A program made the translations under genes and the position numbers. DNA of 64,000 bases from Candidatus Eiseniibacteriota bacterium. Its GTDB lineage: Bacteria > Eisenbacteria > RBG-16-71-46 > JABDJR01. This document shows positions 1-64,000 of this stretch, piece after piece; position 1 is the stretch's first letter, and every line of letters begins with the position of its first letter. The stretch is taken from contig CAVXKA010000001.1 of the NCBI GenBank assembly GCA_963762255.1, forward strand, positions 1,536,001 to 1,600,000, in the 5' to 3' direction. Below the pieces are notes generated by a model, which saw nothing but the letters and a program-made list of their open reading frames with translations, was not told the DNA's origin and searched no databases.

Positions 1-828
1 CTTGTCGCGGAGGGCGTCCATGGGCCAGCTTTGGGGCGGCATCGGCTTGCCGGGGGCGATGGACTCGGCGGTGAGCGGGACTCCTTCACGGGCGCCCGAC
101 GGAGCGTTTCCGACGTAGGGAACGGCCTTCATCTGGTCCCTCGCCTCTTCCGACCGTCCGCCACGGGAGTGAACCTGGTTACCCTGGGTCACCACACCGC
201 TCTTGAGGGCAACGGCTTCGCCGAACGAGTCCACCGGCAGGCTGTTGAGGTTCTCCGAGCCCGCCATTTGCCGGGACGCTGCGGGCACTTCCTCGATGGC
301 GACCTTCACCGGCCGAGGCTCCATCGCGCGGCGCCGCGCCTCCGCCTTGGCTTCCGGGGAAAGTCCGCCGGAGATCTCGTCCTTGCGCTCGTTCCCTCGT
401 GCGCCCGCCGCGGCATTCTGATCGAGGCCGTTGGCTGCGGATTGCTCACCCGGGTGAGCATTGGCTTCGCGGTCGGTCACCACGGATTGATCACCCGGGT
501 GAGCATCCGACTCGGGCACATCCACTGCGCTCATCGTGCGTTCGCGGGTCGCGTCGAGCGTGGGCTCCGCGGACGGAGGCTGCGTCAAGTCGCCGGACGG
601 CGCGAGCTCCTGCGCAAAACGGTCGGTGATCACGTTCTCCGCGGGGCCGCGCAGCGAAAGCACGACGACGAACACGCCGGCGCTGGCGACAGCCAGCGCG
701 GCGCCGGGAATGGCCCAACGACGCCACGCGGGGCGTCGCTTGTCGATGGCGGTGAACATGGCCTCGCGCACGCGACGCTCCTCGGCGTCGGTCATGCGGT
801 CCTGATGGCGATCGAAGATCTCTTTCAT
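1..828 (-). CDS. Membrane-anchored protein coupled to the ECF sigma (anti-sigma-like N-terminus, TonB-receptor-plug-like segment); runs off window start
   Basis: Not in ORF track. ATG at 828 overlaps the sigma TGA; MKEIFDRHQDRM..., TM segment WAIPGAALAVASAGVFVVVL, later LPVDSFGEAVALKSGVVTQGNQVHSRGGRSEE. Confidence 0.65.
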   Translation of the reverse strand, partial: MKEIFDRHQDRMTDAEERRVREAMFTAIDKRRPAWRRWAIPGAALAVASAGVFVVVLSLRGPAENVITDRFAQELAPSGDLTQPPSAEPTLDATRERTMSAVDVPESDAHPGDQSVVTDREANAHPGEQSAANGLDQNAAAGARGNERKDEISGGLSPEAKAEARRRAMEPRPVKVAIEEVPAASRQMAGSENLNSLPVDSFGEAVALKSGVVTQGNQVHSRGGRSEEARDQMKAVPYVGNAPSGAREGVPLTAESIAPGKPMPPQSWPMDALRDK

Positions 829-1406
829 AGTCTCTGCTCCTGAAGCTGCGAAGCGGCGACGGTGGCGGAGGGGGCCTCGAGCTGCGCGCGCAACGATTCG
901 CGTCCGCGGAACGCATGCACGCGCGCGGTGGCCTCGCTCACGCCAAGGATTTCGCCTACTTCGCGGAAGGAATACCCCATCCATTCGTGGAGGAGGACCG
1001 CGCCGCGCTGCCGCTCGGGCAATCGGGCCAAGGCCTGCCGCAGCCGGATGCCCTCTTCTGGATTCGGCTGGGGAAGGCCCTCGCGACGAGGCGGGTCGCC
1101 CTCCAACGTGTCGGTGCGCTTGAACCGTCCGAGGAATCGGCGCTTCCAATCCTGGGCGCGGCGAACGGCGATGCCGACGAGCCATGACTCGAGGCTGCCG
1201 TCGCCGCGATACCGATCGATGCCCTGGACCGCGCTCACGTAGGTTTCCTGGAGCACGTCCCGAGCTTCGTCGCGATTGCCCAAGTGATAGGCGAGCAGTC
1301 CGAAGAGCCGTTCGTGGGTGGCGGAGTAGATGTTCCGCCAGGCTTCTTCATCACCGCTCGCCGCGCGTCGCGCCAGCTCGAGGTCGGGATGTCCATCTTG
1401 ACTCAT
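825..1406 (-). CDS. ECF-family RNA polymerase sigma-70 factor
   Basis: Region 2 (EARDVLQETYV, SLESWL) and region 4 (LPERQRGAVLLHEWMGYSFREVGEILGVSEATARVHAFRGR). Confidence 0.93.
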   Translation of the reverse strand: MSQDGHPDLELARRAASGDEEAWRNIYSATHERLFGLLAYHLGNRDEARDVLQETYVSAVQGIDRYRGDGSLESWLVGIAVRRAQDWKRRFLGRFKRTDTLEGDPPRREGLPQPNPEEGIRLRQALARLPERQRGAVLLHEWMGYSFREVGEILGVSEATARVHAFRGRESLRAQLEAPSATVAASQLQEQRL

Positions 1407-1696
1407 CCGCTCATCTCCCTGCCGCGCGCCGATTACCCGTCCCGGCGCTTCCGGCGATCAATGCAGGAGTCGCCCGGGGGATGGGATTCGTTTACGGAGG
1501 CTACGTGCCTCTTTATACCCCTTGTGGGGACCGGGGACATCGGGTTGTTTGGGTCGAGGGGCCAACCCATTGACATGGAGCGGGTTGACCGAGGACGGCC
1601 GAGCGCGCAGGGGCTCCTCTGGCTCGTTGGGCGATGGACCGCGGGTGCGCGTTCGGGCCGTCCGGGCCTAGACTTGGGGCCCCGCCCGGCTTACCC

Positions 1697-2153
1697 CGTC
1701 GCTATGTGATCTTCAATGGCAAGTGCCATCCGCGCGAAGCGGCCGCAGCGACTGCCGGTGGTGCTGACTCGGCGAGAGGTGCGCGAGTTGCTGGGCCGAC
1801 TGCGGGGAACGACGTGGCTCATGGCGTCGCTCCTGTATGGGTCGGGTACACCTTGCGCAGGTGCGGCGTCCACGAGACGGATCTTCGCGGCGGGCTGGGC
1901 ACGGTGGAACTCCCCGATGCGATTGCGCAGAAGCATCCCAACGCGGCGCGGGAGGCGGGGATCGCGAAGCCCGCGAGCTGCCACACGCTCCGGCATTCGT
2001 TTGCCACGCACCTTCTTGAGGCCGGGCAGGACATCCGGACGATTCAGGAGTTGCTCGGGCACCGCGACGTGAGCACGACCATGATCTACACGCATGTTCT
2101 CAACCGGGGGGGGGGGGCTGGGAGTGCGGAGTCCGCTGGACGAGGGGAAGTGA
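1697..2153 (+). pseudogene. intI: Integron integrase pseudogene with several internal deletions and frameshifts
   Basis: Ordered IntI fragments across frames: [27 protein letters not shown]...[34 protein letters not shown] (IntI-specific insertion), [12 protein letters not shown]...[26 protein letters not shown]. Confidence 0.92.
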
Positions 2154-2284
2154 GGGGGCGCGCGATGCCGACGGTGCTTGTCATGTTTATCGCGCCACAT
2201 GGGCGGGCGGCGCAGGCTAACCGGCAAGCGGTCAGACCGGGAACCGCCGGGATTTCGAGGGATCCACCCGCGCAGGTGCGGGGC

Positions 2285-2290
2285 TATACT
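2285..2290 (+). promoter_or_regulatory. Candidate Pc -10 element (TATACT)
   Basis: TATACT about 45 bp upstream of the attI core; no clear -35. Confidence 0.35.
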
Positions 2291-2299
2291 GAACAAGGA

Positions 2300-2341
2300 T
2301 ATCGACCCAGTTAAGGAGTTCTGTCCAATTCACGTTAGACG
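2300..2341 (+). other. Putative attI site (core GTTAGAC at 2334-2340)
   Basis: GTTAGACG is the exact complement of CGTCTAAC opening the first attC (2876-2883); no attC hairpin upstream of it. Confidence 0.7.
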
Positions 2342-2374
2342 CTCACTGAATCCAACACAGGGAGGGGAGAGGCG

Positions 2375-2680
2375 ATGGAATACCGGATCTCTCGGGTCTC
2401 AGTAGGCCAATTGACGAAGCTCTCCTGTGTGCTCTATGCGTGCATGGGAGTCATCTTCATACCGATCTTCATTGTCATGAGTCTGGTCGACCCAGAGGTG
2501 GGAATCTTTGGTATTGGGTTTGCGCTGGTCATGCCGGTCATCTACGCTGCGTTGGGTGCCTTGACTGGGACACTAGGCGCCGTGCTGTACAACTGGGCCG
2601 CAGGAATGTTCGGGGGCGTCGAACTCAATCTCGACGTGGCAGCCCCCGCACTCGCTGCGACTCAGCAGACAGCGAAGTAG
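2375..2680 (+). CDS. Cassette 1: small membrane protein (DUF3566-like)
   Basis: GGAGGGGAG RBS; two TM segments; LYNWAAGMFGGVEL tail. Confidence 0.7.
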   Translation: MEYRISRVSVGQLTKLSCVLYACMGVIFIPIFIVMSLVDPEVGIFGIGFALVMPVIYAALGALTGTLGAVLYNWAAGMFGGVELNLDVAAPALAATQQTAK

Positions 2681-2876
2681 GCGTGGTAGGCGAGAAGATG
2701 CTGGAACACCTGCTTGGTCGCAAGATCCGCCCAGAGATCGGGGTGATTCTGCGCCTGCTCCGAGAAGCAGGATCAGGCTAGGCAGGCCATTTGAGAAGGA
2801 CGAGCAGTGTCGGCAGCCGATCTAGGGCCGGGAGGCTCTAGCACGGATCTTAGAGATGATCAGAACGAAAGAGGAC

Positions 2877-2977
2877 GTCTAACCAGCCGCTGCAGCCGCC
2901 GCCCGCTCCTGGGGGTAGGATAGGGCTTTGAAAGGTGTCGGTCGTCGCGGGCGCGGCTGACCGGCAGCACGTTGGAC
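2877..2977 (+). repeat. attC 1 (resident family)
   Basis: GTCTAAC...CTGCAGCCGCCGCCCGC...GCGGGCGCGGCTGACCGG...GTTGGAC. Confidence 0.92.
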
Positions 2978-2994
2978 AGACTAGGGGAGCGACG

Positions 2995-3603
2995 ATGGAG
3001 GCTGCACTAGCAAGCTGGCTCGGCTTGGTCTTGGCTGAGGCGACCAAGCAGGTCACCTCGCAGGCGACCTCGGGCATCGTGTCGCGGATTCGCAAGCTCG
3101 TCGCAAGCCGTCTTGGCTCGGAACCGAACGCGACTCAAGGGTCGCCGCAGCGGCATCACCGATCTCGTTAGCAGGACGAGGCAATCCCTGCCGCGCTCGA
3201 GGAACTCGTCGGCCAATCCCCGGTGCTTCGAAGGTTGAGTCGCGCGCTCGATCTGCTCGAGGGCGCCTGTGTTCTGTGGGTCGACGACCATCCAGAATGG
3301 AACTCGTGGGAGATGGCGTGTCTTGAGTCTGCGGGCGTGCGCGTGCGCACGGTTGAGACGACGCGATCCGCTCTCGCAATGGTAGCGGATGGCTACGACA
3401 CCATCGTGTCTGATATTCGCCGTGGCGATGAGCCGGACGCGGGGCTCAATAGGGCGCGTCACGCCGTCGCTCACGGTCGAAGGAGCCGAAAGGACCCGCA
3501 GGTGAACCGGAAGACGGTAGGGCGGTGGGAAGTGCTTGTTCAAGGCATCGTGCATGAGGTGGAGTGCATCCTGGAGGCGGAGTGCGGTACGCGCCGGGTG
3601 TAA
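2995..3603 (+). pseudogene. Cassette 2: chimeric remnant (frameshifted receiver-domain gene joined to an unrelated C-terminus with RxxxxH)
   Basis: VLWVDDHPE...DTIVSDIRR receiver half, then LNRARHAVAHG; cassette ends GTTGGAC and ACCTAAC are not complementary. Confidence 0.6.
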
Positions 3604-3607
3604 GGTC

Positions 3608-3708
3608 ACCTAACGGGCCGCTGCAGCCGCCGCCCGCTCCTGGGAGTGGGATAGGGCTTTGAAGGGTGCCGGATGTCGCGAGCGCGGCTGACCGGCAACA
3701 CGTTAGCC
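3608..3708 (+). repeat. attC 2 (resident family)
   Basis: ACCTAAC...GTTAGCC. Confidence 0.92.
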
Positions 3709-3724
3709 GGACAGGAATGGAGCT

Positions 3725-4078
3725 ATGAAGCAGAAGAAGCTCCAGAGCGTCGCCCATAACACAATGGACCACGCCGTCAGCGGTTTGGGTTTTCTCACTC
3801 CGCATGTCGTCGAGTTCTTCAGCGTTTCCGGCCAGCGGAAGCTCTCGGTTAATCTCCTTGCCGATGATCCGGTTGCAGGCAGCGGTCCACTCTCGCAGCC
3901 GCTCACGGTGGCAGCGCAATCCTGTCGACGAGATTCCTTGAGATCCTTGCCAGCGAGGGCTTCAGCCCGGCCATTCTCATGGCGGCCCGGCTCGAATTTG
4001 CTGACCTCGATGGTGCCGATTTCACATGCGAATGCGTGCTGGAATCCGAGCAAGGCGGGCGCTATAGCGCCTCAATGA
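3725..4078 (+). CDS. Cassette 3: hypothetical protein
   Basis: GGAG RBS, ORF fills the cassette. Confidence 0.55.
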   Translation: MKQKKLQSVAHNTMDHAVSGLGFLTPHVVEFFSVSGQRKLSVNLLADDPVAGSGPLSQPLTVAAQSCRRDSLRSLPARASARPFSWRPGSNLLTSMVPISHANACWNPSKAGAIAPQ

Positions 4079-4146
4079 ACTCCAAGACCTATTGGATGCA
4101 TGCACGCCAGGATCCGTGGGAGGCAATTCGGAGACTTCGGGGCGCC

Positions 4147-4247
4147 GGCTAACAAGCCGCTGCAGCCGCCGCCCGCTCCTGGGAGTGGGATAGGGCTTTG
4201 AAGGGTGCCGGATGTCGCGAGCGCGGCTGACCGGCAACACGTTAGGC
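4147..4247 (+). repeat. attC 3 (resident family, nearly identical to attC 2)
   Basis: GGCTAAC...GTTAGGC. Confidence 0.92.
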
Positions 4248-4274
4248 GTCACGGAACGATCGGGGGATCTCGAA

Positions 4275-4823
4275 ATGATGAATGACGTCCAAATTCATTC
4301 AGTCCGAATGCAGGTGCCGCCACGTGTGCGAATCGGTGGCTTGGGGAGGGGGGAGTTGCTCGAAGCGCTGCACTCGCACGGTGTCATGCTCAATCCCATC
4401 GGAGTCGAACTGTTCCAACATCCTGGATTCACCACCAAGGCGACAAGCAAGACAGTGGAGATCGCTTGTGTTTCGGTTGCGGCGCTCGGCTTCTCAGGCG
4501 GAGGGATCTACCAAGACATTGTTCAAGCAGCGATGCGACGTCGGCTGGTCGAGTGCCCTCTTGAGCTGGGGCCGCACTTGCGGATTGCCTACCTTCATCA
4601 AGCAGAGGGCTCGATCGGCTGTGCGCCTACGCAGAACAAGGCGCCTTCTGGCTCCATCACAGTGGCGTCGCCCCCACTAGACAACGACGACACTACGCCT
4701 AAGGGGTTCTATCTTCGACGCATAGAGGGCGTCTTGTGGCTCAGGGGCTTCACGTCCTGGTCGGGGCACGTATGGAGTGCCGAGGACGTTTTCGTCTTTG
4801 CGAGGCACAGTGGTGAAGCCTAA
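4275..4823 (+). CDS. Cassette 4: hypothetical cytoplasmic protein
   Basis: ORF fills cassette, stop inside GCCTAAC. Confidence 0.7.
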   Translation: MMNDVQIHSVRMQVPPRVRIGGLGRGELLEALHSHGVMLNPIGVELFQHPGFTTKATSKTVEIACVSVAALGFSGGGIYQDIVQAAMRRRLVECPLELGPHLRIAYLHQAEGSIGCAPTQNKAPSGSITVASPPLDNDDTTPKGFYLRRIEGVLWLRGFTSWSGHVWSAEDVFVFARHSGEA

Positions 4824-4886
4824 CCTCTCCATCGAGCGGATACGCCCCGGCAGGCCGGGCCGTGCCGCTCATGTCGAACATTAGGT
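4818..4886 (+). repeat. attC 4 (short, non-resident; core mutated to ATTAGGT)
   Basis: GCCTAAC...ATCGAGCGG...CCGCTCATGT...ATTAGGT. Confidence 0.8.
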
Positions 4887-4894
4887 TGAAGACT

Positions 4895-5377
4895 ATGGTA
4901 GGAAAGACGTTTCTCGTGTTGCTGGCCTTCACCGTCTTGGGGTGTGGGGACTCGACTTCTCCTTGCCACTCTGATCTCGCATTCCCACCCAAGCACCCAG
5001 AGCGGGTCACGGTCTCCCAGGGGGTTTGGGGCCTTGTTGCTTTTTGGGAAGGTGATTTCATGCCGCACTGCCTGTCAGGCACGATCACTCCTGTCGGCCG
5101 GGAGATGCGGATCCATGCGCTCACCCGGCCAGATCAAGTTGAGGGGGTGGGGCCCTTCTTCTCGGAAGTACGGACGCCGGAAGTGGCTAGGGTCTGGTCA
5201 GACGCAGATGGCTTCTTCCAGGCTGCGCTTGCGCCAGGTAAGTACAGTCTGTTCTCGGTAGAGGACACGGCCCTGTATGCGAATCGTTTGTCCTCGGGTG
5301 CTTTGTGTCCCTTCACCGTGTCGCCAGACACGGTGATCGCGGTGACTTTTGACATCACCTGGGGTGCGAACTACTGA
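4895..5377 (+). CDS. Cassette 5: lipoprotein, carboxypeptidase-regulatory-like fold
   Basis: Lipobox VLGC; SDADGFFQAALAPGKYSL. Confidence 0.75.
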   Translation: MVGKTFLVLLAFTVLGCGDSTSPCHSDLAFPPKHPERVTVSQGVWGLVAFWEGDFMPHCLSGTITPVGREMRIHALTRPDQVEGVGPFFSEVRTPEVARVWSDADGFFQAALAPGKYSLFSVEDTALYANRLSSGALCPFTVSPDTVIAVTFDITWGANY

Positions 5378-5383
5378 GATTCA

Positions 5384-5484
5384 ACCTACCGGGCCGCTAC
5401 AGCCGCCGCCTGCTCCTGGGAGTAGGATAGGGCTTTGAAAGGCTCCGGTGGTCGCGGGCGCGGCTGACCGGCAGCACGTTAGAC
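5384..5484 (+). repeat. attC 5 (resident family; AAC mutated to ACC)
   Basis: ACCTACC...GTTAGAC. Confidence 0.88.
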
Positions 5485-5507
5485 AGATTGGAGGATTCAG
5501 AGTGAAC

Positions 5508-6191
5508 ATGCAGCGGGTTCTGCTGGCCGTGCTAGGTACTCACGTGATGATCTTCTCTCTGCTGGTTGCCCCAACGGAGTGCGTCGCTGAAGACCCAGGA
5601 CGGGCCGATCCCCTGCAGAAGGGTGCGTGGGCCATTCAGTTCGGAATCACGTCTGACTTCACCTTGAATTCGTTCAGCGGCGGCATCATGTCCATGAAAC
5701 GCCACTTCTCCTCGCGTTCGGCATTACGCGGCGGGCTCAGCGGATCGCTGGAGAGTCTCGATGGGGTATCCCAGTGGTCCGATCCGGACACAACGGCCAG
5801 TGAGGATACCGATCGGGACGCAGCCGGTCTTGGGATTGAACTCCAGTACCTGTACTACTCGCGACCCATCAATGGGTTGAGTCTCTACTGGGGGACCGGA
5901 CCTTCCTATCGGACGAATCGCGACGAGTCCGGGTATTCAGCGGACGGTAGGGAGAGTAGGCGTACCAGACACCAGTGGTCGCTTGGCCTCCTCAACTCGC
6001 TGGGCGTGGAGTGGTTCCCCGCGAAGTTCGTCGGGATACACGCGGAGTACGGGCTTGCGCTGGAATATGTCTCCCAATCGACCGAGGACAATTACCTGAC
6101 AGAGTTGGGGCGAGCGCTGCGGAACTCTGAACTTGACGGGTGGCGAGTGGATGATCGCCCGGTGAGGTTTGGAGTCAGTGTCTACTTCTAG
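5508..6191 (+). CDS. Cassette 6: outer-membrane beta-barrel protein
   Basis: Signal peptide, amphipathic strands (LGVEWFP, GIHAEYG), C-terminal FGVSVYF. Confidence 0.8.
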   Translation: MQRVLLAVLGTHVMIFSLLVAPTECVAEDPGRADPLQKGAWAIQFGITSDFTLNSFSGGIMSMKRHFSSRSALRGGLSGSLESLDGVSQWSDPDTTASEDTDRDAAGLGIELQYLYYSRPINGLSLYWGTGPSYRTNRDESGYSADGRESRRTRHQWSLGLLNSLGVEWFPAKFVGIHAEYGLALEYVSQSTEDNYLTELGRALRNSELDGWRVDDRPVRFGVSVYF

Positions 6192-6197
6192 ACCACA

Positions 6198-6299
6198 GTC
6201 TAACGGGCCGCTGCAGCCGCCGCCCGCTCCTGGGGAGTAGGATACGGCTTTGGAGGGCGCTGGTGGTCGCGGGCGCGGCTGACCGGCGGCACGTTAGCT
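6198..6299 (+). repeat. attC 6 (resident family)
   Basis: GTCTAAC...GTTAGCT. Confidence 0.92.
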
Positions 6300-6316
6300 T
6301 GCTGGGTGAGGGGTTT

Positions 6317-7099
6317 ATGAGACTGCGATTTGAGCGGCTGGCGTTGTGGGCTTCTTGCGGGGTACTCGTTGCGCTCCTATCCCCAGTGCGTCTAGCGCGT
6401 GCGAATGGGCCCGAGATCGGAAGAGATGCTGGGGCCATTTTCCCGCTAGAGAGCCCTGCGGTGCAATTGGTCTATGAACACATTACTGCGACTCTGCCGC
6501 CGCAGGGATACGAGTACGATCCAGGCTCCGTCGTCTGCATCTACGGGCTCCGGAATCTCACGGACCAGGCAGTTACGTTCGAGATGTCATTCGTGACCAA
6601 CATTCCCGGACGTTTCCCCGGAGTCGTCGCGGATCAGTACAGGAGAGCGAAGTTCACAGCACAGTTGAAAGGGGCTGATCTTCCCGTAGGAATCGCTCCG
6701 GCAGACTCCGCGAAATGGGTTCCGTTCTTCGGAGTGCCGGTGGATTCCCTACCCGTGTGGACGATCGAGCTGGGGCCACGAGAGGAAGCCACCCTGAGAG
6801 TCTCGTATCTCGCGGAGTGGTCAGGCGGCGCGGATGGTGATCATTGGACGCGCTACTTTGAGTACCTGGCTACCGCAGCCTCGCTTTGGGCCGGGCCAAT
6901 CGAGCACGCAAGGGTGGAGTTTGTCCTGGGTGATCTCTTCGTAGCTGCGCTGAAGGAGATGGGGGAGGGAAGCGATCGCTTCCAGGTCCAGATCGAGCCG
7001 GCCGATGGCAAGTGGTCGTGGAACGGCGTCGTGTGGGAACGAGCGAACTGGGAGCCAGATGAAGACTTCCGACTCAGCTTTGATGGGAACGACCGGTAA
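6317..7099 (+). CDS. Cassette 7: secreted protein, DUF4424-like
   Basis: Signal peptide ending ARA-N; FEYLATAASLWAGPIE; WEPDEDFRLSF. Confidence 0.65.
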   Translation: MRLRFERLALWASCGVLVALLSPVRLARANGPEIGRDAGAIFPLESPAVQLVYEHITATLPPQGYEYDPGSVVCIYGLRNLTDQAVTFEMSFVTNIPGRFPGVVADQYRRAKFTAQLKGADLPVGIAPADSAKWVPFFGVPVDSLPVWTIELGPREEATLRVSYLAEWSGGADGDHWTRYFEYLATAASLWAGPIEHARVEFVLGDLFVAALKEMGEGSDRFQVQIEPADGKWSWNGVVWERANWEPDEDFRLSFDGNDR

Positions 7100-7113
7100 C
7101 CATGTGGTAAACA

Positions 7114-7215
7114 AGCTAACGGGCCGCTTCAGCCGCCGCCCGCTCCCGGGGAGTAGGATAGGGCCTTAAAAGGTGTCGGTCGTCGCGGGCACGGCTGACC
7201 GGCAGCACGTTAGGT
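7114..7215 (+). repeat. attC 7 (resident family)
   Basis: AGCTAAC...GTTAGGT. Confidence 0.92.
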
Positions 7216-7244
7216 TCACGGTTCCCGGGCTGGGGGAAATCGAC

Positions 7245-7727
7245 ATGGTCAGACTGATTTGTCTCGTGTCACTCCTTGCTCTACTCGGCTGTGCTGAGGA
7301 CAAAGTTACACAACCAGGGCCCGTCGGCTTCACCGCAATCGCTGATACCTCGTTCTCCGATTCGAATGTCCGCCTGGCTCTTTCGGTATCTCGCCAAGGT
7401 ACCTTGATCTATCTGGAGGTCGTCGCGTCCAACGAAAGCGCTCAGCTCCTCCGTTACGATGCGGGAGGTTGTGGATGTCCGGCACCAGGTCTCGGGCTGC
7501 ACGGCGAGGAGGGAGCAATCTGCTGGCAGCCGAGACCTCTCTGCCCATGCTGGGAGGAGATTCTCGAGTTCAGACCTGATGGGAGTGTTGGGAGGGCATC
7601 GTTGTTTCAGCTATGTCTTGAATCCCCGGGTCAGTATGTAGCTACAGCTGGCCTCTGGTACTGGTCGGGCGTGGGCCCGGAATGGGAACACCATTCGATT
7701 GAGGTTTCACTCCCCGTCACGCTATGA
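7245..7727 (+). CDS. Cassette 8: Cys-rich lipoprotein
   Basis: Lipobox LLGC; GCGC and CPC motifs. Confidence 0.72.
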   Translation: MVRLICLVSLLALLGCAEDKVTQPGPVGFTAIADTSFSDSNVRLALSVSRQGTLIYLEVVASNESAQLLRYDAGGCGCPAPGLGLHGEEGAICWQPRPLCPCWEEILEFRPDGSVGRASLFQLCLESPGQYVATAGLWYWSGVGPEWEHHSIEVSLPVTL

Positions 7728-7745
7728 GTCTCGATGAGGGGCGGA

Positions 7746-7847
7746 ACCTAACGGGCCGCTGCAGCCGCCACCCGCTCCTGGGGAGTAGGATAGGGCTTTG
7801 AAGGGCGCCGGTCGTCGCGGGCGCGGCGGACCGGCAGCACGTTAGGT
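7746..7847 (+). repeat. attC 8 (resident family)
   Basis: ACCTAAC...GTTAGGT. Confidence 0.92.
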
Positions 7848-7868
7848 TGACAGACGGGGAGGTTAGCG

Positions 7869-8138
7869 CTGGATCCTCGAATTTGGCCTGAATGGTGGGA
7901 CTGGGAACTCGAGCTCAGCCCCCACCTATGGAAGCGCATGGAAGATCGGAGATTTACTGAAGTGGATCTCCGAACCATGCTCTCGCGGGCGATGGCCATT
8001 CGGGCGGACGTAGTGCCGGGCCGGTGGGTTGCTGCGACCCGATTTCGGAAGGCCGATTGGGAGATCATCGTGGAGCCCGATGAAGGTGGTAGAATACTTG
8101 TCGTGATCACCGCCTATCCTGCGGAAGCAGACTCATGA
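7869..8138 (+). CDS. Cassette 9a: DUF4258-like putative toxin
   Basis: WPEWWDWELELSPHLWKRMEDR...ILVVITAYP; probable CTG start after GGGGAGG (first ATG at 7938). Confidence 0.7.
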   Translation: MDPRIWPEWWDWELELSPHLWKRMEDRRFTEVDLRTMLSRAMAIRADVVPGRWVAATRFRKADWEIIVEPDEGGRILVVITAYPAEADS

Positions 8139-8407
8139 GCCAGACTTACTTGGAAGTCACTTTTCGCCACGGTAAACCCCTTGCGGCCTATTACTACCTC
8201 CCACGCCGGCCGGGCCAGCGAAGCTACAGGACTCAGCGATTCGAGCCGGGTCTTGTCGTTGATTTCTCCAGAGGTGGGAAGCCACTCGGGATTGAGATCA
8301 CGGCCCCGTCTTCGACCCCGCTCTCAGCCATCAACCGGGTGCTGGCTAGCCTTGGGTTGCCGAAGTTGACCCGCGCTGAATTTGCACCCTTGCGGCTCGC
8401 TGCTTAG
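8135..8407 (+). CDS. Cassette 9b: DUF2283-like putative antitoxin
   Basis: AAYYYL...GLVVDFSRGGKPLGIEI; ATGA overlap with the upstream gene. Confidence 0.75.
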   Translation: MSQTYLEVTFRHGKPLAAYYYLPRRPGQRSYRTQRFEPGLVVDFSRGGKPLGIEITAPSSTPLSAINRVLASLGLPKLTRAEFAPLRLAA

Positions 8408-8417
8408 AACGAGGGCA

Positions 8418-8519
8418 ACCTGACGGGCCGTTGCAGCCGCCGCCCGCTCCCGGGGAGTAGGATAGGGCTTTGAAAGGTGCCGGTCGTCGCGGGCGCGGCT
8501 GACCGGCAGCACGTTGGAC
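8418..8519 (+). repeat. attC 9 (resident family)
   Basis: ACCTGAC...GTTGGAC. Confidence 0.9.
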
Positions 8520-8556
8520 CGTTGATGATGGTGGGGATAGGGCTTGGGGGACGCAA

Positions 8557-8997
8557 ATGCGCAACGTCCTTGCGGTAGTCATGGTTTTGGCGATGGGGGT
8601 GGTGAGCTGCGATGAGGACGTGAGCCCTCGGGGGCAGGACGAGATGAGTCTGGCGTTTGTGGTCGAAGAGACTCTCACACTGCCGGACTCCGCAGCTTAT
8701 GTCCAGGTCATAGGGTCCGGTCGCATCGATCTGGTTGGTTTCTACACCGGTTGCAGCTACACAATGCAAGGCAGGCTCCTCGGGCCGGAGGTCCCGAGCA
8801 TCGTGGTGGATGTAGAGATCAACCGTTGCCCGGTAATCTGCATCCGGAACGTCCACAGCCGGTACCGGGGGACGATCACTGGGGTTCCGCCTGGTGAGCA
8901 TCGGGTCCTTCTGGAGCATGTGGTCCGAGACTGTCATTCTGGGGAGTTGACCCATGTGGCGACAGTTCTCGACACCGTGGTGACGGTTCCTTCATAG
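8557..8997 (+). CDS. Cassette 10: lipoprotein
   Basis: Lipobox VVSC; several Cys; GVPPGEHRV Ig-like motif. Confidence 0.72.
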   Translation: MRNVLAVVMVLAMGVVSCDEDVSPRGQDEMSLAFVVEETLTLPDSAAYVQVIGSGRIDLVGFYTGCSYTMQGRLLGPEVPSIVVDVEINRCPVICIRNVHSRYRGTITGVPPGEHRVLLEHVVRDCHSGELTHVATVLDTVVTVPS

Positions 8998-9005
8998 CGG
9001 GGCCG

Positions 9006-9108
9006 GTCTAACAGGCCGCTGCAGCCGCCGTCCGCTCCTGGGGAGTAGAATGCAGCATTGAAAGGTGGCCGGTCGTCGCGGGCGCGGCTGACCGGCAACA
9101 CGTTAGCC
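9006..9108 (+). repeat. attC 10 (resident family, TAGAAT loop)
   Basis: GTCTAAC...GTTAGCC. Confidence 0.92.
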
Positions 9109-9148
9109 AGAACACCGAGAGCATCGTCTAACCGGGAGGAGCGCCCAG

Positions 9149-9385
9149 ATGATCGATCTCTACGACAATGAAACGAACAGACTCCTCGGCTCGATTACTG
9201 AGTCTGAGCTGCAACTTCTCGTGGATGCGCTCGAGGAGGAGTCCAGCAAGGACCAAGACTACTACATCAACCAGGATACCATCGGCATGATCGCCGACGG
9301 CCGCGCGTCCGATCATCTTCTTCAGCTACTACGTTCGGCGCTAGGCACCGCAGACGGTGTCGAGATCAGTTGGAAACGCCGCTAG
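9149..9385 (+). CDS. Cassette 11a: small acidic hypothetical protein
   Basis: GGGAGGAG RBS; LVDALEEESSKDQDYYIN. Confidence 0.7.
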   Translation: MIDLYDNETNRLLGSITESELQLLVDALEEESSKDQDYYINQDTIGMIADGRASDHLLQLLRSALGTADGVEISWKRR

Positions 9386-9517
9386 CCGGATCTCCCAGCA
9401 CTGGCTCGGAGACGATGGAGAGACCCAGGACCTCTGTTCCCACGGCAGCCTGGCGCTGTCCATCGGCGGTGTGCGACTGGCCGACGGGAGCGAGGATTAC
9501 GGCATCAGTGAATCACC

Positions 9518-9826
9518 ATGCTGATGATGGGCTGCCCAATAGGGATCGATTGGTCGGTGCGCCATGAGAGTGGCTCGGTGCGCCTCGACGGAATCGTCGT
9601 TTACCTCTCCACCAACGAAGACCGTGATGCCAGCCGTTCTGACGCAGTCGCGTTGCTGCCTCTGGCCGAGTATCGGTCTCAGGTGCTCGCCTTCGCAGAG
9701 AGCGCGCGCGACTTCTTTCTCCAGGCACCGCGGAAGTCGTTTTGCGATGCCTTCGACCGTGGAGAATACGAGCAGTTCTGGCGCGAGTTCGACTGCATCC
9801 TCGAACGCCAGCGCTTGATCGGCTAA
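9518..9826 (+). pseudogene. Cassette 11b: probable 5'-truncated gene
   Basis: Protein-like C-terminus whose stop lies in GGCTAAC; no RBS at the available start. Confidence 0.45.
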
Positions 9827-9910
9827 CAGACGTTTAGAGCTGACCGGCTCCGGAGGTATGATGAGGCACGTTGCGTCGCTAGCCGGCAGCTCAAGCGCCG
9901 GACGTTAGGC
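9821..9910 (+). repeat. attC 11 (non-resident)
   Basis: GGCTAAC...GAGCTGACCGGCT...AGCCGGCAGCTC...GTTAGGC. Confidence 0.85.
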
Positions 9911-9981
9911 GGCCAAAACGTACAGAAAGGAGACCACGATCAGAAGACGAGCAGGCGGCACCTGAGACGAAAGGTGTTACG

Positions 9982-10284
9982 GTGAAGCTATTGGCAGCGC
10001 TTGACCTTGGCCTTGAAATCGAGGGCATGGCAGGTCGCCAACTTCGAATGCGAATCGTGACCTTCGAACCTGGTGGGGTCTTCGGCCCGATTCACGACCA
10101 TAAAGACAGGCCGGGCATGGTCTACATACTGCAAGGAACGATCACTGATCATCGAAATGGAGTGGCTAAGGAGTATGGGCCGGGAGTGGGCTGGCCTGAG
10201 GATAAGAACACCACGCACTGGCTTGAGAATAGAGGAACGACGCCGGCGGTGGAGATCTCAGTCGATATAGTCAGGCAACCGTGA
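9982..10284 (+). CDS. Cassette 12: cupin domain protein
   Basis: HDHKDRPGMVYILQG...THWLEN; original start near 9940 looks damaged. Confidence 0.8.
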   Translation: MKLLAALDLGLEIEGMAGRQLRMRIVTFEPGGVFGPIHDHKDRPGMVYILQGTITDHRNGVAKEYGPGVGWPEDKNTTHWLENRGTTPAVEISVDIVRQP

Positions 10285-10314
10285 GCTCAGGCCCGGCACT
10301 TGACTCTGGTCACC

Positions 10315-10393
10315 GCCTAACAACGCGCTGCACCGGACTCGTCGTCAGTCACTGCGCTCCTTCCTCCTCGCCGCTGAGCTTGAATCGCTCGGC
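10315..10393 (+). repeat. attC 12 (non-resident, degenerate core)
   Basis: GCCTAACAACGCGCTGCACCGG...CCGCTGAGC...GCTCGGC. Confidence 0.7.
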
Positions 10394-10555
10394 GGTACGA
10401 TCGCAGCACCAAGAAGGGTCAGCGCCCATACTGGCTGCTTGCGACTCGTCGCTGACTGTCGATGACGGCGCGAGAGCCCATCCAAGCCGACACGAGCAAA
10501 GCCTGATCTCTAAGCTAAGGGTAGGATCTTACGGGGAGGTACCAGGGAGGCCCAC

Positions 10556-11356
10556 GTGAACGACGACCAAACAGGGCGCAAGGCCCGGACCAAAGCGCAG
10601 TTCAACGCAATCGTCGCCGAGTACGACTTCGGACCCGGTTGCTTTGCGCATTTCGGCCGGCGTCTTGCGGCTGTGGCAGGCATCGAACTGGGACAGCGCG
10701 TGCTGGATATCGCGAGCGGCCGCGGCGCCGTCCTGTTTCCTGCAGCCGAACTGGTTGGGCCGACAGGCTACATAGTCGGAATCGACCTTGCGGAGGAAAT
10801 GGCACGAGCCGTAAACGAGGAAGCGGTTCGAAGGGGCATGAAGGCCCAAGTTCGAGTCATGGACGCCGAGCTTCTCGAATTTCCCGACGAAGCGTTCGAC
10901 CGTGTGCTGTGCGGATTCGGCATTATGTTCTTTCCCGATCAGGATCGCGCAATGGCAGAATTCCGGCGCGTCTTGAAACCGGGTGGCCGGCTAGCCCTGT
11001 CAACCTGGCGTATTGATCAGGCCGGTGAGTTCAAAGAGATCTTCGTCGAATTGGGTATGAAGGCACCCGAACCGCCGGGCTGGATCAGCGAACCCGATGT
11101 ACTCTTGCAGCTCCTGACGCGTGCCGGTTTCACCAACGTGGACGTACGAGCAGACTCGCAGCTATTTCGCTACGCAGATGTCGAGGAGTACTGGCGTCAG
11201 GCTCGCGGCACCGGATTCAGGCGCGCGCTTGATGCGTTGGACGCTCTCCAGGTCGAGCGGGTACGAACAGCGCTCGCCGAGAAGGCACGTCGGCATCAGC
11301 GCGGGGACGGGATCTACTTCCCAGCAACGGCACTCTTGGCAGTGGCAACCCGTTAG
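10556..11356 (+). CDS. Cassette 13: class I SAM-dependent methyltransferase
   Basis: VLDIASGRG; FDRVLCGFG; RVLKPGG. Confidence 0.92.
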   Translation: MNDDQTGRKARTKAQFNAIVAEYDFGPGCFAHFGRRLAAVAGIELGQRVLDIASGRGAVLFPAAELVGPTGYIVGIDLAEEMARAVNEEAVRRGMKAQVRVMDAELLEFPDEAFDRVLCGFGIMFFPDQDRAMAEFRRVLKPGGRLALSTWRIDQAGEFKEIFVELGMKAPEPPGWISEPDVLLQLLTRAGFTNVDVRADSQLFRYADVEEYWRQARGTGFRRALDALDALQVERVRTALAEKARRHQRGDGIYFPATALLAVATR

Positions 11357-11635
11357 CTCGGAAGCCTCGGGCAGCGGAGCCGAAAACGCTTCGGCGGGCC
11401 ATATCATCGGCACGGCACCGGCATGCCGCGGAAGCTGCTCGAAGCAAGCCCGCCTCCAGATCGAGAATTCGACGGGAATGTCCGGAGGTGGCCGAAATCG
11501 GACGCTCATGGCAGTGTACTTCTGGGCGCCTCGCTCCAGTCAGCGTACTGCCAGCGTCGTGGGATCACGGCGCAGTCCGTTGCAGCCGTGGTCAAAGCCA
11601 ATCTTGCAGTCCAGGCGAGCAGAGATGAGGCCAGT

Positions 11636-11736
11636 GCCCAACGGGACGCTGCAGCCGCCGCCCGCTCCTGGGGTAGGATAGGGCTTTGAAGGTGAGTCGG
11701 CAGTCGCGGGCGCGGCTGACCGGCAACCCGTTAGAA
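11636..11736 (+). repeat. attC 13 (resident family)
   Basis: GCCCAAC...GTTAGAA. Confidence 0.88.
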
Positions 11737-11767
11737 GGACGAATGGAATGTTGCAGGAGGTTCCCAC

Positions 11768-12874
11768 ATGACCCAGGCGCGACTCGAAAGGCTGTGTGCT
11801 TCTCTGCGGGCCTCAGACCTGGATGCCGTGATCCTGAATCCCAGCCCCACACTGACCTACCTGACTGGGCTTCACTTTCACTTGATGGAAAGGCCGGTTG
11901 TCTTGTTTGTTGCTCCCGGACAGGACCCGGTGTTGGTGCTGCCCGAACTGGAACTGCCCAAGCTCGATCACCTGACCTACAAGCTGCAGGCCGTGGCCTT
12001 CGGCGAGACACCCTCGGAATGGGGGAATGCCTTCCGCAAGGCGGCGCAGATGCTGGGGCTGAATGGAAAGCGCATAGGCGTGGAGCCGCGCCAGTTGCGC
12101 CTGCTGGAGTTCGGCCATGTCAAGGCTGGTGCGCCCGAGGCAGAGCTCCCGGATGCAAGCCTCGTCCTTTCCGCACTGAGATTGAAGAAGGATCAAGCCG
12201 AGGTCGAGTTGATGCGCCGTGCAGTGCACATCGCGCAGAACGCGCTCGAGGCCGCCATCCCACTGATCAAAATCGGCATGACCGAGCGCGAACTGGCTTC
12301 CGAACTGGTCGTGCAATTGCTGAAGAACGGCTCCGCCCCGGAGTTTCCCTTTGCGCCCATCGTATCCTCCGGGCCAAACTCCGCCACCGCGCACGCTTCT
12401 CCCACAGACCGCAAACTGCAGGCGGGCGACATGCTGGTGGTGGACTGGGGCGCGGCGTATGACGACTACATTTCGGACCTGACTCGCACCTTTGCCGTCG
12501 GGGAAGTGGATGCTGAGTTTCAGAAGATCCACAGGATCGTACAGGAGGCCAACGCGGCGGGACGCGCCGCCGGTCGGCCGGGCATTCCCTGTGCCGAGGT
12601 GGACAAGGCCGCGCGCAGCGTGATCGAGCAATCCGGATATGGCAAATACTTCACGCACCGCACTGGCCATGGCATCGGCATGGAGGGCCATGAGGAGCCA
12701 TTCATGCGCGGGGACAACCTGCAGCTGCTTGAGCCGGGCATGGCCTACACCGTGGAGCCGGGCATCTACCTCCCGGGCCGCAACGGTGTACGCATAGAAG
12801 ATAATGTGGTGGTCACCGAAAGTGGCACCGACTGCCTGAGCGACATGCCGCGCGAGATCCGCGTGGTTGGATGA
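11768..12874 (+). CDS. Cassette 14: Xaa-Pro peptidase (M24B)
   Basis: DWGA...SDLTRT, HRTGHGIG, TVEPGIY, GVRIED metal-ligand motifs. Confidence 0.95.
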   Translation: MTQARLERLCASLRASDLDAVILNPSPTLTYLTGLHFHLMERPVVLFVAPGQDPVLVLPELELPKLDHLTYKLQAVAFGETPSEWGNAFRKAAQMLGLNGKRIGVEPRQLRLLEFGHVKAGAPEAELPDASLVLSALRLKKDQAEVELMRRAVHIAQNALEAAIPLIKIGMTERELASELVVQLLKNGSAPEFPFAPIVSSGPNSATAHASPTDRKLQAGDMLVVDWGAAYDDYISDLTRTFAVGEVDAEFQKIHRIVQEANAAGRAAGRPGIPCAEVDKAARSVIEQSGYGKYFTHRTGHGIGMEGHEEPFMRGDNLQLLEPGMAYTVEPGIYLPGRNGVRIEDNVVVTESGTDCLSDMPREIRVVG

Positions 12875-13024
12875 GGACCTTGCGAACTCCAATGTCTGCC
12901 GCGCAGATGTTGGAGTGGGACTGACCCGTGATGGTATAGGCTTCCGCCCGGGTGATGGCGGATTCCGCTAGCCGGCGAGGGATGCCGAGGGAATCAGGAG
13001 AATGCAGGCTGAGCAATACGGGTC

Positions 13025-13124
13025 TTCTAACTAGCCGTTGCAGCGGCGGGTCGGGCCTGTCACGGGCCGTGCGGGGCACAACCCGCGCCAAGCCCGCTCG
13101 CCGCTGACCGGCAGCACGTTAGCT
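13025..13124 (+). repeat. attC 14 (non-resident interior)
   Basis: TTCTAAC...TTGCAGCGGCGG...CCGCTGACCGG...GTTAGCT. Confidence 0.87.
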
Positions 13125-13143
13125 GCACCAGAGGGGGAGCCGG

Positions 13144-13584
13144 ATGGGCAGAGTAGATGACGCACTGCGTCAGTTCGGGGAGGGTCGGGCCTGCTCGCAA
13201 GCGGTGCTCGGGGCCTTTGCGCCGTCGCTGGGGCTTGATCCCGGCCAGGCCGTCTGTCTCTCTGCCGGGTTCGCCGCCGGCATGCGAATTGGCGAGGTGT
13301 GCGGTGCAGCCACCGGCGCGATTATCGCCCTCGGCCTCGCCCGCTGCGACGAGTCGTGTGCAACGCGCGAGGGTCGGGCCGCGGTCGCATCGGCGGTCGA
13401 CGAGTTCAGCGAACGCTTCCGGCAGCGTGTCGGCGCGATCGACTGCCCCGACATCATCGGTTGCGACATCCGCACGCCTGAGGGTCGGGCATCCGCCCAG
13501 TCGGCAGGGCTCTTCGCCTCCCGGTGTACGCCCGCTGTCCGGGCTGCGGCGGAGATCCTGGACGACATGCTCACGGGCAGCTAG
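13144..13584 (+). CDS. Cassette 15: C_GCAxxG_C_C family redox protein
   Basis: ACSQAV, VCGAATGA, DCPDI, RC pattern. Confidence 0.9.
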   Translation: MGRVDDALRQFGEGRACSQAVLGAFAPSLGLDPGQAVCLSAGFAAGMRIGEVCGAATGAIIALGLARCDESCATREGRAAVASAVDEFSERFRQRVGAIDCPDIIGCDIRTPEGRASAQSAGLFASRCTPAVRAAAEILDDMLTGS

Positions 13585-13677
13585 CGGGCCGCTGCAGCAG
13601 CCCGCTCCCGGGGAGTAGGATAGGGCTTTGAAAGGTGCCGGTCGTCACGGGCGCGGCTGACCGGCAGCACGTTAGGG
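13579..13677 (+). repeat. attC 15 (resident family)
   Basis: AGCTAGC...GTTAGGG. Confidence 0.88.
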
Positions 13678-13694
13678 CTACAAGGAGTCTGCTT

Positions 13695-14453
13695 GTGCAA
13701 GCGCACTTCTCACGACACCTGAAGATCGGGGTGCTGTGTACCGGGATCCTGTGCACATCATGTTTGGATCTTGGACGCTCCACTCGTCCAACACCCACAC
13801 CCCTTCCCGCCCCCTCTTCCGCTGCGCAGGCCTTCATCGATTCCGCCGGTTTGCCGCTCTACCACGCTTCTTACCAGCTATTCATCCAGGGCAGCGTCGA
13901 AGTGTTCGGCGCCTCGTACGGGCCGGGCATGGACTGTCCCTCAGGGTGCATCAGCAGTTCGGTCCTCGGGTTGCGCGTGGCCGCGAAAACAGGCTGGCTC
14001 CTGGTACGGGACTACAACGCAGGCTTCGCGCCGGACAGTGCACAGTACTTCGATGTGACTGGGGCAGACAGTGTCCTCGGCGAGGAACCGCTGTGGATCG
14101 GCTTGAAGGCAGTTGATAAGGCCGACATCTGGTTTTGGCAATCCTATTTGCCCCTGCTTGCCCGGGACTCCGATGTGGCCAGGGATGCGCTGCTTCGCAT
14201 TCCTCAATGGCTCTATCCCCGCGTGCCATATCCGGCCCTTGGCGTCCCGGCGGCAGAAGCTCTTCTGGGGAACTATGTGGTCCAAACAGATCGCGAGATT
14301 CTCACCTTGCTAGTTCAATTGCCTGGCACCAAAGGCGATCCGTATTCGGCTATTCGGGAACGTGCGCAAGCGTATCTCGATGCGCTCGCCGGCAAGGGTC
14401 TGGGTGAGAGCCCTAACGGGCCGCTGCAGCTGCCGCCCGCTCTTGGGGAGTAA
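13695..14453 (+). CDS. Cassette 16: putative lipoprotein; ORF ends inside the attC
   Basis: AAGGAG then GTG; CTSC lipobox-like; GMDCPSGC. Confidence 0.65.
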   Translation: MQAHFSRHLKIGVLCTGILCTSCLDLGRSTRPTPTPLPAPSSAAQAFIDSAGLPLYHASYQLFIQGSVEVFGASYGPGMDCPSGCISSSVLGLRVAAKTGWLLVRDYNAGFAPDSAQYFDVTGADSVLGEEPLWIGLKAVDKADIWFWQSYLPLLARDSDVARDALLRIPQWLYPRVPYPALGVPAAEALLGNYVVQTDREILTLLVQLPGTKGDPYSAIRERAQAYLDALAGKGLGESPNGPLQLPPALGE

Positions 14454-14512
14454 GATGCGGCCTTGAAGGGTGCCGGATGTCGCGGGCGCGGCTGACCGGC
14501 AGCACGTTAGGC
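14411..14512 (+). repeat. attC 16 (resident family, TAAGAT loop)
   Basis: CCCTAAC...GTTAGGC. Confidence 0.92.
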
Positions 14513-14566
14513 GCATAGGATGCGAATCAGACAGGCAGCCACTGATGACCTGCGTCGGAGAGAACG

Positions 14567-15112
14567 ATGCTGAACGGTAAGAGGGTGACTCTGCGAAGGG
14601 TCACGGATGACGACTGGAAGCAGATAGAGATGTGGGCGCAAGACAGGGGCGCTCTCTTCGGGCCGCACCAGCGATTCCAGGTGGAGTTGCTATCTGAGCT
14701 CAAAGAAGCCTACCGGAAGACAGGGCTTCTCAGCCGGGACTCAGCCGTTCTGATCATCGAGGTGGTAGACGGCAAGCGCCCGATTGGGATTGTGCGGTAC
14801 CGCCCCTTGCCGTTCCCGGACACGGATCTGCCAGTTCCCGAGGTGGGTTTCGCAGTGGCCGACCCGCGGGCTCGCGGGAAGGGCTACGCGAAGGAGGCCC
14901 TCGGGATCTTGGTGCGGTACTTATACGAGAGTCAACCGGGCGAGCGCATCATGGCCGTGACAGACTGTGAGAACGTGGCCTCGCAGCGGATCCTGGAGAG
15001 CGTTGGCTTCCGGCGCGAGGGGGTGCTTCGTCGGGCGATGTTTCGAGGAGATCGCTGGAGCGATGCTTTCGTATACGGCTTGCTCCGGGAGGATCTCAAG
15101 GGAGAGTCCTGA
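14567..15112 (+). CDS. Cassette 17: RimJ/RimL-type GNAT acetyltransferase
   Basis: RGKGYAKEA; NVASQRILESVGFRREG. Confidence 0.92.
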   Translation: MLNGKRVTLRRVTDDDWKQIEMWAQDRGALFGPHQRFQVELLSELKEAYRKTGLLSRDSAVLIIEVVDGKRPIGIVRYRPLPFPDTDLPVPEVGFAVADPRARGKGYAKEALGILVRYLYESQPGERIMAVTDCENVASQRILESVGFRREGVLRRAMFRGDRWSDAFVYGLLREDLKGES

Positions 15113-15127
15113 GATGGTCCGGAGGGC

Positions 15128-15214
15128 ACCTAACAAGTGCATGAACCTGACGCGCGCGGCCGGCGCGATAGACTGCAGGCGCAGCGCGCGCAGGTTATGC
15201 GCTGGACGTTAGGC
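15128..15214 (+). repeat. attC 17 (non-resident)
   Basis: ACCTAACAAGTGCATGAACCTGACGCGCGC...GCGCGCAGGTTATGC...GTTAGGC. Confidence 0.88.
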
Positions 15215-15230
15215 GGACGGAGCATTCTAA

Positions 15231-15839
15231 ATGAAGTGGATCGGAGCTCTCTCTTGTCTCGTAGGATTGCTTGCCATCTCCTGTGGTGGAGAGACACCGC
15301 GCGTGGTGGAAGTCGCCGTCCTCCACACCACGCTCGGCACAATAGAGGTAGTGTTCTTCCCCGATGTAGCGCCCCTGGCCGTCGAGAACTTCAAGACCCT
15401 CGCCGACCGTGGCTACTATGATGGCACGACGTTCCACCGGACCATCGACCAGTTCATGATACAAGGGGGTGACCCAACGGCTACTGGGCGCGGGGGGGAG
15501 AGCATGTGGGGCGATCCCTTCGCGGATGAGTTCTCTGACTCCCTTCGGTTTGACCAACCAGGGCGCTTGGCGATGGCAAATAGAGGTCCGACCACGAACG
15601 GGAGTCAGTTCTTCATCACGGTGGTTCCGACCCCACACCTGAACGACAAGCACACGATCTTCGGCCAAGTGGTGAACGGGATGCCTGTTGTGCAGGCAAT
15701 CGCGCGGGCCGAGAAAGACGATCAGGGCCGGCCAGTCAGTCCGGTCACGATCACCCAGGTCCGGGTGGAGCGTGTGGGTTGGATAGGAGTTCCCCCTAAC
15801 GGGCCGCTGCCGCCGCCGCCCGCTCTTGGGGAGTATTGA
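15231..15839 (+). CDS. Cassette 18: cyclophilin-type peptidyl-prolyl isomerase, lipoprotein
   Basis: AISC lipobox; FHRTIDQFMIQGGDP, LAMANRGP, NGSQFFIT, HTIFGQV. Confidence 0.95.
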   Translation: MKWIGALSCLVGLLAISCGGETPRVVEVAVLHTTLGTIEVVFFPDVAPLAVENFKTLADRGYYDGTTFHRTIDQFMIQGGDPTATGRGGESMWGDPFADEFSDSLRFDQPGRLAMANRGPTTNGSQFFITVVPTPHLNDKHTIFGQVVNGMPVVQAIARAEKDDQGRPVSPVTITQVRVERVGWIGVPPNGPLPPPPALGEY

Positions 15840-15885
15840 AGGGTGCCGGATGTCGCGGGCGCGGCTGACCGGCAGCACGTTAGAC
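15794..15885 (+). repeat. attC 18 (resident family, loop deletion)
   Basis: CCCTAAC...GTTAGAC; about 10 nt missing from the loop. Confidence 0.9.
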
Positions 15886-15913
15886 ACACGGTTGGGGCTT
15901 GAGGGCAGAACAC

Positions 15914-16540
15914 ATGCGATTTGCGCTCGTTGCAGTAGTGACCTTGCTGGGGCTCCCGGCGGCCTGTGGGGCGAGTGAGCTCTCCATGCGCGGCATGGTC
16001 GGACCCGCGCTCACCCTAGAATCCGAGAAGGGATGGGATGCTCCAGGGAAGGGGCCAGTTGTCGCAGGGGGACTCCTCTGGACCCCAGGGGCGGAGGGGG
16101 CCCTTCGACTGGTGATCGCGGCGCAGTACTGGCGGGTCGCGGGTGAGCGCGACTGCGAACTTGAGTGTGGGGAGTTTCAGATTAGGACCTCTGCATATCC
16201 GGTTGGCGTCGGGGTCCGCGCCCACGTTGGTGATCGATCCCGCAGGAGTGGTTCCCTCTACCTGGAGGTCGTGCCAGCGGTTGTGTATGTGCAGCAGTCC
16301 ATCGAGCAGACGGGCAACATGTGGGGAGAGAACTACTCGGGCAGGGAGACGCAGTGGGCGGCGGGGATCCTCGCGTCAGTGCTCGCACCCGTTGCTCTCA
16401 CGGAGAGGCTGAGCCTGGAGGTCGGCGTGGGCTATCTGTGGACTGAGGATCTTGCTAAGCCGACTGGGAGCGGGTTCTTCCAAGGGGACCTAAGTGGGAT
16501 TCATGAAGTATCGGCGACGCTCGGTGTGGCGCTCAGGTGA
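15914..16540 (+). CDS. Cassette 19: outer-membrane beta-barrel-like protein
   Basis: Signal peptide; amphipathic strands (YPVGVGVR, LSLEVGVGY). Confidence 0.7.
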   Translation: MRFALVAVVTLLGLPAACGASELSMRGMVGPALTLESEKGWDAPGKGPVVAGGLLWTPGAEGALRLVIAAQYWRVAGERDCELECGEFQIRTSAYPVGVGVRAHVGDRSRRSGSLYLEVVPAVVYVQQSIEQTGNMWGENYSGRETQWAAGILASVLAPVALTERLSLEVGVGYLWTEDLAKPTGSGFFQGDLSGIHEVSATLGVALR

Positions 16541-16544
16541 GGGT

Positions 16545-16645
16545 GTCTAACGGGCCGCTACAGCCGCCGCCCGCTCCTAGGGATAGGATAGGGCTTTGAA
16601 GGGTGCCGTATGTCGCGGGCGCGGCTGACCGGCAGCACGTTGGGC
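16545..16645 (+). repeat. attC 19 (resident family)
   Basis: GTCTAAC...GTTGGGC. Confidence 0.92.
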
Positions 16646-16665
16646 ATTTAAGGATCGGTGATCTG

Positions 16666-17502
16666 GTGTTCATAGCAGCGCTTCTGGTTCTTCTGCTGGC
16701 ATCCCCGGCGACCGCCACTGTGCAAGGCGATACTCATATCGGTCCCTACCTGGTTCAGGTGACCGCGGACTCGATAGACGCTCACGACGTCTTAGTCGTC
16801 CGGGCCGGGGGCAGAAGCCTCTTCCGTATAGATAACTTCCTCCGGTTGCGCCTGTCGGGACCGGTTCAGGACCCCAGAGTGTCTATTTCCCCCGGGACCG
16901 ACATCTCGGGTGACGGCATTCCGGATCTCGTCGTTTTCGGCTGGAGCGGTGGAGCTCACTGTTGCTTCGTGGCATGGGTACTCTCCCTTGGGGAGGAGTT
17001 TCGTGTTCTTGCGGAAGTGACGGGCGGAGACGTCGAACCGATCTTTCGCCAGATGGACGACGACACAGCATTGGAGGTACAGGTGGTGGACGGAGCGTTC
17101 GCCTACTGGCCCAGGTCGTTTGGTGGATCCCCGTCAGTTCGCGTGGCGCTGGACTGGGCGGGGGATCGACTGCATCCGTCGGTGGAGCTCACCGCGACGT
17201 TGCAGCCTACGGCAGCAGAAGTCATCTCTGACGCCGACCGAATCAGGACCGACCCGGGGTGGCAGACACAGATGGAACCGTACGACGCGGTTTTCAGCCG
17301 GGCTCTCGAGTTGCTCTACTCAGGGCATGAGGATCTTGCGGCCTCATTCATCGACTCTGCCTGGGGCGGGACCCGAAGTGGAGAAGTCCAACTTGTGATG
17401 GAGTTCGGTCAACGGCTTGAACGGAGCATCTACCACGGTAGGCTGGAGAACGCGCGGCGTGAGATGCATAAGTTGCATTCCGACCGGCCCAATGGAAGGT
17501 GA
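16666..17502 (+). CDS. Cassette 20: secreted protein with DxxGDG and SGGAHCC motifs
   Basis: Signal peptide; DISGDGIPDL; WSGGAHCC; start codon uncertain. Confidence 0.72.
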   Translation: MFIAALLVLLLASPATATVQGDTHIGPYLVQVTADSIDAHDVLVVRAGGRSLFRIDNFLRLRLSGPVQDPRVSISPGTDISGDGIPDLVVFGWSGGAHCCFVAWVLSLGEEFRVLAEVTGGDVEPIFRQMDDDTALEVQVVDGAFAYWPRSFGGSPSVRVALDWAGDRLHPSVELTATLQPTAAEVISDADRIRTDPGWQTQMEPYDAVFSRALELLYSGHEDLAASFIDSAWGGTRSGEVQLVMEFGQRLERSIYHGRLENARREMHKLHSDRPNGR

Positions 17503-17503
17503 T

Positions 17504-17563
17504 GCCTAACAGTGGCACGCAGCGGGCGCCGCTACGCACCGCCGCTGATGCCATGCGGTAGGC
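17504..17563 (+). repeat. attC 20 (short, 60 bp, non-resident)
   Basis: GCCTAAC...GGCACGCAGCGG...CCGCTGATGCC...GGTAGGC. Confidence 0.8.
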
Positions 17564-17613
17564 TGTGAAGGCTGGTTATTGAGTGAGGGTGTGGCGTCGG
17601 AGGGACAAGATTC

Positions 17614-18003
17614 ATGCGCGCACTACCTGAGCGGTTGTTCATCGTCGCTTTCATGCCTCTTGTCTTTGGATGCGGTTCGGGTGCTGACCGTCAGGTAGTA
17701 ACCGTTGACCCGACGTATGGCTACACGGAGGAGAACCCAATCAAGGTAGGGGGGTTCGAAGAGGATCAGGGTCCGGACAACGAACAGCGCTTCCTTGAAT
17801 CACTCCGTGGACCGAAGGGCCAACGAGTTCGTTTCGAACGAAATGGTCACTGCTGCCCCTTTGCGACGCCTGCGAGTGAGCTGGGGCTTGGCTTCCTGGA
17901 CGTTTACGAAGTCACGTATGACGGCCTGGGTGTCCCCGTGAAGCTGTACATCAACATGTACGATAAGGACAAACTGCAGGCCCCCAAGGGCTTCTCGTAT
18001 TGA
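17614..18003 (+). CDS. Cassette 21: lipoprotein
   Basis: Lipobox VFGC; YGYTEENPI, GHCCPF, LYINMYD. Confidence 0.8.
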   Translation: MRALPERLFIVAFMPLVFGCGSGADRQVVTVDPTYGYTEENPIKVGGFEEDQGPDNEQRFLESLRGPKGQRVRFERNGHCCPFATPASELGLGFLDVYEVTYDGLGVPVKLYINMYDKDKLQAPKGFSY

Positions 18004-18026
18004 AGGGGAATTTGAAACCCGCGGCA

Positions 18027-18129
18027 GCCCAACCTGCCGTTTCAGCCGCCGCCCGCTCCTGAGGAGTAGAATGCGGCTTTGAACGGCGGCCGGTGGTCGC
18101 GGGCGCGCCTGACCGGCAGCACGTCAGGC
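18027..18129 (+). repeat. attC 21 (resident family, TAGAAT loop, GTC core)
   Basis: GCCCAAC...GTCAGGC. Confidence 0.87.
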
Positions 18130-18149
18130 GGCCCGAAGGAGTGAACTCT

Positions 18150-18593
18150 ATGACATCCTCAGCCTTGGTGCCCAAGGAGGAGGTTCGGCGTGCGTGCGAG
18201 AGTCTTGGCATCAAGGATTGGAGCACTGTCACAGAGTTGACAGTGTCTGCCGATGAAGCACGAGCGATCCTCAAAGAGATCGGCGGCGAAGCCCGTGAGG
18301 TCGGCCTGGAGGATTTCCGCCACGGCCTGCAGATCGAACTCGAGCACGGTACCCGCTTCCCGGATGCCAACGTCACTAACAACCATCCCGTCCTCACCGG
18401 AAAGATCGTCCTCGCACATCTAAAGGAATCGCTGCTTTACTACAAACGACTTGCTGTCGCCGAACTCGAGGGTGACCTCCTCAACGCGACCAAAGCACGC
18501 GACGCAGACAAGATATGGTCGGTCTATGCGCGAATTGTCTCGGCCCGCCTTGCCCTAGATCAGGCGGAGGTCGAGTATCTAGCAGATGCGTGA
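18150..18593 (+). CDS. Cassette 22: DUF5661-like protein
   Basis: FRHGLQIELEHG...NVTNN...TGKIVLAHLKE...YYKRL. Confidence 0.75.
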   Translation: MTSSALVPKEEVRRACESLGIKDWSTVTELTVSADEARAILKEIGGEAREVGLEDFRHGLQIELEHGTRFPDANVTNNHPVLTGKIVLAHLKESLLYYKRLAVAELEGDLLNATKARDADKIWSVYARIVSARLALDQAEVEYLADA

Positions 18594-18599
18594 GATGCC

Positions 18600-18753
18600 G
18601 CCTAACCAGGCAATGGTGCTGACCGGCCGCGGTCGGTAGCGTGCCACGGCTTTGGCCCGCCGGCCGCCGGGGCGGGTGGTTGACAAGCCGGCGGGCGGCG
18701 GTCGTCACTTCCGGGTACACCGCGGCCGGCAGTTCATTGCCGGGCCGTTATGT
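18600..18753 (+). repeat. attC 22 (long, about 154 bp, non-resident)
   Basis: GCCTAACCAGGCAATG...GACCGGCCGCGG / CCGCGGCCGGCAG...CATTGCC...GTTATGT. Confidence 0.85.
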
Positions 18754-18794
18754 GGACAATCTTGGCAGGAGCGTAAATGAGATTCAGGGGGGCG

Positions 18795-19202
18795 ATGCAG
18801 AGACTCTTGGCTCAGGCACCACGCACAATTGCTGCCGCGCTCGTATGCGTGCTGCTGGCCGGCTGTGGTGAGGATGGCGTCGTCTGTACTCATGAGTATG
18901 TTCCCGGCATCACGATTGAGGTTCGTGATGCCGCAACGGGCGCCCCTGCTGCCTGTGGAGCTACGGCTTGGTTCATATCCGGGTCGTGGTCGGAGATGAG
19001 TGAGCGCTGGTGGGGATGCGATATGCCGGATTCGCTGTACTTGCCAAGCCTGAAGGGTGCATACGAGCGCAGTGGTACTTACACGGTGTTGGTGCTCAAG
19101 GACGGGTATGCGCCATGGTCGCGAGACGAGATCGAGGTTCGCGAGGACGCCTGTCATGTCCGGACAGTTGAGCTCAAGGCCATGCTGGTCCGGAATCCTT
19201 GA
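18795..19202 (+). CDS. Cassette 23: lipoprotein, carboxypeptidase-regulatory-like fold
   Basis: Lipobox LAGC; VRDAATG; GTYTVLVLKDGYAPW. Confidence 0.8.
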   Translation: MQRLLAQAPRTIAAALVCVLLAGCGEDGVVCTHEYVPGITIEVRDAATGAPAACGATAWFISGSWSEMSERWWGCDMPDSLYLPSLKGAYERSGTYTVLVLKDGYAPWSRDEIEVREDACHVRTVELKAMLVRNP

Positions 19203-19218
19203 GGCGCCGCGGGGCACC

Positions 19219-19320
19219 ATATAACGGGCCGCTGCAGCCGCCGCCCGCTCCTGGGGAGTAGGATGGGGCTTTGAAAGGCGTCGGGTGTCGCGGGCGCGGC
19301 TGAACGGCAGCACGTTAGAC
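19219..19320 (+). repeat. attC 23 (resident family)
   Basis: ATATAAC...GTTAGAC. Confidence 0.92.
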
Positions 19321-19337
19321 CGCATGTTGGAGGCAAG

Positions 19338-19913
19338 ATGAACAGAGTTGAAGGCCAGATTCGACTGCTCTGGATCGTGGTTATTCTGCAGGGCCTGGTG
19401 ATTGCTGGATTGTTTGTGATGGGAAGTGCTGGCCCACCCAGCACACTGACTTGCCGTGAGTTGATCGTGGTCGACGAGAATCAGGAGCCTAGAATCCGGC
19501 TGAAGGGCTACCCGGACAGCCAACCGCGGCAGATCCAGAGAGAGATCGCCGAGCTCTCCGCGGGCCCGGGCTACTCTCAGCTAACGCTCGTTGGGGAGAG
19601 CGCGCACTCGCGTTTGGATGCGGGCAAGTACGTGGCGTCTGTCAGTCTTCAGGCGACTCCCGACGTGAGCTCCGGGCAGGTCACTTTCTGGCCGGAGACC
19701 TCTGCATCCCTGGAAGTCGATGTTCGTCGCGAGCGTCGCGCGTGCTTCTTGGAACTACGCGATGACGACGCGCCCCGGCTGATTCTCGGCTCTTCACAGA
19801 ACAACCAGCTTTCCCTTGGGGCCAAGGGGCAGGAGCCGGAATGGGCGCCAACGTCATCGATAGTCCTGCTAGACGAGAACGGGACTGAGGTGTTCCGTGC
19901 ACCGGGCCGCTGA
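19338..19913 (+). CDS. Cassette 24: membrane-anchored exported beta-rich protein
   Basis: N-terminal TM; IVVDENQEPRIRL...IVLLDENGTEVFRAP. Confidence 0.7.
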   Translation: MNRVEGQIRLLWIVVILQGLVIAGLFVMGSAGPPSTLTCRELIVVDENQEPRIRLKGYPDSQPRQIQREIAELSAGPGYSQLTLVGESAHSRLDAGKYVASVSLQATPDVSSGQVTFWPETSASLEVDVRRERRACFLELRDDDAPRLILGSSQNNQLSLGAKGQEPEWAPTSSIVLLDENGTEVFRAPGR

Positions 19914-19925
19914 CGCAAGGGTTCG

Positions 19926-20027
19926 ATCTAACGGGCTGCTGCAGCCGCCGCCCGCTCCTGGGGAGTAGGATAGGGCTTTGAAGGGCGCCGGTCGTCGCGG
20001 GCGCGGCGGACCGGCAGCACGTTCGGC
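19926..20027 (+). repeat. attC 24 (resident family)
   Basis: ATCTAAC...GTTCGGC. Confidence 0.9.
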
Positions 20028-20071
20028 TACGATAGTAAATCATAACAACACAAAGAAAGGAGGTGATACCT

Positions 20072-20203
20072 ATGCCAAACAAAGATAAGAAAGGCCCAAA
20101 GGGGCAGGGACCGAAAGATGGGCACGGTGGAGGAAAAGGGAAAGGGAAAGGAACAAATACGCCCGCTGGTCCGAAGAAGGGCGGGAAGAAGGGCGGATGC
20201 TAA
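20072..20203 (+). CDS. Cassette 25: 43-aa Gly/Lys-rich peptide (DUF5320-like N-terminus)
   Basis: Not in ORF track. AAAGGAGGTGA RBS; MPNKDKKGPKGQGPKDGHGGGKGKGKGTNTPAGPKKGGKKGGC. Confidence 0.75.
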   Translation: MPNKDKKGPKGQGPKDGHGGGKGKGKGTNTPAGPKKGGKKGGC

Positions 20204-20205
20204 TC

Positions 20206-20305
20206 ACCGGACCAGTCGTCGCAGGCGACGTTGCCCGCCGGGACGATTCTTCGCAGTCCTAAACGGAGTTCAGGCGGGCAGCGCGCCTGAACTCACCCGT
20301 CAGGC
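20206..20305 (+). repeat. attC 25 (non-resident, degenerate)
   Basis: ACCGGAC...CAGGCGACGTTGCCCGCC / GGCGGGCAGCGCGCCTG...GTCAGGC. Confidence 0.7.
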
Positions 20306-20327
20306 GCCTGACCGCGCTGGAGGCGTG

Positions 20328-20804
20328 ATGACGAAGATCGAGGAAAGCGTTATCGTCGACGCCCCGGTGGACGCGGTCTTCGGCTATGCGTCCGACTGGC
20401 GGAGGTGGTCTGACTGGTTTGATGGTCTGTCCGGCGTTCGGCCGACATCCGAGATGACCCGTGGTAGCGGTGCGCGCTACAGCTACAGCGTCAGAGTCAT
20501 GGGTCTCCCAGCAATCGTTGAGACGGAGATCTATGATTTCGTCGAGGGCCGGGGCTGGACCGGGGTCGGGACACGTGGTCTGCCGCATCGGACGCACTGG
20601 CTGTTCGAAGCGCAGGGCCAATCGACGAGATTCACGTACACGCTGGAGTACCGCCTGCCTGTGCCTGTGTTGGGCGCCGCGCTTGACGCTCTAGTGTTGA
20701 AGCGCGAGTGGCGTGGCATACTCCGGAGGTCTCTCTCGAACGTCCGAGGGCACTTTCTCCGATCCGCGCCGCCGGAGGTGGTGGGGGCGAGCCACGGCAC
20801 CTAG
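20328..20804 (+). CDS. Cassette 26: SRPBCC family protein
   Basis: IEESVIVDAPVDAVFGYASDW; GGAGG RBS. Confidence 0.88.
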   Translation: MTKIEESVIVDAPVDAVFGYASDWRRWSDWFDGLSGVRPTSEMTRGSGARYSYSVRVMGLPAIVETEIYDFVEGRGWTGVGTRGLPHRTHWLFEAQGQSTRFTYTLEYRLPVPVLGAALDALVLKREWRGILRRSLSNVRGHFLRSAPPEVVGASHGT

Positions 20805-20868
20805 CTAGCGTTTGCGGCCGACGGCGCCCGCCTCCGGCGGTCACGTCGGCGTAGCTTGAGCGTTCGAC
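20799..20868 (+). repeat. attC 26 (degenerate, internally deleted)
   Basis: ACCTAGC...GTTCGAC; the latter complements GTCGAAC at 21784. Confidence 0.55.
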
Positions 20869-20893
20869 CCATCAGCGAGACAAGGGGTTCCCT

Positions 20894-21637
20894 GTGTCCG
20901 GACAACAGACGGTTCTGCTCGTCGGAGGCACCGGACGCACTGGTCGACGCGTCCTCGAACAGCTTCTGCGGCGCGGAGTCAGCGTGCGCGCGATCGTGCG
21001 GTCGACCCGCAGACTCCCGAAGGACATTACGGATGATCCGCGACTGACGATTGTCGAGGCCGACCTCCTGTCGTTAGGCGGCGAAGACCTCGTCGCGCGA
21101 ATTCGTGGCTGCGATGTAGTCGTTTCGTGTCTCGGCCATGTCATCAGCGTCAGGGGAGTGCTTGGTCCACCGCGTGATCTAGTCACGCGAGCCACTGAGC
21201 GACTCTGTCACGCGATTCAAGAGTCGCAGCCAGACACACCCGTCAAGTACATCCTCATGAGCAGCGTTTCAGTCAATAACCCCGGTGCGTCCGATCCGCG
21301 GCGAGGCACGATGGAGAAGGTATTTCTGTGGGTTCTCCGCGGGTTAGTCCCGCCGGCAAGAGACAATCAGCGAGCCGCGGATTTCCTCTCTCGCGAGATA
21401 GGGTTGGACAATCCGCTCGTGCATTGGGTTGTGGTTCGCCCGGACACCCTCCTGGAGGGTGATGTTTCGGCCTACTCGCTACACGAGAACCTCGTGACCA
21501 ACCTCTTCAAGCCGGTCAGTACCAACATGGCGAACGTTGCGCACTTCATGTGCGAGCTCGCCACTGATCCGGAAATGTGGGACAGGTGGGCGGGGCGACT
21601 GCCCGTAGTCGTCAACGCATCCAGTCCGGACGGGTGA
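20894..21637 (+). CDS. Cassette 27: NAD(P)H-binding flavin-reductase-like protein
   Basis: VGGTGRTG; WVVVRP. Confidence 0.9.
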   Translation: MSGQQTVLLVGGTGRTGRRVLEQLLRRGVSVRAIVRSTRRLPKDITDDPRLTIVEADLLSLGGEDLVARIRGCDVVVSCLGHVISVRGVLGPPRDLVTRATERLCHAIQESQPDTPVKYILMSSVSVNNPGASDPRRGTMEKVFLWVLRGLVPPARDNQRAADFLSREIGLDNPLVHWVVVRPDTLLEGDVSAYSLHENLVTNLFKPVSTNMANVAHFMCELATDPEMWDRWAGRLPVVVNASSPDG

Positions 21638-21783
21638 CACCCGAGGCGTAAGCACTCCCGGCATGAGCTACCGAGTGGCAGGCGATGCTGCGCCCCACGG
21701 GCCGCGAACCGAAGTCGGGGCAAGACTCTTCGTAGTTGACTTAGGGCTAGGCCGACCCGGCGCAACGCACCAGGTACGAAGCC

Positions 21784-21886
21784 GTCGAACAAGCCGCCGC
21801 AGCAGCCCCCCGCTTCTGGCGAGTAGAATGCGACCTTGATAGGCGGCCGGTCGTCGCGGATGCGGCGGACCGGCAGTACGTCAGGC
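21784..21886 (+). repeat. attC 27 (resident family, diverged)
   Basis: GTCGAAC...GAGTAGAATG...GTCAGGC. Confidence 0.82.
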
Positions 21887-21906
21887 GCCTTGCCAGTGCC
21901 GTATCC

Positions 21907-22347
21907 TTGAACTCTGTGATTCACTACAACCCCGAAGGCCCAGTCTTAGTCTATGACGGCACCTGCAGCTTTTGCGCTGGCAGCGTGCGGCTCATTCTCA
22001 AGCACGACCGGAAGAAATTGCTGCGGTTCGCCACCCGCGATAGTAATTTCGGCCGTGGCGTTGTTCAGCGTCACCCCGAGATCGCCGATGTGGATTCGCT
22101 CCTGTGGGTAGTACCCGCCGGTCAGGACCTGGGCTCAGAATTGGTGCTCACTCGTTCCGCCGCAGCTCTGCAGGTCGCGGCCTATCTGGGGGGAATCTGG
22201 CGAGCGGCCAGGGTGGCGAGGCTGATGCCTCGTTCGCTTCGCGATGCCGTCTATGAGTTTGTGGCCAAACACCGACTCGCGCTGACTCCGGGCGCCCGGC
22301 AGTGCCTGGTCCCCACCCCAGATGAGCGATTCCGCTTTCTAGCCTGA
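21907..22347 (+). CDS. Cassette 28: DCC1-like thiol-disulfide oxidoreductase (DUF393)
   Basis: YDGTCSFC; LRDAVYEFVAKHR; start uncertain. Confidence 0.9.
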   Translation: MNSVIHYNPEGPVLVYDGTCSFCAGSVRLILKHDRKKLLRFATRDSNFGRGVVQRHPEIADVDSLLWVVPAGQDLGSELVLTRSAAALQVAAYLGGIWRAARVARLMPRSLRDAVYEFVAKHRLALTPGARQCLVPTPDERFRFLA

Positions 22348-22356
22348 AAGAGGGCC

Positions 22357-22422
22357 GCGCAACAAGCCACTGCAGCGGCCGCCCGCTCCTGCGAGTAGGT
22401 TGCGGCTTTGAAGGGCGGCCGG
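22357..22422 (+). repeat. attC 28 (resident family, right arm deleted)
   Basis: GCGCAACAAGCCACTGCAGCGGCCGCCCGCTCC...TTTGAAGGGCGGCCGG, then breaks off. Confidence 0.75.
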
Positions 22423-22520
22423 AAGCACTCACTCACGGACTCCGGCTCAGGGCGGACGACGCCCCACCTGTCCGGGTCGTGTCGGGTATGATCTGAAGAG
22501 CTAATTGGAGGATCGCACCC

Positions 22521-23411
22521 ATGCCCCGCAAGACCGCACACGATTTCGATCAGGAATTGCTCGTCCTGTTCGACGCCTACGTCCATGGGGCCATCGACCG
22601 CCGCACGTTTCTCGACAAGGCTGCCAGGTTCGCCGTCGGTGGAGTCACGGCGATGATGCTGCTTGATCAGCTGAGTCCGAACTTTGCGGCCGCGCAGGTG
22701 GTTAGCGCCGAGGACAAACGGATCGAGGCGAAGCATCTGGAGTACGACTCGCCGAAGGGCTACGCCAGAGCCCGCGGGTACTTCGTCAATCCGGCGGCGG
22801 CGAAAGGGAAGCTTCCGGGCGTCCTCGTGATCCACGAGAACCGCGGCCTCAACCCGCATATCGAAGACATCGCACGGCGCCTCGCGCTCGATGGCTTTGT
22901 CGCCTTCGCCCCCGACGCCCTCTTCTCTCTGGGTGGCTACCCCGGCGACGAAGACAAGGCGCGCGAGCTGTTCGTGAAGCTCGATCAAGCCCGGACCCGC
23001 GAAGACTTCACCGCCGCGGCAGCGTTTCTGAAAGCGCGCCCGGAGTGCACGGGCAGGGTGGGAGCGGTGGGCTTCTGCTACGGGGGAGGCATGGTGAACT
23101 ACCTGGCCACGCGTCTGGGCGGCGATCTCTCCGCCGCCGTCTGCTTCTACGGTTCCCCCCCGGACATGGAGGACGTGCCGAAGATCAAAGCACCGCTGAT
23201 TGTGCACTCCGCGGAGAAGGACGAGCGCATCAACGCCAGCTGGCCGGAGTTCGAGCGGGCTCTCAAGGCAGCGAAGGTCAAGTACGAGCGCTTCCTGTAT
23301 CCCGGTACGCTGCACGGCTTCAACAACGACACAACGCCGCGGTATGACGCGGACGCGGCCAAGCTCGCGTGGGGGAGGACGCTCGCGTTCCTCGAGAAGC
23401 ATCTGCGGTAG
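22521..23411 (+). CDS. Dienelactone hydrolase family protein (YghX-like, Tat-like leader)
   Basis: DRRTFL; HENRGLNPHIEDIARR; GFCYGG; HGFNND. Confidence 0.93.
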   Translation: MPRKTAHDFDQELLVLFDAYVHGAIDRRTFLDKAARFAVGGVTAMMLLDQLSPNFAAAQVVSAEDKRIEAKHLEYDSPKGYARARGYFVNPAAAKGKLPGVLVIHENRGLNPHIEDIARRLALDGFVAFAPDALFSLGGYPGDEDKARELFVKLDQARTREDFTAAAAFLKARPECTGRVGAVGFCYGGGMVNYLATRLGGDLSAAVCFYGSPPDMEDVPKIKAPLIVHSAEKDERINASWPEFERALKAAKVKYERFLYPGTLHGFNNDTTPRYDADAAKLAWGRTLAFLEKHLR

Positions 23412-23480
23412 CTGATGCGCCGGGCCCATCGGAACGTCAAGCTCGGCCAGTTTTGGAAACGCGCTTGACGGGGAGGCCGC

Positions 23481-23900
23481 ATGGCCTTGAGCGCATTCGA
23501 TGACAAGTCTCGTCCGCCCAAGCCTGGTGAGCTCGAAGCGGTTCTCGGCGATTCCGCCGGGCTCTGGGATGAGCTGGTTGCGCACGTGGAGGGGGCCTAC
23601 CCGCCGGTCACGCAACTCTGGAATTTCTCCGGTGCCAAGTACGGCTGGTCGCTGCGGCTCAAGCGCCGCGAGCGGATCGTGCTTTACATGACGCCGCAGC
23701 CTGGAGGCTTCCTGCTAGGCGTCGTCTTGGGCGAGAAGGCGGCGAAGGCCGCGCATGATTCGGGTTTGCCAAAATCGGTCCTCATCCTGATCGACGGCGC
23801 ACCCCGCTACGCCGAGGGTCGGGGCATCCGCCTCGTTGTCTCGAGCGCAGGCGACCTCGCTGCGGCGCGGACGCTCGCTGCGCTCAAGATGGCCACGTGA
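23481..23900 (+). CDS. DUF3788-like protein
   Basis: WNFSGAKYGWSLR; YAEGRG. Confidence 0.75.
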   Translation: MALSAFDDKSRPPKPGELEAVLGDSAGLWDELVAHVEGAYPPVTQLWNFSGAKYGWSLRLKRRERIVLYMTPQPGGFLLGVVLGEKAAKAAHDSGLPKSVLILIDGAPRYAEGRGIRLVVSSAGDLAAARTLAALKMAT

Positions 23901-23938
23901 CGGCACTACGTCAGGCGAATCGGAGGGTTGGCAGGGTC

Positions 23939-24040
23939 GCCCGACCGGGCGTTGCCGCCGGCGTCCGCTCCCGGGGAGTAGAATCCGGCTTTGCGGGCGG
24001 CCGGTCATTGCGGTCGCGGCGGACCGGCCGCACGAGAGGA
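23939..24040 (+). repeat. attC 29 (resident family, strongly degenerate, core lost)
   Basis: GCCCGAC...CCGCTCCCGGGGAGTAGAAT...GCGGCGGACCGGCCGCACG. Confidence 0.7.
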
Positions 24041-24046
24041 GGGAGT

Positions 24047-24562
24047 ATGCGACGACCCGTAGTTGCTGCGCTGTTTCTTCTTGTCGTTGGGTGTCGCTCG
24101 AGCAGCGAGATATCGGCGGGCTCGCTCCGAGGCGACTTCGGCCGCATTGGCGCTGTAGAAATCGGTATGTCACAAGAGGAAATCAGGGTAGCGCTGGGGG
24201 CCGAGCCAGCCCCAGTCTCCCCGGTTCCATCGGAAGAGCGATCCTGCTACTACCTTTCCATCGAGGGCCAGCCAACCGGCGTGCGCTTCATGATGAACCA
24301 GGATCGGCTGGTGCGTTACGAGGTCGTCGACCCATCTATTCGTACCGCAAAGAACGTCGGGATCGGGAGTACCGAGAACGAAGTCCAAGCCGCCTATGAC
24401 AGGCGAGTTTCTATCCTGCCGCACAAGTACACCCAAGGACATTACCTCGTCGTCGCCGGTCCCAAGGGCTTGAAGCTCCTGTTCGAGACCGACGGCGCCG
24501 TTGTTACCACGTTTCGCGCCGGCCGCGAGCCCGAGGTCAGCTACGTTGAGGGTTGCTCATGA
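24047..24562 (+). CDS. Lipoprotein (last clear cassette)
   Basis: GAGGAGGGAG RBS; lipobox VVGC; PHKY; EVSYVEGCS. Confidence 0.8.
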   Translation: MRRPVVAALFLLVVGCRSSSEISAGSLRGDFGRIGAVEIGMSQEEIRVALGAEPAPVSPVPSEERSCYYLSIEGQPTGVRFMMNQDRLVRYEVVDPSIRTAKNVGIGSTENEVQAAYDRRVSILPHKYTQGHYLVVAGPKGLKLLFETDGAVVTTFRAGREPEVSYVEGCS

Positions 24563-24669
24563 GCGAATTCCCGCCCGGCGATCCGCGTCCGCTTCTGAAG
24601 CTGACGACAGGCGGCCGGACATGGACCGGTAAGGAAGCCGGACAACCGCTCGCCGAAAGGAGACGATCG

Positions 24670-24974
24670 ATGCCGCGGGTGGTCAACATCGCTGACTGCT
24701 TCGGGAGACTTGCGGGCACCTGACCATGGTCGAAATGTCGAATTGCCCGCCGCGAGCAGGACTGCCTGCCGTGGCGGTTCGGGAACGGGCCTTCCTACCG
24801 ACGGAGCTCACTCTGCTCTTCCGCCTCACGGGTATGTCTGTGCTCGACATGTGGGGCGGAACCGCAGGGAACTGGGGCAGAAGGCCCCTCGATCTGGACG
24901 AGATCGAGATCATGATCGTGGCGTGCAAGATTGCCGAACCGGCAGCGCACGCGGTCGGCGGACTCGAAGTCTGA
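24670..24974 (+). pseudogene. Deletion scar: cupin-like N-terminal stub plus methyltransferase-like C-terminal stub
   Basis: AAAGGAG then MPRVVNIADCFGRL stops after 17 codons; then ERAFLPTEL...WGGTAGNWGRR fragment. Confidence 0.5.
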
Positions 24975-25018
24975 TTGACGATCGGAAGGAACGTCTCCTT
25001 CCAGTTCCAGGAGGACCC

Positions 25019-26071
25019 ATGCCCAAGATCCGGGCCGTCGCAACGGCTGTTCCCTCGACCCGAGTCGACCTGGAGTTGACGGTGGCGTTCGCGCGCCAGA
25101 TGTTCGCCGAGCGTATCCCCGATCTCGAACGCATGCTGCCCCTGTTCACGAACGCCGGCATTCAGACCCGCTACTTCGCGGCGCCTCAGGAGTGGTTCTT
25201 CGCTGACCACGATCTGGCCGAGAGGAGCGCCATGTATGCCCGCGAGGCGACGCGACTTTCGGCGGAGGCGGCCGGCAAGGCACTGACCAAGGCCGGATTG
25301 GTGCCGGCGGAGGTCGACTACATCATCTACGTGAACACCACCGGGCTGGCCACGCCCTCCATCGATGCCCGGCTGATCAATATCATGGGCCTACGGCCGG
25401 ATGTGCGCCGCACGCCTATCTGGGGCCTGGGTTGCGCGGGAGGGGCAGCGGGCCTCTCCCATGCCCATCACTACGCGCTGGCCCATCCCGAGGCGCAGAT
25501 CCTGGTGGTCGCCACCGAACTATGCGGACTGACGTTCCTACCCGGTGACACCTCCAAGTCGAATCTGGTCGCTACCGCCCTGTTCGGCGATGGTGCGGCC
25601 GCCGCCGTGGTCGGCGGCGACGCGTGCGAGGGGCGGGGGCTCGAAGTGCTCGGCACGGGCAGCCGCTTCTACGCGGACTCCCTGGACGTCATGGGCTGGT
25701 CCGTGTTGCAGGAGGGCCTGCAAGTGATCTTTGCCCAACGGATCCCCGAGATCGTGGAGGACACCGCCGCGGAAGACGTGGGGGCGTTCTTAGCGGGCCA
25801 CGACATCAAGATCGCCGACATCGGTGCCTTCCTGCTGCATCCCGGTGGCACCAAAGTCTTGGAGGCCTACGAGAAGGCGTTGGCCTTGGAGCCGGCGCAG
25901 CTCGCGCTGCCCCGGGGCATCCTGCGTGACTACGGCAATATGTCCTCAGCGACGGTCTTCTTCGTGCTGGAGCGGTACTTGGACACATGGGGGATGGGCA
26001 ACGGCGGCCACGGGTTGATATCGGCACTGGGGCCGGGGTTCTGCTCGGAGTCTCTCCTCGTGGCGCTGTAG
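25019..26071 (+). CDS. Type III polyketide synthase
   Basis: GLGCAGG, LFGDGAAA, HPGG, GNMSS, GPGF. Confidence 0.95.
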   Translation: MPKIRAVATAVPSTRVDLELTVAFARQMFAERIPDLERMLPLFTNAGIQTRYFAAPQEWFFADHDLAERSAMYAREATRLSAEAAGKALTKAGLVPAEVDYIIYVNTTGLATPSIDARLINIMGLRPDVRRTPIWGLGCAGGAAGLSHAHHYALAHPEAQILVVATELCGLTFLPGDTSKSNLVATALFGDGAAAAVVGGDACEGRGLEVLGTGSRFYADSLDVMGWSVLQEGLQVIFAQRIPEIVEDTAAEDVGAFLAGHDIKIADIGAFLLHPGGTKVLEAYEKALALEPAQLALPRGILRDYGNMSSATVFFVLERYLDTWGMGNGGHGLISALGPGFCSESLLVAL

Positions 26072-26162
26072 GGCGGCGCAGCCGAGTCCCTCATCGCGAT
26101 CTTGCCTGGGATCGACATGGGGAGCTAAGGTAGAGGAAGTCGGACAGCTTGAGGAGGGACAC

Positions 26163-26384
26163 ATGAAGCAGAACATGGGTACCGTGGACCGCGTGATCCG
26201 GACTCTCATTGCGATCGGCATCGGCGTCCTCTACTTCACCGGTCGCATCAGCGGCACGCTCGCCATTATTCTGGGCGTTGTCGCGGTCGTCTTCTTGGTC
26301 ACCAGCTTGGTAGCCCGGTGTCCGGCCTACGTCCCGCTCGGAGTGTCGACGCATAAGAAGACTGATGGTTCCCGGGACGCTTGA
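26163..26384 (+). CDS. DUF2892 membrane protein
   Basis: NMGTVDRVIR...CPAYVPLGVST. Confidence 0.9.
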   Translation: MKQNMGTVDRVIRTLIAIGIGVLYFTGRISGTLAIILGVVAVVFLVTSLVARCPAYVPLGVSTHKKTDGSRDA

Positions 26385-26470
26385 GCGGAAATAGGCGACC
26401 GGAAAATAGTGCGCCAGTTCTGACTGGCATAGAATGCCCCGCGGGGCAGGGTAATGAAGGAGGATTGATC

Positions 26471-26863
26471 ATGAAAGGTTTTGTGCAAGACATCGAGGGT
26501 CTCGCCGTGAAGAATGACGAGTTTCGCCGGGTGCTCTACACGGCGAAGCACTGCCAGCTCGTTCTCATGGCGTTAAGGCCCAAAGAAGAGATCGGTGCGG
26601 AAGTCCACACACTCGACCAATTCTTTCGCGTGGAGGAGGGGAGCGGCGAGGCGGTGCTGGACGGTGTTCGGACGGCGATCCGAGCGGGCTTCGCAGTAGT
26701 CGTTCCGGCAGGGGCCAATCACAACATCATCAATACTGGCAGTGTCCCACTGAAGCTCTACACGCTCTATGCCCCCCCGAATCATCGGGACGGCGTCGTC
26801 CATCATACCCGCAGCGATGCGGAGGCCGACAACGAACACTTCGACGGCAAGACGACGGAATAG
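26471..26863 (+). CDS. Cupin domain protein
   Basis: EIGAEVH..DQFFRVEEG; HNIIN; YAPPNH. Confidence 0.92.
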   Translation: MKGFVQDIEGLAVKNDEFRRVLYTAKHCQLVLMALRPKEEIGAEVHTLDQFFRVEEGSGEAVLDGVRTAIRAGFAVVVPAGANHNIINTGSVPLKLYTLYAPPNHRDGVVHHTRSDAEADNEHFDGKTTE

Positions 26864-26932
26864 AGAACCGACAGGGCGCCGGGCCGGCTCGACCCCATAG
26901 AGTTCGTCAGGCGTCAGGAGAACGGAGTCGTC

Positions 26933-27319
26933 ATGTCCGTGCGTGTGGTCAGGCTTGGAAGCGATCGCCACCCTAGCGAAGGCGTGCGGATCGGTACCGT
27001 CCGCCGCCCGCCGCGGGGTGTGCCCAAGTCCGAGTTCTCTTCGCAGAACTGGTACGACGTGTGGTTCCCCAATCTTGCGCCGAGCATCGAGACGATGAAG
27101 CTCGGGCAGGAGGCGACGACGCCCGCGCGATGGGCCGTGTTCGCAAGGAAGTACACGGCGGAGATGTCGCAACCGGACGCGGATCACGCGCTGTCGCTTC
27201 TCGCCGCCCTATCCCACGGCACCAACTTCTCGGTCGGCTGCTATTGCCCCGACGAGGCGCACTGCCATCGCTCCATCCTGCGCAAGCTGCTCGAGAAGAA
27301 GGGCGCGACGTTTGCGTAG
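26933..27319 (+). CDS. DUF488 (YeaO-like) protein
   Basis: VRRPPRGVPK; LAPS; CHRSIL. Confidence 0.88.
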   Translation: MSVRVVRLGSDRHPSEGVRIGTVRRPPRGVPKSEFSSQNWYDVWFPNLAPSIETMKLGQEATTPARWAVFARKYTAEMSQPDADHALSLLAALSHGTNFSVGCYCPDEAHCHRSILRKLLEKKGATFA

Positions 27320-27387
27320 CTTCGGTTGGGACGCGAAACGCCGCCCGATCCCGCGCTCGACCGGCGGCCGAAGTGGGAGAGACTCCT

Positions 27388-27855
27388 GTGCTGCACGTCT
27401 ATGTCGACGCTGATGCGTGTTCCGTCAAACCGGAGGTGTACCGCGTCGCGAGCCGCTATCGGCTCCATGTCACGCTCGTAGCCAACTCGCGGATGCGAGT
27501 GCCGAACGAGCGATGGCTCACGCTCACCGTCGTGGAGGGTGGATTCGACGCGGCCGACGATTGGATCGTCGAGCATGTTCAACCGTGCGACATCGTGATC
27601 ACCGCCGACCTCCCGCTTGCGAGTCGTTGCCTGAAACAAGGGGCGCGGGTCGTCGGTCCCACCGGGAGGCCCTTCACGGAATCCAACATCGGGGAGGCCG
27701 TCGCGACTCGGGATCTGCTGGCGGACCTGCGTGGGGCGGGAGAGATAACGGGCGGGCCTCCGCCACTCGAGCAGCGGGACCGATCACGGTTCCTCCAACA
27801 ACTGGACCAGGTGGTTCAGTCCATCCTGCGCGAGCATCCGACCGCTCCGGCGTAG
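27388..27855 (+). CDS. YaiI/YqxD (DUF188) family protein
   Basis: VYVDADAC; DAADDWI; ITADLPLA. Confidence 0.92.
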   Translation: MLHVYVDADACSVKPEVYRVASRYRLHVTLVANSRMRVPNERWLTLTVVEGGFDAADDWIVEHVQPCDIVITADLPLASRCLKQGARVVGPTGRPFTESNIGEAVATRDLLADLRGAGEITGGPPPLEQRDRSRFLQQLDQVVQSILREHPTAPA

Positions 27856-27963
27856 CTGCGTTGGCGCCGACGCTCGGATCCCGGTGATAGACTGGAAGGG
27901 CACATCGGCAAACGCGGCCGAGCGCGGATGCGTCGAGCGGGTCGTCGAATCGCGGGGGTCACC

Positions 27964-28218
27964 ATGGCTGACAAGCGTACTCGTGTCGAAGAGTTCGAAG
28001 TCTCCGGGGAGAAGATCGTCGAGACCGTCAAGGACTTGGTCCATAAGGGCAACATCCGCCGGATCACCATCAAGGATAGCGACGGCAAGTCGCTCATTGA
28101 GATTCCGCTTACCCTGGGCGTCGTCGGTGCCGTCCTGCTTCCTGTCTGGGCGGCCTTGGGAGCGCTTGCCGCGCTAGTAACCAAGTGCACGATTGTGGTT
28201 GAAATGGTAGAGGAGTGA
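27964..28218 (+). CDS. DUF4342 protein
   Basis: GNIRRITIK...IEIPLTLG. Confidence 0.88.
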   Translation: MADKRTRVEEFEVSGEKIVETVKDLVHKGNIRRITIKDSDGKSLIEIPLTLGVVGAVLLPVWAALGALAALVTKCTIVVEMVEE

Positions 28219-29141
28219 CATCGCGCCTGCTTCTCTTGATGTGTCTTTCGCTTCTCGCCGTTGCGTGCCACGCCAGACCCAAGATCGAGGAGGGCATCGT
28301 CGACAACGGCGCGCACCCCCTCTACTACAAGACCATGGGCTCGGGCGATCCGATCGTGGTGCTGCACGGCGGCCCCGGCTTCGATCATCGGCAGTTCCTA
28401 CCCTACATTTGGGAGCTCGCCCGCGGGCACAAGGTCATCCTCTTCGATCAACGGTGTACGGGCCTGTCGACCGGACCAGCGGATTCGGCGTCCCTCACGA
28501 TCGATGCGTTCGTCGGGGACATCGAGGCCGTGCGGATGGCCTTCGGCATCGAGAAGATGAACCTGCTGGGGCATTCCTGGGGTGGAATCCTGGCGATATA
28601 CTACGGCCTGCGACACCAGGACAAGTTGAAGTCCCTGATCCTGTGCTCCACGGCGGCGACTGAGGAGAGCTTCGCCGAGATGGTCGCCACGTATGAGGCG
28701 AACCGGGCGCCCGGCGACAAAGAGCTTCTTCTGGAGATCTACGAGTCGGACGGGTTCAAGAGCGGGAACCCGATCGTGGTCGAGCGATTCTGGCGTGTGT
28801 ACTTCAAGCCCTATTTCGGGGACCAGTCCCTGGTGGACAAGATGGACTTGCAGTTCACGGAGAACACGATCAAGAACTGCAATATCGTGGCCGAGCGGGT
28901 ACTCCAGTCCATTGGGCACTTCGAGTTGCACGAGGACCTGAAGGGGCTGTACTGCCCGACGTTGATCCTGCACGGGGACGTGGACCCCATGAGCTACAAG
29001 TACGCGGAGCGCATACACGAGAGCATTGCGGGATCGGAATTGGTCATCGTGAAGGGTGCGGGGCACTGGCTGTTCGTGGATGGGACTGAGGTGTTCAGTC
29101 GAAGCATTCTCGAATTCCTTGCGGGCCTGCCGAGAGACTGA
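28215..29141 (+). CDS. Alpha/beta hydrolase (proline iminopeptidase-like) with lipoprotein-like signal
   Basis: HGGPG; GHSWGG; AGHW. Confidence 0.9.
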   Translation: MTSRLLLLMCLSLLAVACHARPKIEEGIVDNGAHPLYYKTMGSGDPIVVLHGGPGFDHRQFLPYIWELARGHKVILFDQRCTGLSTGPADSASLTIDAFVGDIEAVRMAFGIEKMNLLGHSWGGILAIYYGLRHQDKLKSLILCSTAATEESFAEMVATYEANRAPGDKELLLEIYESDGFKSGNPIVVERFWRVYFKPYFGDQSLVDKMDLQFTENTIKNCNIVAERVLQSIGHFELHEDLKGLYCPTLILHGDVDPMSYKYAERIHESIAGSELVIVKGAGHWLFVDGTEVFSRSILEFLAGLPRD

Positions 29142-29208
29142 CATTCATCGGCCGCGGTGGCCGCTGATACGCTGGAACACGAACCGACTGGGAAGGACAG
29201 GGGAAACG

Positions 29209-29685
29209 TTGGGAGCTGCAAGGAGCGCACTCGGTCTGGTGGTTTGGCTGGCAATCTCATTCGCCGCCGCAGGAGTCGGCTCCCGGTTCATGCCGGGCCC
29301 TTGGTACGCATCGCTCGCCAAACCTGTTTGGACTCCGCCGAGCGCGGTCTTCGCTCCGGTGTGGACCCTTCTGTACGCAATGATGGGCGTGGCGGCGTGG
29401 TTGGTGTGGCGGCGTGCGGGGTTCCGGACCGCGGGCGCGGCACTGGTTGTCTTCGTGATCCAGTTGGTTCTTAACGCGCTGTGGTCGTACCTCTTCTTCG
29501 GGCTCCATCGAGCCGATATCGCCTTCATCGATATTGCGGTTCTGTGGATTGCGATTCTTGTCACTGTCGTGCTGTTCTGGCGGAGGGACCCGCGAGCCGG
29601 GGCGCTCATGTTGCCCTACCTCGCCTGGGTTGGGTTCGCATCCTGCCTGAACTTCGCCTTGTGGCGGATGAATGGAATGGAATGA
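29209..29685 (+). CDS. tspO: TspO/MBR tryptophan-rich sensory protein
   Basis: WYASLAKPVWTPP; FAPVWTLLY; LNALWSYLFF; PYLAWVGFA; start uncertain. Confidence 0.92.
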   Translation: MGAARSALGLVVWLAISFAAAGVGSRFMPGPWYASLAKPVWTPPSAVFAPVWTLLYAMMGVAAWLVWRRAGFRTAGAALVVFVIQLVLNALWSYLFFGLHRADIAFIDIAVLWIAILVTVVLFWRRDPRAGALMLPYLAWVGFASCLNFALWRMNGME

Positions 29686-29722
29686 AGCGTGGCAAGCTAG
29701 CGGCGATCGGCTTCCGGTTCTG

Positions 29723-30220
29723 ATGACGCACGAAGCTCTTCTTCGGGAACTGAGCGAGGGCGATCTCTCCGTCCTGTTCGAACACCAGGCGGATCCCGAG
29801 GCGGCCCGTATGGCGGCCTTCCCGTCGCGCGATCGGGACGCGTTCATGGCGCACTGGGCGAAGCTCTTGGTGAACGACGCCGTCACGAAGCGGACCGTTC
29901 TGTTCGAGGGCCGGGTGGCCGGGAACATCGTCAGCTTCGATCGCGACGGCCACCGGGAGGTCGGCTACTGGATCGGCCGGGAGCACTGGGGCAAGGGCAT
30001 CGCCACCGCGGCCCTGGCGGAGTTCCTGAAGATCGAGACGACGCGCCCGCTCTACGCATATGTCGCGAAGCACAACGTCGCGTCCACCCGGGTTCTGCAG
30101 AAGTGCGGCTTCAGCATCTGCGGCGACTGCAGCGGGCCTTTGGTGCCCGGTGGGGCAGAGGTGGAGGACCACATCCTGGTCCTGGGATGCAGCCCGCAGC
30201 ATGCGACGGGCAGTCTATAG
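29723..30220 (+). CDS. GNAT acetyltransferase
   Basis: EVGYWIGREHWGKGIAT; NVASTRVLQKCGF. Confidence 0.9.
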   Translation: MTHEALLRELSEGDLSVLFEHQADPEAARMAAFPSRDRDAFMAHWAKLLVNDAVTKRTVLFEGRVAGNIVSFDRDGHREVGYWIGREHWGKGIATAALAEFLKIETTRPLYAYVAKHNVASTRVLQKCGFSICGDCSGPLVPGGAEVEDHILVLGCSPQHATGSL

Positions 30221-30226
30221 TATAAT
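30221..30226 (+). promoter_or_regulatory. Candidate -10 (TATAAT) upstream of the NmrA gene
   Basis: Perfect consensus hexamer in an intergenic region of GC-rich DNA. Confidence 0.45.
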
Positions 30227-30322
30227 TTCGCCCTCCTTTAGCGCCGCCCGGTATGGGGTGGCATCGACAGCCAATTGACTTTCCGATCGTCGACCATCAC
30301 AAGCATTCACGAGGAGAAGACA

Positions 30323-31273
30323 ATGACCGACAAGAAGATCATTGCGGTATTGGGTGCAACCGGGGCGCAGGGCGGGGGATTGGCGCGAGCCATCCTCAAC
30401 GACAAGACCGGCTTGTTCACGTTGAGAGCGATCACTCGGGACGCCGGGTCCGACAAAGCCAAGGAGTTGGCGGCGCTGGGCGCGGAGGTCGTATCCGCCG
30501 ACGTGGACGACGCGACGAGTCTGGAGAAAGCCTTCACCGGTGCTCACGGCGCCTACTGCGTGACGTTCTACTGGGCCCACTTTTCGCCCGAGAAGGAATT
30601 GGCCCAGGCGGGGGCCATGGCCCAGGCGGCGAAGCGCGCCGGACTCCAGCACGTGGTCTGGTCGACGCTCGAGGACACGCGGAAACGGGTGCCGCTTGGC
30701 GATGACCGCATGCCCACCCTCATGGGCAAGTACAAAGTTCCGCACTTCGACGCCAAAGGTGAAGCCGATCATCTCTTCACGGACGCGGGCGTCCCGACCA
30801 CGTTTCTCCTGACCTCGTTCTACTGGGATAACCTGATCTACTTCGGCATGGGCCCGAAGCGGGGGCCGGACGGGAAGTTGGCGATCACGATGCCGATGGG
30901 CGACAAGAAGCTCCCCGGAATCGCCGCCGAGGACATCGGCAAGTGCGCCTACGGCGTCTTCAAGAGGGGCGACGAATTTGTCGGCAAGACGATCGGGATT
31001 GCCGGCGAGCACCTGACCGGAGCGCAGATGGCGGCGGCCCTGACTCGCGCTCTGGGACAGGACGTCGGTTACAACAGCGTTCCTCCCGAGGTGTACCGCG
31101 GCTTCGGGTTCCCCGGTGCGGACGACCTTGGAAACATGTTCCAATACAAGCGCGATTTCGAGGCGGCGTTCTGCGGCGCGCGGGATCTTGCGCTGTCACG
31201 GGCTCTCAATCCCGAACTGCAGACGTTCGATACGTGGCTCGCTCGGAACAAGAGCCGCATTCCGCTCGGGTAA
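30323..31273 (+). CDS. NmrA/HSCARG family protein
   Basis: GATGAQGG; VPHFDAK. Confidence 0.93.
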   Translation: MTDKKIIAVLGATGAQGGGLARAILNDKTGLFTLRAITRDAGSDKAKELAALGAEVVSADVDDATSLEKAFTGAHGAYCVTFYWAHFSPEKELAQAGAMAQAAKRAGLQHVVWSTLEDTRKRVPLGDDRMPTLMGKYKVPHFDAKGEADHLFTDAGVPTTFLLTSFYWDNLIYFGMGPKRGPDGKLAITMPMGDKKLPGIAAEDIGKCAYGVFKRGDEFVGKTIGIAGEHLTGAQMAAALTRALGQDVGYNSVPPEVYRGFGFPGADDLGNMFQYKRDFEAAFCGARDLALSRALNPELQTFDTWLARNKSRIPLG

Positions 31274-31299
31274 CGCGAGAGCGTCTCGCTGCCCCCGCG

Positions 31300-32250
31300 C
31301 TAGCGCAGTCCCCACCAGACGGAGGCCAACTCCGGCAGGACGCGCACGTGCGGGGGCGGCGGCACTCTCTTGAGAAACCACGGCAGGTTGCTGTACCGGT
31401 GGAGGAGCCCGTAGGCGAGCAGCCGACGCTCGAGTGCCTCGTCAAGCGCCACCTCCGTGTATCCATACGAAAGCAGCACCCGTCGCAGGAGCTTCGGTTC
31501 GCCGCACGACAGGAAGAGACCGACGGAGGCGAACTCGTACTCGGGGGCGCCCACCATGGCCGGCTCGAAGTCGAACAGGCCGGAGAGTTGCCAGCCGTCG
31601 CGGGCACGCTCCACGAGCAGGTGCTCGCGCATGATCTCCGTGTGGAGCAGCGATTCTGTCCGGCCGTCGCCGACAGGCGTGCGCGCGAGGAAATCGGAGA
31701 TCCCTTCGAGCCAGCACGATTCCAAGCCGCGGCGCCGCTGCCGCTCCACTGCGGTGCTGCGCTGCTCCTTGATGAAGCTCGGCCAGTCGAAGCGAACCGC
31801 GTCCAAGCGAACGTCGCTCACGCAGTGGAGCTCGGCCAACGCCTCGCCCATCGCGGCGGCGATCCGGATCCGATCGTCCGCGGGGACGTGAGGCCAGGCC
31901 TCGGCGAGGCTCACGCCGTGAAGCTGATCCATGAGGAGGTATCCCCAGCCGTCGAGTTCCCCGAGCGCACGCACGCCGGGCGTCGGGACGGACAACCGGC
32001 CGTCGACCACCTGGAGGATCGTCGACTCCGTGTCCCGCGCGGCGAGGTCGAACGGGGGATAGATCTTGAGGACGAGCGAATCACCCACCGCGTAAACAGG
32101 AAGCGATCCGTCTGGGTAGCGGCGCAGCGATGTCGGCGCGAGCCCGAGGATGTCGCACATGGCGTCGACCCCCGGCCGCAGCAATGCCTCGTCCCGGCTC
32201 AAGGGCTCGTACTCGCTGAGGCTGTGGACGGATGGAAAGCGTGTTGTCAT
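31300..32250 (-). CDS. Aminoglycoside phosphotransferase / choline kinase family protein
   Basis: VLKIYPP; LLHTEIMREHLL; GLFDFE; start uncertain. Confidence 0.85.
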   Translation of the reverse strand: MTTRFPSVHSLSEYEPLSRDEALLRPGVDAMCDILGLAPTSLRRYPDGSLPVYAVGDSLVLKIYPPFDLAARDTESTILQVVDGRLSVPTPGVRALGELDGWGYLLMDQLHGVSLAEAWPHVPADDRIRIAAAMGEALAELHCVSDVRLDAVRFDWPSFIKEQRSTAVERQRRRGLESCWLEGISDFLARTPVGDGRTESLLHTEIMREHLLVERARDGWQLSGLFDFEPAMVGAPEYEFASVGLFLSCGEPKLLRRVLLSYGYTEVALDEALERRLLAYGLLHRYSNLPWFLKRVPPPPHVRVLPELASVWWGLR

Positions 32251-32301
32251 GATGGAGCCGTGCATTATGAAGCGAGCGGGCCGGGTTCGGAAAGGTGACG
32301 C

Positions 32302-32604
32302 ATGATGAAGGACGAGCTTCAAGAGCTTCCCGGGGTCGGCCCCAGCATCGCCGCGGACCTGCGTTCCCTCGGCGTGCGCTCCATCCGCGATCTTGCTCGT
32401 CGCGATCCGGAACGGTTGTACGCGCGCCTCTGCGAGCAGACCGGCGAACGCCAGGATCCGTGCGTGCTCTACACGTTTCGCTGCGCCGTCTACGCGGCCC
32501 GAACCGAAGCGCCGGACGCATCGCTGCTGAAATGGTGGGCATGGAAGGAACGGCGGCTCGGCCCCGACGGCGCCCCTACTGGGGGCGGAGGGGGAGCGCG
32601 CTGA
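32302..32604 (+). CDS. Helix-hairpin-helix protein (Cdd1-like)
   Basis: LPGVGPSIAADL; DPCVLYTFRCAVY; KWWAWK. Confidence 0.88.
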   Translation: MMKDELQELPGVGPSIAADLRSLGVRSIRDLARRDPERLYARLCEQTGERQDPCVLYTFRCAVYAARTEAPDASLLKWWAWKERRLGPDGAPTGGGGGAR

Positions 32605-33131
32605 TCACCGAAGCACTCATCCGGGCGCTGGTGGATCGATTCGTCATGCCCCCGTCCGGCCCCCACGGCATCTATCACTGGGCCCGCGTGCTGGAGAACG
32701 GCAGGCGTCTGGCCGAATCGACGGGAGCGGACCTGACCGTCGTGGAGCTGTTCGCCGTGTTTCACGACTCCTGTCGGGTCAACGACGGGTCGGATCGCGG
32801 TCACGGGCAGCGGGGAGCGGATCTCGCGCTCGAGCTTCGCGGCGCGTTCGTCCACTTGCCCGACGACCGATTCGAACTCCTCTACACCGCCTGCGCGCGG
32901 CACACATCGGGCGGCCGCGAGGCGGACGTCACCGTGCAGACCTGCTGGGACGCCGACCGTCTCGACCTCGGCCGGGTCGGCACCACGCCGCGCCCCGAAT
33001 TCCTCTGTACGCCCGCGGCGCGGTCCCCGGGGATGCTGACCTGGGCCACCGAACGCGGGTTTGCGCGCGTCGAGCCCTCGTTGGTGACCACCGAATGGGG
33101 TCTCGATTGGAGTCGCGATGGATTCCTATAG
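32601..33131 (+). CDS. HD-domain protein
   Basis: HGIYHWARV; FHD; GHG; CWDADRLDLGRVG; start appears to be CTG. Confidence 0.85.
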   Translation: MITEALIRALVDRFVMPPSGPHGIYHWARVLENGRRLAESTGADLTVVELFAVFHDSCRVNDGSDRGHGQRGADLALELRGAFVHLPDDRFELLYTACARHTSGGREADVTVQTCWDADRLDLGRVGTTPRPEFLCTPAARSPGMLTWATERGFARVEPSLVTTEWGLDWSRDGFL

Positions 33132-33143
33132 AAGCGACGCATC

Positions 33144-34116
33144 ATGATCGAACCGCGGCGCCTGGGGCGCACCGACATCGCCGTCTCCGCCATCGGTCTC
33201 GGTTGCTGGCAGTTCTCGCAGGGTCGCGGATTCCTCGGCGCATTCTGGCCGGTGCTGCCGCAGGAGACCGTGAACCGCATCGTCGCCGTGAGCCTCGCCG
33301 GCGGCATCACCTGGTTCGACACGGCGGAGTCGTACGGCGACGGGCTCTCCGAGACCGCGCTCGCCGCAGCGCTCACCGCGGCGGGCAAGCGGAACGGAGA
33401 TGTGGTCGTCGCCAGCAAGTGGCGGCCGTTCTTCCGCACCGCCGCGAGCATCCGGAACACGATCGGCACGCGACTGGATCGCCTGCTGCCGTTCGGGATC
33501 GATCTTCACCAGATCCACCACCCTTTCGCCTTCGCGTCGATCGCGGCCCAGATGCACGCGATGGCCGACCTGGTGGAGGCCGGGCGCATCCGTTCGGTGG
33601 GCGTCAGCAACTGCTCCGCAGCGGCCATGCGCACCGCGCACGGCGCTCTTGCCTCGCGCGGCATTCCCCTCGCCACCAACCAGGTCCGCTACAGTCTGGC
33701 CGACCGGCGCATCGAGAAGAACGGCGTGCTCGAAACCGCGCGGGAACTCGGCATCACCATCATCGCCTACTCGCCGCTCGCCCAGGGGATTCTCACCGGC
33801 AAGTTCCACCGCGATCCCGCGCTCATCCGTTCGAGACCCGGTCCGCGACGTTGGATGAGTACCTTCCGGCACGGAGGCCTCGGCAGATCCCGCCCGTTGG
33901 TGGAGATCGATCCAGGAGATCGCGCGCGCTCACGAGGCCACGCCGGCCCAGGTCGCGCTAAACTGGCTCGTGCACGCGCGCGGCGAGGTCGTCGTGGCGA
34001 TCCCCGGTGCCACCACCGTCGAGCAGGCGGTGGAGAACGCGGGTGCGATGGGTTTCCGCCTCTCCGACTCCGAGATCGCGCGCCTGGAGGAGATCTCGCG
34101 GCCGTTCCTTGGGTGA
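33144..34116 (+). pseudogene. Aldo/keto reductase, frameshifted near 33905 (or sequence error)
   Basis: GLGCWQ, DTAESYG, AYSPLAQG; C-terminus TPAQVALNWL...IPGA is in another frame. Confidence 0.85.
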
Positions 34117-34126
34117 GGATCACATC

Positions 34127-34432
34127 ATGAATCGCGGTGAGTTCGACGCGTCGCTCAAATCCGATCGGGTCGTGGTGATCGCGCCCGCGGACTGGCCTGA
34201 CCTGTCCGCAATCTTCACGGAGATCGAGCGGCACGACACCGGATTCGCCGGATCGTTGGTCTTGCTGAGCTTCGATGACGGCTTTGCGGCTCTGGAGCAG
34301 CCCTCGGCGGATCGGTGGGTTGTACGGCGGCTCGGCGATCGTCCAGAAGCCGACCGGTTCATCCAGGATCGACTCGCGCAGTACGAACGCATGTGGGACG
34401 GCTGCGGGTGCCGGATCGACTACTATTCCTGA
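34127..34432 (+). CDS. Hypothetical protein
   Basis: GAGGA RBS; YERMWDGCGCRIDYY. Confidence 0.7.
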   Translation: MNRGEFDASLKSDRVVVIAPADWPDLSAIFTEIERHDTGFAGSLVLLSFDDGFAALEQPSADRWVVRRLGDRPEADRFIQDRLAQYERMWDGCGCRIDYYS

Positions 34433-34445
34433 GGGAGGCACGAAC

Positions 34446-35126
34446 ATGAGCATCGTCTTGCGGCGCGCGCTGGCCGGCCTCGTCCTCGTGGTCGGCATCC
34501 TCGTTCTGGGGCAGGCCGCGCCGCCCGCCCGCCCCTGGGACGCAGACATCCAGGCTTTCGAGAAGTCGGATCGCGAGAACCCACCCGTTCCGGGTGCCGT
34601 GCTCTTCGTCGGCAGTTCCTCGATCCGCATGTGGGAAACGCTGGCGGCGGACTTCCCGACGGCGTCCATCATTCACCGCGGCTTCGGCGGCTCGACCATG
34701 GCCGACGTCGTCGCCTACGCGGACCGCATCGTCATTCCATACAAGCCCCGGTTGATCGTGGTCTACGCCGGCGACAACGACATCAACGACGGAAAGACGC
34801 CGGAGCAGGTGCTGGCCGACTACCGGTCCCTCGTGGGCAGGGTCCGAGAGAAGCTCCCGGCCACACGCATGGCATTCATCTCGATCAAGCCGAGTCTGGC
34901 GCGCTGGAAGCTGGTGGAGCCGATGCGCAAGGCCAACGCCCTCGTGCGCGAGTACTCCGCAGGGGACAGCCTCCTCGCGTACATCGACGTCTTCACGCCG
35001 ATGCTGGGCGCGGACGGCACGCCCCGCAAGGACCTCTTCATGGAGGACGGTCTTCACTTGAACGCCGAGGGGTACGCTCTCTGGAAGTCGGTGGTGGCGC
35101 CGTTCATCGTGGAACCGAAGCGCTGA
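34446..35126 (+). CDS. SGNH/GDSL hydrolase, exported
   Basis: FVGSSS; GFGGS; YAGDND; DGLH. Confidence 0.92.
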   Translation: MSIVLRRALAGLVLVVGILVLGQAAPPARPWDADIQAFEKSDRENPPVPGAVLFVGSSSIRMWETLAADFPTASIIHRGFGGSTMADVVAYADRIVIPYKPRLIVVYAGDNDINDGKTPEQVLADYRSLVGRVREKLPATRMAFISIKPSLARWKLVEPMRKANALVREYSAGDSLLAYIDVFTPMLGADGTPRKDLFMEDGLHLNAEGYALWKSVVAPFIVEPKR

Positions 35127-35824
35127 TGGATGCAACGAAGCGCCCGCGGGTGAAGATCTGCTGCATCATGTCCGAGGTCGAGGCGGAGATCGCCGTCGCT
35201 CTTGGGGCAAGCGCGCTCGGTCTGGTCGCGGAGATGCCGAGCGGTCCCGGCGTGATCCCGGACGCCGAGATCGCCCGGATCGCCCGGCGCGTGCCTCCCG
35301 GCGTGGCCAGCGTTCTTCTCACCAGCCGGCGCGACCCGGTCTCCATCATCGCGCACCAGCGCGCGACAGGGACGAGCGTGATCCAGCTCGTGGACTCCCT
35401 GGCCGCCGGCAGCTACGAAGACCTGCGCGCCGCGCTGCCCGGCATCAAGCTCGTGCAGGTGATCCACGTCACTGGAGAAGACTCAATCGAGCGGGCCGTG
35501 CGCGTGGCGCCGCACGTGGACGCGCTGCTCTTGGACTCCGGGCGCCCGGATCTTGCCGTCAAAGAGCTGGGAGGCACGGGCCGCCGCCACGACTGGACGC
35601 TGAGCCGGCGCATCCGCGAGCTCTCGCCGATCCCGGTCTACCTGGCCGGTGGCTTGTGTCCGGAGAACGCGGCACGCGCTATCGTTGAGGTGGGCGCGTT
35701 CGGTCTCGACGTGTGCAGCGGCGTACGCACCGACGGACGACTGGATCCGGTCAAGCTTGCCGCGTTCATGATGGCGGCCGGGCGGGGCCCGCAAGACGGT
35801 TTCGGCCCGCGACAGGAAGCATGA
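35126..35824 (+). CDS. trpF: Phosphoribosylanthranilate isomerase
   Basis: VKICCI; LLLDSG; GGTGRRHDW; LAGGL; DVCSGV. Confidence 0.88.
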   Translation: MDATKRPRVKICCIMSEVEAEIAVALGASALGLVAEMPSGPGVIPDAEIARIARRVPPGVASVLLTSRRDPVSIIAHQRATGTSVIQLVDSLAAGSYEDLRAALPGIKLVQVIHVTGEDSIERAVRVAPHVDALLLDSGRPDLAVKELGGTGRRHDWTLSRRIRELSPIPVYLAGGLCPENAARAIVEVGAFGLDVCSGVRTDGRLDPVKLAAFMMAAGRGPQDGFGPRQEA

Positions 35825-35840
35825 AGGGAAAGTGCGAACG

Positions 35841-36179
35841 ATGAAGGACACGGTGGTTCTGGTTACACGGCAAGGCATGGGAAGCGGGGACTTGGCGCTA
35901 CAACGGAAGTTGTTCATCACCTACCTCAAGGTCCTTCTGGAAAACGGATCTCTCCCCGGCGCCCTATGCTTCTACACCGACGGGGTCAAGTTGGTGGTGG
36001 AGGGCTCGCCGGTCCTGGATCTGCTCAAGGAATTCGAGACCCGGGGAGTTCACCTCATTCTCTGCCGGACCTGCCTGGAGTACTTCGGCCTGCTCGATCA
36101 GGTCCGCGTCGGAGTGGTCGGCGGCATGGGCGACATCGTCGCCGCCCAGACGATGGCTTCGAAGGTGGTGGCGATCTAG
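35841..36179 (+). CDS. DsrE/YedF-like sulfurtransferase domain protein
   Basis: GMGSGD; FYTDGVKL; CRTCLEYFGL; VGGMGDI. Confidence 0.85.
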   Translation: MKDTVVLVTRQGMGSGDLALQRKLFITYLKVLLENGSLPGALCFYTDGVKLVVEGSPVLDLLKEFETRGVHLILCRTCLEYFGLLDQVRVGVVGGMGDIVAAQTMASKVVAI

Positions 36180-36848
36180 ATGCAGCGAGAACATGGACTG
36201 CGTCCGCAGTCGCGAGGCGAGGAGATCGCCAACAGCATCAGCCACGGGGTCGGCTTCCTCGCAAGCCTCGTGGGGGCTCCGTTCCTCATCGTCGCCGCGG
36301 TGCGCGAGGGGAGTGCGTGGAACGTGGTCGGCGCCAGCATCTTCGTGGCGTCGATGACGCTGCTCTACCTCTCCTCCACTCTCTATCACGCAATCCCCCA
36401 CGAGCGCGTGAAGCGGGTCTTCTGGGTCTTCGATCACGGCGCCATCTACCTGCTCATCGCCGGCACCTACACGCCGTTCACTCTAGGCGTCTTGCGGGGA
36501 GGTTGGGGCTGGACGCTCTTCGGTCTGGTATGGGGGATGGCCATCCTGGGGATCACGCTCAAGTCGGTGGGGCGCATTCGGCATCCGGTCTGGTCCACCG
36601 CCCTCTATCTCGGGATGGCGTGGTTGATCGTGATCGCGGTGCGCCCCCTGAGCCAGCATCTGCCGCTTCCGGGCCTCATCTGGTTGGGAATGGGTGGATT
36701 GTTCTACACCGGCGGCGTGGGCTTCTACGTGGCCAGGAAGGTGCGCTACAGCCATCTCGTGTGGCACTTCTTCGTGCTGGCCGGCACCGCGTGCCACTAC
36801 TTCGCGATCTTGTGGTACGCGTCGAATCCGAGGGAGTACTTGCGATGA
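36180..36848 (+). CDS. Hemolysin III (PAQR) family membrane protein
   Basis: EEIANSISHG; SSTLYH; DHGAIYLLIAGTYTP; HLVWHFFV. Confidence 0.94.
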   Translation: MQREHGLRPQSRGEEIANSISHGVGFLASLVGAPFLIVAAVREGSAWNVVGASIFVASMTLLYLSSTLYHAIPHERVKRVFWVFDHGAIYLLIAGTYTPFTLGVLRGGWGWTLFGLVWGMAILGITLKSVGRIRHPVWSTALYLGMAWLIVIAVRPLSQHLPLPGLIWLGMGGLFYTGGVGFYVARKVRYSHLVWHFFVLAGTACHYFAILWYASNPREYLR

Positions 36849-36945
36849 CACGACGAGTCGTCTCTGCCGCGACGCTCGTGGTCACGATTCTGCTCGCCAC
36901 CGGTGGGGGTCCGCCGGACGCGAAGCATTCGACAAGGAGGGGACC

Positions 36946-37422
36946 GTGTCGTTCGCCCTCACATCGTCCGCGTTCTCGCACGATGGATCCATACCCGCGA
37001 AGCACACGTGCGACGGCAAGGATGTCTCGCCGGCTCTGCGGTGGGCGGGAATCCCGCCCGGCAGCAAGAGCCTTGCCCTCATCGTCGACGATCCGGACGC
37101 GCCGGATCCCAAGGCGCCCAAGATGACCTGGGTGCACTGGGTGCTCTACAACATGCCGCCCACCGCGGGTGAGCTTCCGGAGTCGGTGGCGGTGAAAGCG
37201 CTGCCGGCGGGCACGCTAGAAGGGATCAATGACTGGAAACGCACCGGCTACGGGGGGCCGTGCCCTCCGATCGGCCGGCACCGCTACTTCCACAAGCTCT
37301 ACGCACTCGACGTGGCGCTCCCTGATCTGCACGGCCCCACGAAGACCAAGCTGGAAGCGGCGATGAAGGGACACATCCTGGCCGAGGCGGTGCTGATGGG
37401 AACCTACCAGCGCGAGAGGTAA
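36946..37422 (+). CDS. YbhB/YbcL (PEBP) family protein
   Basis: DDPDAP; WVHW; GYGGPCPP; HRYFHKLYALD. Confidence 0.94.
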   Translation: MSFALTSSAFSHDGSIPAKHTCDGKDVSPALRWAGIPPGSKSLALIVDDPDAPDPKAPKMTWVHWVLYNMPPTAGELPESVAVKALPAGTLEGINDWKRTGYGGPCPPIGRHRYFHKLYALDVALPDLHGPTKTKLEAAMKGHILAEAVLMGTYQRER

Positions 37423-37429
37423 GGCCCCG

Positions 37430-38575
37430 ATGACGCGCGAGATTCCCACCCTGCTCACCTCCCGCCTCACCTTGCGGCCGCTGCGTGCGGACGACCTCGA
37501 CGCTTTCCATCGGATCCTCTGCGAGCCGGACGTGCTGCGCTACTTCCCGAAACCCGAACCGCCATCGCGCGAGCGTGTGCGCGAGATCATCGAGGTTCAA
37601 GAGCGACACTGGGCGGAGCGCGGCTACGGCTGGTGGGCGGTTTCCCTCCGAGGTGCCGACGATTTCATCGGCTGGTGCGGCCTGCAGTACCTCCCCGACA
37701 CCGACGAGGTGGAGGTGGCCTGCCTGCTCGGTTCCACACATTGGGGGAAGGGATACGCCGTGGAAGGGGGCGCCGCGGCCCTCGCGTATGGATTCCGCGA
37801 GCTAGGGGCGAAGTCGATCGTGGCCGTCGTCCATCCGCAGAACTCGAACTCGCGCCGCGCGGTCGAGAAGCTCGGCTTGGCCTTCACCAACGACGCCTGC
37901 TACTTCGGCATGGACGCCCGTCGCTACGCGATCGATCGGGCCGCGTTCGCTGCGTGTGCGGGGGCGGGCGCGCGGCCCGGGAAGGCCGCCACGAAGTTCG
38001 AAGATCTCACGACGCCGCGACTCGTTCTGCGCCGGCTCCGCTCGGAAGATGCCGAATCGATGTTCCGCTACCGCTCACACCCGGTGGTCTCGCGATTCCA
38101 GAGTTGGGCGCCGGGAGCGCCGTCGGTGACCGCGGCCTTCATCGAGGAGCAGATCCGCATCGAGCCTGACACACCGGGGACGTGGTTGCAGCTCGGCATC
38201 GTCGCCAGCGACTCGGGCGAGCTCATCGGCGATTGCGGGATCCACTTCCCGCCGGGAACGAGCCACGACGTGGAACTGGGGATAACGCTGGCCGCGCAGC
38301 ACCAGGGACGCGGGTACGCGATGGAAGCACTGGAGGCGGTACTCGAGTACGTGTTCGAGCGGCTGGGGAAGCGACGCGTTTACGGTTCGGTCGATCCCCG
38401 AAACGCCCGGTCGCTCCATCTCCTGGAGCGGGCCGGGCTGCGCCGGGAAGCGCACTTCCGCGAGAGCCTGTGGTTCAAAGGGGCGTGGGCGGACGACGTG
38501 ATCTATGCCATGCTGGTGGGCGAATGGCGCTCGATGCGCCCGGCGCGGGTCGTCGATCGCGGAGGGTTCGACTGA
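37430..38575 (+). CDS. Tandem double RimJ/RimL GNAT acetyltransferase
   Basis: Two GNAT domains (HWGKGYA, HQGRGYA) joined by an Ala/Gly linker. Confidence 0.88.
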   Translation: MTREIPTLLTSRLTLRPLRADDLDAFHRILCEPDVLRYFPKPEPPSRERVREIIEVQERHWAERGYGWWAVSLRGADDFIGWCGLQYLPDTDEVEVACLLGSTHWGKGYAVEGGAAALAYGFRELGAKSIVAVVHPQNSNSRRAVEKLGLAFTNDACYFGMDARRYAIDRAAFAACAGAGARPGKAATKFEDLTTPRLVLRRLRSEDAESMFRYRSHPVVSRFQSWAPGAPSVTAAFIEEQIRIEPDTPGTWLQLGIVASDSGELIGDCGIHFPPGTSHDVELGITLAAQHQGRGYAMEALEAVLEYVFERLGKRRVYGSVDPRNARSLHLLERAGLRREAHFRESLWFKGAWADDVIYAMLVGEWRSMRPARVVDRGGFD

Positions 38576-38579
38576 TATC

Positions 38580-38969
38580 ATGCACGCTCATCGCCCTCAA
38601 CTGACCGCGCTCCCTCCTCGCAGGGCGTTCCTGCTCCGCCTCCTGAGCAGAATGATCATCGGCGCTGTGATTATCGGCTTCTGCTTGGGTGTGGGGGTGC
38701 TGGGCTACCACGTCTTCGCGGGACTCTCGTGGCTCGATGCGCTTCTCAACGCATCGATGATCCTGACCGGTATGGGGCCGGTGGACCCGATGAAGACGAC
38801 CGCCGCCAAGCTCTTCGCCTCGTTCTACGCGCTTTTCAGCGGGGTCGCGTTCATTTCCATCATCGGCGTGCTGCTCGCCCCGGTTGTGCATCGGTTTCTG
38901 CACCGCTTCCACCTGGAGTTGGCCTCGGACGTCCCGGACGACGACTCCGCGCCGCGGCCCGGGCAGTGA
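38580..38969 (+). CDS. Small two-TM ion-channel-like membrane protein
   Basis: WLDALLNASMILTGMGP; KLFASFYALFSG. Confidence 0.75.
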   Translation: MHAHRPQLTALPPRRAFLLRLLSRMIIGAVIIGFCLGVGVLGYHVFAGLSWLDALLNASMILTGMGPVDPMKTTAAKLFASFYALFSGVAFISIIGVLLAPVVHRFLHRFHLELASDVPDDDSAPRPGQ

Positions 38970-38983
38970 ACCGGGAGGGTTCC

Positions 38984-39271
38984 ATGTCGGCCTTCGTGAT
39001 CCTGGATGTGGATGTGACCGACCCCGCTCTGTACGAGGAGTACAAGAAGCTATCCGGACCGGCGCTGCTGCCGTTCGGGGGTCGCTTCGTCGTGCGCGGC
39101 GGTCCGGTGGAAGTCATCGAAGGCGATTGGCGTCCGTCGCGCGTGGTTGTGCTCGAGTTCCCGAGCGCCGAGCGCGCGCGTGCGTGGTGGGGCTCCGAGA
39201 TCTACCGCGGGGCGAAGGCCATTCGGCAACGGGCCTCGCGCGGCAACATGATCCTCCTGGAGGGTGCGTAG
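38984..39271 (+). CDS. DUF1330 protein
   Basis: GGRFVVRGG; VVLEFPS. Confidence 0.9.
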   Translation: MSAFVILDVDVTDPALYEEYKKLSGPALLPFGGRFVVRGGPVEVIEGDWRPSRVVVLEFPSAERARAWWGSEIYRGAKAIRQRASRGNMILLEGA

Positions 39272-39568
39272 ATGAAGTCCGCCGATCTGGTCGAGTACCA
39301 GCCTGGCGCGGTCGTGAGCCGTGCGTTGATCAAGAAGCCCACGGGCACGGTGACGGCCTTTGCGTTCGACGCCGGCGAGGGCTTGAGCGAGCACACGGCG
39401 CCGTTCGACGCGCTGGTCTTCGTGACCGACGGCGAGGCGGAGATCACCGTGGATGGTGTGCTCCACCCGGTGAAGGCGGGGGAGATGGTTGAATTGCCGG
39501 CCGGACGCCCCCATGCACTGAAGGCGATTCAGCGCTTCAAGATGGTGCTGGTGATGATCCGGGAATAG
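39272..39568 (+). CDS. Cupin domain protein
   Basis: LSEHTAPFDA; PHALKA. Confidence 0.9.
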   Translation: MKSADLVEYQPGAVVSRALIKKPTGTVTAFAFDAGEGLSEHTAPFDALVFVTDGEAEITVDGVLHPVKAGEMVELPAGRPHALKAIQRFKMVLVMIRE

Positions 39569-39651
39569 GCCGACCGGTTACTGCGCGCGCCGTTCAATTG
39601 CGCTATCTTGTGAATGGTCCCATTGGCCTGTAATTGAAGAGGAGGCACTGT

Positions 39652-40152
39652 ATGTACTCCATCGCCAAGCTCAGTCATGTCGTCGCCCTCTTGGCCCTGA
39701 CCGCCGTTGTCGGGTGCGCGGCGAGCAAGCCCTCGGTGAAGACCCCGCCCCCGCCGGTGTCGGCGATTCCGGCGGAGTTCGCCGAGATCCCCATGATGCG
39801 CTCATCGACGAACATCGAGCCCGCCGCCTTCAACGTGGCGATCGGGGCTGCGGCGGGTCGCAACGAGGACTGGGTGCGCGACCCAGGCCTGGTCGCCCTC
39901 CAACTGTCGAAGGCCGCCGATGCCCCCCGCGTGCGTCTCTACCGCGCGGACAACCAGATGGAATCGCCCGACTCGTCCACCGTGACGGTGATCATGGAGC
40001 GGCTTCCCGATGATGCCACCTACGGCATCTGGACCCAGTACCGCTTGACCCGCACGCAGGACGGGAGCTGGCGAGTGGCCGGCGTTCGGCAGGCCTACAA
40101 GAGCCGCCGCGGTGCCGACACCGAGTTCTACCGCACCGAGCCCACGCCCTGA
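39652..40152 (+). CDS. Lipoprotein
   Basis: GAGGAGG RBS; lipobox VVGC. Confidence 0.75.
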   Translation: MYSIAKLSHVVALLALTAVVGCAASKPSVKTPPPPVSAIPAEFAEIPMMRSSTNIEPAAFNVAIGAAAGRNEDWVRDPGLVALQLSKAADAPRVRLYRADNQMESPDSSTVTVIMERLPDDATYGIWTQYRLTRTQDGSWRVAGVRQAYKSRRGADTEFYRTEPTP

Positions 40153-40155
40153 CCC

Positions 40156-41148
40156 GTGCGCATGAACCTCTGGACGGTGGCGGCGCTCGTATTGCTCCTC
40201 AATCTCCCCTTCGGATACTGGAGGGCAAGCGTGGCCAGATTCTCGCGACCGTGGTTCTTGGCGGTGCATCTTCCCGTCCCGCTCGTGATAGGCCTGCGCA
40301 TGGTCTCCGGGCTTGGGTTCCAACTCGCCACGCTTCCCGTCATGGTCGGCGCGTTCTTCCTCGGCCAACTCCTCGGCGGATGGACGCGCCGATGGCGGAC
40401 CGCAGGGACACTGGTCCTGGTCGTATCGCTGGCCGTCGGGGCGTCGTCGTGCGGAAAGAGCAAGCAGCCGGCGCCGGGAGCGAAAGACGCACCGAGGAGC
40501 GTCATTGCGGCGAACGCGGACCCCGAATCGCTCTTCACCGCTCTCGAGGCCCGGCTCCTCGGCGCGCGCACGATCGACGTGGAGTACGACATCACCTCGG
40601 AGGGGTCCATCCCTTCGTCGGTCCAGGGCATGCTGACGGTGGCGACGGGGAACCGGGCCCACATGTCTCCGGCCGGGACGTTCATGGGTATGCCGGTCGA
40701 CCTCGCAATCGTCTCCGACGGATCGCGCCTGACCATTCAGAGAGACAGCACCATCGTCGGGGGGGCCACCCCTCCATTCCTCAACGAGGCGATCGTCATC
40801 GGTCTCACACGAATGGGCCATCTGCACAACATCGCCGTGTTGACCGGCGGCCTCCTGCCCGATCACTCGGACGGAGGAGCCGCGGATTGGGTGCGGCCCG
40901 CGAACTTCGCGCGGAGCGACTCGGTGGCGTCCCCCGATCCGACCTGGGTGACGGTGGCCTTCGACATCTTCATCGCGGACCGGAATGTGGCGCACGCGAC
41001 CCTCTGGCTGGATCCCGCGACCGGGCTTCCGGCCGGCCGCGCGCAGACGGTCTACTTCCCTTCCGGCGCCATGCGGGCGCGTGAGACGTACTCCAAGTTC
41101 TCCGTAGATGGGGAAGTTCCCCCCGAGCGGTTCGAGCCGGCGCACTGA
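40156..41148 (+). CDS. Small membrane domain fused to a LolA-like lipoprotein domain
   Basis: LLNLPFGYWR...WFLAVH; internal ASSC lipobox; TLWLDPATGLP. Confidence 0.6.
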   Translation: MRMNLWTVAALVLLLNLPFGYWRASVARFSRPWFLAVHLPVPLVIGLRMVSGLGFQLATLPVMVGAFFLGQLLGGWTRRWRTAGTLVLVVSLAVGASSCGKSKQPAPGAKDAPRSVIAANADPESLFTALEARLLGARTIDVEYDITSEGSIPSSVQGMLTVATGNRAHMSPAGTFMGMPVDLAIVSDGSRLTIQRDSTIVGGATPPFLNEAIVIGLTRMGHLHNIAVLTGGLLPDHSDGGAADWVRPANFARSDSVASPDPTWVTVAFDIFIADRNVAHATLWLDPATGLPAGRAQTVYFPSGAMRARETYSKFSVDGEVPPERFEPAH

Positions 41149-41323
41149 GGCGAGCGGGCCCGGGATGCGTTGCCGCGTCCCCGATTTGCGTGCTATCCTC
41201 TTGCGCTTCAATCCACTAGGCTTTCCGCGTCCGCGCTCCGCGAGCGTGCGCGCGGCGGCCCGCCGGTGCGGTTCCCGTCGCGCCGGATGAGTCTCAAACC
41301 GATCGCGAGGGGGCCCGCTGTCC

Positions 41324-42091
41324 ATGGCCCGTGCATCCACCAAGGCGCACTGGGACGCCTACTGGAAAGAACACACCGACCCCCACGTCACCTACGACAA
41401 CGACAACCGGGTCATCAACGCGATCCTTGCCCTCGGCGAGGTGCGTGGAAAGCGAATCCTGGAAGTGGGCGCGGGTTCGGGACGTGATTCGATCGAGTTG
41501 GCCCGCCGAGGCGCCCGCGTCACGGTGCTGGACTACGTCCGATCCTCGCTGGACGTGGTCGCCGACAACGCGCGCCAGGCCGGGGTGACCCTCGAAATGG
41601 TCTGCGGCGACGGGACCCGGATGCCCTTCCCGGAGGGGACCTTCGACGTCGTCTTCCACCAGGGTCTCCTCGAGCACTTCCGCGATCCGCGGCCCCTCGT
41701 CGCCGACAACCGCCGTGTGCTCAAGACCGGCGGGCACGTGGTCATCGATGTTCCCCAGCGCTGGCACATCTACACCTTGGGCAAGAAGGTCATGATCGCC
41801 CTCAATAGATGGTTCGCGGGCTGGGAAACCGAGTTCTCCATCCGGGAACTCTCGCGGCTCGTCGAGACGCAGGGGTTCGAAGTGGCCGCGCGCTTCGGCG
41901 ACTGGATGGTTCCGGGGTTCTTCTATCGCGCGACGCGCTACGGTTTGCGCGCGGTGGGCGTGCAGATCCCGCGCCAACCGAACATCGGGCCGCTGGGGAA
42001 GATGACCGACGCGTGGCGGAACTGGTTTCGCAAGCGGCCCGCGGCATTCTGGACGTTCGCCATGATCGGCGTGGTGGGGAAAAAGGTGTGA
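41324..42091 (+). CDS. Class I SAM methyltransferase
   Basis: ILEVGAGSG; FDVVFHQGLLEH. Confidence 0.9.
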   Translation: MARASTKAHWDAYWKEHTDPHVTYDNDNRVINAILALGEVRGKRILEVGAGSGRDSIELARRGARVTVLDYVRSSLDVVADNARQAGVTLEMVCGDGTRMPFPEGTFDVVFHQGLLEHFRDPRPLVADNRRVLKTGGHVVIDVPQRWHIYTLGKKVMIALNRWFAGWETEFSIRELSRLVETQGFEVAARFGDWMVPGFFYRATRYGLRAVGVQIPRQPNIGPLGKMTDAWRNWFRKRPAAFWTFAMIGVVGKKV

Positions 42092-43233
42092 GCTACCGCA
42101 TCTGTGTCATGTCCTATCGCGACATGAAGCACCCCGAGGCCGGGGGAGCCGAAGTCATCATCCAGGAGGTGTTCGCCCGCATCGCCGAGCGAGGCCACGA
42201 GGTCACGCTCCTGACAGGCATCTTCCCGGGGGCCTCGGCCACCGACCGCATCGGGCCGCTGGAGATCCACCGGACCGGCAGCGTGTACACCTACAATCAC
42301 CTGGCGCCCCGGTATTTCAACCGGCACCTGGCGTCGCGCGGATACGATTTGGTGGCCGAGGATCTGAACAAGATCCCGCTCTTTCTGCCGTGGCTGGTCA
42401 AGGTTCCCGAACTGGCCATCGTGCCCCATCTCTTCGGGACCACGGTGTTCCAGCAGGCATCGATCCCGATCGGCGCGTATGTCTGGAGCCACGAGCGGTT
42501 CATCCCGCGCGTCTACCGGAACACGATGTTCTCGGTGCTCTCCGAGAGCACCCGCAACGACCTGATCGCCCGGGGGCTGCCGGCGGAGAACCTGCGGGTG
42601 ATCCGCAGCGGGATGGATCACGATCTCTACAAACCGAGTTCGGTCCCGGTCAGCGCCCGCCCCCCCCGAATCGTTTACCTGGGAAGGCTCAAGAAGTACA
42701 AGTGCATCGAGCACCCGATCCTGGCCCTGCCCGAGGTCCTGGCGAAAGTGCCCGACGCCGAGTACTGGATCGTGGGGGAGGGGGATTACCGGGCGGAACT
42801 GGAACGTATTGCCAGCCGGCTCGGGGTGGCCGATCATGTGCGTTTCCCGGGGTTTATGGGTGGGGAGGACAAGGTCCGACTGCTGCAGGAATCGCGTGTG
42901 CTGGCCTACACCTCGCCCAAGGAAGGGTGGGGGCTCTCGGTCATCGAAGCGGGGGCCTGCGCCACCCCGGTGGTGGCCAGCAACTCGCCGGGGCTGTGCG
43001 AGTCGGTCGTGGACGGAAAGACAGGATTCCTTGTCCGCCACGGGGACATCGAGGACCTGGCCGGGAGACTGACGACCCTCCTCCGCGACGATGCCCTCGC
43101 GCAACGCATGGCCGAAGAAGGGGTGCGGTGGGCGGCTACGTTCAACTGGGAGTCCTCGGTGGAGAACACCCTCAAGCTCATCGACGAGATCGTGGCTGGC
43201 GCGCCTGGTCGCGGAAAGAACACGGGGAGGTAG
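42088..43233 (+). CDS. Glycosyltransferase family 4
   Basis: GGAE; LGRLKKYK; EGWGLSVIEA. Confidence 0.93.
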   Translation: MSYRICVMSYRDMKHPEAGGAEVIIQEVFARIAERGHEVTLLTGIFPGASATDRIGPLEIHRTGSVYTYNHLAPRYFNRHLASRGYDLVAEDLNKIPLFLPWLVKVPELAIVPHLFGTTVFQQASIPIGAYVWSHERFIPRVYRNTMFSVLSESTRNDLIARGLPAENLRVIRSGMDHDLYKPSSVPVSARPPRIVYLGRLKKYKCIEHPILALPEVLAKVPDAEYWIVGEGDYRAELERIASRLGVADHVRFPGFMGGEDKVRLLQESRVLAYTSPKEGWGLSVIEAGACATPVVASNSPGLCESVVDGKTGFLVRHGDIEDLAGRLTTLLRDDALAQRMAEEGVRWAATFNWESSVENTLKLIDEIVAGAPGRGKNTGR

Positions 43234-43237
43234 CACG

Positions 43238-45748
43238 GTGACCATGCTGTCGCGATTCGCCGAGGACAAGATCAACACGCTGGTCGCCTCGGTCGTCTTC
43301 CTGTTCACGCTGGTCGTCTACACGGTGACGATGACCCCCACCGTGCCTTTCTGGGACAGCGGTGAGTACATCGCCACGTCGTACATCCTGGGTGTTCCTC
43401 ATGCTCCGGGAACGCCGCTGTATGTATTGCTCGGCCGGATGTTCACCTTGCTACCCTTCGGCAATATCGCCCAGCGGGTGAACTGGTTCTCGGCGCTTTC
43501 GTCCGCCGTCGCCGTTCTCTTCATCTACCTGATCGCGGTGAAGGTGATCCGAAAGGTCTCCCCGATCGAGCGCGGTTCCATGAACCGCTATCTCGCCTAT
43601 GTGGGCGGGGCTGTGGGCGCGTTCATGGCGGCGTTCGCCACCACGTTCTGGGACAACGCGGTCGAAGCCGAAGTCTATGCCGCGTCCTGCGCCCTCATGG
43701 CGTTCGTGGTATGGCTGGTGCTGCGCTGGCAGGAGCGTCACGACCAGGGGAACGAGGACGGGCTCTTGCTCGTCATCACCTACATGGTAGGGCTCGGCAT
43801 CGGGATTCACCTGGGGGTAGCGATCGCGGCGTGGGCCGCGGTCATCTTCGTCTTCGCGTGCCGGCCGTCGTATCTCGGGAAGTGGGACTATCTGGGATGG
43901 GGGCTGGTGACCCTCTCTCTGGCCACCGGCATCCACTTGCCCGCCTTCCTGGTAGCGCCGATCGTGCTCGTGTTCACTCTGGTCGTCTGGCTCCTGACCG
44001 GCAAGCTCCGCAAGCTCGCGTTGTGGTCGGCGATTCTGTTCATGGTCGGGGTCTCGGTTCACCTCTTCCTCATCATCCGCTCGAACCTCGATCCGATGAT
44101 CAACGAAGCGGCCCCCAAGACCTGGGACGCCCTGTGGAAGATGTTGATTCGCGACCAGTACAAGCCGCCGCCCATCACCGACCGCAAGGCCGATCTCTGG
44201 TACCAGGTCGACACGATGTACCTGCGCTACATGTGGTGGAACTTCACGCTGTTCTTCGTGAAGGGGAAGGCGTTCTTCCAGCTCCCGATCCTCCTCGCGG
44301 TGATCGGGGCGGCGATCCACTTCTGGCGCGACCGCCGGACCGCCCTGTTGCTCGGCGTCCTGTTCGTGCTCCTGGGACCGGCCATGGTGATCTACCTGAA
44401 CTTCAAGGTGGGGGAAGTCCGCGAGCGCGACTATTTCTTCGTTCAGAACTTCCAGTTCATGGCGATCTGGGTCGGGGTGGGCGCGGCGTGGTCCATCGAG
44501 TGGCTGGTGCGGCAGTTCAAGAGCGCGTCCGCGCGACAGATGGTGGCCACCGGGGCTTCCTCGGCGCTCATCGCCATGTCGATATTGCCTCTCGGCACCA
44601 ACTTCCATCAGCACGACCGGCGCGGCATGTACGTGGCGCGCGACTACGCTTACAACATGCTGGTGGCGCTGGAGCCGAACGCGATCATCCTCACCAACGG
44701 TGACAACGACACCTTCCCGCTGTGGTACATCCAGGAGGTGGAGGGGGTCCGCAAGGACGTTCGGGTGGTGAATCTGAGCCTGCTCAACACCGACTGGTAC
44801 ATCAAGCAGCTCCGCGATCTCGTGCCGAAGGTGCCTCTGTCGTTCACCGACGCTCAGATCGCCGAGCTGCGGCCGTACCGGTCCAGCGCCGGGCGGATCA
44901 TGATGGTCAAGGACCAGGCGGTGGAGAACATCATCGCCACCAACAAGTGGCAACGTCCGCTCTACCTGGCGGTGACCGTTCCGGACGTCATGGCGCTCGA
45001 CAAGCAGTTGGTCATGGAAGGACTGGTGTTCCGGATCAATCCGACCCCGGTCACCGAGCGAATCAACCTGGCCAAGACCCTCGAGAATCTCAACAAGGTC
45101 TACAGGTACGAGGGGCTCCTGGTGCAGGACCCGACCAACTACGTGAACTCGTTCGGCGTGTACGACTCGACGGTGTTCAAGGACGACAATGCCACCCGTC
45201 TCGTGCAGAACTACGCCGCCGCGTTCAGCCGCGCCGCACTGGCCCTCTTCGAGGAGGGACGCACCGAGGAAGCGCTCAAGGAGATGGACAAGGCCGAGGC
45301 CATCTCCCCCTACTTCCCCGGGGTGGCGCTGGCGAAAGGCGTGCTCCTGGAAGAGTTGGGGCGTACCGGCGACGCGATCGCGCATTATCAGAAGATGCTG
45401 CAGCGTTATCACGGCGACTGGCAGATCGCGTTGCGGCTCGGGCAGGTCCTCCTCAACGACAGCCGGGCGGAAGAGAGCATTGCCTACTTCGAGATGGCGC
45501 GTCGGAACGCTCCCGGCGAGTACTATCCGTACCAGGGGTTGGCCAGCGCGTACTACCAGTTGAAGCGCTATCAGGAGGCGCTGGCCGTACTCGAGCAGCT
45601 TGCGGTGCAGCATCCCGAGGACAAGAACATCCGTGCCTACATCGAGGAGCTGCGCCAGTCCATGAAGTCCGGGGAAGTTCCCTCGGCGGGAGGCGATTCG
45701 GCGCGATCCTCGGGCGGCGGAGCGCCCGCGAACCCCAATGGGAACTGA
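43238..45748 (+). CDS. DUF2723/TMEM260-like polytopic GT-C protein with C-terminal TPRs
   Basis: FWDSGEYIA, HAPGTPLY, EAEVYA, RERDYFF, TNGDNDTFPLWY; TPR-like helices at the C-terminus. Confidence 0.9.
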   Translation: MTMLSRFAEDKINTLVASVVFLFTLVVYTVTMTPTVPFWDSGEYIATSYILGVPHAPGTPLYVLLGRMFTLLPFGNIAQRVNWFSALSSAVAVLFIYLIAVKVIRKVSPIERGSMNRYLAYVGGAVGAFMAAFATTFWDNAVEAEVYAASCALMAFVVWLVLRWQERHDQGNEDGLLLVITYMVGLGIGIHLGVAIAAWAAVIFVFACRPSYLGKWDYLGWGLVTLSLATGIHLPAFLVAPIVLVFTLVVWLLTGKLRKLALWSAILFMVGVSVHLFLIIRSNLDPMINEAAPKTWDALWKMLIRDQYKPPPITDRKADLWYQVDTMYLRYMWWNFTLFFVKGKAFFQLPILLAVIGAAIHFWRDRRTALLLGVLFVLLGPAMVIYLNFKVGEVRERDYFFVQNFQFMAIWVGVGAAWSIEWLVRQFKSASARQMVATGASSALIAMSILPLGTNFHQHDRRGMYVARDYAYNMLVALEPNAIILTNGDNDTFPLWYIQEVEGVRKDVRVVNLSLLNTDWYIKQLRDLVPKVPLSFTDAQIAELRPYRSSAGRIMMVKDQAVENIIATNKWQRPLYLAVTVPDVMALDKQLVMEGLVFRINPTPVTERINLAKTLENLNKVYRYEGLLVQDPTNYVNSFGVYDSTVFKDDNATRLVQNYAAAFSRAALALFEEGRTEEALKEMDKAEAISPYFPGVALAKGVLLEELGRTGDAIAHYQKMLQRYHGDWQIALRLGQVLLNDSRAEESIAYFEMARRNAPGEYYPYQGLASAYYQLKRYQEALAVLEQLAVQHPEDKNIRAYIEELRQSMKSGEVPSAGGDSARSSGGGAPANPNGN

Positions 45749-46727
45749 AGCGCGTCCAGCGGCGCTGGTGACCGGGGTGGCGGGCTTCCTCGGCTCCCAT
45801 CTCGCTGAAGCACTCCTGGATCGCGGTCATCGTGTGATCGGGGTAGACGCCTTCACGCCGTACTACGCGCGCGCCCTCAAGGAAGCGAACCTGGAGGCGC
45901 TACGTGCGCGTCCGGGCTTTCGATTCGTCGAGGCCGACCTTCGCTCCGCCTCGATCGCGCCGCTGGTAATCGGGGCGCCCTGGGTCTTCCACCAGGCCGC
46001 CCAGCCCGGAGTGCGCGCCTCCTGGGACGAAGGCTTCGCCGACTATGTCAGCCACAACCTTCTCGGCACCCAGCGGCTTCTCGATGCGTGCCGCACCGCG
46101 CATACCGAACGGTTCGTGTTCGCCTCTTCATCTTCGGTGTACGGCAACGTCCCCGAGGGGTTGGTGGGGGAAGACGCCCCGGCGCGTCCGCTCTCGCCGT
46201 ACGGCGTCACCAAGCTCGCCTCGGAGAAGCTCGTCGAGGTCTACCATCGCGAGTTCGGCCTCCAGACCGTGAGCCTGCGCTACTTCACCGTGTGCGGCCC
46301 GCGCCAGCGGCCGGACATGGCGTTTCACAAGATCCTGCGCGCGCTCCATCGCGGCGAGGAATTCCCGCGCTACGGCGACGGATCCCAGGAGCGCGACTTC
46401 ACCTACGTGGGGGACGCGGTGGAGGCCAACTTGCTCGCCGCGCAGCGCGGGCGTGCGGGCACCGTCTACAACATCGGCGGCGGACATCCGGTCTCGCTGT
46501 CGTACACCATCGAGGTGCTGGAGAAGGCGACGGGCCGGCGCGCGCGGATCCGGGCGTTGCCGCGCGCGGAGGGCGATCCGCGACGCACCGCCGCCGATCT
46601 CGCCCGGGCGCGGGACGAGATGGGCTACGCGCCCAAGGTGACGGTGGAGGAAGCGCTCCGGCGCGAGGCGGAGTGGTTCGCGGGACCGCGCGGACCGTTG
46701 GCTCTTTCCGCGGAGGCGGGGGCATGA
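45738..46727 (+). CDS. NAD-dependent nucleotide-sugar epimerase
   Basis: TGVAGFLG; AAQPGVR; SSSSVYG; YGVTK; RPDMA. Confidence 0.93.
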   Translation: MGTEARPAALVTGVAGFLGSHLAEALLDRGHRVIGVDAFTPYYARALKEANLEALRARPGFRFVEADLRSASIAPLVIGAPWVFHQAAQPGVRASWDEGFADYVSHNLLGTQRLLDACRTAHTERFVFASSSSVYGNVPEGLVGEDAPARPLSPYGVTKLASEKLVEVYHREFGLQTVSLRYFTVCGPRQRPDMAFHKILRALHRGEEFPRYGDGSQERDFTYVGDAVEANLLAAQRGRAGTVYNIGGGHPVSLSYTIEVLEKATGRRARIRALPRAEGDPRRTAADLARARDEMGYAPKVTVEEALRREAEWFAGPRGPLALSAEAGA

Positions 46728-47647
46728 AGCCGTACGTGAGCGTCGTGGTTCCGGCCTACAACGAAGCCGAGAGCCTTCCCGAGTTGGTGGAGCGCGTGAA
46801 GAGCGTCCTGGCCCCGACCGGCCGCGATTGGGAACTGATCGTCGTGGACGACGGGAGCACCGACGCCACTCTCGAGGTGCTGCGGCGCCTCGCCGCGCAA
46901 GTCCCCCAACTCCGCTTCCGATCGTTCCTGCGCAACTACGGGAAGTCCGCCGCGCTGAACGTGGCCTTTGCGGATGCCTGCGGCGAGCGGATCATCACCA
47001 TGGACGCCGACCTGCAAGACGACCCCGCCGAGTTTCCCGCGCTCCTCGCGAAAATCGAGGAGGGATGGGACCTCGTATCCGGATGGAAGCAGGTGCGCCA
47101 CGATCCGCCGAACAAGACCATTCCCTCCAAGTTCTTCAACTCGGTGACGAGTTCGGTGGCGGGTGTGAAGCTCCACGATTTCAATTGCGGCCTCAAGGCG
47201 TACCGCGCGTGCGTGGCCAAGGGGCTGCCCGTCTACGGAGAGCTGCACCGGTTCCTGCCCGCGCTGGCGCACTGGCAGGGGTACCGGGTCACCGAGATCC
47301 CCGTGCTCCACCACGCTCGCAAGCACGGGCGGAGCAAGTTCGGCGCGAGCCGGTTCGTGAACGGCTTCCTGGACCTGCTGACCGTCACCTTCGTCCACTC
47401 CGGGCGGCACAGCCCGTTGCACGTGTTCGGCCGGGTCGGGATCGCGCTCGGCGTTCTCGGCGCTGCCATCCTCTCCGGCTTCGTCTACACCTGGGCCATC
47501 GGGCACGCGGTGCGCACGCGCCCGCTCTTCTTTATCGGTCTCATCATGCTCATCGTCGCGGTGCAGTTCATCTCGCTGGGGCTTCTCGGCGAGCTGGTCG
47601 TGAAAGGGCAGTCGCGCCCGCCCTATCAGTTCCGGGAAGACGCGTGA
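46724..47647 (+). CDS. GT2 polyprenol-phosphate glycosyltransferase (ArnC/DPM-like)
   Basis: VVPAYNE; DDGSTD; MDADLQDDP; two C-terminal TMs. Confidence 0.92.
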   Translation: MKPYVSVVVPAYNEAESLPELVERVKSVLAPTGRDWELIVVDDGSTDATLEVLRRLAAQVPQLRFRSFLRNYGKSAALNVAFADACGERIITMDADLQDDPAEFPALLAKIEEGWDLVSGWKQVRHDPPNKTIPSKFFNSVTSSVAGVKLHDFNCGLKAYRACVAKGLPVYGELHRFLPALAHWQGYRVTEIPVLHHARKHGRSKFGASRFVNGFLDLLTVTFVHSGRHSPLHVFGRVGIALGVLGAAILSGFVYTWAIGHAVRTRPLFFIGLIMLIVAVQFISLGLLGELVVKGQSRPPYQFREDA

Positions 47648-48360
47648 GCGACGGGTCGCCGCGAGCGGCGGTGCTGGCCGGCGGGCTCGGAACCCGCATC
47701 CGCTCGGTGGGGGGGATCACGCCGAAGGTGCTTCTCCCGGTGGCGGGACGGCCGTTCCTCGCCCATCTGCTCGATTATCTCGCGCGGCAGGGAGTCACCG
47801 AGGCGGTGCTCTGCCTGGGGTACGCGGCCGACGCGGTAGCCGCGGCCGCGCGCGAGCACCGGCCGGTCGGGCTCGACCTCGTCGAGTCGCGCGAGACCGT
47901 CGCTATGGGCACCGGCGGCGCGATCCGGGACGCGCTGGACCGGCTCGGCGGGACCTTCTACATCGTCAACGGCGACACCTACCTCGATGCGCCGCTCCCG
48001 CGCCTGCTCGGCTTCCATCGTTCCACCGGCGCCGCGCTCACGCTCTCGCTCGTGCGTTCTCCGCAAGCGGCCGAGAAGGGAACGGTGCGCGTCGCTCCCG
48101 GCGGACGCGTCCTGGAGTTTGCCGAGAAGACGCCGGAGGGAACCGGGCTCATCAACGCCGGGGCCTATGTCGCGGAAGCCGGCTTCTTCGAGGCGGCGCC
48201 GCCCGTGGGATCCTGCTCGCTCGAGCGCGATATCATTCCCGAGGCGCTCCGTCGCGGGATGACGGTCATGGGGCGCGTCGTCGAGGCGCCCTTCGTGGAC
48301 ATCGGCCTGCCCGAAGACTATCTGCGCGTGCGTGACGGTTTGCCGGGAGGAAACCCATGA
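47644..48360 (+). CDS. Sugar-1-phosphate nucleotidyltransferase (HddC-like)
   Basis: LAGGLGTR; PK; GTGGA; NGDTY; DIGLPEDY. Confidence 0.88.
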   Translation: MSDGSPRAAVLAGGLGTRIRSVGGITPKVLLPVAGRPFLAHLLDYLARQGVTEAVLCLGYAADAVAAAAREHRPVGLDLVESRETVAMGTGGAIRDALDRLGGTFYIVNGDTYLDAPLPRLLGFHRSTGAALTLSLVRSPQAAEKGTVRVAPGGRVLEFAEKTPEGTGLINAGAYVAEAGFFEAAPPVGSCSLERDIIPEALRRGMTVMGRVVEAPFVDIGLPEDYLRVRDGLPGGNP

Positions 48361-49373
48361 GCGATCGGATCTTCCGCGCCAAGGCGCCGCTACGCATCTC
48401 GTTCTGCGGCGGCGGCACCGACGTCTCCCCGTACCCCGCCGAGCGGGGCGGGGTCGTTCTCTCGTCCACCGTGGACAAGTACGCTTACGCCTCGTTGCGG
48501 CCGCGCGCCGACGACCGCCTGCGCATCCGCTCGCTCGACTACGATATCGTCGCCAATTACGACCGCTCCAAGCTGGAATACGACGGCGAACTGGATCTGG
48601 TGAAGGCGGTGGCCAGGCACTTCAAGATGCCAACGGGGGCGGATCTCTTCATCCACTCCGACGCGCCTCCCGGAAGCGGGCTCGGCTCCTCGTCCACCAT
48701 GTGCGTGGCGCTGGTCGGGGTATTCGCCGAGTGGCTCAAGATGCCGATGACGAGCTACGAGATGGCCGAACTCACCTTCCGGATCGAACGCGAGGAGCTT
48801 GCCATCGCCGGCGGCCGGCAGGACCAGTACGCGGCGACCTTCGGCGGGTTCAACTACATCGAGTTCTTCGAGAGCCTCACCGTCGTGAACCCGCTGCGTA
48901 TCCGCTCCGAGCTCCGCCATGAGCTGGAGTACAACCTGCTGCTCTGCTATACGGGACAGACGCGGCTGTCCGCCAACATCGTGGAGAGCCAGACGCGCTC
49001 CTACCAGGAGCGGCACGAGCCGGTGGTGCGCGCGCTGGACCGCATGAAGGAGCTGACCCAGGAGATGAAGACCGCGCTCTTGACCGGCGATCTGCCGAAC
49101 TTCGGCAAGCTCCTTCACGTTGCCTGGATGGAGAAGAAGCAGCTCGACGAGAAGATCAGCACGACCCGCATCGACAATCTCTATTCCCTCGCCCGCCGGC
49201 ACGGGGCACTGGGCGGGAAGATCCTGGGAGCGGGCGGCGGCGGCTACCTGCTTGTGTATGCCCCATTCACCAAGAAGCATCAGGTCGCGCGCGTTCTCGG
49301 CGAGGCGGGGGGCGCCATGGTTCCCTTCACCTTCACCGAGGAAGGGCTGGCCACATGGAGCGTGGCCGCCTGA
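48357..49373 (+). CDS. GHMP kinase (HddA-like heptose-7-phosphate kinase)
   Basis: APLRISFCGGGTD; PPGSGLGSS; GGRQDQY; GAGGGG. Confidence 0.88.
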   Translation: MSDRIFRAKAPLRISFCGGGTDVSPYPAERGGVVLSSTVDKYAYASLRPRADDRLRIRSLDYDIVANYDRSKLEYDGELDLVKAVARHFKMPTGADLFIHSDAPPGSGLGSSSTMCVALVGVFAEWLKMPMTSYEMAELTFRIEREELAIAGGRQDQYAATFGGFNYIEFFESLTVVNPLRIRSELRHELEYNLLLCYTGQTRLSANIVESQTRSYQERHEPVVRALDRMKELTQEMKTALLTGDLPNFGKLLHVAWMEKKQLDEKISTTRIDNLYSLARRHGALGGKILGAGGGGYLLVYAPFTKKHQVARVLGEAGGAMVPFTFTEEGLATWSVAA

Positions 49374-49425
49374 TCGGTCGCGACGAGGAATCGGCCGTGA
49401 CGGAGCGCCCCGAGGGATCAGCCGC

Positions 49426-50622
49426 GTGAAGTTCGTTCTGGTCGGGACCGCGTATCCGCACCGGGGGGGAATCGCGCACTACATCGCGCTCCTCTCCCGC
49501 GAGTTGGTCACCCGCGGCCACGAGGTCAAGGTGATCTCGTTCTCGCGCCAGTATCCGTCCGTGCTCTTCCCCGGGAAATCGCAGGACGAGACCGGCCCGG
49601 AGGCGATCCGGGTCGACTCCGAGCGCCTCATCGACAGCATCGGCCCGTGGAGCTGGTTCCGCGCGGCGCGTCGCATCGGCGAGATCCGCCCCGACCTCGT
49701 GGTGTTCAAGTACTGGATGCCGTTCTTCGCTCCCTCCTACGGGACCATCGCGCGCGGCGCGCGCCGGCGGGGGATTCGCACCTGCTTTCTGCTCGACAAC
49801 GTAATCCCGCACGAGCGACGCCCGGGCGATCTCGCATTGACGCGTTACGCGCTGGGCCCGATCGACACCTTCATCGCCCAATCCAGATCGGTGGCCGAGG
49901 ATCTTCGGCGGTTCCGCCCCGAGGCGCCCATGCTCGAGGTGCCGCATCCGGTCTACAGCATCTTCGGCAAGGGGACCGAGCGCGAGGCGGCGCGGCGGCG
50001 CCTCGGCGTGACCGCGCACGACGTGGCCCTCTTCTTCGGATTCATCCGCCGGTACAAAGGGCTCGCCAACCTGCTGCGCGCGGTGGCGCTGATCCCGCGG
50101 GAGCGGAGCTTCCAGCTTCTCATCGGCGGCGAGTTCTACGAGGACGAGGCGGCGACCAAGAGCCTCATCCGGGAGTTGGGTCTGGGCGACCGCGTCGTTC
50201 TCCACGATCGCTACATCGCCAACGAGGAAGTGGCCGACTTTTTCAGCGCCGCCAACGTGGCCGTGCTTCCCTATGTGACCGCCACTCAGAGCGGGATCAT
50301 CCAGATCGCGATGAACTTCAACTGCCCGGTCATCACCACCGATGTCGGGGGTCTCCCCGAGGTCGTGCGCGCGGGCGTGCTGGGCGAAGTGGTGCCGCCG
50401 GAGGATCCGGCCGCGCTGGCCGCGGCGATCGTCGACTACTTCGATCGCGGCAAGGAGGCGATCTACACGCCGAACGTGGCGCGGGAGAAGGAGCGCTACT
50501 CGTGGGGACGCTTGGTGGAGGCGCTGGAGACCTTTGCGCGCGGGGAGACGCCGCGGGCGCCCGAAGCGGGCGCGGCCGACGCGGGTGGGTCGCCGGCGGG
50601 TGGGGGAGCGCCGCGCCGATGA
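49426..50622 (+). CDS. Glycosyltransferase family 4
   Basis: RGGIAHY; FFGFIRRYKG; LPYVTATQSG. Confidence 0.92.
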   Translation: MKFVLVGTAYPHRGGIAHYIALLSRELVTRGHEVKVISFSRQYPSVLFPGKSQDETGPEAIRVDSERLIDSIGPWSWFRAARRIGEIRPDLVVFKYWMPFFAPSYGTIARGARRRGIRTCFLLDNVIPHERRPGDLALTRYALGPIDTFIAQSRSVAEDLRRFRPEAPMLEVPHPVYSIFGKGTEREAARRRLGVTAHDVALFFGFIRRYKGLANLLRAVALIPRERSFQLLIGGEFYEDEAATKSLIRELGLGDRVVLHDRYIANEEVADFFSAANVAVLPYVTATQSGIIQIAMNFNCPVITTDVGGLPEVVRAGVLGEVVPPEDPAALAAAIVDYFDRGKEAIYTPNVAREKERYSWGRLVEALETFARGETPRAPEAGAADAGGSPAGGGAPRR

Positions 50623-51953
50623 CCCGTCGTCGCGTGCTCATCGTGGCCTACTACTTCCCGCCGTCGGGGGGGCCCGGCGTGCAGCGCGTGCTCAAGGCGG
50701 TGCGCTACCTCCCCGAGTTCGGCTGGGATCCCGCCGTGCTCACCGTGCGGGACGCCGACTATCCGGCGCGGGACGAGTCTCTCCTGAACGAGATCCCGTC
50801 CTCCGTGCCGGTGGAGCGCACGACGATCCCCGAGCCCTACACGCTTTACCGTAAGCTCACCGGCCGCGCGAAGGGTACGGCGGTGGACGTGAACGTGAAC
50901 GTCGACCCCGACATGCGGATGCCGGTCAAAGAGCGACTCGCTCAGTGGGTTCGCGGCATGGTTTTCATCCCCGACGCGCGAGTGGGATGGTTGCTGACGG
51001 GCCGCGGGCCCGGCGTTCGCTTCGCGCGCCGCTTCGGCGCGAATCTCGTGCACTCCTCGTCGCCGCCCTATACCTGCGCGCTCCTCGGACGGGCGATCGC
51101 ACGCGGCGCCGGCATCCCATGGGTGCCGGAGTTCCGCGATCCGTGGACGGGATTCTTGAGCGCGCCTCGGCGGCCCGAACCCGCGCGCGGTATCGATCGC
51201 CGCCTCGAACGCGGTGTCTATCACGATGCGCCGCGGATGGTGGTGGCATGGCGAGGCATCGCCGAGGATTTCCAAGCCAAGTACCCGCGCGAGGACGCCT
51301 CCAAGTTCCGACACATCGCCAACGGCTACGACCCCGAGGATCTGGAGGGGATCGCGCCTGTCGTCAACGACCGCTTCACCATGGTCTACACCGGTTCCAT
51401 GTACGGCGTGCGAAACCCGGACACGTTCCTGCAAGCGGTGGCGAAGCTCCTTGCTGCCGGTCGCATCGATCCCGCCCGAGCGCGCTTCCGCTTCGTGGGC
51501 CGCTTCGGGGAGGAGGTGCGGGCCATGTTCCGCCGCCCCGAGGTGGCGGCGGTCGTCGAGGAGTGCGGCTACGCTCCTCATGCCCAAAGCGTGGCCGAGA
51601 CGCTGGGGGCCCACGCGCTTCTCCTCGTGGTGGATGACGTGCGCGGATCCGAGGGCATTGTTCCCGGCAAGGTTTTCGAATACATTGGCGCGCGGCGGCC
51701 GGTTCTGGCCCTCGGCCCCGAAGGCGCGGTAGCCGACCTGATTCACGAGACGGGCGCCGGTATCGTTCTGCGCAACCACGATGTGGACGGCATCGCCGAG
51801 GCACTGGCCGCTCTCTACGACGAGTGGCGCCGAACCGGCGCCGTCGCATTCCCCGGCCGTGAAGACGCGGTTCTTCGTTTGAGTCGCCGCGAGCGCACCC
51901 GCGACTTGGCCCGCGTGTTCGATGAAGTTCTGGAGGTACAGCATGGCGCGTAA
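50619..51953 (+). CDS. Glycosyltransferase family 4
   Basis: YYFPPSGGPGVQR; FRDPW; PGKVFEY. Confidence 0.9.
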   Translation: MTRRRVLIVAYYFPPSGGPGVQRVLKAVRYLPEFGWDPAVLTVRDADYPARDESLLNEIPSSVPVERTTIPEPYTLYRKLTGRAKGTAVDVNVNVDPDMRMPVKERLAQWVRGMVFIPDARVGWLLTGRGPGVRFARRFGANLVHSSSPPYTCALLGRAIARGAGIPWVPEFRDPWTGFLSAPRRPEPARGIDRRLERGVYHDAPRMVVAWRGIAEDFQAKYPREDASKFRHIANGYDPEDLEGIAPVVNDRFTMVYTGSMYGVRNPDTFLQAVAKLLAAGRIDPARARFRFVGRFGEEVRAMFRRPEVAAVVEECGYAPHAQSVAETLGAHALLLVVDDVRGSEGIVPGKVFEYIGARRPVLALGPEGAVADLIHETGAGIVLRNHDVDGIAEALAALYDEWRRTGAVAFPGREDAVLRLSRRERTRDLARVFDEVLEVQHGA

Positions 51954-54453
51954 GCCGGTTCAGAAGGAAGTCGCAGTCGAATCCATCCGTCGGGGCACAA
52001 GCTCGCCGTCCGACGAACCCGGCTGGGCCCTGGCGCTGGAGCGTCGCGGATTCTGGGTTGCGGCGGCGGGGCTCGCGCTCTTGCTCGTCCTCTTCTTCAA
52101 TCCGATCTTCTTCGCGGGGAAGGAATTTCAACCGCCGGACGTCGTGGCCAGCCTGGCCCAGCGCACCTACGTCCAGGAGGCCTTCCACTCCGAAGGATCG
52201 CTTCTCCAACGCTATCCGCTCTGGACGCCCTACATCTTCTCCGGGATGCCCTCCTTCGGGAGCCTGATCGCCGCGCCGTACACCAATCCGATGAGCCTCC
52301 TCCTCACTCCGATCCCCGGCATATTCAAAGTGGTCACCTATTACCTCCTGCTCGGGATCTTCACCTGGCTCCTGATGCGGCGGCTGGGGTTGCGCACGCT
52401 GAGCGCGCTCTTCGGCGCGGTGGCCTTCGTGTTCTGCGCCCATGTGATCACCCTGATCATGTTCGGGCACAACTCCAAGATCGCCACCCTCATCTTTCTG
52501 CCGCTGGTGCTCTTGGCCACGCACGAGCTGTGGCAACGGATCACCCTGCGCTGGACGTCGATCCTGGCTCTGGCCATCGGGACCATGCTCGTCTCCTCCC
52601 ACTTGCAGATCTCGTATTACACGTTTCTCACCGCCGGGCTCTACCTGGTGGTAGCTACCGTCGACTCGCTGCGGCGGCGCATGACGGTGCCGGCTGTCCT
52701 GGCGCGCTGGGGCGTGTGGGCCGCCGCGTTCGCGGTGGGGCTTGCCGCGAGCGCCGTCCTCTTCCTCTCCGTGCGGGAGTACTCGGCGCACTCCATCCGC
52801 GGCGGTACCGGGGGCGGGCTCCCCTTCGACTACGCCACCAACTGGAGCTTCCATCCGCTCGAGATCACGACCTTCTTCGTGCCCTCGTTCATGGGCTTCG
52901 GCCAGACCACCTATTGGGGATGGATGCCGTTCACCGATTTTCCGCACTACATGGGCATTCTGGTGATCGTGCTTGCCGCCTTCACGATCGCGCTCTGGCC
53001 GCGCGAGCGCATGACCCTCCTCCTCACCCTGCTCGGCGCGATCGCGCTGGTCCTTTCCTTCGGCAAGCACGTACCCGTGCTCTACAGCCTCTTCTTCGAT
53101 TATTTCCCGCAGTTCAATAAGTTCCGCGTGCCGAGCATGATGCTGGTGCTGTTCCAGTTCGCGATGGCGGCGCTGGCGGCGATCGGGCTCGATCGATTGG
53201 CGCGCGCGCCGGCCGGCCACGAGCGGGAGCGCATGTTCCGAGCGCTTCGGGTGATCGCGGCGGCGACGCTGGCTGTCGTCGTCCTTCTCGGCATCCTCGC
53301 GGTCTCCGGCGGGCTCAAGAGCGCGGCGGTGAAGCGCCTCGCAGAGCGCGGCCCGGAGATGGGTCTGTCGGCGGAGCAGGTGGGGCCGTGGGTGGCGGGG
53401 ACGGCGGCCGAGGTCGTGCGGATGGCCTCGCGCGACGCGTTCCTCACGCTCCTGATCCTCGTCGCCGGTCTCGCGTTGTTGTGGGCGCGGCTGCGCGGAA
53501 AGCTCTCCGGCGGCGCGATGAGCGCGGCGGTGCTGATCCTGGTGTTCGTGGATCTGTGGCGCGTCGGGGCGAAACCCGCCGACTATCACTCGCGAGGCGG
53601 GCGCGCGCAGGTGTTCGCGGCCACACCGGCGGTGCAGTTCCTGCAAGCGGAGAAGGAGCCGTACCGCATCCTGCCCCTCACCGGACAGGGCACCAACAAG
53701 AACTGGTTCGCCTACTTCAAGGTCTCGAGCATCCAGGGCTATCACGCGGCCAAGATCAAGATCTACCAGGACCTCATCGACGAGCAGGGGCCGGCGGGGA
53801 TGGTGAAGCAGCTCTCGCGGGGCAACTTCAACATCATCAACATGCTCAACGCCAAGTACCTGGTGGCGGACCAGGAGATCCAAGGCGGACCGCTCATGAC
53901 CGTGGTCCGGGACAAGCAGTTCGTGATGCGCAACACCTCGGCGCTCCCCCGCATGTGGTTCGTGGATCGCGCGCGCGTGATCGCGGACGAGCCCGCGCAC
54001 CTGCAAGCGGTGGCGGATCCTACCTGGCGGCCGGACCAGGAGGCGCTTCTCTTCAAGGAGCCGGGACCGCTCGACTCCGGCCACGGTGGCACGGCGCGCG
54101 TGACCCGCTACGAGCCGCGTGAGATCCACGCCGACCTGGAGTCCCCGGGCAACTCGCTCCTCGTGATCAGCGAGGTGTTCTACGAGCCGGGCTGGAATGC
54201 CTGGCTGGACGGCAAGCCCGCCGAGGTGCTCCGCGCCGACTACGTGCTGCGCGCGATTCAGGTGCCGCCGGGCAAGCATGAACTGCGCATGCGCTTCGAC
54301 CCGCCCGCCTTCCGCACCGGCGTGTTTCTGAGCCTGGGGGCGTACCTTGTGATCGCGATCGGGTTTGCCGCGTCGTTCGTGGTGGACCGGCGCCGCCCGA
54401 GGGGACGTCACGCCGATTCCGCAGCGGACCGTGCCGCGGACGCGGAGGCGTAG
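51943..54453 (+). CDS. YfhO-like polytopic GT-C glycosyltransferase
   Basis: PLWTPYIFSGMP; NKFRVP; SEVFYEPGWNAWLDG; VPPGKH. Confidence 0.88.
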   Translation: MARKPVQKEVAVESIRRGTSSPSDEPGWALALERRGFWVAAAGLALLLVLFFNPIFFAGKEFQPPDVVASLAQRTYVQEAFHSEGSLLQRYPLWTPYIFSGMPSFGSLIAAPYTNPMSLLLTPIPGIFKVVTYYLLLGIFTWLLMRRLGLRTLSALFGAVAFVFCAHVITLIMFGHNSKIATLIFLPLVLLATHELWQRITLRWTSILALAIGTMLVSSHLQISYYTFLTAGLYLVVATVDSLRRRMTVPAVLARWGVWAAAFAVGLAASAVLFLSVREYSAHSIRGGTGGGLPFDYATNWSFHPLEITTFFVPSFMGFGQTTYWGWMPFTDFPHYMGILVIVLAAFTIALWPRERMTLLLTLLGAIALVLSFGKHVPVLYSLFFDYFPQFNKFRVPSMMLVLFQFAMAALAAIGLDRLARAPAGHERERMFRALRVIAAATLAVVVLLGILAVSGGLKSAAVKRLAERGPEMGLSAEQVGPWVAGTAAEVVRMASRDAFLTLLILVAGLALLWARLRGKLSGGAMSAAVLILVFVDLWRVGAKPADYHSRGGRAQVFAATPAVQFLQAEKEPYRILPLTGQGTNKNWFAYFKVSSIQGYHAAKIKIYQDLIDEQGPAGMVKQLSRGNFNIINMLNAKYLVADQEIQGGPLMTVVRDKQFVMRNTSALPRMWFVDRARVIADEPAHLQAVADPTWRPDQEALLFKEPGPLDSGHGGTARVTRYEPREIHADLESPGNSLLVISEVFYEPGWNAWLDGKPAEVLRADYVLRAIQVPPGKHELRMRFDPPAFRTGVFLSLGAYLVIAIGFAASFVVDRRRPRGRHADSAADRAADAEA

Positions 54454-54464
54454 GGCGCCCGGCC

Positions 54465-56364
54465 ATGTGCGGCATAGCCGGCGCTTTCCATTACGCGCGT
54501 CAGACCGAGGTGCTCGACACCACGCTGCGCGCGATGGCGGGGACCATCGTTCACCGGGGTCCCGATGACGAGGGTTTCCACCGGGAACCGGACGGCCGCC
54601 TGGGGCTCGCGTTTCGCCGCCTTTCCATCGTCGATCTCGCCGGCGGCCATCAGCCGATGTCCTCCGAGGGCGGTCGCTACTGGATCGTCTTCAACGGCGA
54701 GATCTATAACCACGCCGACCTGCGTCGCGAGTTCGAGGCCAAGGGACGTCGCTTCCGCACGCGTTGCGACACCGAGGTCATTCTGGCCGCCTACGCCGAG
54801 TACGGCGCCGAGTGCGTGACCCGTTTCCAGGGGATGTTCGCGTTCGCGATCTGGGACCGGGAGTCGCGCTCGCTCTTCCTTGCCAGAGACCGGGTGGGGA
54901 TCAAGCCGCTCTACTTCGCGGACCTGGGCGGCGCCTTCGTGTTCGGCGAGCGAGATCAAGGCGCTCTTCGCCTATCCCGGGCTCGGGCCGCGGCTCGACC
55001 GCGACGAACTCGCCCGCTACTTCACCTTTCTCTGCGTCCCCCCGCCGAACACGCTCTTCGAGGGGGTGCACAAGCTCCGGGCCGGCCACACGCTCACCGT
55101 CACCGAGAAGGGCTTGGGCGAGCCCCGCCGCTATTGGACCCCTCTCACCGGACCGCTCTCCACCGCCTCCGAGGACGAACTCGCCGATGAGTTGCGCGCC
55201 GCGCTCACCGACTCCGTCCGCGCGCGCCTCATGGCCGATGTTCCCTTCGGCGCATTCCTGAGCGGGGGAGTGGACTCGAGCGCGATCGTGGCCATCATGG
55301 CCTCCATCCTCGACCGCCCGGTCGAGACCTTCAGCGTCGGCTACAAGGACGATCCCGGCTTCAACGAATTCGAGAACGCGCGGCGCACCGCGAAGCTCTT
55401 CGGCACCAACCACCACGAAGTCCTGATCGACCACGAGGACTTCCGCCGATTCCTCCCGAGACTCGTGCACCACCAGGACGAACCGATCGCCGACCCGGTG
55501 TGCGTGCCGCTCTACTACGTGGCCGAGCTGGCGCGGCAGAGCGGCGTGATCGTGACGCTGGTGGGGGAGGGTTCGGACGAACTCTTCTTCGGCTACACCT
55601 TCCACAACCGCGTGCGGAGGATGTTCGAACGCTATTGGGCGCCGTTCGCCGGCGCACCGCGACCCTTGAAGGCGCTGGCCGTCGCGAGCGTCTCGCCCTT
55701 CATGGATGCGCAACGCCGCGACTTTCTCAAGCGCTTCCGCGACGGCGGCGAGCCGTTCTGGGGTGGGGCGGTGACGTTCTATCCCGAGGAGCTCAAGCGG
55801 CTCGCTCCCGGCCTCGCCGGGGATCGCCGCCGCGAGGAGATCGTGCGCGCGCTGTACGCGGAGATCGATGCCTCGCGGCCCGGCGCCGATTTCGCCACCC
55901 GCGCCGGGTATCTGGAGCTCATGTACCGACTCCCCGAACTCCTGCTCATGCGCGTGGACAAGATGACGATGGCCACTTCGGTCGAGGGGCGCGTGCCCTT
56001 CCTCGACCATCGCCTGGTGGAGCTGGCGTTCCGGATTCCGGGATCCATGAAGGTCAGGAACGGGGTCACCAAGCACATCCTGAAGCTGGCGGTGAAGGAC
56101 CTGCTCCCCGCGGAGATCATCCATCGCCCCAAGGTGGGCTTCCATGTGCCGGTCACACGCTGGTTCGAGGAAGTGCTGAACCCGCTGGCCGACGACGCGC
56201 TGCTCGATCCACGTATGGCGGCGCTCGAGATCTGGGATCCCGCCGAAGTGCGCCGGCTCTTGCGCTTGCAGCGCGAGGGGCGCGGCAACTACGGCATGCG
56301 CATCTGGGCTCTGGTCAACTTTGCGCTCTGGTACCGGCACTGGATGGAAGGGGAGTCGCTTTGA
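54465..56364 (+). CDS. asnB: Asparagine synthase (glutamine-hydrolysing)-type amidotransferase; +1 frameshift near 54945
   Basis: MCGIAG, HRGPD, FNGEIYN, RDRVGIKPLY in one frame; SEIK, LSGGVDSS, GEGSDE, RVPFLD in another. Confidence 0.9.
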
Positions 56365-58046
56365 CGCACCCGGCCTGGATCAGGGATATCGAGTCCGCTC
56401 GCGGTCCGGCCCTGTTCATCACGCGCAACAACCTCCCCTTGGCCGCGCAACTGGACCGGCAGGCGAAGGGTCTCGACTGGACGGTTCGCACCAAGGACGA
56501 CCTCAAAGGCTTGAGCGCACGCGGCCTGCTCGCGCTGCTCCGTTCACGGCGATGGTCGGTCCTCCTCATCGAGGATCGTGCCGAGGACATGCCGCGCCGC
56601 CTCGATCTGTACCGGTCCCTGCTCGCTGCGGGGAATGCGCGGGTCCGCCTGCTTCTCACGACCGAGGATGGAGCCACCCGGGCGGAGCCCGTTCACCGCT
56701 GGCGATCGCTTCCCTCCCTGAGCGCAGCGCTGGCCGCGGAAGGGGTCGCCACGCTTCAAGGCCTGTCGAGCGCTTCGCGGCTCACCCGTGCACTGGACGG
56801 GCCTACCCCGGCACGCCGGCGCGCGGAGGGCATCACCGCAGGAGCGCGGGTCGCGGTCATCAAGACCGAATTCTGGTTCGGGCTCAAGGCGGGCGGGTCC
56901 GTCTCCCACGGCGTCGGGGTGCTGGCCGCCATGCGGCGGCTCGGCCTGGAGCCTCGTCTCTGGACCACCTCCGTGCTGCCCGGCGCCCCGCCGGAGGTTC
57001 TCCAGACGGAAGTCAGGCCGGCGCTTCGCCCGTCGCTGATCGAAGAAGCGGCGATGGCAGCCTTCAACCGCACCTTTCTCGATCGCGTCGAGCCCGACGT
57101 GCGCGCGTTCCGTCCCACGGTCATCTATCACCGGCACGGCGTGTTCAGCCTGGCCGGGCTGGCATTGGCGCGGCGCCTCGGTGTGCCGCTCGTATTGGAG
57201 GTGAACGCGAGCGAAGTCTGGGCGCGCGAGGCATGGAGCCGGCTCTATTTCGGCGGCCTGGCCCGGCGGATGGAGCGGGTCGCGTTCGAGAGAGCGGATC
57301 GACTGGTGCTGATCTCCGAGGAACTCATTCCGACGGTGGAGTCGCTGGGCGGCGATCGCGCTCGGATCGTGGTGAACCCGAACGGGGTGGACGTCGCCCG
57401 GTTCGATCCCGAGTCCCGCGGCGACGATGTGCGACGGCGGCTGGGGTTCGGGCGCGACGATATCGTCTGCGGTTTCGTGGCGACCTTCCACCGCTGGCAC
57501 GGAGTCGTGTTTCTTGCCGAGCAGCTCTCCACGTTGATGAGTGCGGACGCCAGGCTGCGTTTCATGCTGGTGGGGGACGGAGATCTGCGGCCCGAGGTGG
57601 AGAACATGGTGCGGTCGGCCGGGCTTTCGGAACGCGTCCGGTTCACCGGGCTCGTCGCCCCCGCCGAGGTGCCGGCGCACCTCGGCGCGTGTGATATTCT
57701 CCTCAGCCCTCATCTTCCGTTTGAAGATGGGACCCCGTTCTTCGGTTCGCCGACCAAGCTCTTCGAGTATCTGGCGGCGGGCCGTCCGGTGGTGGCGAGC
57801 CGACTGGGACAGATCGGAAGGGTTGTCGAGGACGGAACGACCGGTCTCCTCTTCGAGCCGGGCGATGCTCCGGCCTTCCGGTCCGCGGTCCTTCGTCTGG
57901 CCGCCGATCCGGAGTTGCGCGCGCGCCTGGGACGGGAAGCGCGCAAGACCGCCGAGCGTCGATACACCTGGGAGGCGAACGTTCGCCGAGCCCTCGATGG
58001 CTTCGTCGCCCTCGACGCAGACCCCGAACCGACCGGGAGCCCATGA
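56361..58046 (+). CDS. Glycosyltransferase family 4 with N-terminal extension
   Basis: PNGVD; FFGSPTKLFEY; TTG start overlapping the previous stop. Confidence 0.88.
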   Translation: MTHPAWIRDIESARGPALFITRNNLPLAAQLDRQAKGLDWTVRTKDDLKGLSARGLLALLRSRRWSVLLIEDRAEDMPRRLDLYRSLLAAGNARVRLLLTTEDGATRAEPVHRWRSLPSLSAALAAEGVATLQGLSSASRLTRALDGPTPARRRAEGITAGARVAVIKTEFWFGLKAGGSVSHGVGVLAAMRRLGLEPRLWTTSVLPGAPPEVLQTEVRPALRPSLIEEAAMAAFNRTFLDRVEPDVRAFRPTVIYHRHGVFSLAGLALARRLGVPLVLEVNASEVWAREAWSRLYFGGLARRMERVAFERADRLVLISEELIPTVESLGGDRARIVVNPNGVDVARFDPESRGDDVRRRLGFGRDDIVCGFVATFHRWHGVVFLAEQLSTLMSADARLRFMLVGDGDLRPEVENMVRSAGLSERVRFTGLVAPAEVPAHLGACDILLSPHLPFEDGTPFFGSPTKLFEYLAAGRPVVASRLGQIGRVVEDGTTGLLFEPGDAPAFRSAVLRLAADPELRARLGREARKTAERRYTWEANVRRALDGFVALDADPEPTGSP

Positions 58047-58849
58047 ACGAGTCCGATCTGAAGCGCCAGGTCCAAGCCTACTGGGACGCGCACCCCTGCG
58101 GCACCCAGTTCACCGGCCTCGAGTGGGGCTCGCAGGAGTTCTACCGTGCGGTGGAGGAGGATCGGTACCGGCGCCAGCCGTTCATGGCCGAAGCCGTAGG
58201 GTTTTCCCGGTATGCGGGGAAGCGCTTGCTCGAGATCGGCTGCGGGTTGGGTACCGACCTCGCCCAGTTCGCGCGCGGCGGTGCCGTCACCACGGGTCTC
58301 GATCTGACCCCCGGCGGTGTCGCGCTGGCGCGCCGGCGTTTCGATCTCGACGGGCTCAAGGGCACGTTCCTCGTCGGGGACGCGGAGAATCTCCCCTTTG
58401 CGGACGACCACTTCGACGTCGTGTACTCGTTCGGCGTCCTCCATCACACTCCGGATACTGCGCGCGCGTTCCGGGAAGTGTTCCGGGTCCTGCGCCCCGG
58501 CGGCGACGCGGTGGTGATGCTCTATCACTCGCGCTCCTCGCATCTCTACCTCGGGTATCCTCTGGCGCTCCTGTCGCGGTTGCGTCGCGGCGAGGGGTGG
58601 ATCGGTCGACGGGAGTACTTCCGCGCGTACGACGGCGCACAGAATCCGCTCGGCAAGGCCTACACCCGCAAGCAGGTGCGGGGTCTATTCCAGGGCTTCG
58701 AAGTACTCGACCAGAGGAGTTACGATACGTGGCGACCGCACCTGGGAGCCGCGGCCAATCGGGTGCTTCTGGGCCTGGGGAAGCGGTTCGGCTTCTATGT
58801 GGTGACGCGAGCCCGCAAGCCGGGCGGCGCAGAGAACACGGGGAGGTGA
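58043..58849 (+). CDS. Class I SAM methyltransferase
   Basis: LLEIGCGLGTD; FGVLHHTPD. Confidence 0.92.
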   Translation: MNESDLKRQVQAYWDAHPCGTQFTGLEWGSQEFYRAVEEDRYRRQPFMAEAVGFSRYAGKRLLEIGCGLGTDLAQFARGGAVTTGLDLTPGGVALARRRFDLDGLKGTFLVGDAENLPFADDHFDVVYSFGVLHHTPDTARAFREVFRVLRPGGDAVVMLYHSRSSHLYLGYPLALLSRLRRGEGWIGRREYFRAYDGAQNPLGKAYTRKQVRGLFQGFEVLDQRSYDTWRPHLGAAANRVLLGLGKRFGFYVVTRARKPGGAENTGR

Positions 58850-58853
58850 CCGC

Positions 58854-59798
58854 GTGCCGACAAACGAACTGAACCTTGTCCTGGGCGGCGCGGGTTTCCT
58901 CGGCTCGCACGTCGCCGAGGCCCTGCTGCGGCATGGCCGCTCGGTGCGCGTCTTCGACCGCCCCAACGCCGACATGGCGCGGCTGGAGGAGATCCCCCGC
59001 GGCTGGGAGTTCGTGGGGGGCGACTTCCTCAACGAGGCCGATCAGGCCGAGGCCCTGCGCGGTGTGACCACCGTCTTCCACCTCATCTCCACGACGATAC
59101 CCGCCACCTCGAGCTTGAATCCCATCTACGATGTCGAGACCAACCTGACCTCCACCCTCCGCTGCATCGAGCTCGCGCTCGAGTCGGGGGTGAAGCGGAT
59201 CGTGTTCGTCTCGAGCGGCGGCACCGTGTACGGCCGTCCGCAGAGCCTGCCCATCACGGAAGAGCACCCCACCGAGCCGCTTGTCTCCTACGGCGTCGTG
59301 AAGCTGGCCATCGAGAAGTACCTTCGCTTGTACTGGAGACTTTACGGTCTCTCCTATCGGATTCTGCGCCTGTCCAATCCCTACGGTCCGCGCCAGGACG
59401 TCGCGGGCGCGCAGGGCGCCGCGTCGGTGTTCCTGGGCCACGCGCACGCCGGGCAGCCGATCGAGATCTGGGGCGACGGGAGCGTGGTGCGCGACTACAT
59501 CTACGTGGGGGACGCGGTGGAGGGGATTCTCGCCGCCGAGGCCTCGGAGGGGCCCGAAGGGCTCTACAACATCGGCTCCGGCGAGGGCGTGAGCCTCAAC
59601 GACCTTGTGGCGCACATCCGCGAGGCAGCAGGACGCGACGTCGAGGTGCGCCTTCTTCCCGGGCGCCCCTTCGACGTGCCGGTCAACGTGCTCGACATCG
59701 GAAAGGCCCGCCGAGACCTCGGCTGGTCCCCCCGCGTGCCGCTCGCCGAGGGCCTGCGCCGCACGTGGGAGTGGCTCGAGAGGAGCCGGCGTCCGTGA
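58854..59798 (+). CDS. NAD-dependent epimerase/dehydratase
   Basis: GGAGFLG; SSGGTVYG; YGVVK. Confidence 0.93.
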   Translation: MPTNELNLVLGGAGFLGSHVAEALLRHGRSVRVFDRPNADMARLEEIPRGWEFVGGDFLNEADQAEALRGVTTVFHLISTTIPATSSLNPIYDVETNLTSTLRCIELALESGVKRIVFVSSGGTVYGRPQSLPITEEHPTEPLVSYGVVKLAIEKYLRLYWRLYGLSYRILRLSNPYGPRQDVAGAQGAASVFLGHAHAGQPIEIWGDGSVVRDYIYVGDAVEGILAAEASEGPEGLYNIGSGEGVSLNDLVAHIREAAGRDVEVRLLPGRPFDVPVNVLDIGKARRDLGWSPRVPLAEGLRRTWEWLERSRRP

Positions 59799-60550
59799 CC
59801 GCGCCGATGGTGAACGGGCGTCCGATCCGCCTCTCCATCTTCTTTCCCGCCTACTACGACGAACTCAACATCCCGAAGGTGGTGGACGGCGCGCTCCGCG
59901 TGGTGGAGGAGATGGGGATCGAGGACTACGAGATCATCATCGTTGAGGATGGCAGCCCGGACCGCACCGGCGAGGTGGCCGACGAGCTGGCCGCGCGCCA
60001 CCCGCGCGTGCGGGTCGTGCATCACCCCAAGAACCTCGGCTACGGCATGGCCCTGCGCACCGGATTCACCGAGGCGCGCCTCGACCACGTCTTCTACACC
60101 GACGGCGACAATCAGTTCGACTTGCAGGAACTGAAGAAGTTCGTGGCGCTCCTGCCCTATACGGACATCGTCTCCGGGTTCCGCATCCAGAAGCAGTACT
60201 CGCCCTATCGCAAGTTCACTTCGTTCATCTATAACTACTTTCTGCGCGTGCTGTTCGACATCCAGGACCGCGACGTGGATTGCGCGTTCAAGCTCTACCC
60301 GACCGAACTCTTCCGGCGGATCGACATGGAATCGCGCGACGCGTTCATCGACGCGGAGCTTGCGATCAAGGCTCGACTCCTCGGGTACCGTTCGACCGAG
60401 GTCGGCGTGCGTCATCTGCCTCGACTGGACGGCATCTCGACCGGCGCCCGCCCCAGCGTGATCCTGCGAACGATTCGCGAGATCTACCGTTTCCGTCGCA
60501 AGTACCGCCACCAACTCCGGGAGGAGAAGCGGACGGCGGGGGCGCGCTAG
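59795..60550 (+). CDS. GT2, DPM1-like
   Basis: FFPAYYDE; EDGSPD; YTDGDNQFD; DVDCAFKL. Confidence 0.9.
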   Translation: MTAPMVNGRPIRLSIFFPAYYDELNIPKVVDGALRVVEEMGIEDYEIIIVEDGSPDRTGEVADELAARHPRVRVVHHPKNLGYGMALRTGFTEARLDHVFYTDGDNQFDLQELKKFVALLPYTDIVSGFRIQKQYSPYRKFTSFIYNYFLRVLFDIQDRDVDCAFKLYPTELFRRIDMESRDAFIDAELAIKARLLGYRSTEVGVRHLPRLDGISTGARPSVILRTIREIYRFRRKYRHQLREEKRTAGAR

Positions 60551-60596
60551 CCCACCCGCCTCGGGCCCGCATCCGCGGGCGATCCGCGCAGCGAAC

Positions 60597-61340
60597 ATGG
60601 AACGCGAGGTTTACGACTTCTTCTACGAGGCCGAGGATCGCCATTGGTGGTTCCTGGCCCGGCGGCGCATCCTCATGGCCGTGCTCGAGCGATCCGTTCC
60701 GCGACCCGGGATCGAAATCGCGGACGTGGGGTGCGGCACAGGCGGCATGGCCGCGCCTCTCTCGCGATTCGGCCGGGTGACCGCGGTGGACGAGGCGTCG
60801 CAAGCGCGCGAGTATTGCCGGCGCCGGGGTCTCGATCGGGTACTCTCCATCGCGGAGTGGGACGCCGATACAACGGCCTACGATCTCGTCACCGCCTTCG
60901 ATGTCGTCGAGCACGTGGAGGACGATCTGGCCCTTCTCAAACGGCTCCATGCGCGGCTCAAACCGGGGGGCACGCTCGTGGTCACCGTGCCCGCCTACCG
61001 GTTTCTCTGGAGTCCGTTCGACGAGATGAACCACCACGTCCGGCGCTATTCGCGCGGGGAGTTGCGAAACCGCCTGGAAGAGGCGGGATTCCGCGTGCGG
61101 CGCGCCACCTACTTCAACTCGCTGCTCTTTCCGGTGATCGCGGTCGTCCGCCTGGCGGAGCGCGCGCTCGGTCTCGACCCCACCAAGGATGCGGAGAAGA
61201 AGAAGGCGCTCGCCCGCTGGTTCAAGGTGGGACCGCTGAACGGCGTCCTGACAGGGCTCTTCGCTTCGGAGCGCCACTGGCTCGTCGAACGCGACCTCCC
61301 AGCCGGGTGCTCGATCCTCGCCGTCGCGGTGAAGGACTAG
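60597..61340 (+). CDS. Class I SAM methyltransferase
   Basis: HWWFLARR; DVGCGTG; DVVEH; HVRRY. Confidence 0.92.
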   Translation: MEREVYDFFYEAEDRHWWFLARRRILMAVLERSVPRPGIEIADVGCGTGGMAAPLSRFGRVTAVDEASQAREYCRRRGLDRVLSIAEWDADTTAYDLVTAFDVVEHVEDDLALLKRLHARLKPGGTLVVTVPAYRFLWSPFDEMNHHVRRYSRGELRNRLEEAGFRVRRATYFNSLLFPVIAVVRLAERALGLDPTKDAEKKKALARWFKVGPLNGVLTGLFASERHWLVERDLPAGCSILAVAVKD

Positions 61341-61342
61341 CG

Positions 61343-63247
61343 GTGGGGTTTCTGGACGACCTCATCTACTTCGGGCCGTCTCTGTCGCCGGGACGCGCCC
61401 TCGCCCTGGCTCGCGCCAAGATCGCCAAGTCCCGCCTCACCCGCGCGACGGCGGCGGCGCTGCGACGCGCGGAGTCCGACGACCTCCTGTTCGATCGCGT
61501 CCGACTGCCGCGAGCGACCGAATCCCGTGTGGAGGCGCTTCGAGCCTCGTTCAAGCCCCTGGCCGCGGTTTCGCTCCCCGGTGGGGATCCACCGGCCGAT
61601 GCCGCACGCGCCGGCGAAACCCTGGCGCGCGCGGAAGCGGTGCTTGCGGGCAAGCAGATTCTCTTCGGCCGGGAGATCGAGTTGGGCTGGCCGCCTCGAT
61701 GGGATTGGCGATGGGACGGCCTCCCCGAGGCCGCCCCGTTCGCGGGCGACCTGCGCAGCACCTGGGAAGCGCAGCGTTTGCAGGGGCTGTTGCCGTTGGC
61801 TCGCGCCTCCGCCGACGAACGCGTCGCCCGAGCGGGCTCGGACGATCGCTTTGCGCGGGCCTACATCGCCGGCGTGCTCGACTTCGCCCGCCATCATCCC
61901 GGACCGGACGGCCTCGCATGGGAGAGCGCGCTCGAAGTGGGCTTGCGACTCGTATCGCTCGCGCAAGGACTTCCCCGGATCGTGCAGAGCGACGCGTTCG
62001 AAGAACGCCATGTCGAGATCGTGCGCATGCTGGACCGACACGCGCGCTGGCTGCGAGCCGGCCTTTCGCTCGACAAGGTCGTGCGCGGAAACCACCTTCT
62101 TGGCGAGCTGGCGGGATTGCTCATTGCGGGGCGGCTCATCCCGGATGCGCGCGCGACATGGTGGCACGGGCTCGACGTCCCGGGGCTTCTCGAATCCGAG
62201 ATCCTCGCCCAATTCCATCCCGACGGCGCGAGCGTCGAGCAGTCGCTCACCTACGAGAAGTTCGTTCTCGAGTTCGTCGTGCTGGCTGGCGCTTTCGGCG
62301 CGACCCGCGGCGAGCCCTACTCCGCCGACGTGCGGGAGCGCCTCGGCGCCGCCCTCGACCATCTGGAAGCGTGCACCGCTCCCGACGGCACGCTGCCGCT
62401 CGTGGGGGACTGCGACTCCGGACGGGGCGCCGATTGGGGCGAGTCCGATCCTCACCGGCCGGCAGGGTTCGTCGATACAGCACGACGGCTCCTCGGGGCG
62501 GCCCCGCCGGCAGCGAACGGACCCATGCTCCGGCGCTTCCCCGACGGCGGGCACGTCGTCGTACGCGACGGAGACAGCTTCCTCTTCATGCGCGGCGGAC
62601 CGTTCGGCCACGGCATTCCAGGCCCCGCGTCGCATAGCCACGCCGACCTTCTTGCCCCGGTGCTCTATCTGGGGGGTGAAGCGGTCCTGGTCGATCCCGG
62701 CGTGTACGGATACGCCGTGGGATCGGCATTGCGTGACGGCATGCGCGGCTGGGAGGCCCACTCCGCCGTCTCGTTCGGGCCCTCCGCCGGGCCGATCCCG
62801 GCCGGGACTTTCCGATGGCGAGGCATCCCGCCGCCTGCCAGCCTGAGCGGGGAGATCACCGCCGAGGGGGCAGTCCTGGAGGGGGAAGTCCGCCGCGGCC
62901 CCCGTGGGAATCCTTTGCTCTGGCACAGGTCTATACACTACAATCAATTACGTCGTATCTGGCTCATCCTAGACCGCTTCTCCCAGACTGCAACGGGGCC
63001 CGTCAACTGGGCCTTTCGCTTCGCTCCCGGGGTCCATTTGGAACAGACCGGCGTCGCGGGGGTGTACCGCGTTGTGCTCCCTTCGGGACGGATGTGGCGG
63101 CTGACCTTGGATCCGGTGGGGGAAATCGTGGTGGAGGACGGCTGGATCGCGCCCGCGTATGGAAGCATGGTGACGGCTCCGATCCTGCGCCGTAGGCTCG
63201 GGACGCCACCCTCGGACGCGCGGGCGGAGCTCGCCCCTCTCGGGTGA
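61343..63247 (+). CDS. Heparinase II/III-like protein
   Basis: WEAQR; GNHLLGE; [11 protein letters not shown]; HSHAD; LVDPGVYGY; AHS. Confidence 0.88.
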
Positions 63248-63298
63248 CGGACCCGCGTCGCGCCGGCATCGCCGGCCGGCGCCGCCATAGGAGACAGC

Positions 63299-64000
63299 GT
63301 GAACATCCTCATCACCGGAGGCGCGGGCTTCATCGGCTCCCACCTCTGCGATTTCCTGCTCGGCGAAGGCCACAGCGTGGTCGCGATGGACAACCTCTGC
63401 ACCGGGAGCGTGGACAACATCGCGCATATTCGCGATCCCAAGTTCACCTTCGTCCAGTACGACGTCACCAACTTCGTCTATGTCGAGGGCCCTCTCGACT
63501 ACGTGCTCCACTTCGCGAGCCCGGCGAGCCCGATCGACTATCTTCAGCTCCCCATCCAGACCCTGAAGGTGGGCGCCATCGGCACCCACAGGGCGCTCGG
63601 TCTGGCCAAGGCCAAAGGGGCGAAGTTCCTCATCGCGTCCACCAGCGAGACCTACGGCGATCCGCTGGTTCATCCCCAGCCCGAGACCTATTGGGGCAAT
63701 GTGAACCCGATCGGTTGGCGCGGGGTCTATGACGAGGCGAAGCGATTCGCTGAGGCCATGACCATGGCCTACCATCGCTACCACAACGTGGACACGAAGA
63801 TCGTGCGCATCTTCAACACCTTCGGCCCCCGCATGCGCAAGCACGACGGACGGGCCGTGCCCACGTTCATCAACCAGGCCGTGGCCGGCGAGGACATCAC
63901 CGTCTTCGGGGACGGGTCGCAGACTCGCTCCTTCGGCTACATCTCGGACCTGGTTGCCGGGATCTACAAGCTCATGCTCTCCGGCGAGAACGAGCCGGTG
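63299..64000 (+). CDS. UDP-glucuronate decarboxylase-like SDR; runs off window end
   Basis: Not in ORF track. [11 protein letters not shown]; HFASPASP; [10 protein letters not shown]; YDEAKR. Confidence 0.92.

Follow-up and report, generated by a model that had tools for sequence, protein, structure and literature searches.

The integron and its cassette array

The window, by which we mean the whole stretch of 64,000 nucleotides analysed from this Candidatus Eiseniibacteriota genome (G000; GC content 66.7%), contains a sedentary chromosomal integron with a decayed integrase. The integrase gene adjoining the array is present solely as a pseudogene, a remnant (1722..2116, + strand) that is co-oriented with the cassettes and consists of two fragments in different frames, with the N-terminus and middle of the protein absent and a poly-G run near 2107. 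These fragments match positions 88-130 (E 5e-11) and 248-306 (E 6e-34) of TIGR02249, both scoring below the 265-bit cut-off. A search at E<=1e-30 recovered no full IntI in this genome; relatives encode intact IntI in the same orientation as here, and 64 of 206 genomes exceed the cut-off. A candidate attI crossover core, GTTAGAC (2333..2339, + strand), which is assigned from its position only, precedes the first cassette ORF (2375-2680). Beyond it, the ORF map reveals mostly single co-oriented ORFs with one site after each, and in 8 of the 9 cassettes for which distances were computed the ORF starts 24-47 nt past the GTT.

An nhmmer search with a repeat-derived model identified 20 copies of a resident attC family in the window. 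They are about 100 nt long and approximately 89% identical, loop included, and 18 of them are bounded by CTAAC on one side and by GTTAG or GTTGG on the other, the last two being truncated or decayed. The sites are imperfect inverted repeats, and in the consensus fold of 18 copies 23 pairs enclose a centre of about 36 unpaired columns. In single-strand folds, for which the copy at 7748..7845 served as reference, the region of the hexamer described below stays unpaired; their energies lie between -19.5 and -27 kcal/mol (z = -0.1 to -1.8), the predicted folds contain bulges, and none of the 23 stem pairs displays covariation.

A -10-like hexamer in the attC loop

The original prediction held that the loop of these sites carries a hexamer of the form TAnnnT, about 50 nt before the GTT core, from which each attC could transcribe the next cassette. 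Sequence alignment combined with an exact-motif scan recovered precisely the variants that had been claimed, with the start of the hexamer measured at about 55 nt before the GTT. All copies lie on the + strand. The most frequent form, TAGGAT, is seen in 11 of them: 2879..2975 (hexamer 2916-2921), 5386..5482 (5423-5428), 6200..6297 (6238-6243), 7116..7213 (7154-7159), the reference copy 7748..7845 (7786-7791), 8420..8517 (8458-8463), 11638..11734 (11674-11679), 13579..13681 (13616-13621), 16547..16643 (16584-16589), 19221..19318 (19259-19264) and 19928..20025 (19966-19971). TAGAAT occurs in four, namely 9008..9106 (9046-9051), 18028..18129 (18067-18072), the diverged copy 21785..21887 (21824-21829) and the last, decayed copy 23944..24038 (23979-23984). 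Single copies have TAAGAT (14413..14510; hexamer 14451-14456) and TAGGTT (22361..22417, truncated with its 3' half replaced; 22396-22401). The second and third copies, 3610..3706 (3647-3652) and 4149..4245 (4186-4191), which are 97% identical to each other, have lost A2 and read TGGGAT, and a 10-nt deletion in 15796..15883 has removed hexamer positions 3-6, providing a natural negative control. Thus, TAGGAT or TAGAAT is present in 15 of the 20 copies, and T1, A2 and T6 are all retained in 17.

Comparable hexamers occur elsewhere on the + strand of the array. As had been predicted, two attC sites unrelated to the family carry them: TATGAT (9857-9862) in 9824..9908, with TTTAGA upstream at an 18-nt spacer, and TAGACT (15169-15174) in 15130..15212. 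The site at 13027..13122 joins the 3' arm of the family to a different 5' half and a loop devoid of TAnnnT. A TAGGAT outside any attC (10522..10527), 28 nt upstream of a GTG start at 10556, is likely a cassette-borne promoter. A second TAGGAT (14516-14521) is situated just past R' of the attC at 14413..14510, before an ORF starting at 14567, and a TATGAT (22487-22492) is found 28 nt upstream of an ORF starting at 22521.

The earlier caveat that there is no convincing -35 element also holds: a consensus scan returned none of the family sites. Its only promoter-like hit within 2300-22000, where shuffled sequences give a mean of 3.9, was at 9833-9862, i.e. the TATGAT site of the unrelated attC 9824..9908, which is the sole sigma-70-like site that it found in the array. 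In the family sites positions -24 to -18 fall within the GC-rich 5' arm, and GAG precedes the hexamer, so that an extended -10 (TGn) is absent in the window family. The copy at 8420 has a TTG 21 nt upstream, which was considered as a -35 element at non-standard spacing and rejected as too distant.

Conservation across the family

We then compared 40 aligned copies of the family: the 20 from the window, 10 from elsewhere in the genome, 8 metagenomic and 2 from relatives, leaving out 2 that could not be aligned. The metagenomic copies are the full-length ones among 13 loci detected by a metagenome scan, and BLAST of one attC against 60 relatives yielded real copies in G004 and G007 only. A degenerate 3'-arm pattern hit at least 117 loci on genome contigs, nearly all of them chance matches, with L075 as the sole partial family match beyond the genomes already known; a sequencing-run search listed 5 soil or sediment DNA runs (shares <=0.08) and no RNA run.

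TAnnnT is retained in 34 of the 40 copies. Nevertheless, the special conservation attributed to the hexamer was not borne out, as per-position comparison across the family shows it to be no better conserved than neighbouring loop bases. Non-consensus bases number 0, 2, 2, 5, 2 and 1 by hexamer position among the window copies, and Fitch steps over all 40 number 2, 3, 1, 7, 3 and 0 (sum 16), placing the hexamer 7th-10th among 35 six-column windows of the loop, while the G-run immediately upstream requires 10. The hexamer constitutes the 3' edge of a conserved block of about 25 nt. Its persistence in decayed copies, which had been noted earlier, is real, but the whole 5' block persists there and not the hexamer alone. 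Likewise, the premise that attC loops are normally unconstrained is inapplicable to a homogeneous resident family. The VCR attC family of Vibrio cholerae is itself conserved over its whole length, terminal structure included.

These patterns are what would be expected if, as elsewhere among sedentary chromosomal integrons, the resident sites were derived from one recent template or are being kept alike, with the hexamer being a chance TAnnnT in a loop richer in A/T than the genome, lacking a selected role and giving rise to at most spurious initiation. We regard this passive explanation as a serious possibility, though one that falls short of being probable. It is favored by a loop that evolves no faster than the arms (means of 3.93 versus 4.09 and 3.04 steps), by the unexceptional rank of the hexamer next to a better-conserved G-run, and by the lack of compensatory changes in the 23 stem pairs, which indicates that the family is either young or homogenised. 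It is also favored by the tolerance of knock-out variants in sites that are otherwise intact: TGGGAT in two copies, the 10-nt deletion in a third, and CAGGAT in L166.

Match to the -10 repertoire and gene geometry of the host

To characterize native promoters, positions -130 to -25 before 829 gene calls with an upstream gap of >=120 nt were collected, excluding integron regions; both the calls and the attC finder come from crude scripts that we wrote ourselves. In this set TAnnnT occurs 499 times on the forward strand and 315 times on the reverse, while control patterns have ratios of <=1.24. The leading hexamers, as forward:reverse counts, are TAGAAT (29:7), TAGACT (24:10), TATACT (24:5), TATGAT (17:2) and TAGGAT (16:4). 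Hence, both principal hexamers of the attC family are among the most strand-biased TAnnnT words of the host and match its -10 repertoire. The native -35 is weak, with T at -23 in 43%, and for the seven best hexamers, a set defined post hoc with the data already seen, 35-54% of the forward occurrences have neither a -35 nor an extended -10. TG before the hexamer displays no enrichment in native G000 promoters (23% forward, 23% reverse). High-GC bacteria such as mycobacteria use -10-only TANNNT promoters, in which the -35 carries little information. This genome resembles them in its dominant -10 and weak -35; the mycobacterial promoters come from mapped starts, whereas the repertoire here is inferred from hexamer strand bias before crude gene calls.

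Between 2300 and 24100 the seven best hexamers match 26 times on the + strand, including two in loops of the unrelated attC sites, and 5 times on the - strand; none of the latter lies within a loop, giving no indication of a bottom-strand promoter in the window family. In composition-matched shuffles of the loop any TAnnnT arises in 27%, which is in line with the passive explanation, but one of the seven best host hexamers arises in only 2.3%, which argues against it. Orientation and distance also speak against mere chance, being right for a promoter: in the 9 of 18 cassettes on which the geometry is based, the hexamer lies 78-103 nt before the start codon in eight and 176 nt in the ninth, compared with a native median of 77 (interquartile range 54-119). 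The whole genome contains 240 TAGGAT and 176 TAGAAT, mostly not before genes; therefore, the hexamer by itself is weakly predictive.

At 4 of about 11 junctions without a good attC hexamer there is a separate good hexamer within about 130-200 nt (14516, 16017, 22487 and 10522), while only 1 of about 17 junctions with a good attC hexamer has a further one downstream (15262). This complementarity (hypergeometric p ~0.06, calculated by hand and post hoc) is not counted as evidence.

A comparable motif in the attC family of G003

Analysis of resident attC families across the class uncovered a parallel motif in G003, which belongs to the same GTDB family as the present genome and to another genus, and has an intact IntI. 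Its attC family is a different one, 128 nt long with 32 unique copies and with ORFs on the same strand, and its loop contains an island TGnTAnnnT on the cassette-coding strand, with TG and TAnnnT each present in 30 of 32 copies. The Fitch steps are 1 and 1 for TG and 4 for the free position, followed by 2, 1, 4, 2, 2 and 0 across the hexamer. Here the hexamer does exceed its surroundings, ranking 2nd-4th of 29 windows in a loop that is truly variable (mean 3.21 steps versus 1.64 outside it). Descent alone does not explain this island, which is a further point against the passive reading. The island is AT-rich and sits exactly in the middle of the site, whereas the hexamer of the window family is off-centre.

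The motif is not general: of the 5 resident families examined in the class, 3 have no top-strand version of it, and this again favors passive homogeneity. The families of G034 and G006 have no such motif, and in that of G069 10 of 17 copies carry TATGCT, but on the bottom strand. In a further 44 attC-like hairpins from the class, TAnnnT occurs 17 times on the top strand (expected 12.8) and 4 times on the bottom (expected 11.7), which favors the promoter reading.

A candidate promoter within the recombination site

We propose that the attC hexamer could be a -10-only promoter for the next cassette, a reading that we hold to be plausible, if not quite probable. Its original argument from conservation has fallen away; the match to host -10 words, the frequent absence of a -35 in native promoters, the geometry and the G003 motif speak for it. 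In duplex DNA the hexamer would serve the housekeeping sigma factor, with transcription starting about 7 nt past it and within the attC, predicted for the reference copy at ~7797-7800. Such a transcript would span the 3' arm alone, and so could not form the attC hairpin, before reaching the next cassette with its ribosome-binding site and its ORF, 78-103 nt away. Every junction might thereby confer some expression on the downstream cassette, independent of Pc and of cassette shuffling. The motif with its orientation, host match, geometry and G003 counterpart is observed, while initiation by RNA polymerase at the hexamer and selection for it are inferred. Weighing against it are a G-run conserved at least as well in the window family, a block of about 25 nt that it leaves unexplained, family sites with neither -35 nor TGn, the knock-out variants in otherwise intact sites, and the families without a top-strand motif.

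Less likely is a structural role, which we consider improbable, wherein the conserved 5' half of the loop, hexamer included, shapes folding of the recombinogenic bottom strand, via a short TCCT/AGGA hairpin or a patch that melts more readily within a very GC-rich site and thereby aids cruciform extrusion. The best-conserved block is indeed the end of the 5' arm plus this half of the loop, kept even in decayed copies, and two double changes (copies at 14413 and 21785) preserve TCCT/AGGA pairing. Cruciform extrusion is described as needing melting of the terminal structure (PMC8946536), and the G003 island is exactly central. However, only 130 of 156 cells pair in the TCCT/AGGA helix and 15 are C-A mismatches, and the alternative CTCC/GGAG helix lacks covariation; both local hairpins were set aside since their covariation is unconvincing. 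Moreover, the single-strand folds leave the region unpaired, at the z scores given above, the window-family hexamer is not central, and a melting patch would keep neither the TG nor the free n positions of G003.

It is very improbable that the block aids translation, with an SD-like G-run and a mini-ORF (ATG, two codons, in-frame TGA) retaining ribosomes on read-through mRNA and unfolding the attC hairpin for the next cassette: GGGGAG does resemble the ribosome-binding sites preceding cassette ORFs, ATG where present (10 of 40 copies, counted by eye) is always in frame with a nearly invariant TGA, and short ORFs in attC that relieve hairpin barriers have been reviewed (PMC8876359), but a non-start codon (ATA, ATC or another) takes its place in 30 of 40 copies, which led us to reject the mini-ORF, the column that follows the hexamer is one of the most variable at 6 steps, and the hexamer itself goes unexplained. 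Two further roles were discarded by eye: stops in three frames, as ORFs end before R'', and a G-quadruplex formed by the G-rich top strand, as the loops between G-tracts are long.

Comparison with known systems

In Vibrio sp. DAT722 a sigma-70 promoter bridging an attC is reported to yield ~40-fold more transcript, and most cassettes of that array to be transcribed from intra-array promoters (Michael and Labbate 2010, PMC2945992). The candidate promoter resembles it in that it would overlap an attC and drive the next cassette of a large chromosomal array; the DAT722 promoter, as that study presents it, concerns one junction, is partly cassette-specific in sequence and has experimental support (PMC2945992), whereas the element proposed here would belong to the attC family itself, at 15-17 of 20 junctions, and is known from sequence. 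Vibrionaceae superintegrons contain promoter-bearing gene-less cassettes, and transcription starts of cassette F2 have been mapped inside an attC (Blanco et al. 2024, PMC11014356). There too, promoters within sedentary arrays feed downstream cassettes, but by that account mostly from dedicated gene-less cassettes in a low-GC gammaproteobacterium, rather than from a motif shared among attC sites (PMC11014356). Group IIC-attC introns can likewise express the downstream cassette from an outward-facing promoter at attC, one described as brought by the inserted intron (PMC3001079); there is no intron here, as the sites are ~100 nt and an Rfam scan of the window gave 0 matches. The array is also comparable to that of V. 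cholerae in having one species-specific attC family beside one integrase gene (PMC11014356, PMC8946536), and differs from it in that the integrase gene is decayed and co-oriented with the cassettes and the loop bears a host-type -10 hexamer.

Implications for cassette expression

Sedentary integrons hold hundreds of promoterless cassettes at a distance from Pc, and whether and by what means these are expressed is an open question in the field; the answers known so far are promoter cassettes and cassette-borne promoters scattered through the arrays. The motif is testable, with the copies at 3610, 4149 and 15796 as natural negative controls; if the promoter reading is wrong, conservation of the loop in a resident attC family is no evidence of function. 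A broader scenario, rather unlikely on present evidence, is that resident attC families of chromosomal integrons in this lineage have acquired, at their unpaired centre, a -10 promoter of their own, TAGGAT/TAGAAT here and TGnTATATT in G003, making each junction a transcription start and allowing arrays to be expressed without Pc, shuffling or integrase. As the hexamer falls in the portion of the site that folding leaves single-stranded, recombination and use of the promoter might be mutually exclusive, and expression would then be coupled to the folding state of the site. If true, expression would become a property of the recombination site itself, which would explain how an array stays useful after its integrase has been lost.

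Chromosomal integron with a decayed integrase

The first part of the window (1-24100) harbors a chromosomal integron whose integrase survives as a deleted remnant on the + (cassette) strand (1722-2116), comprising two frame-shifted fragments and, near 2107, about 11 consecutive G. In the integron-integrase model these fragments cover positions 88-130 and 248-306, each scoring under the cut-off, and a search of the whole genome at E<=1e-30 recovered no full integrase. The integrase is co-oriented with the cassettes, a 'reverse integron' layout that recurs in the relatives G003, G004 and G007, where the genes are full-length, two of the three having one internal stop. Directly upstream of the remnant, on the - strand, is a gene for an ECF-type sigma factor (825-1406), accompanied by what is probably its anti-sigma gene (31-843).

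Downstream of the remnant nhmmer detected 20 copies of one repeat of about 100 nt, with the ends CTAAC and GTTAG, whose bottom strand is predicted to fold into a 23-pair hairpin enclosing about 36 unpaired columns. Since short + strand ORFs are separated by these copies, the repeats are attC sites. At least 8 attC-like sites of unrelated sequence are scattered among them. The site at 13027-13122 combines the 3' arm of the resident family with a 5' half and a loop of the 'GTCACG...CTGGC' type, which also occurs in the arrays of G003, G004 and G069. A further 12 family copies or fragments occur elsewhere in the source genome (G000), as attC clusters with no integrase nearby, at C1:486058-490590 (- strand), C1:835001-841500, C1:1414742-1414791 and C2:1157250-1157636.

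The loop hexamer and the promoter vocabulary of the host

The original prediction was that a conserved TAnnnT hexamer in the attC loop could act as a promoter for the next cassette. Every listed variant was recovered in its place among the 20 copies (TAGGAT 11, TAGAAT 4, TGGGAT 2, TAAGAT 1, TAGGTT 1, deleted 1), with the hexamer starting 55 nt ahead of GTT, as were TATGAT at 9857 and TAGACT at 15169, each in an unrelated attC site. The genome has a GC content of 66.7%, and TAnnnT is rare in it (0.00147 per nt per strand). Genes were called crudely, as GC3-based ORFs with starts picked by the Shine-Dalgarno motif, giving 837 with an upstream gap of at least 120 nt (829 once all integron regions were removed). 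Between -130 and -25 of these genes TAnnnT was found 499 times on the gene strand versus 315 times on the opposite one, the strand bias of control patterns in upstream regions being at most 1.24-fold. The leading forward hexamers (forward:reverse) were TAGAAT (29:7), TAGACT (24:10), TATACT (24:5), TATCCT (20:8), TATGAT (17:2) and TAGGAT (16:4). As they are present in this set, both main variants of the family count among the preferred -10 words of the host, as do TATGAT and TAGACT from the unrelated sites. Of the shuffled loops, 2.3% contained one of the seven best such words and 27% a TAnnnT of any kind.

Around 184 such upstream sites the -35 signal is weak: 43% of them show T at -23, and 48% show G at -2. 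Neither element, -35 or extended -10, is present in 35-54% of 142 forward instances, the figure varying with the definition; hence, a missing -35 is a weaker objection here than it would be in E. coli. In eight of the nine cassettes for which it was computed, the distance from hexamer to start codon is 78-103 nt, with a native median of 77. These results lean towards a credible -10; against it, TAGGAT and TAGAAT occur 240 and 176 times across the genome, and the word by itself does not suffice to make a promoter.

Host-type -10 hexamers also lie outside the attC loops at 10522, 14516, 22487 and 8090 (the last directly preceded by TGg), 28-45 nt ahead of cassette starts, and look like candidate cassette-borne promoters. 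Three of the four come after attC sites that have no good hexamer. The leader at 20029-20075, lying after the attC at 19928-20025 and ahead of an ORF rich in lysine and glycine that begins at about 20072, is unusually AT-rich for the genome.

Conservation of the hexamer within the resident family

Our alignment of 40 family copies drew on the window (20), other parts of the genome (10), metagenome contigs (8, retrieved with a 3'-arm pattern that leaves out the hexamer) and the relatives G004 and G007 (a single copy apiece); another two, with unalignable loops, were dropped. Conservation was measured as parsimony steps per column on a tree. The six hexamer columns require 2, 3, 1, 7, 3 and 0 steps, and their sum of 16 ranks 7th-10th among 35 six-column loop windows, whereas windows across the preceding G-run score 10. 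Taken alone, T1, A2 and T6 sum to 5 steps (tied 3rd-5th among 35). With 3.93 steps per column, the loop shows no faster evolution than the two arms, which take 4.09 and 3.04. The hexamer is therefore not specially conserved relative to its loop, and for the resident family this line of argument fails the criterion set with the original prediction. Rather, these counts make the hexamer the 3' end of a block of about 25 nt that extends to it from where the 5' arm ends; no other stretch of the site is so well conserved. Likewise, in decayed copies the hexamer does survive as had been noted, but together with this entire block, and several of the extra-window copies have decayed while retaining the 5' block with its hexamer.

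These patterns bear on a different reading, in which the resident attC family is passively homogeneous and the hexamer is there by chance. This reading alone accounts for conservation of the whole site and not just of the hexamer, and we regard it as a serious possibility, if a somewhat less probable one than a promoter. Structural or translational roles are minor alternatives. No convincing structural reason was found for the block. A possible TCCT/AGGA helix was rejected: against two compensatory changes stand 15 C-A mismatches.

attC families of related genomes

Integron integrases are common in the class, scoring above the cut-off in 64 of 206 genomes (a tally that includes the unpublished G054, which enters no other result), and the DNA downstream of 18 integrase genes was screened for attC-like hairpins with a custom script. 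G003, which belongs to another genus of the same GTDB family, has an intact integrase and an array of about 40 kb, with ORFs on the integrase strand and a different, 128-nt attC family. Across 32 unique copies its loop is more variable than its arms (3.21 versus 1.64 steps), yet the loop center holds a conserved island, TG-n-TA-n-A-T-T, with TG in 30 copies and TAnnnT in 30. The island requires 1, 1 and 4, then 2, 1, 4, 2, 2 and 0 steps, and its windows rank 2nd-4th among 29. It lies about 60 nt ahead of GTT on the strand reading into the next cassette, and its information profile matches that of an extended -10 promoter. Several cassettes of this array (L222, G003:C8:296000-311000) are exact duplicates with identical attC, e.g. 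the copies at 2670/4132, 3347/5544 and 4869/6289, which points to recent tandem duplication.

Such a motif is not universal among resident families: it was not found in those of G034 or G006, and in that of G069 the top strand has no TAnnnT and 10 of 17 copies carry TATGCT on the bottom strand. Short attC sites, about 54 nt long, are too small to accommodate it. One minimal attC type of about 54 nt recurs nearly unchanged across genomes of the class, at 11 or more loci (L176, L211-L228; a cluster of 13), which suggests that cassettes are shared across genera. Over 44 other distinct hairpins, from a crude finder whose output includes false positives, the TAnnnT counts (top strand 17 versus 12.8 expected by composition; bottom strand 4 versus 11.7) are suggestive.

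Functional implications

Published work describes intra-array promoters in integrons, a promoter that spans one attC (PMC2945992), transcription starts within a single attC (PMC11014356), promoter cassettes (PMC6557892) and promoters carried by introns (PMC3001079). None of the full-text passages covered by the search describes a -10 element as a conserved part of a resident attC family. Given that the word fits the host, that its direction and distance are right and that a second family displays the expected conservation pattern, we tentatively propose, as the best single explanation, that the loop hexamer of the resident family may serve as a -10 promoter element for the next cassette.
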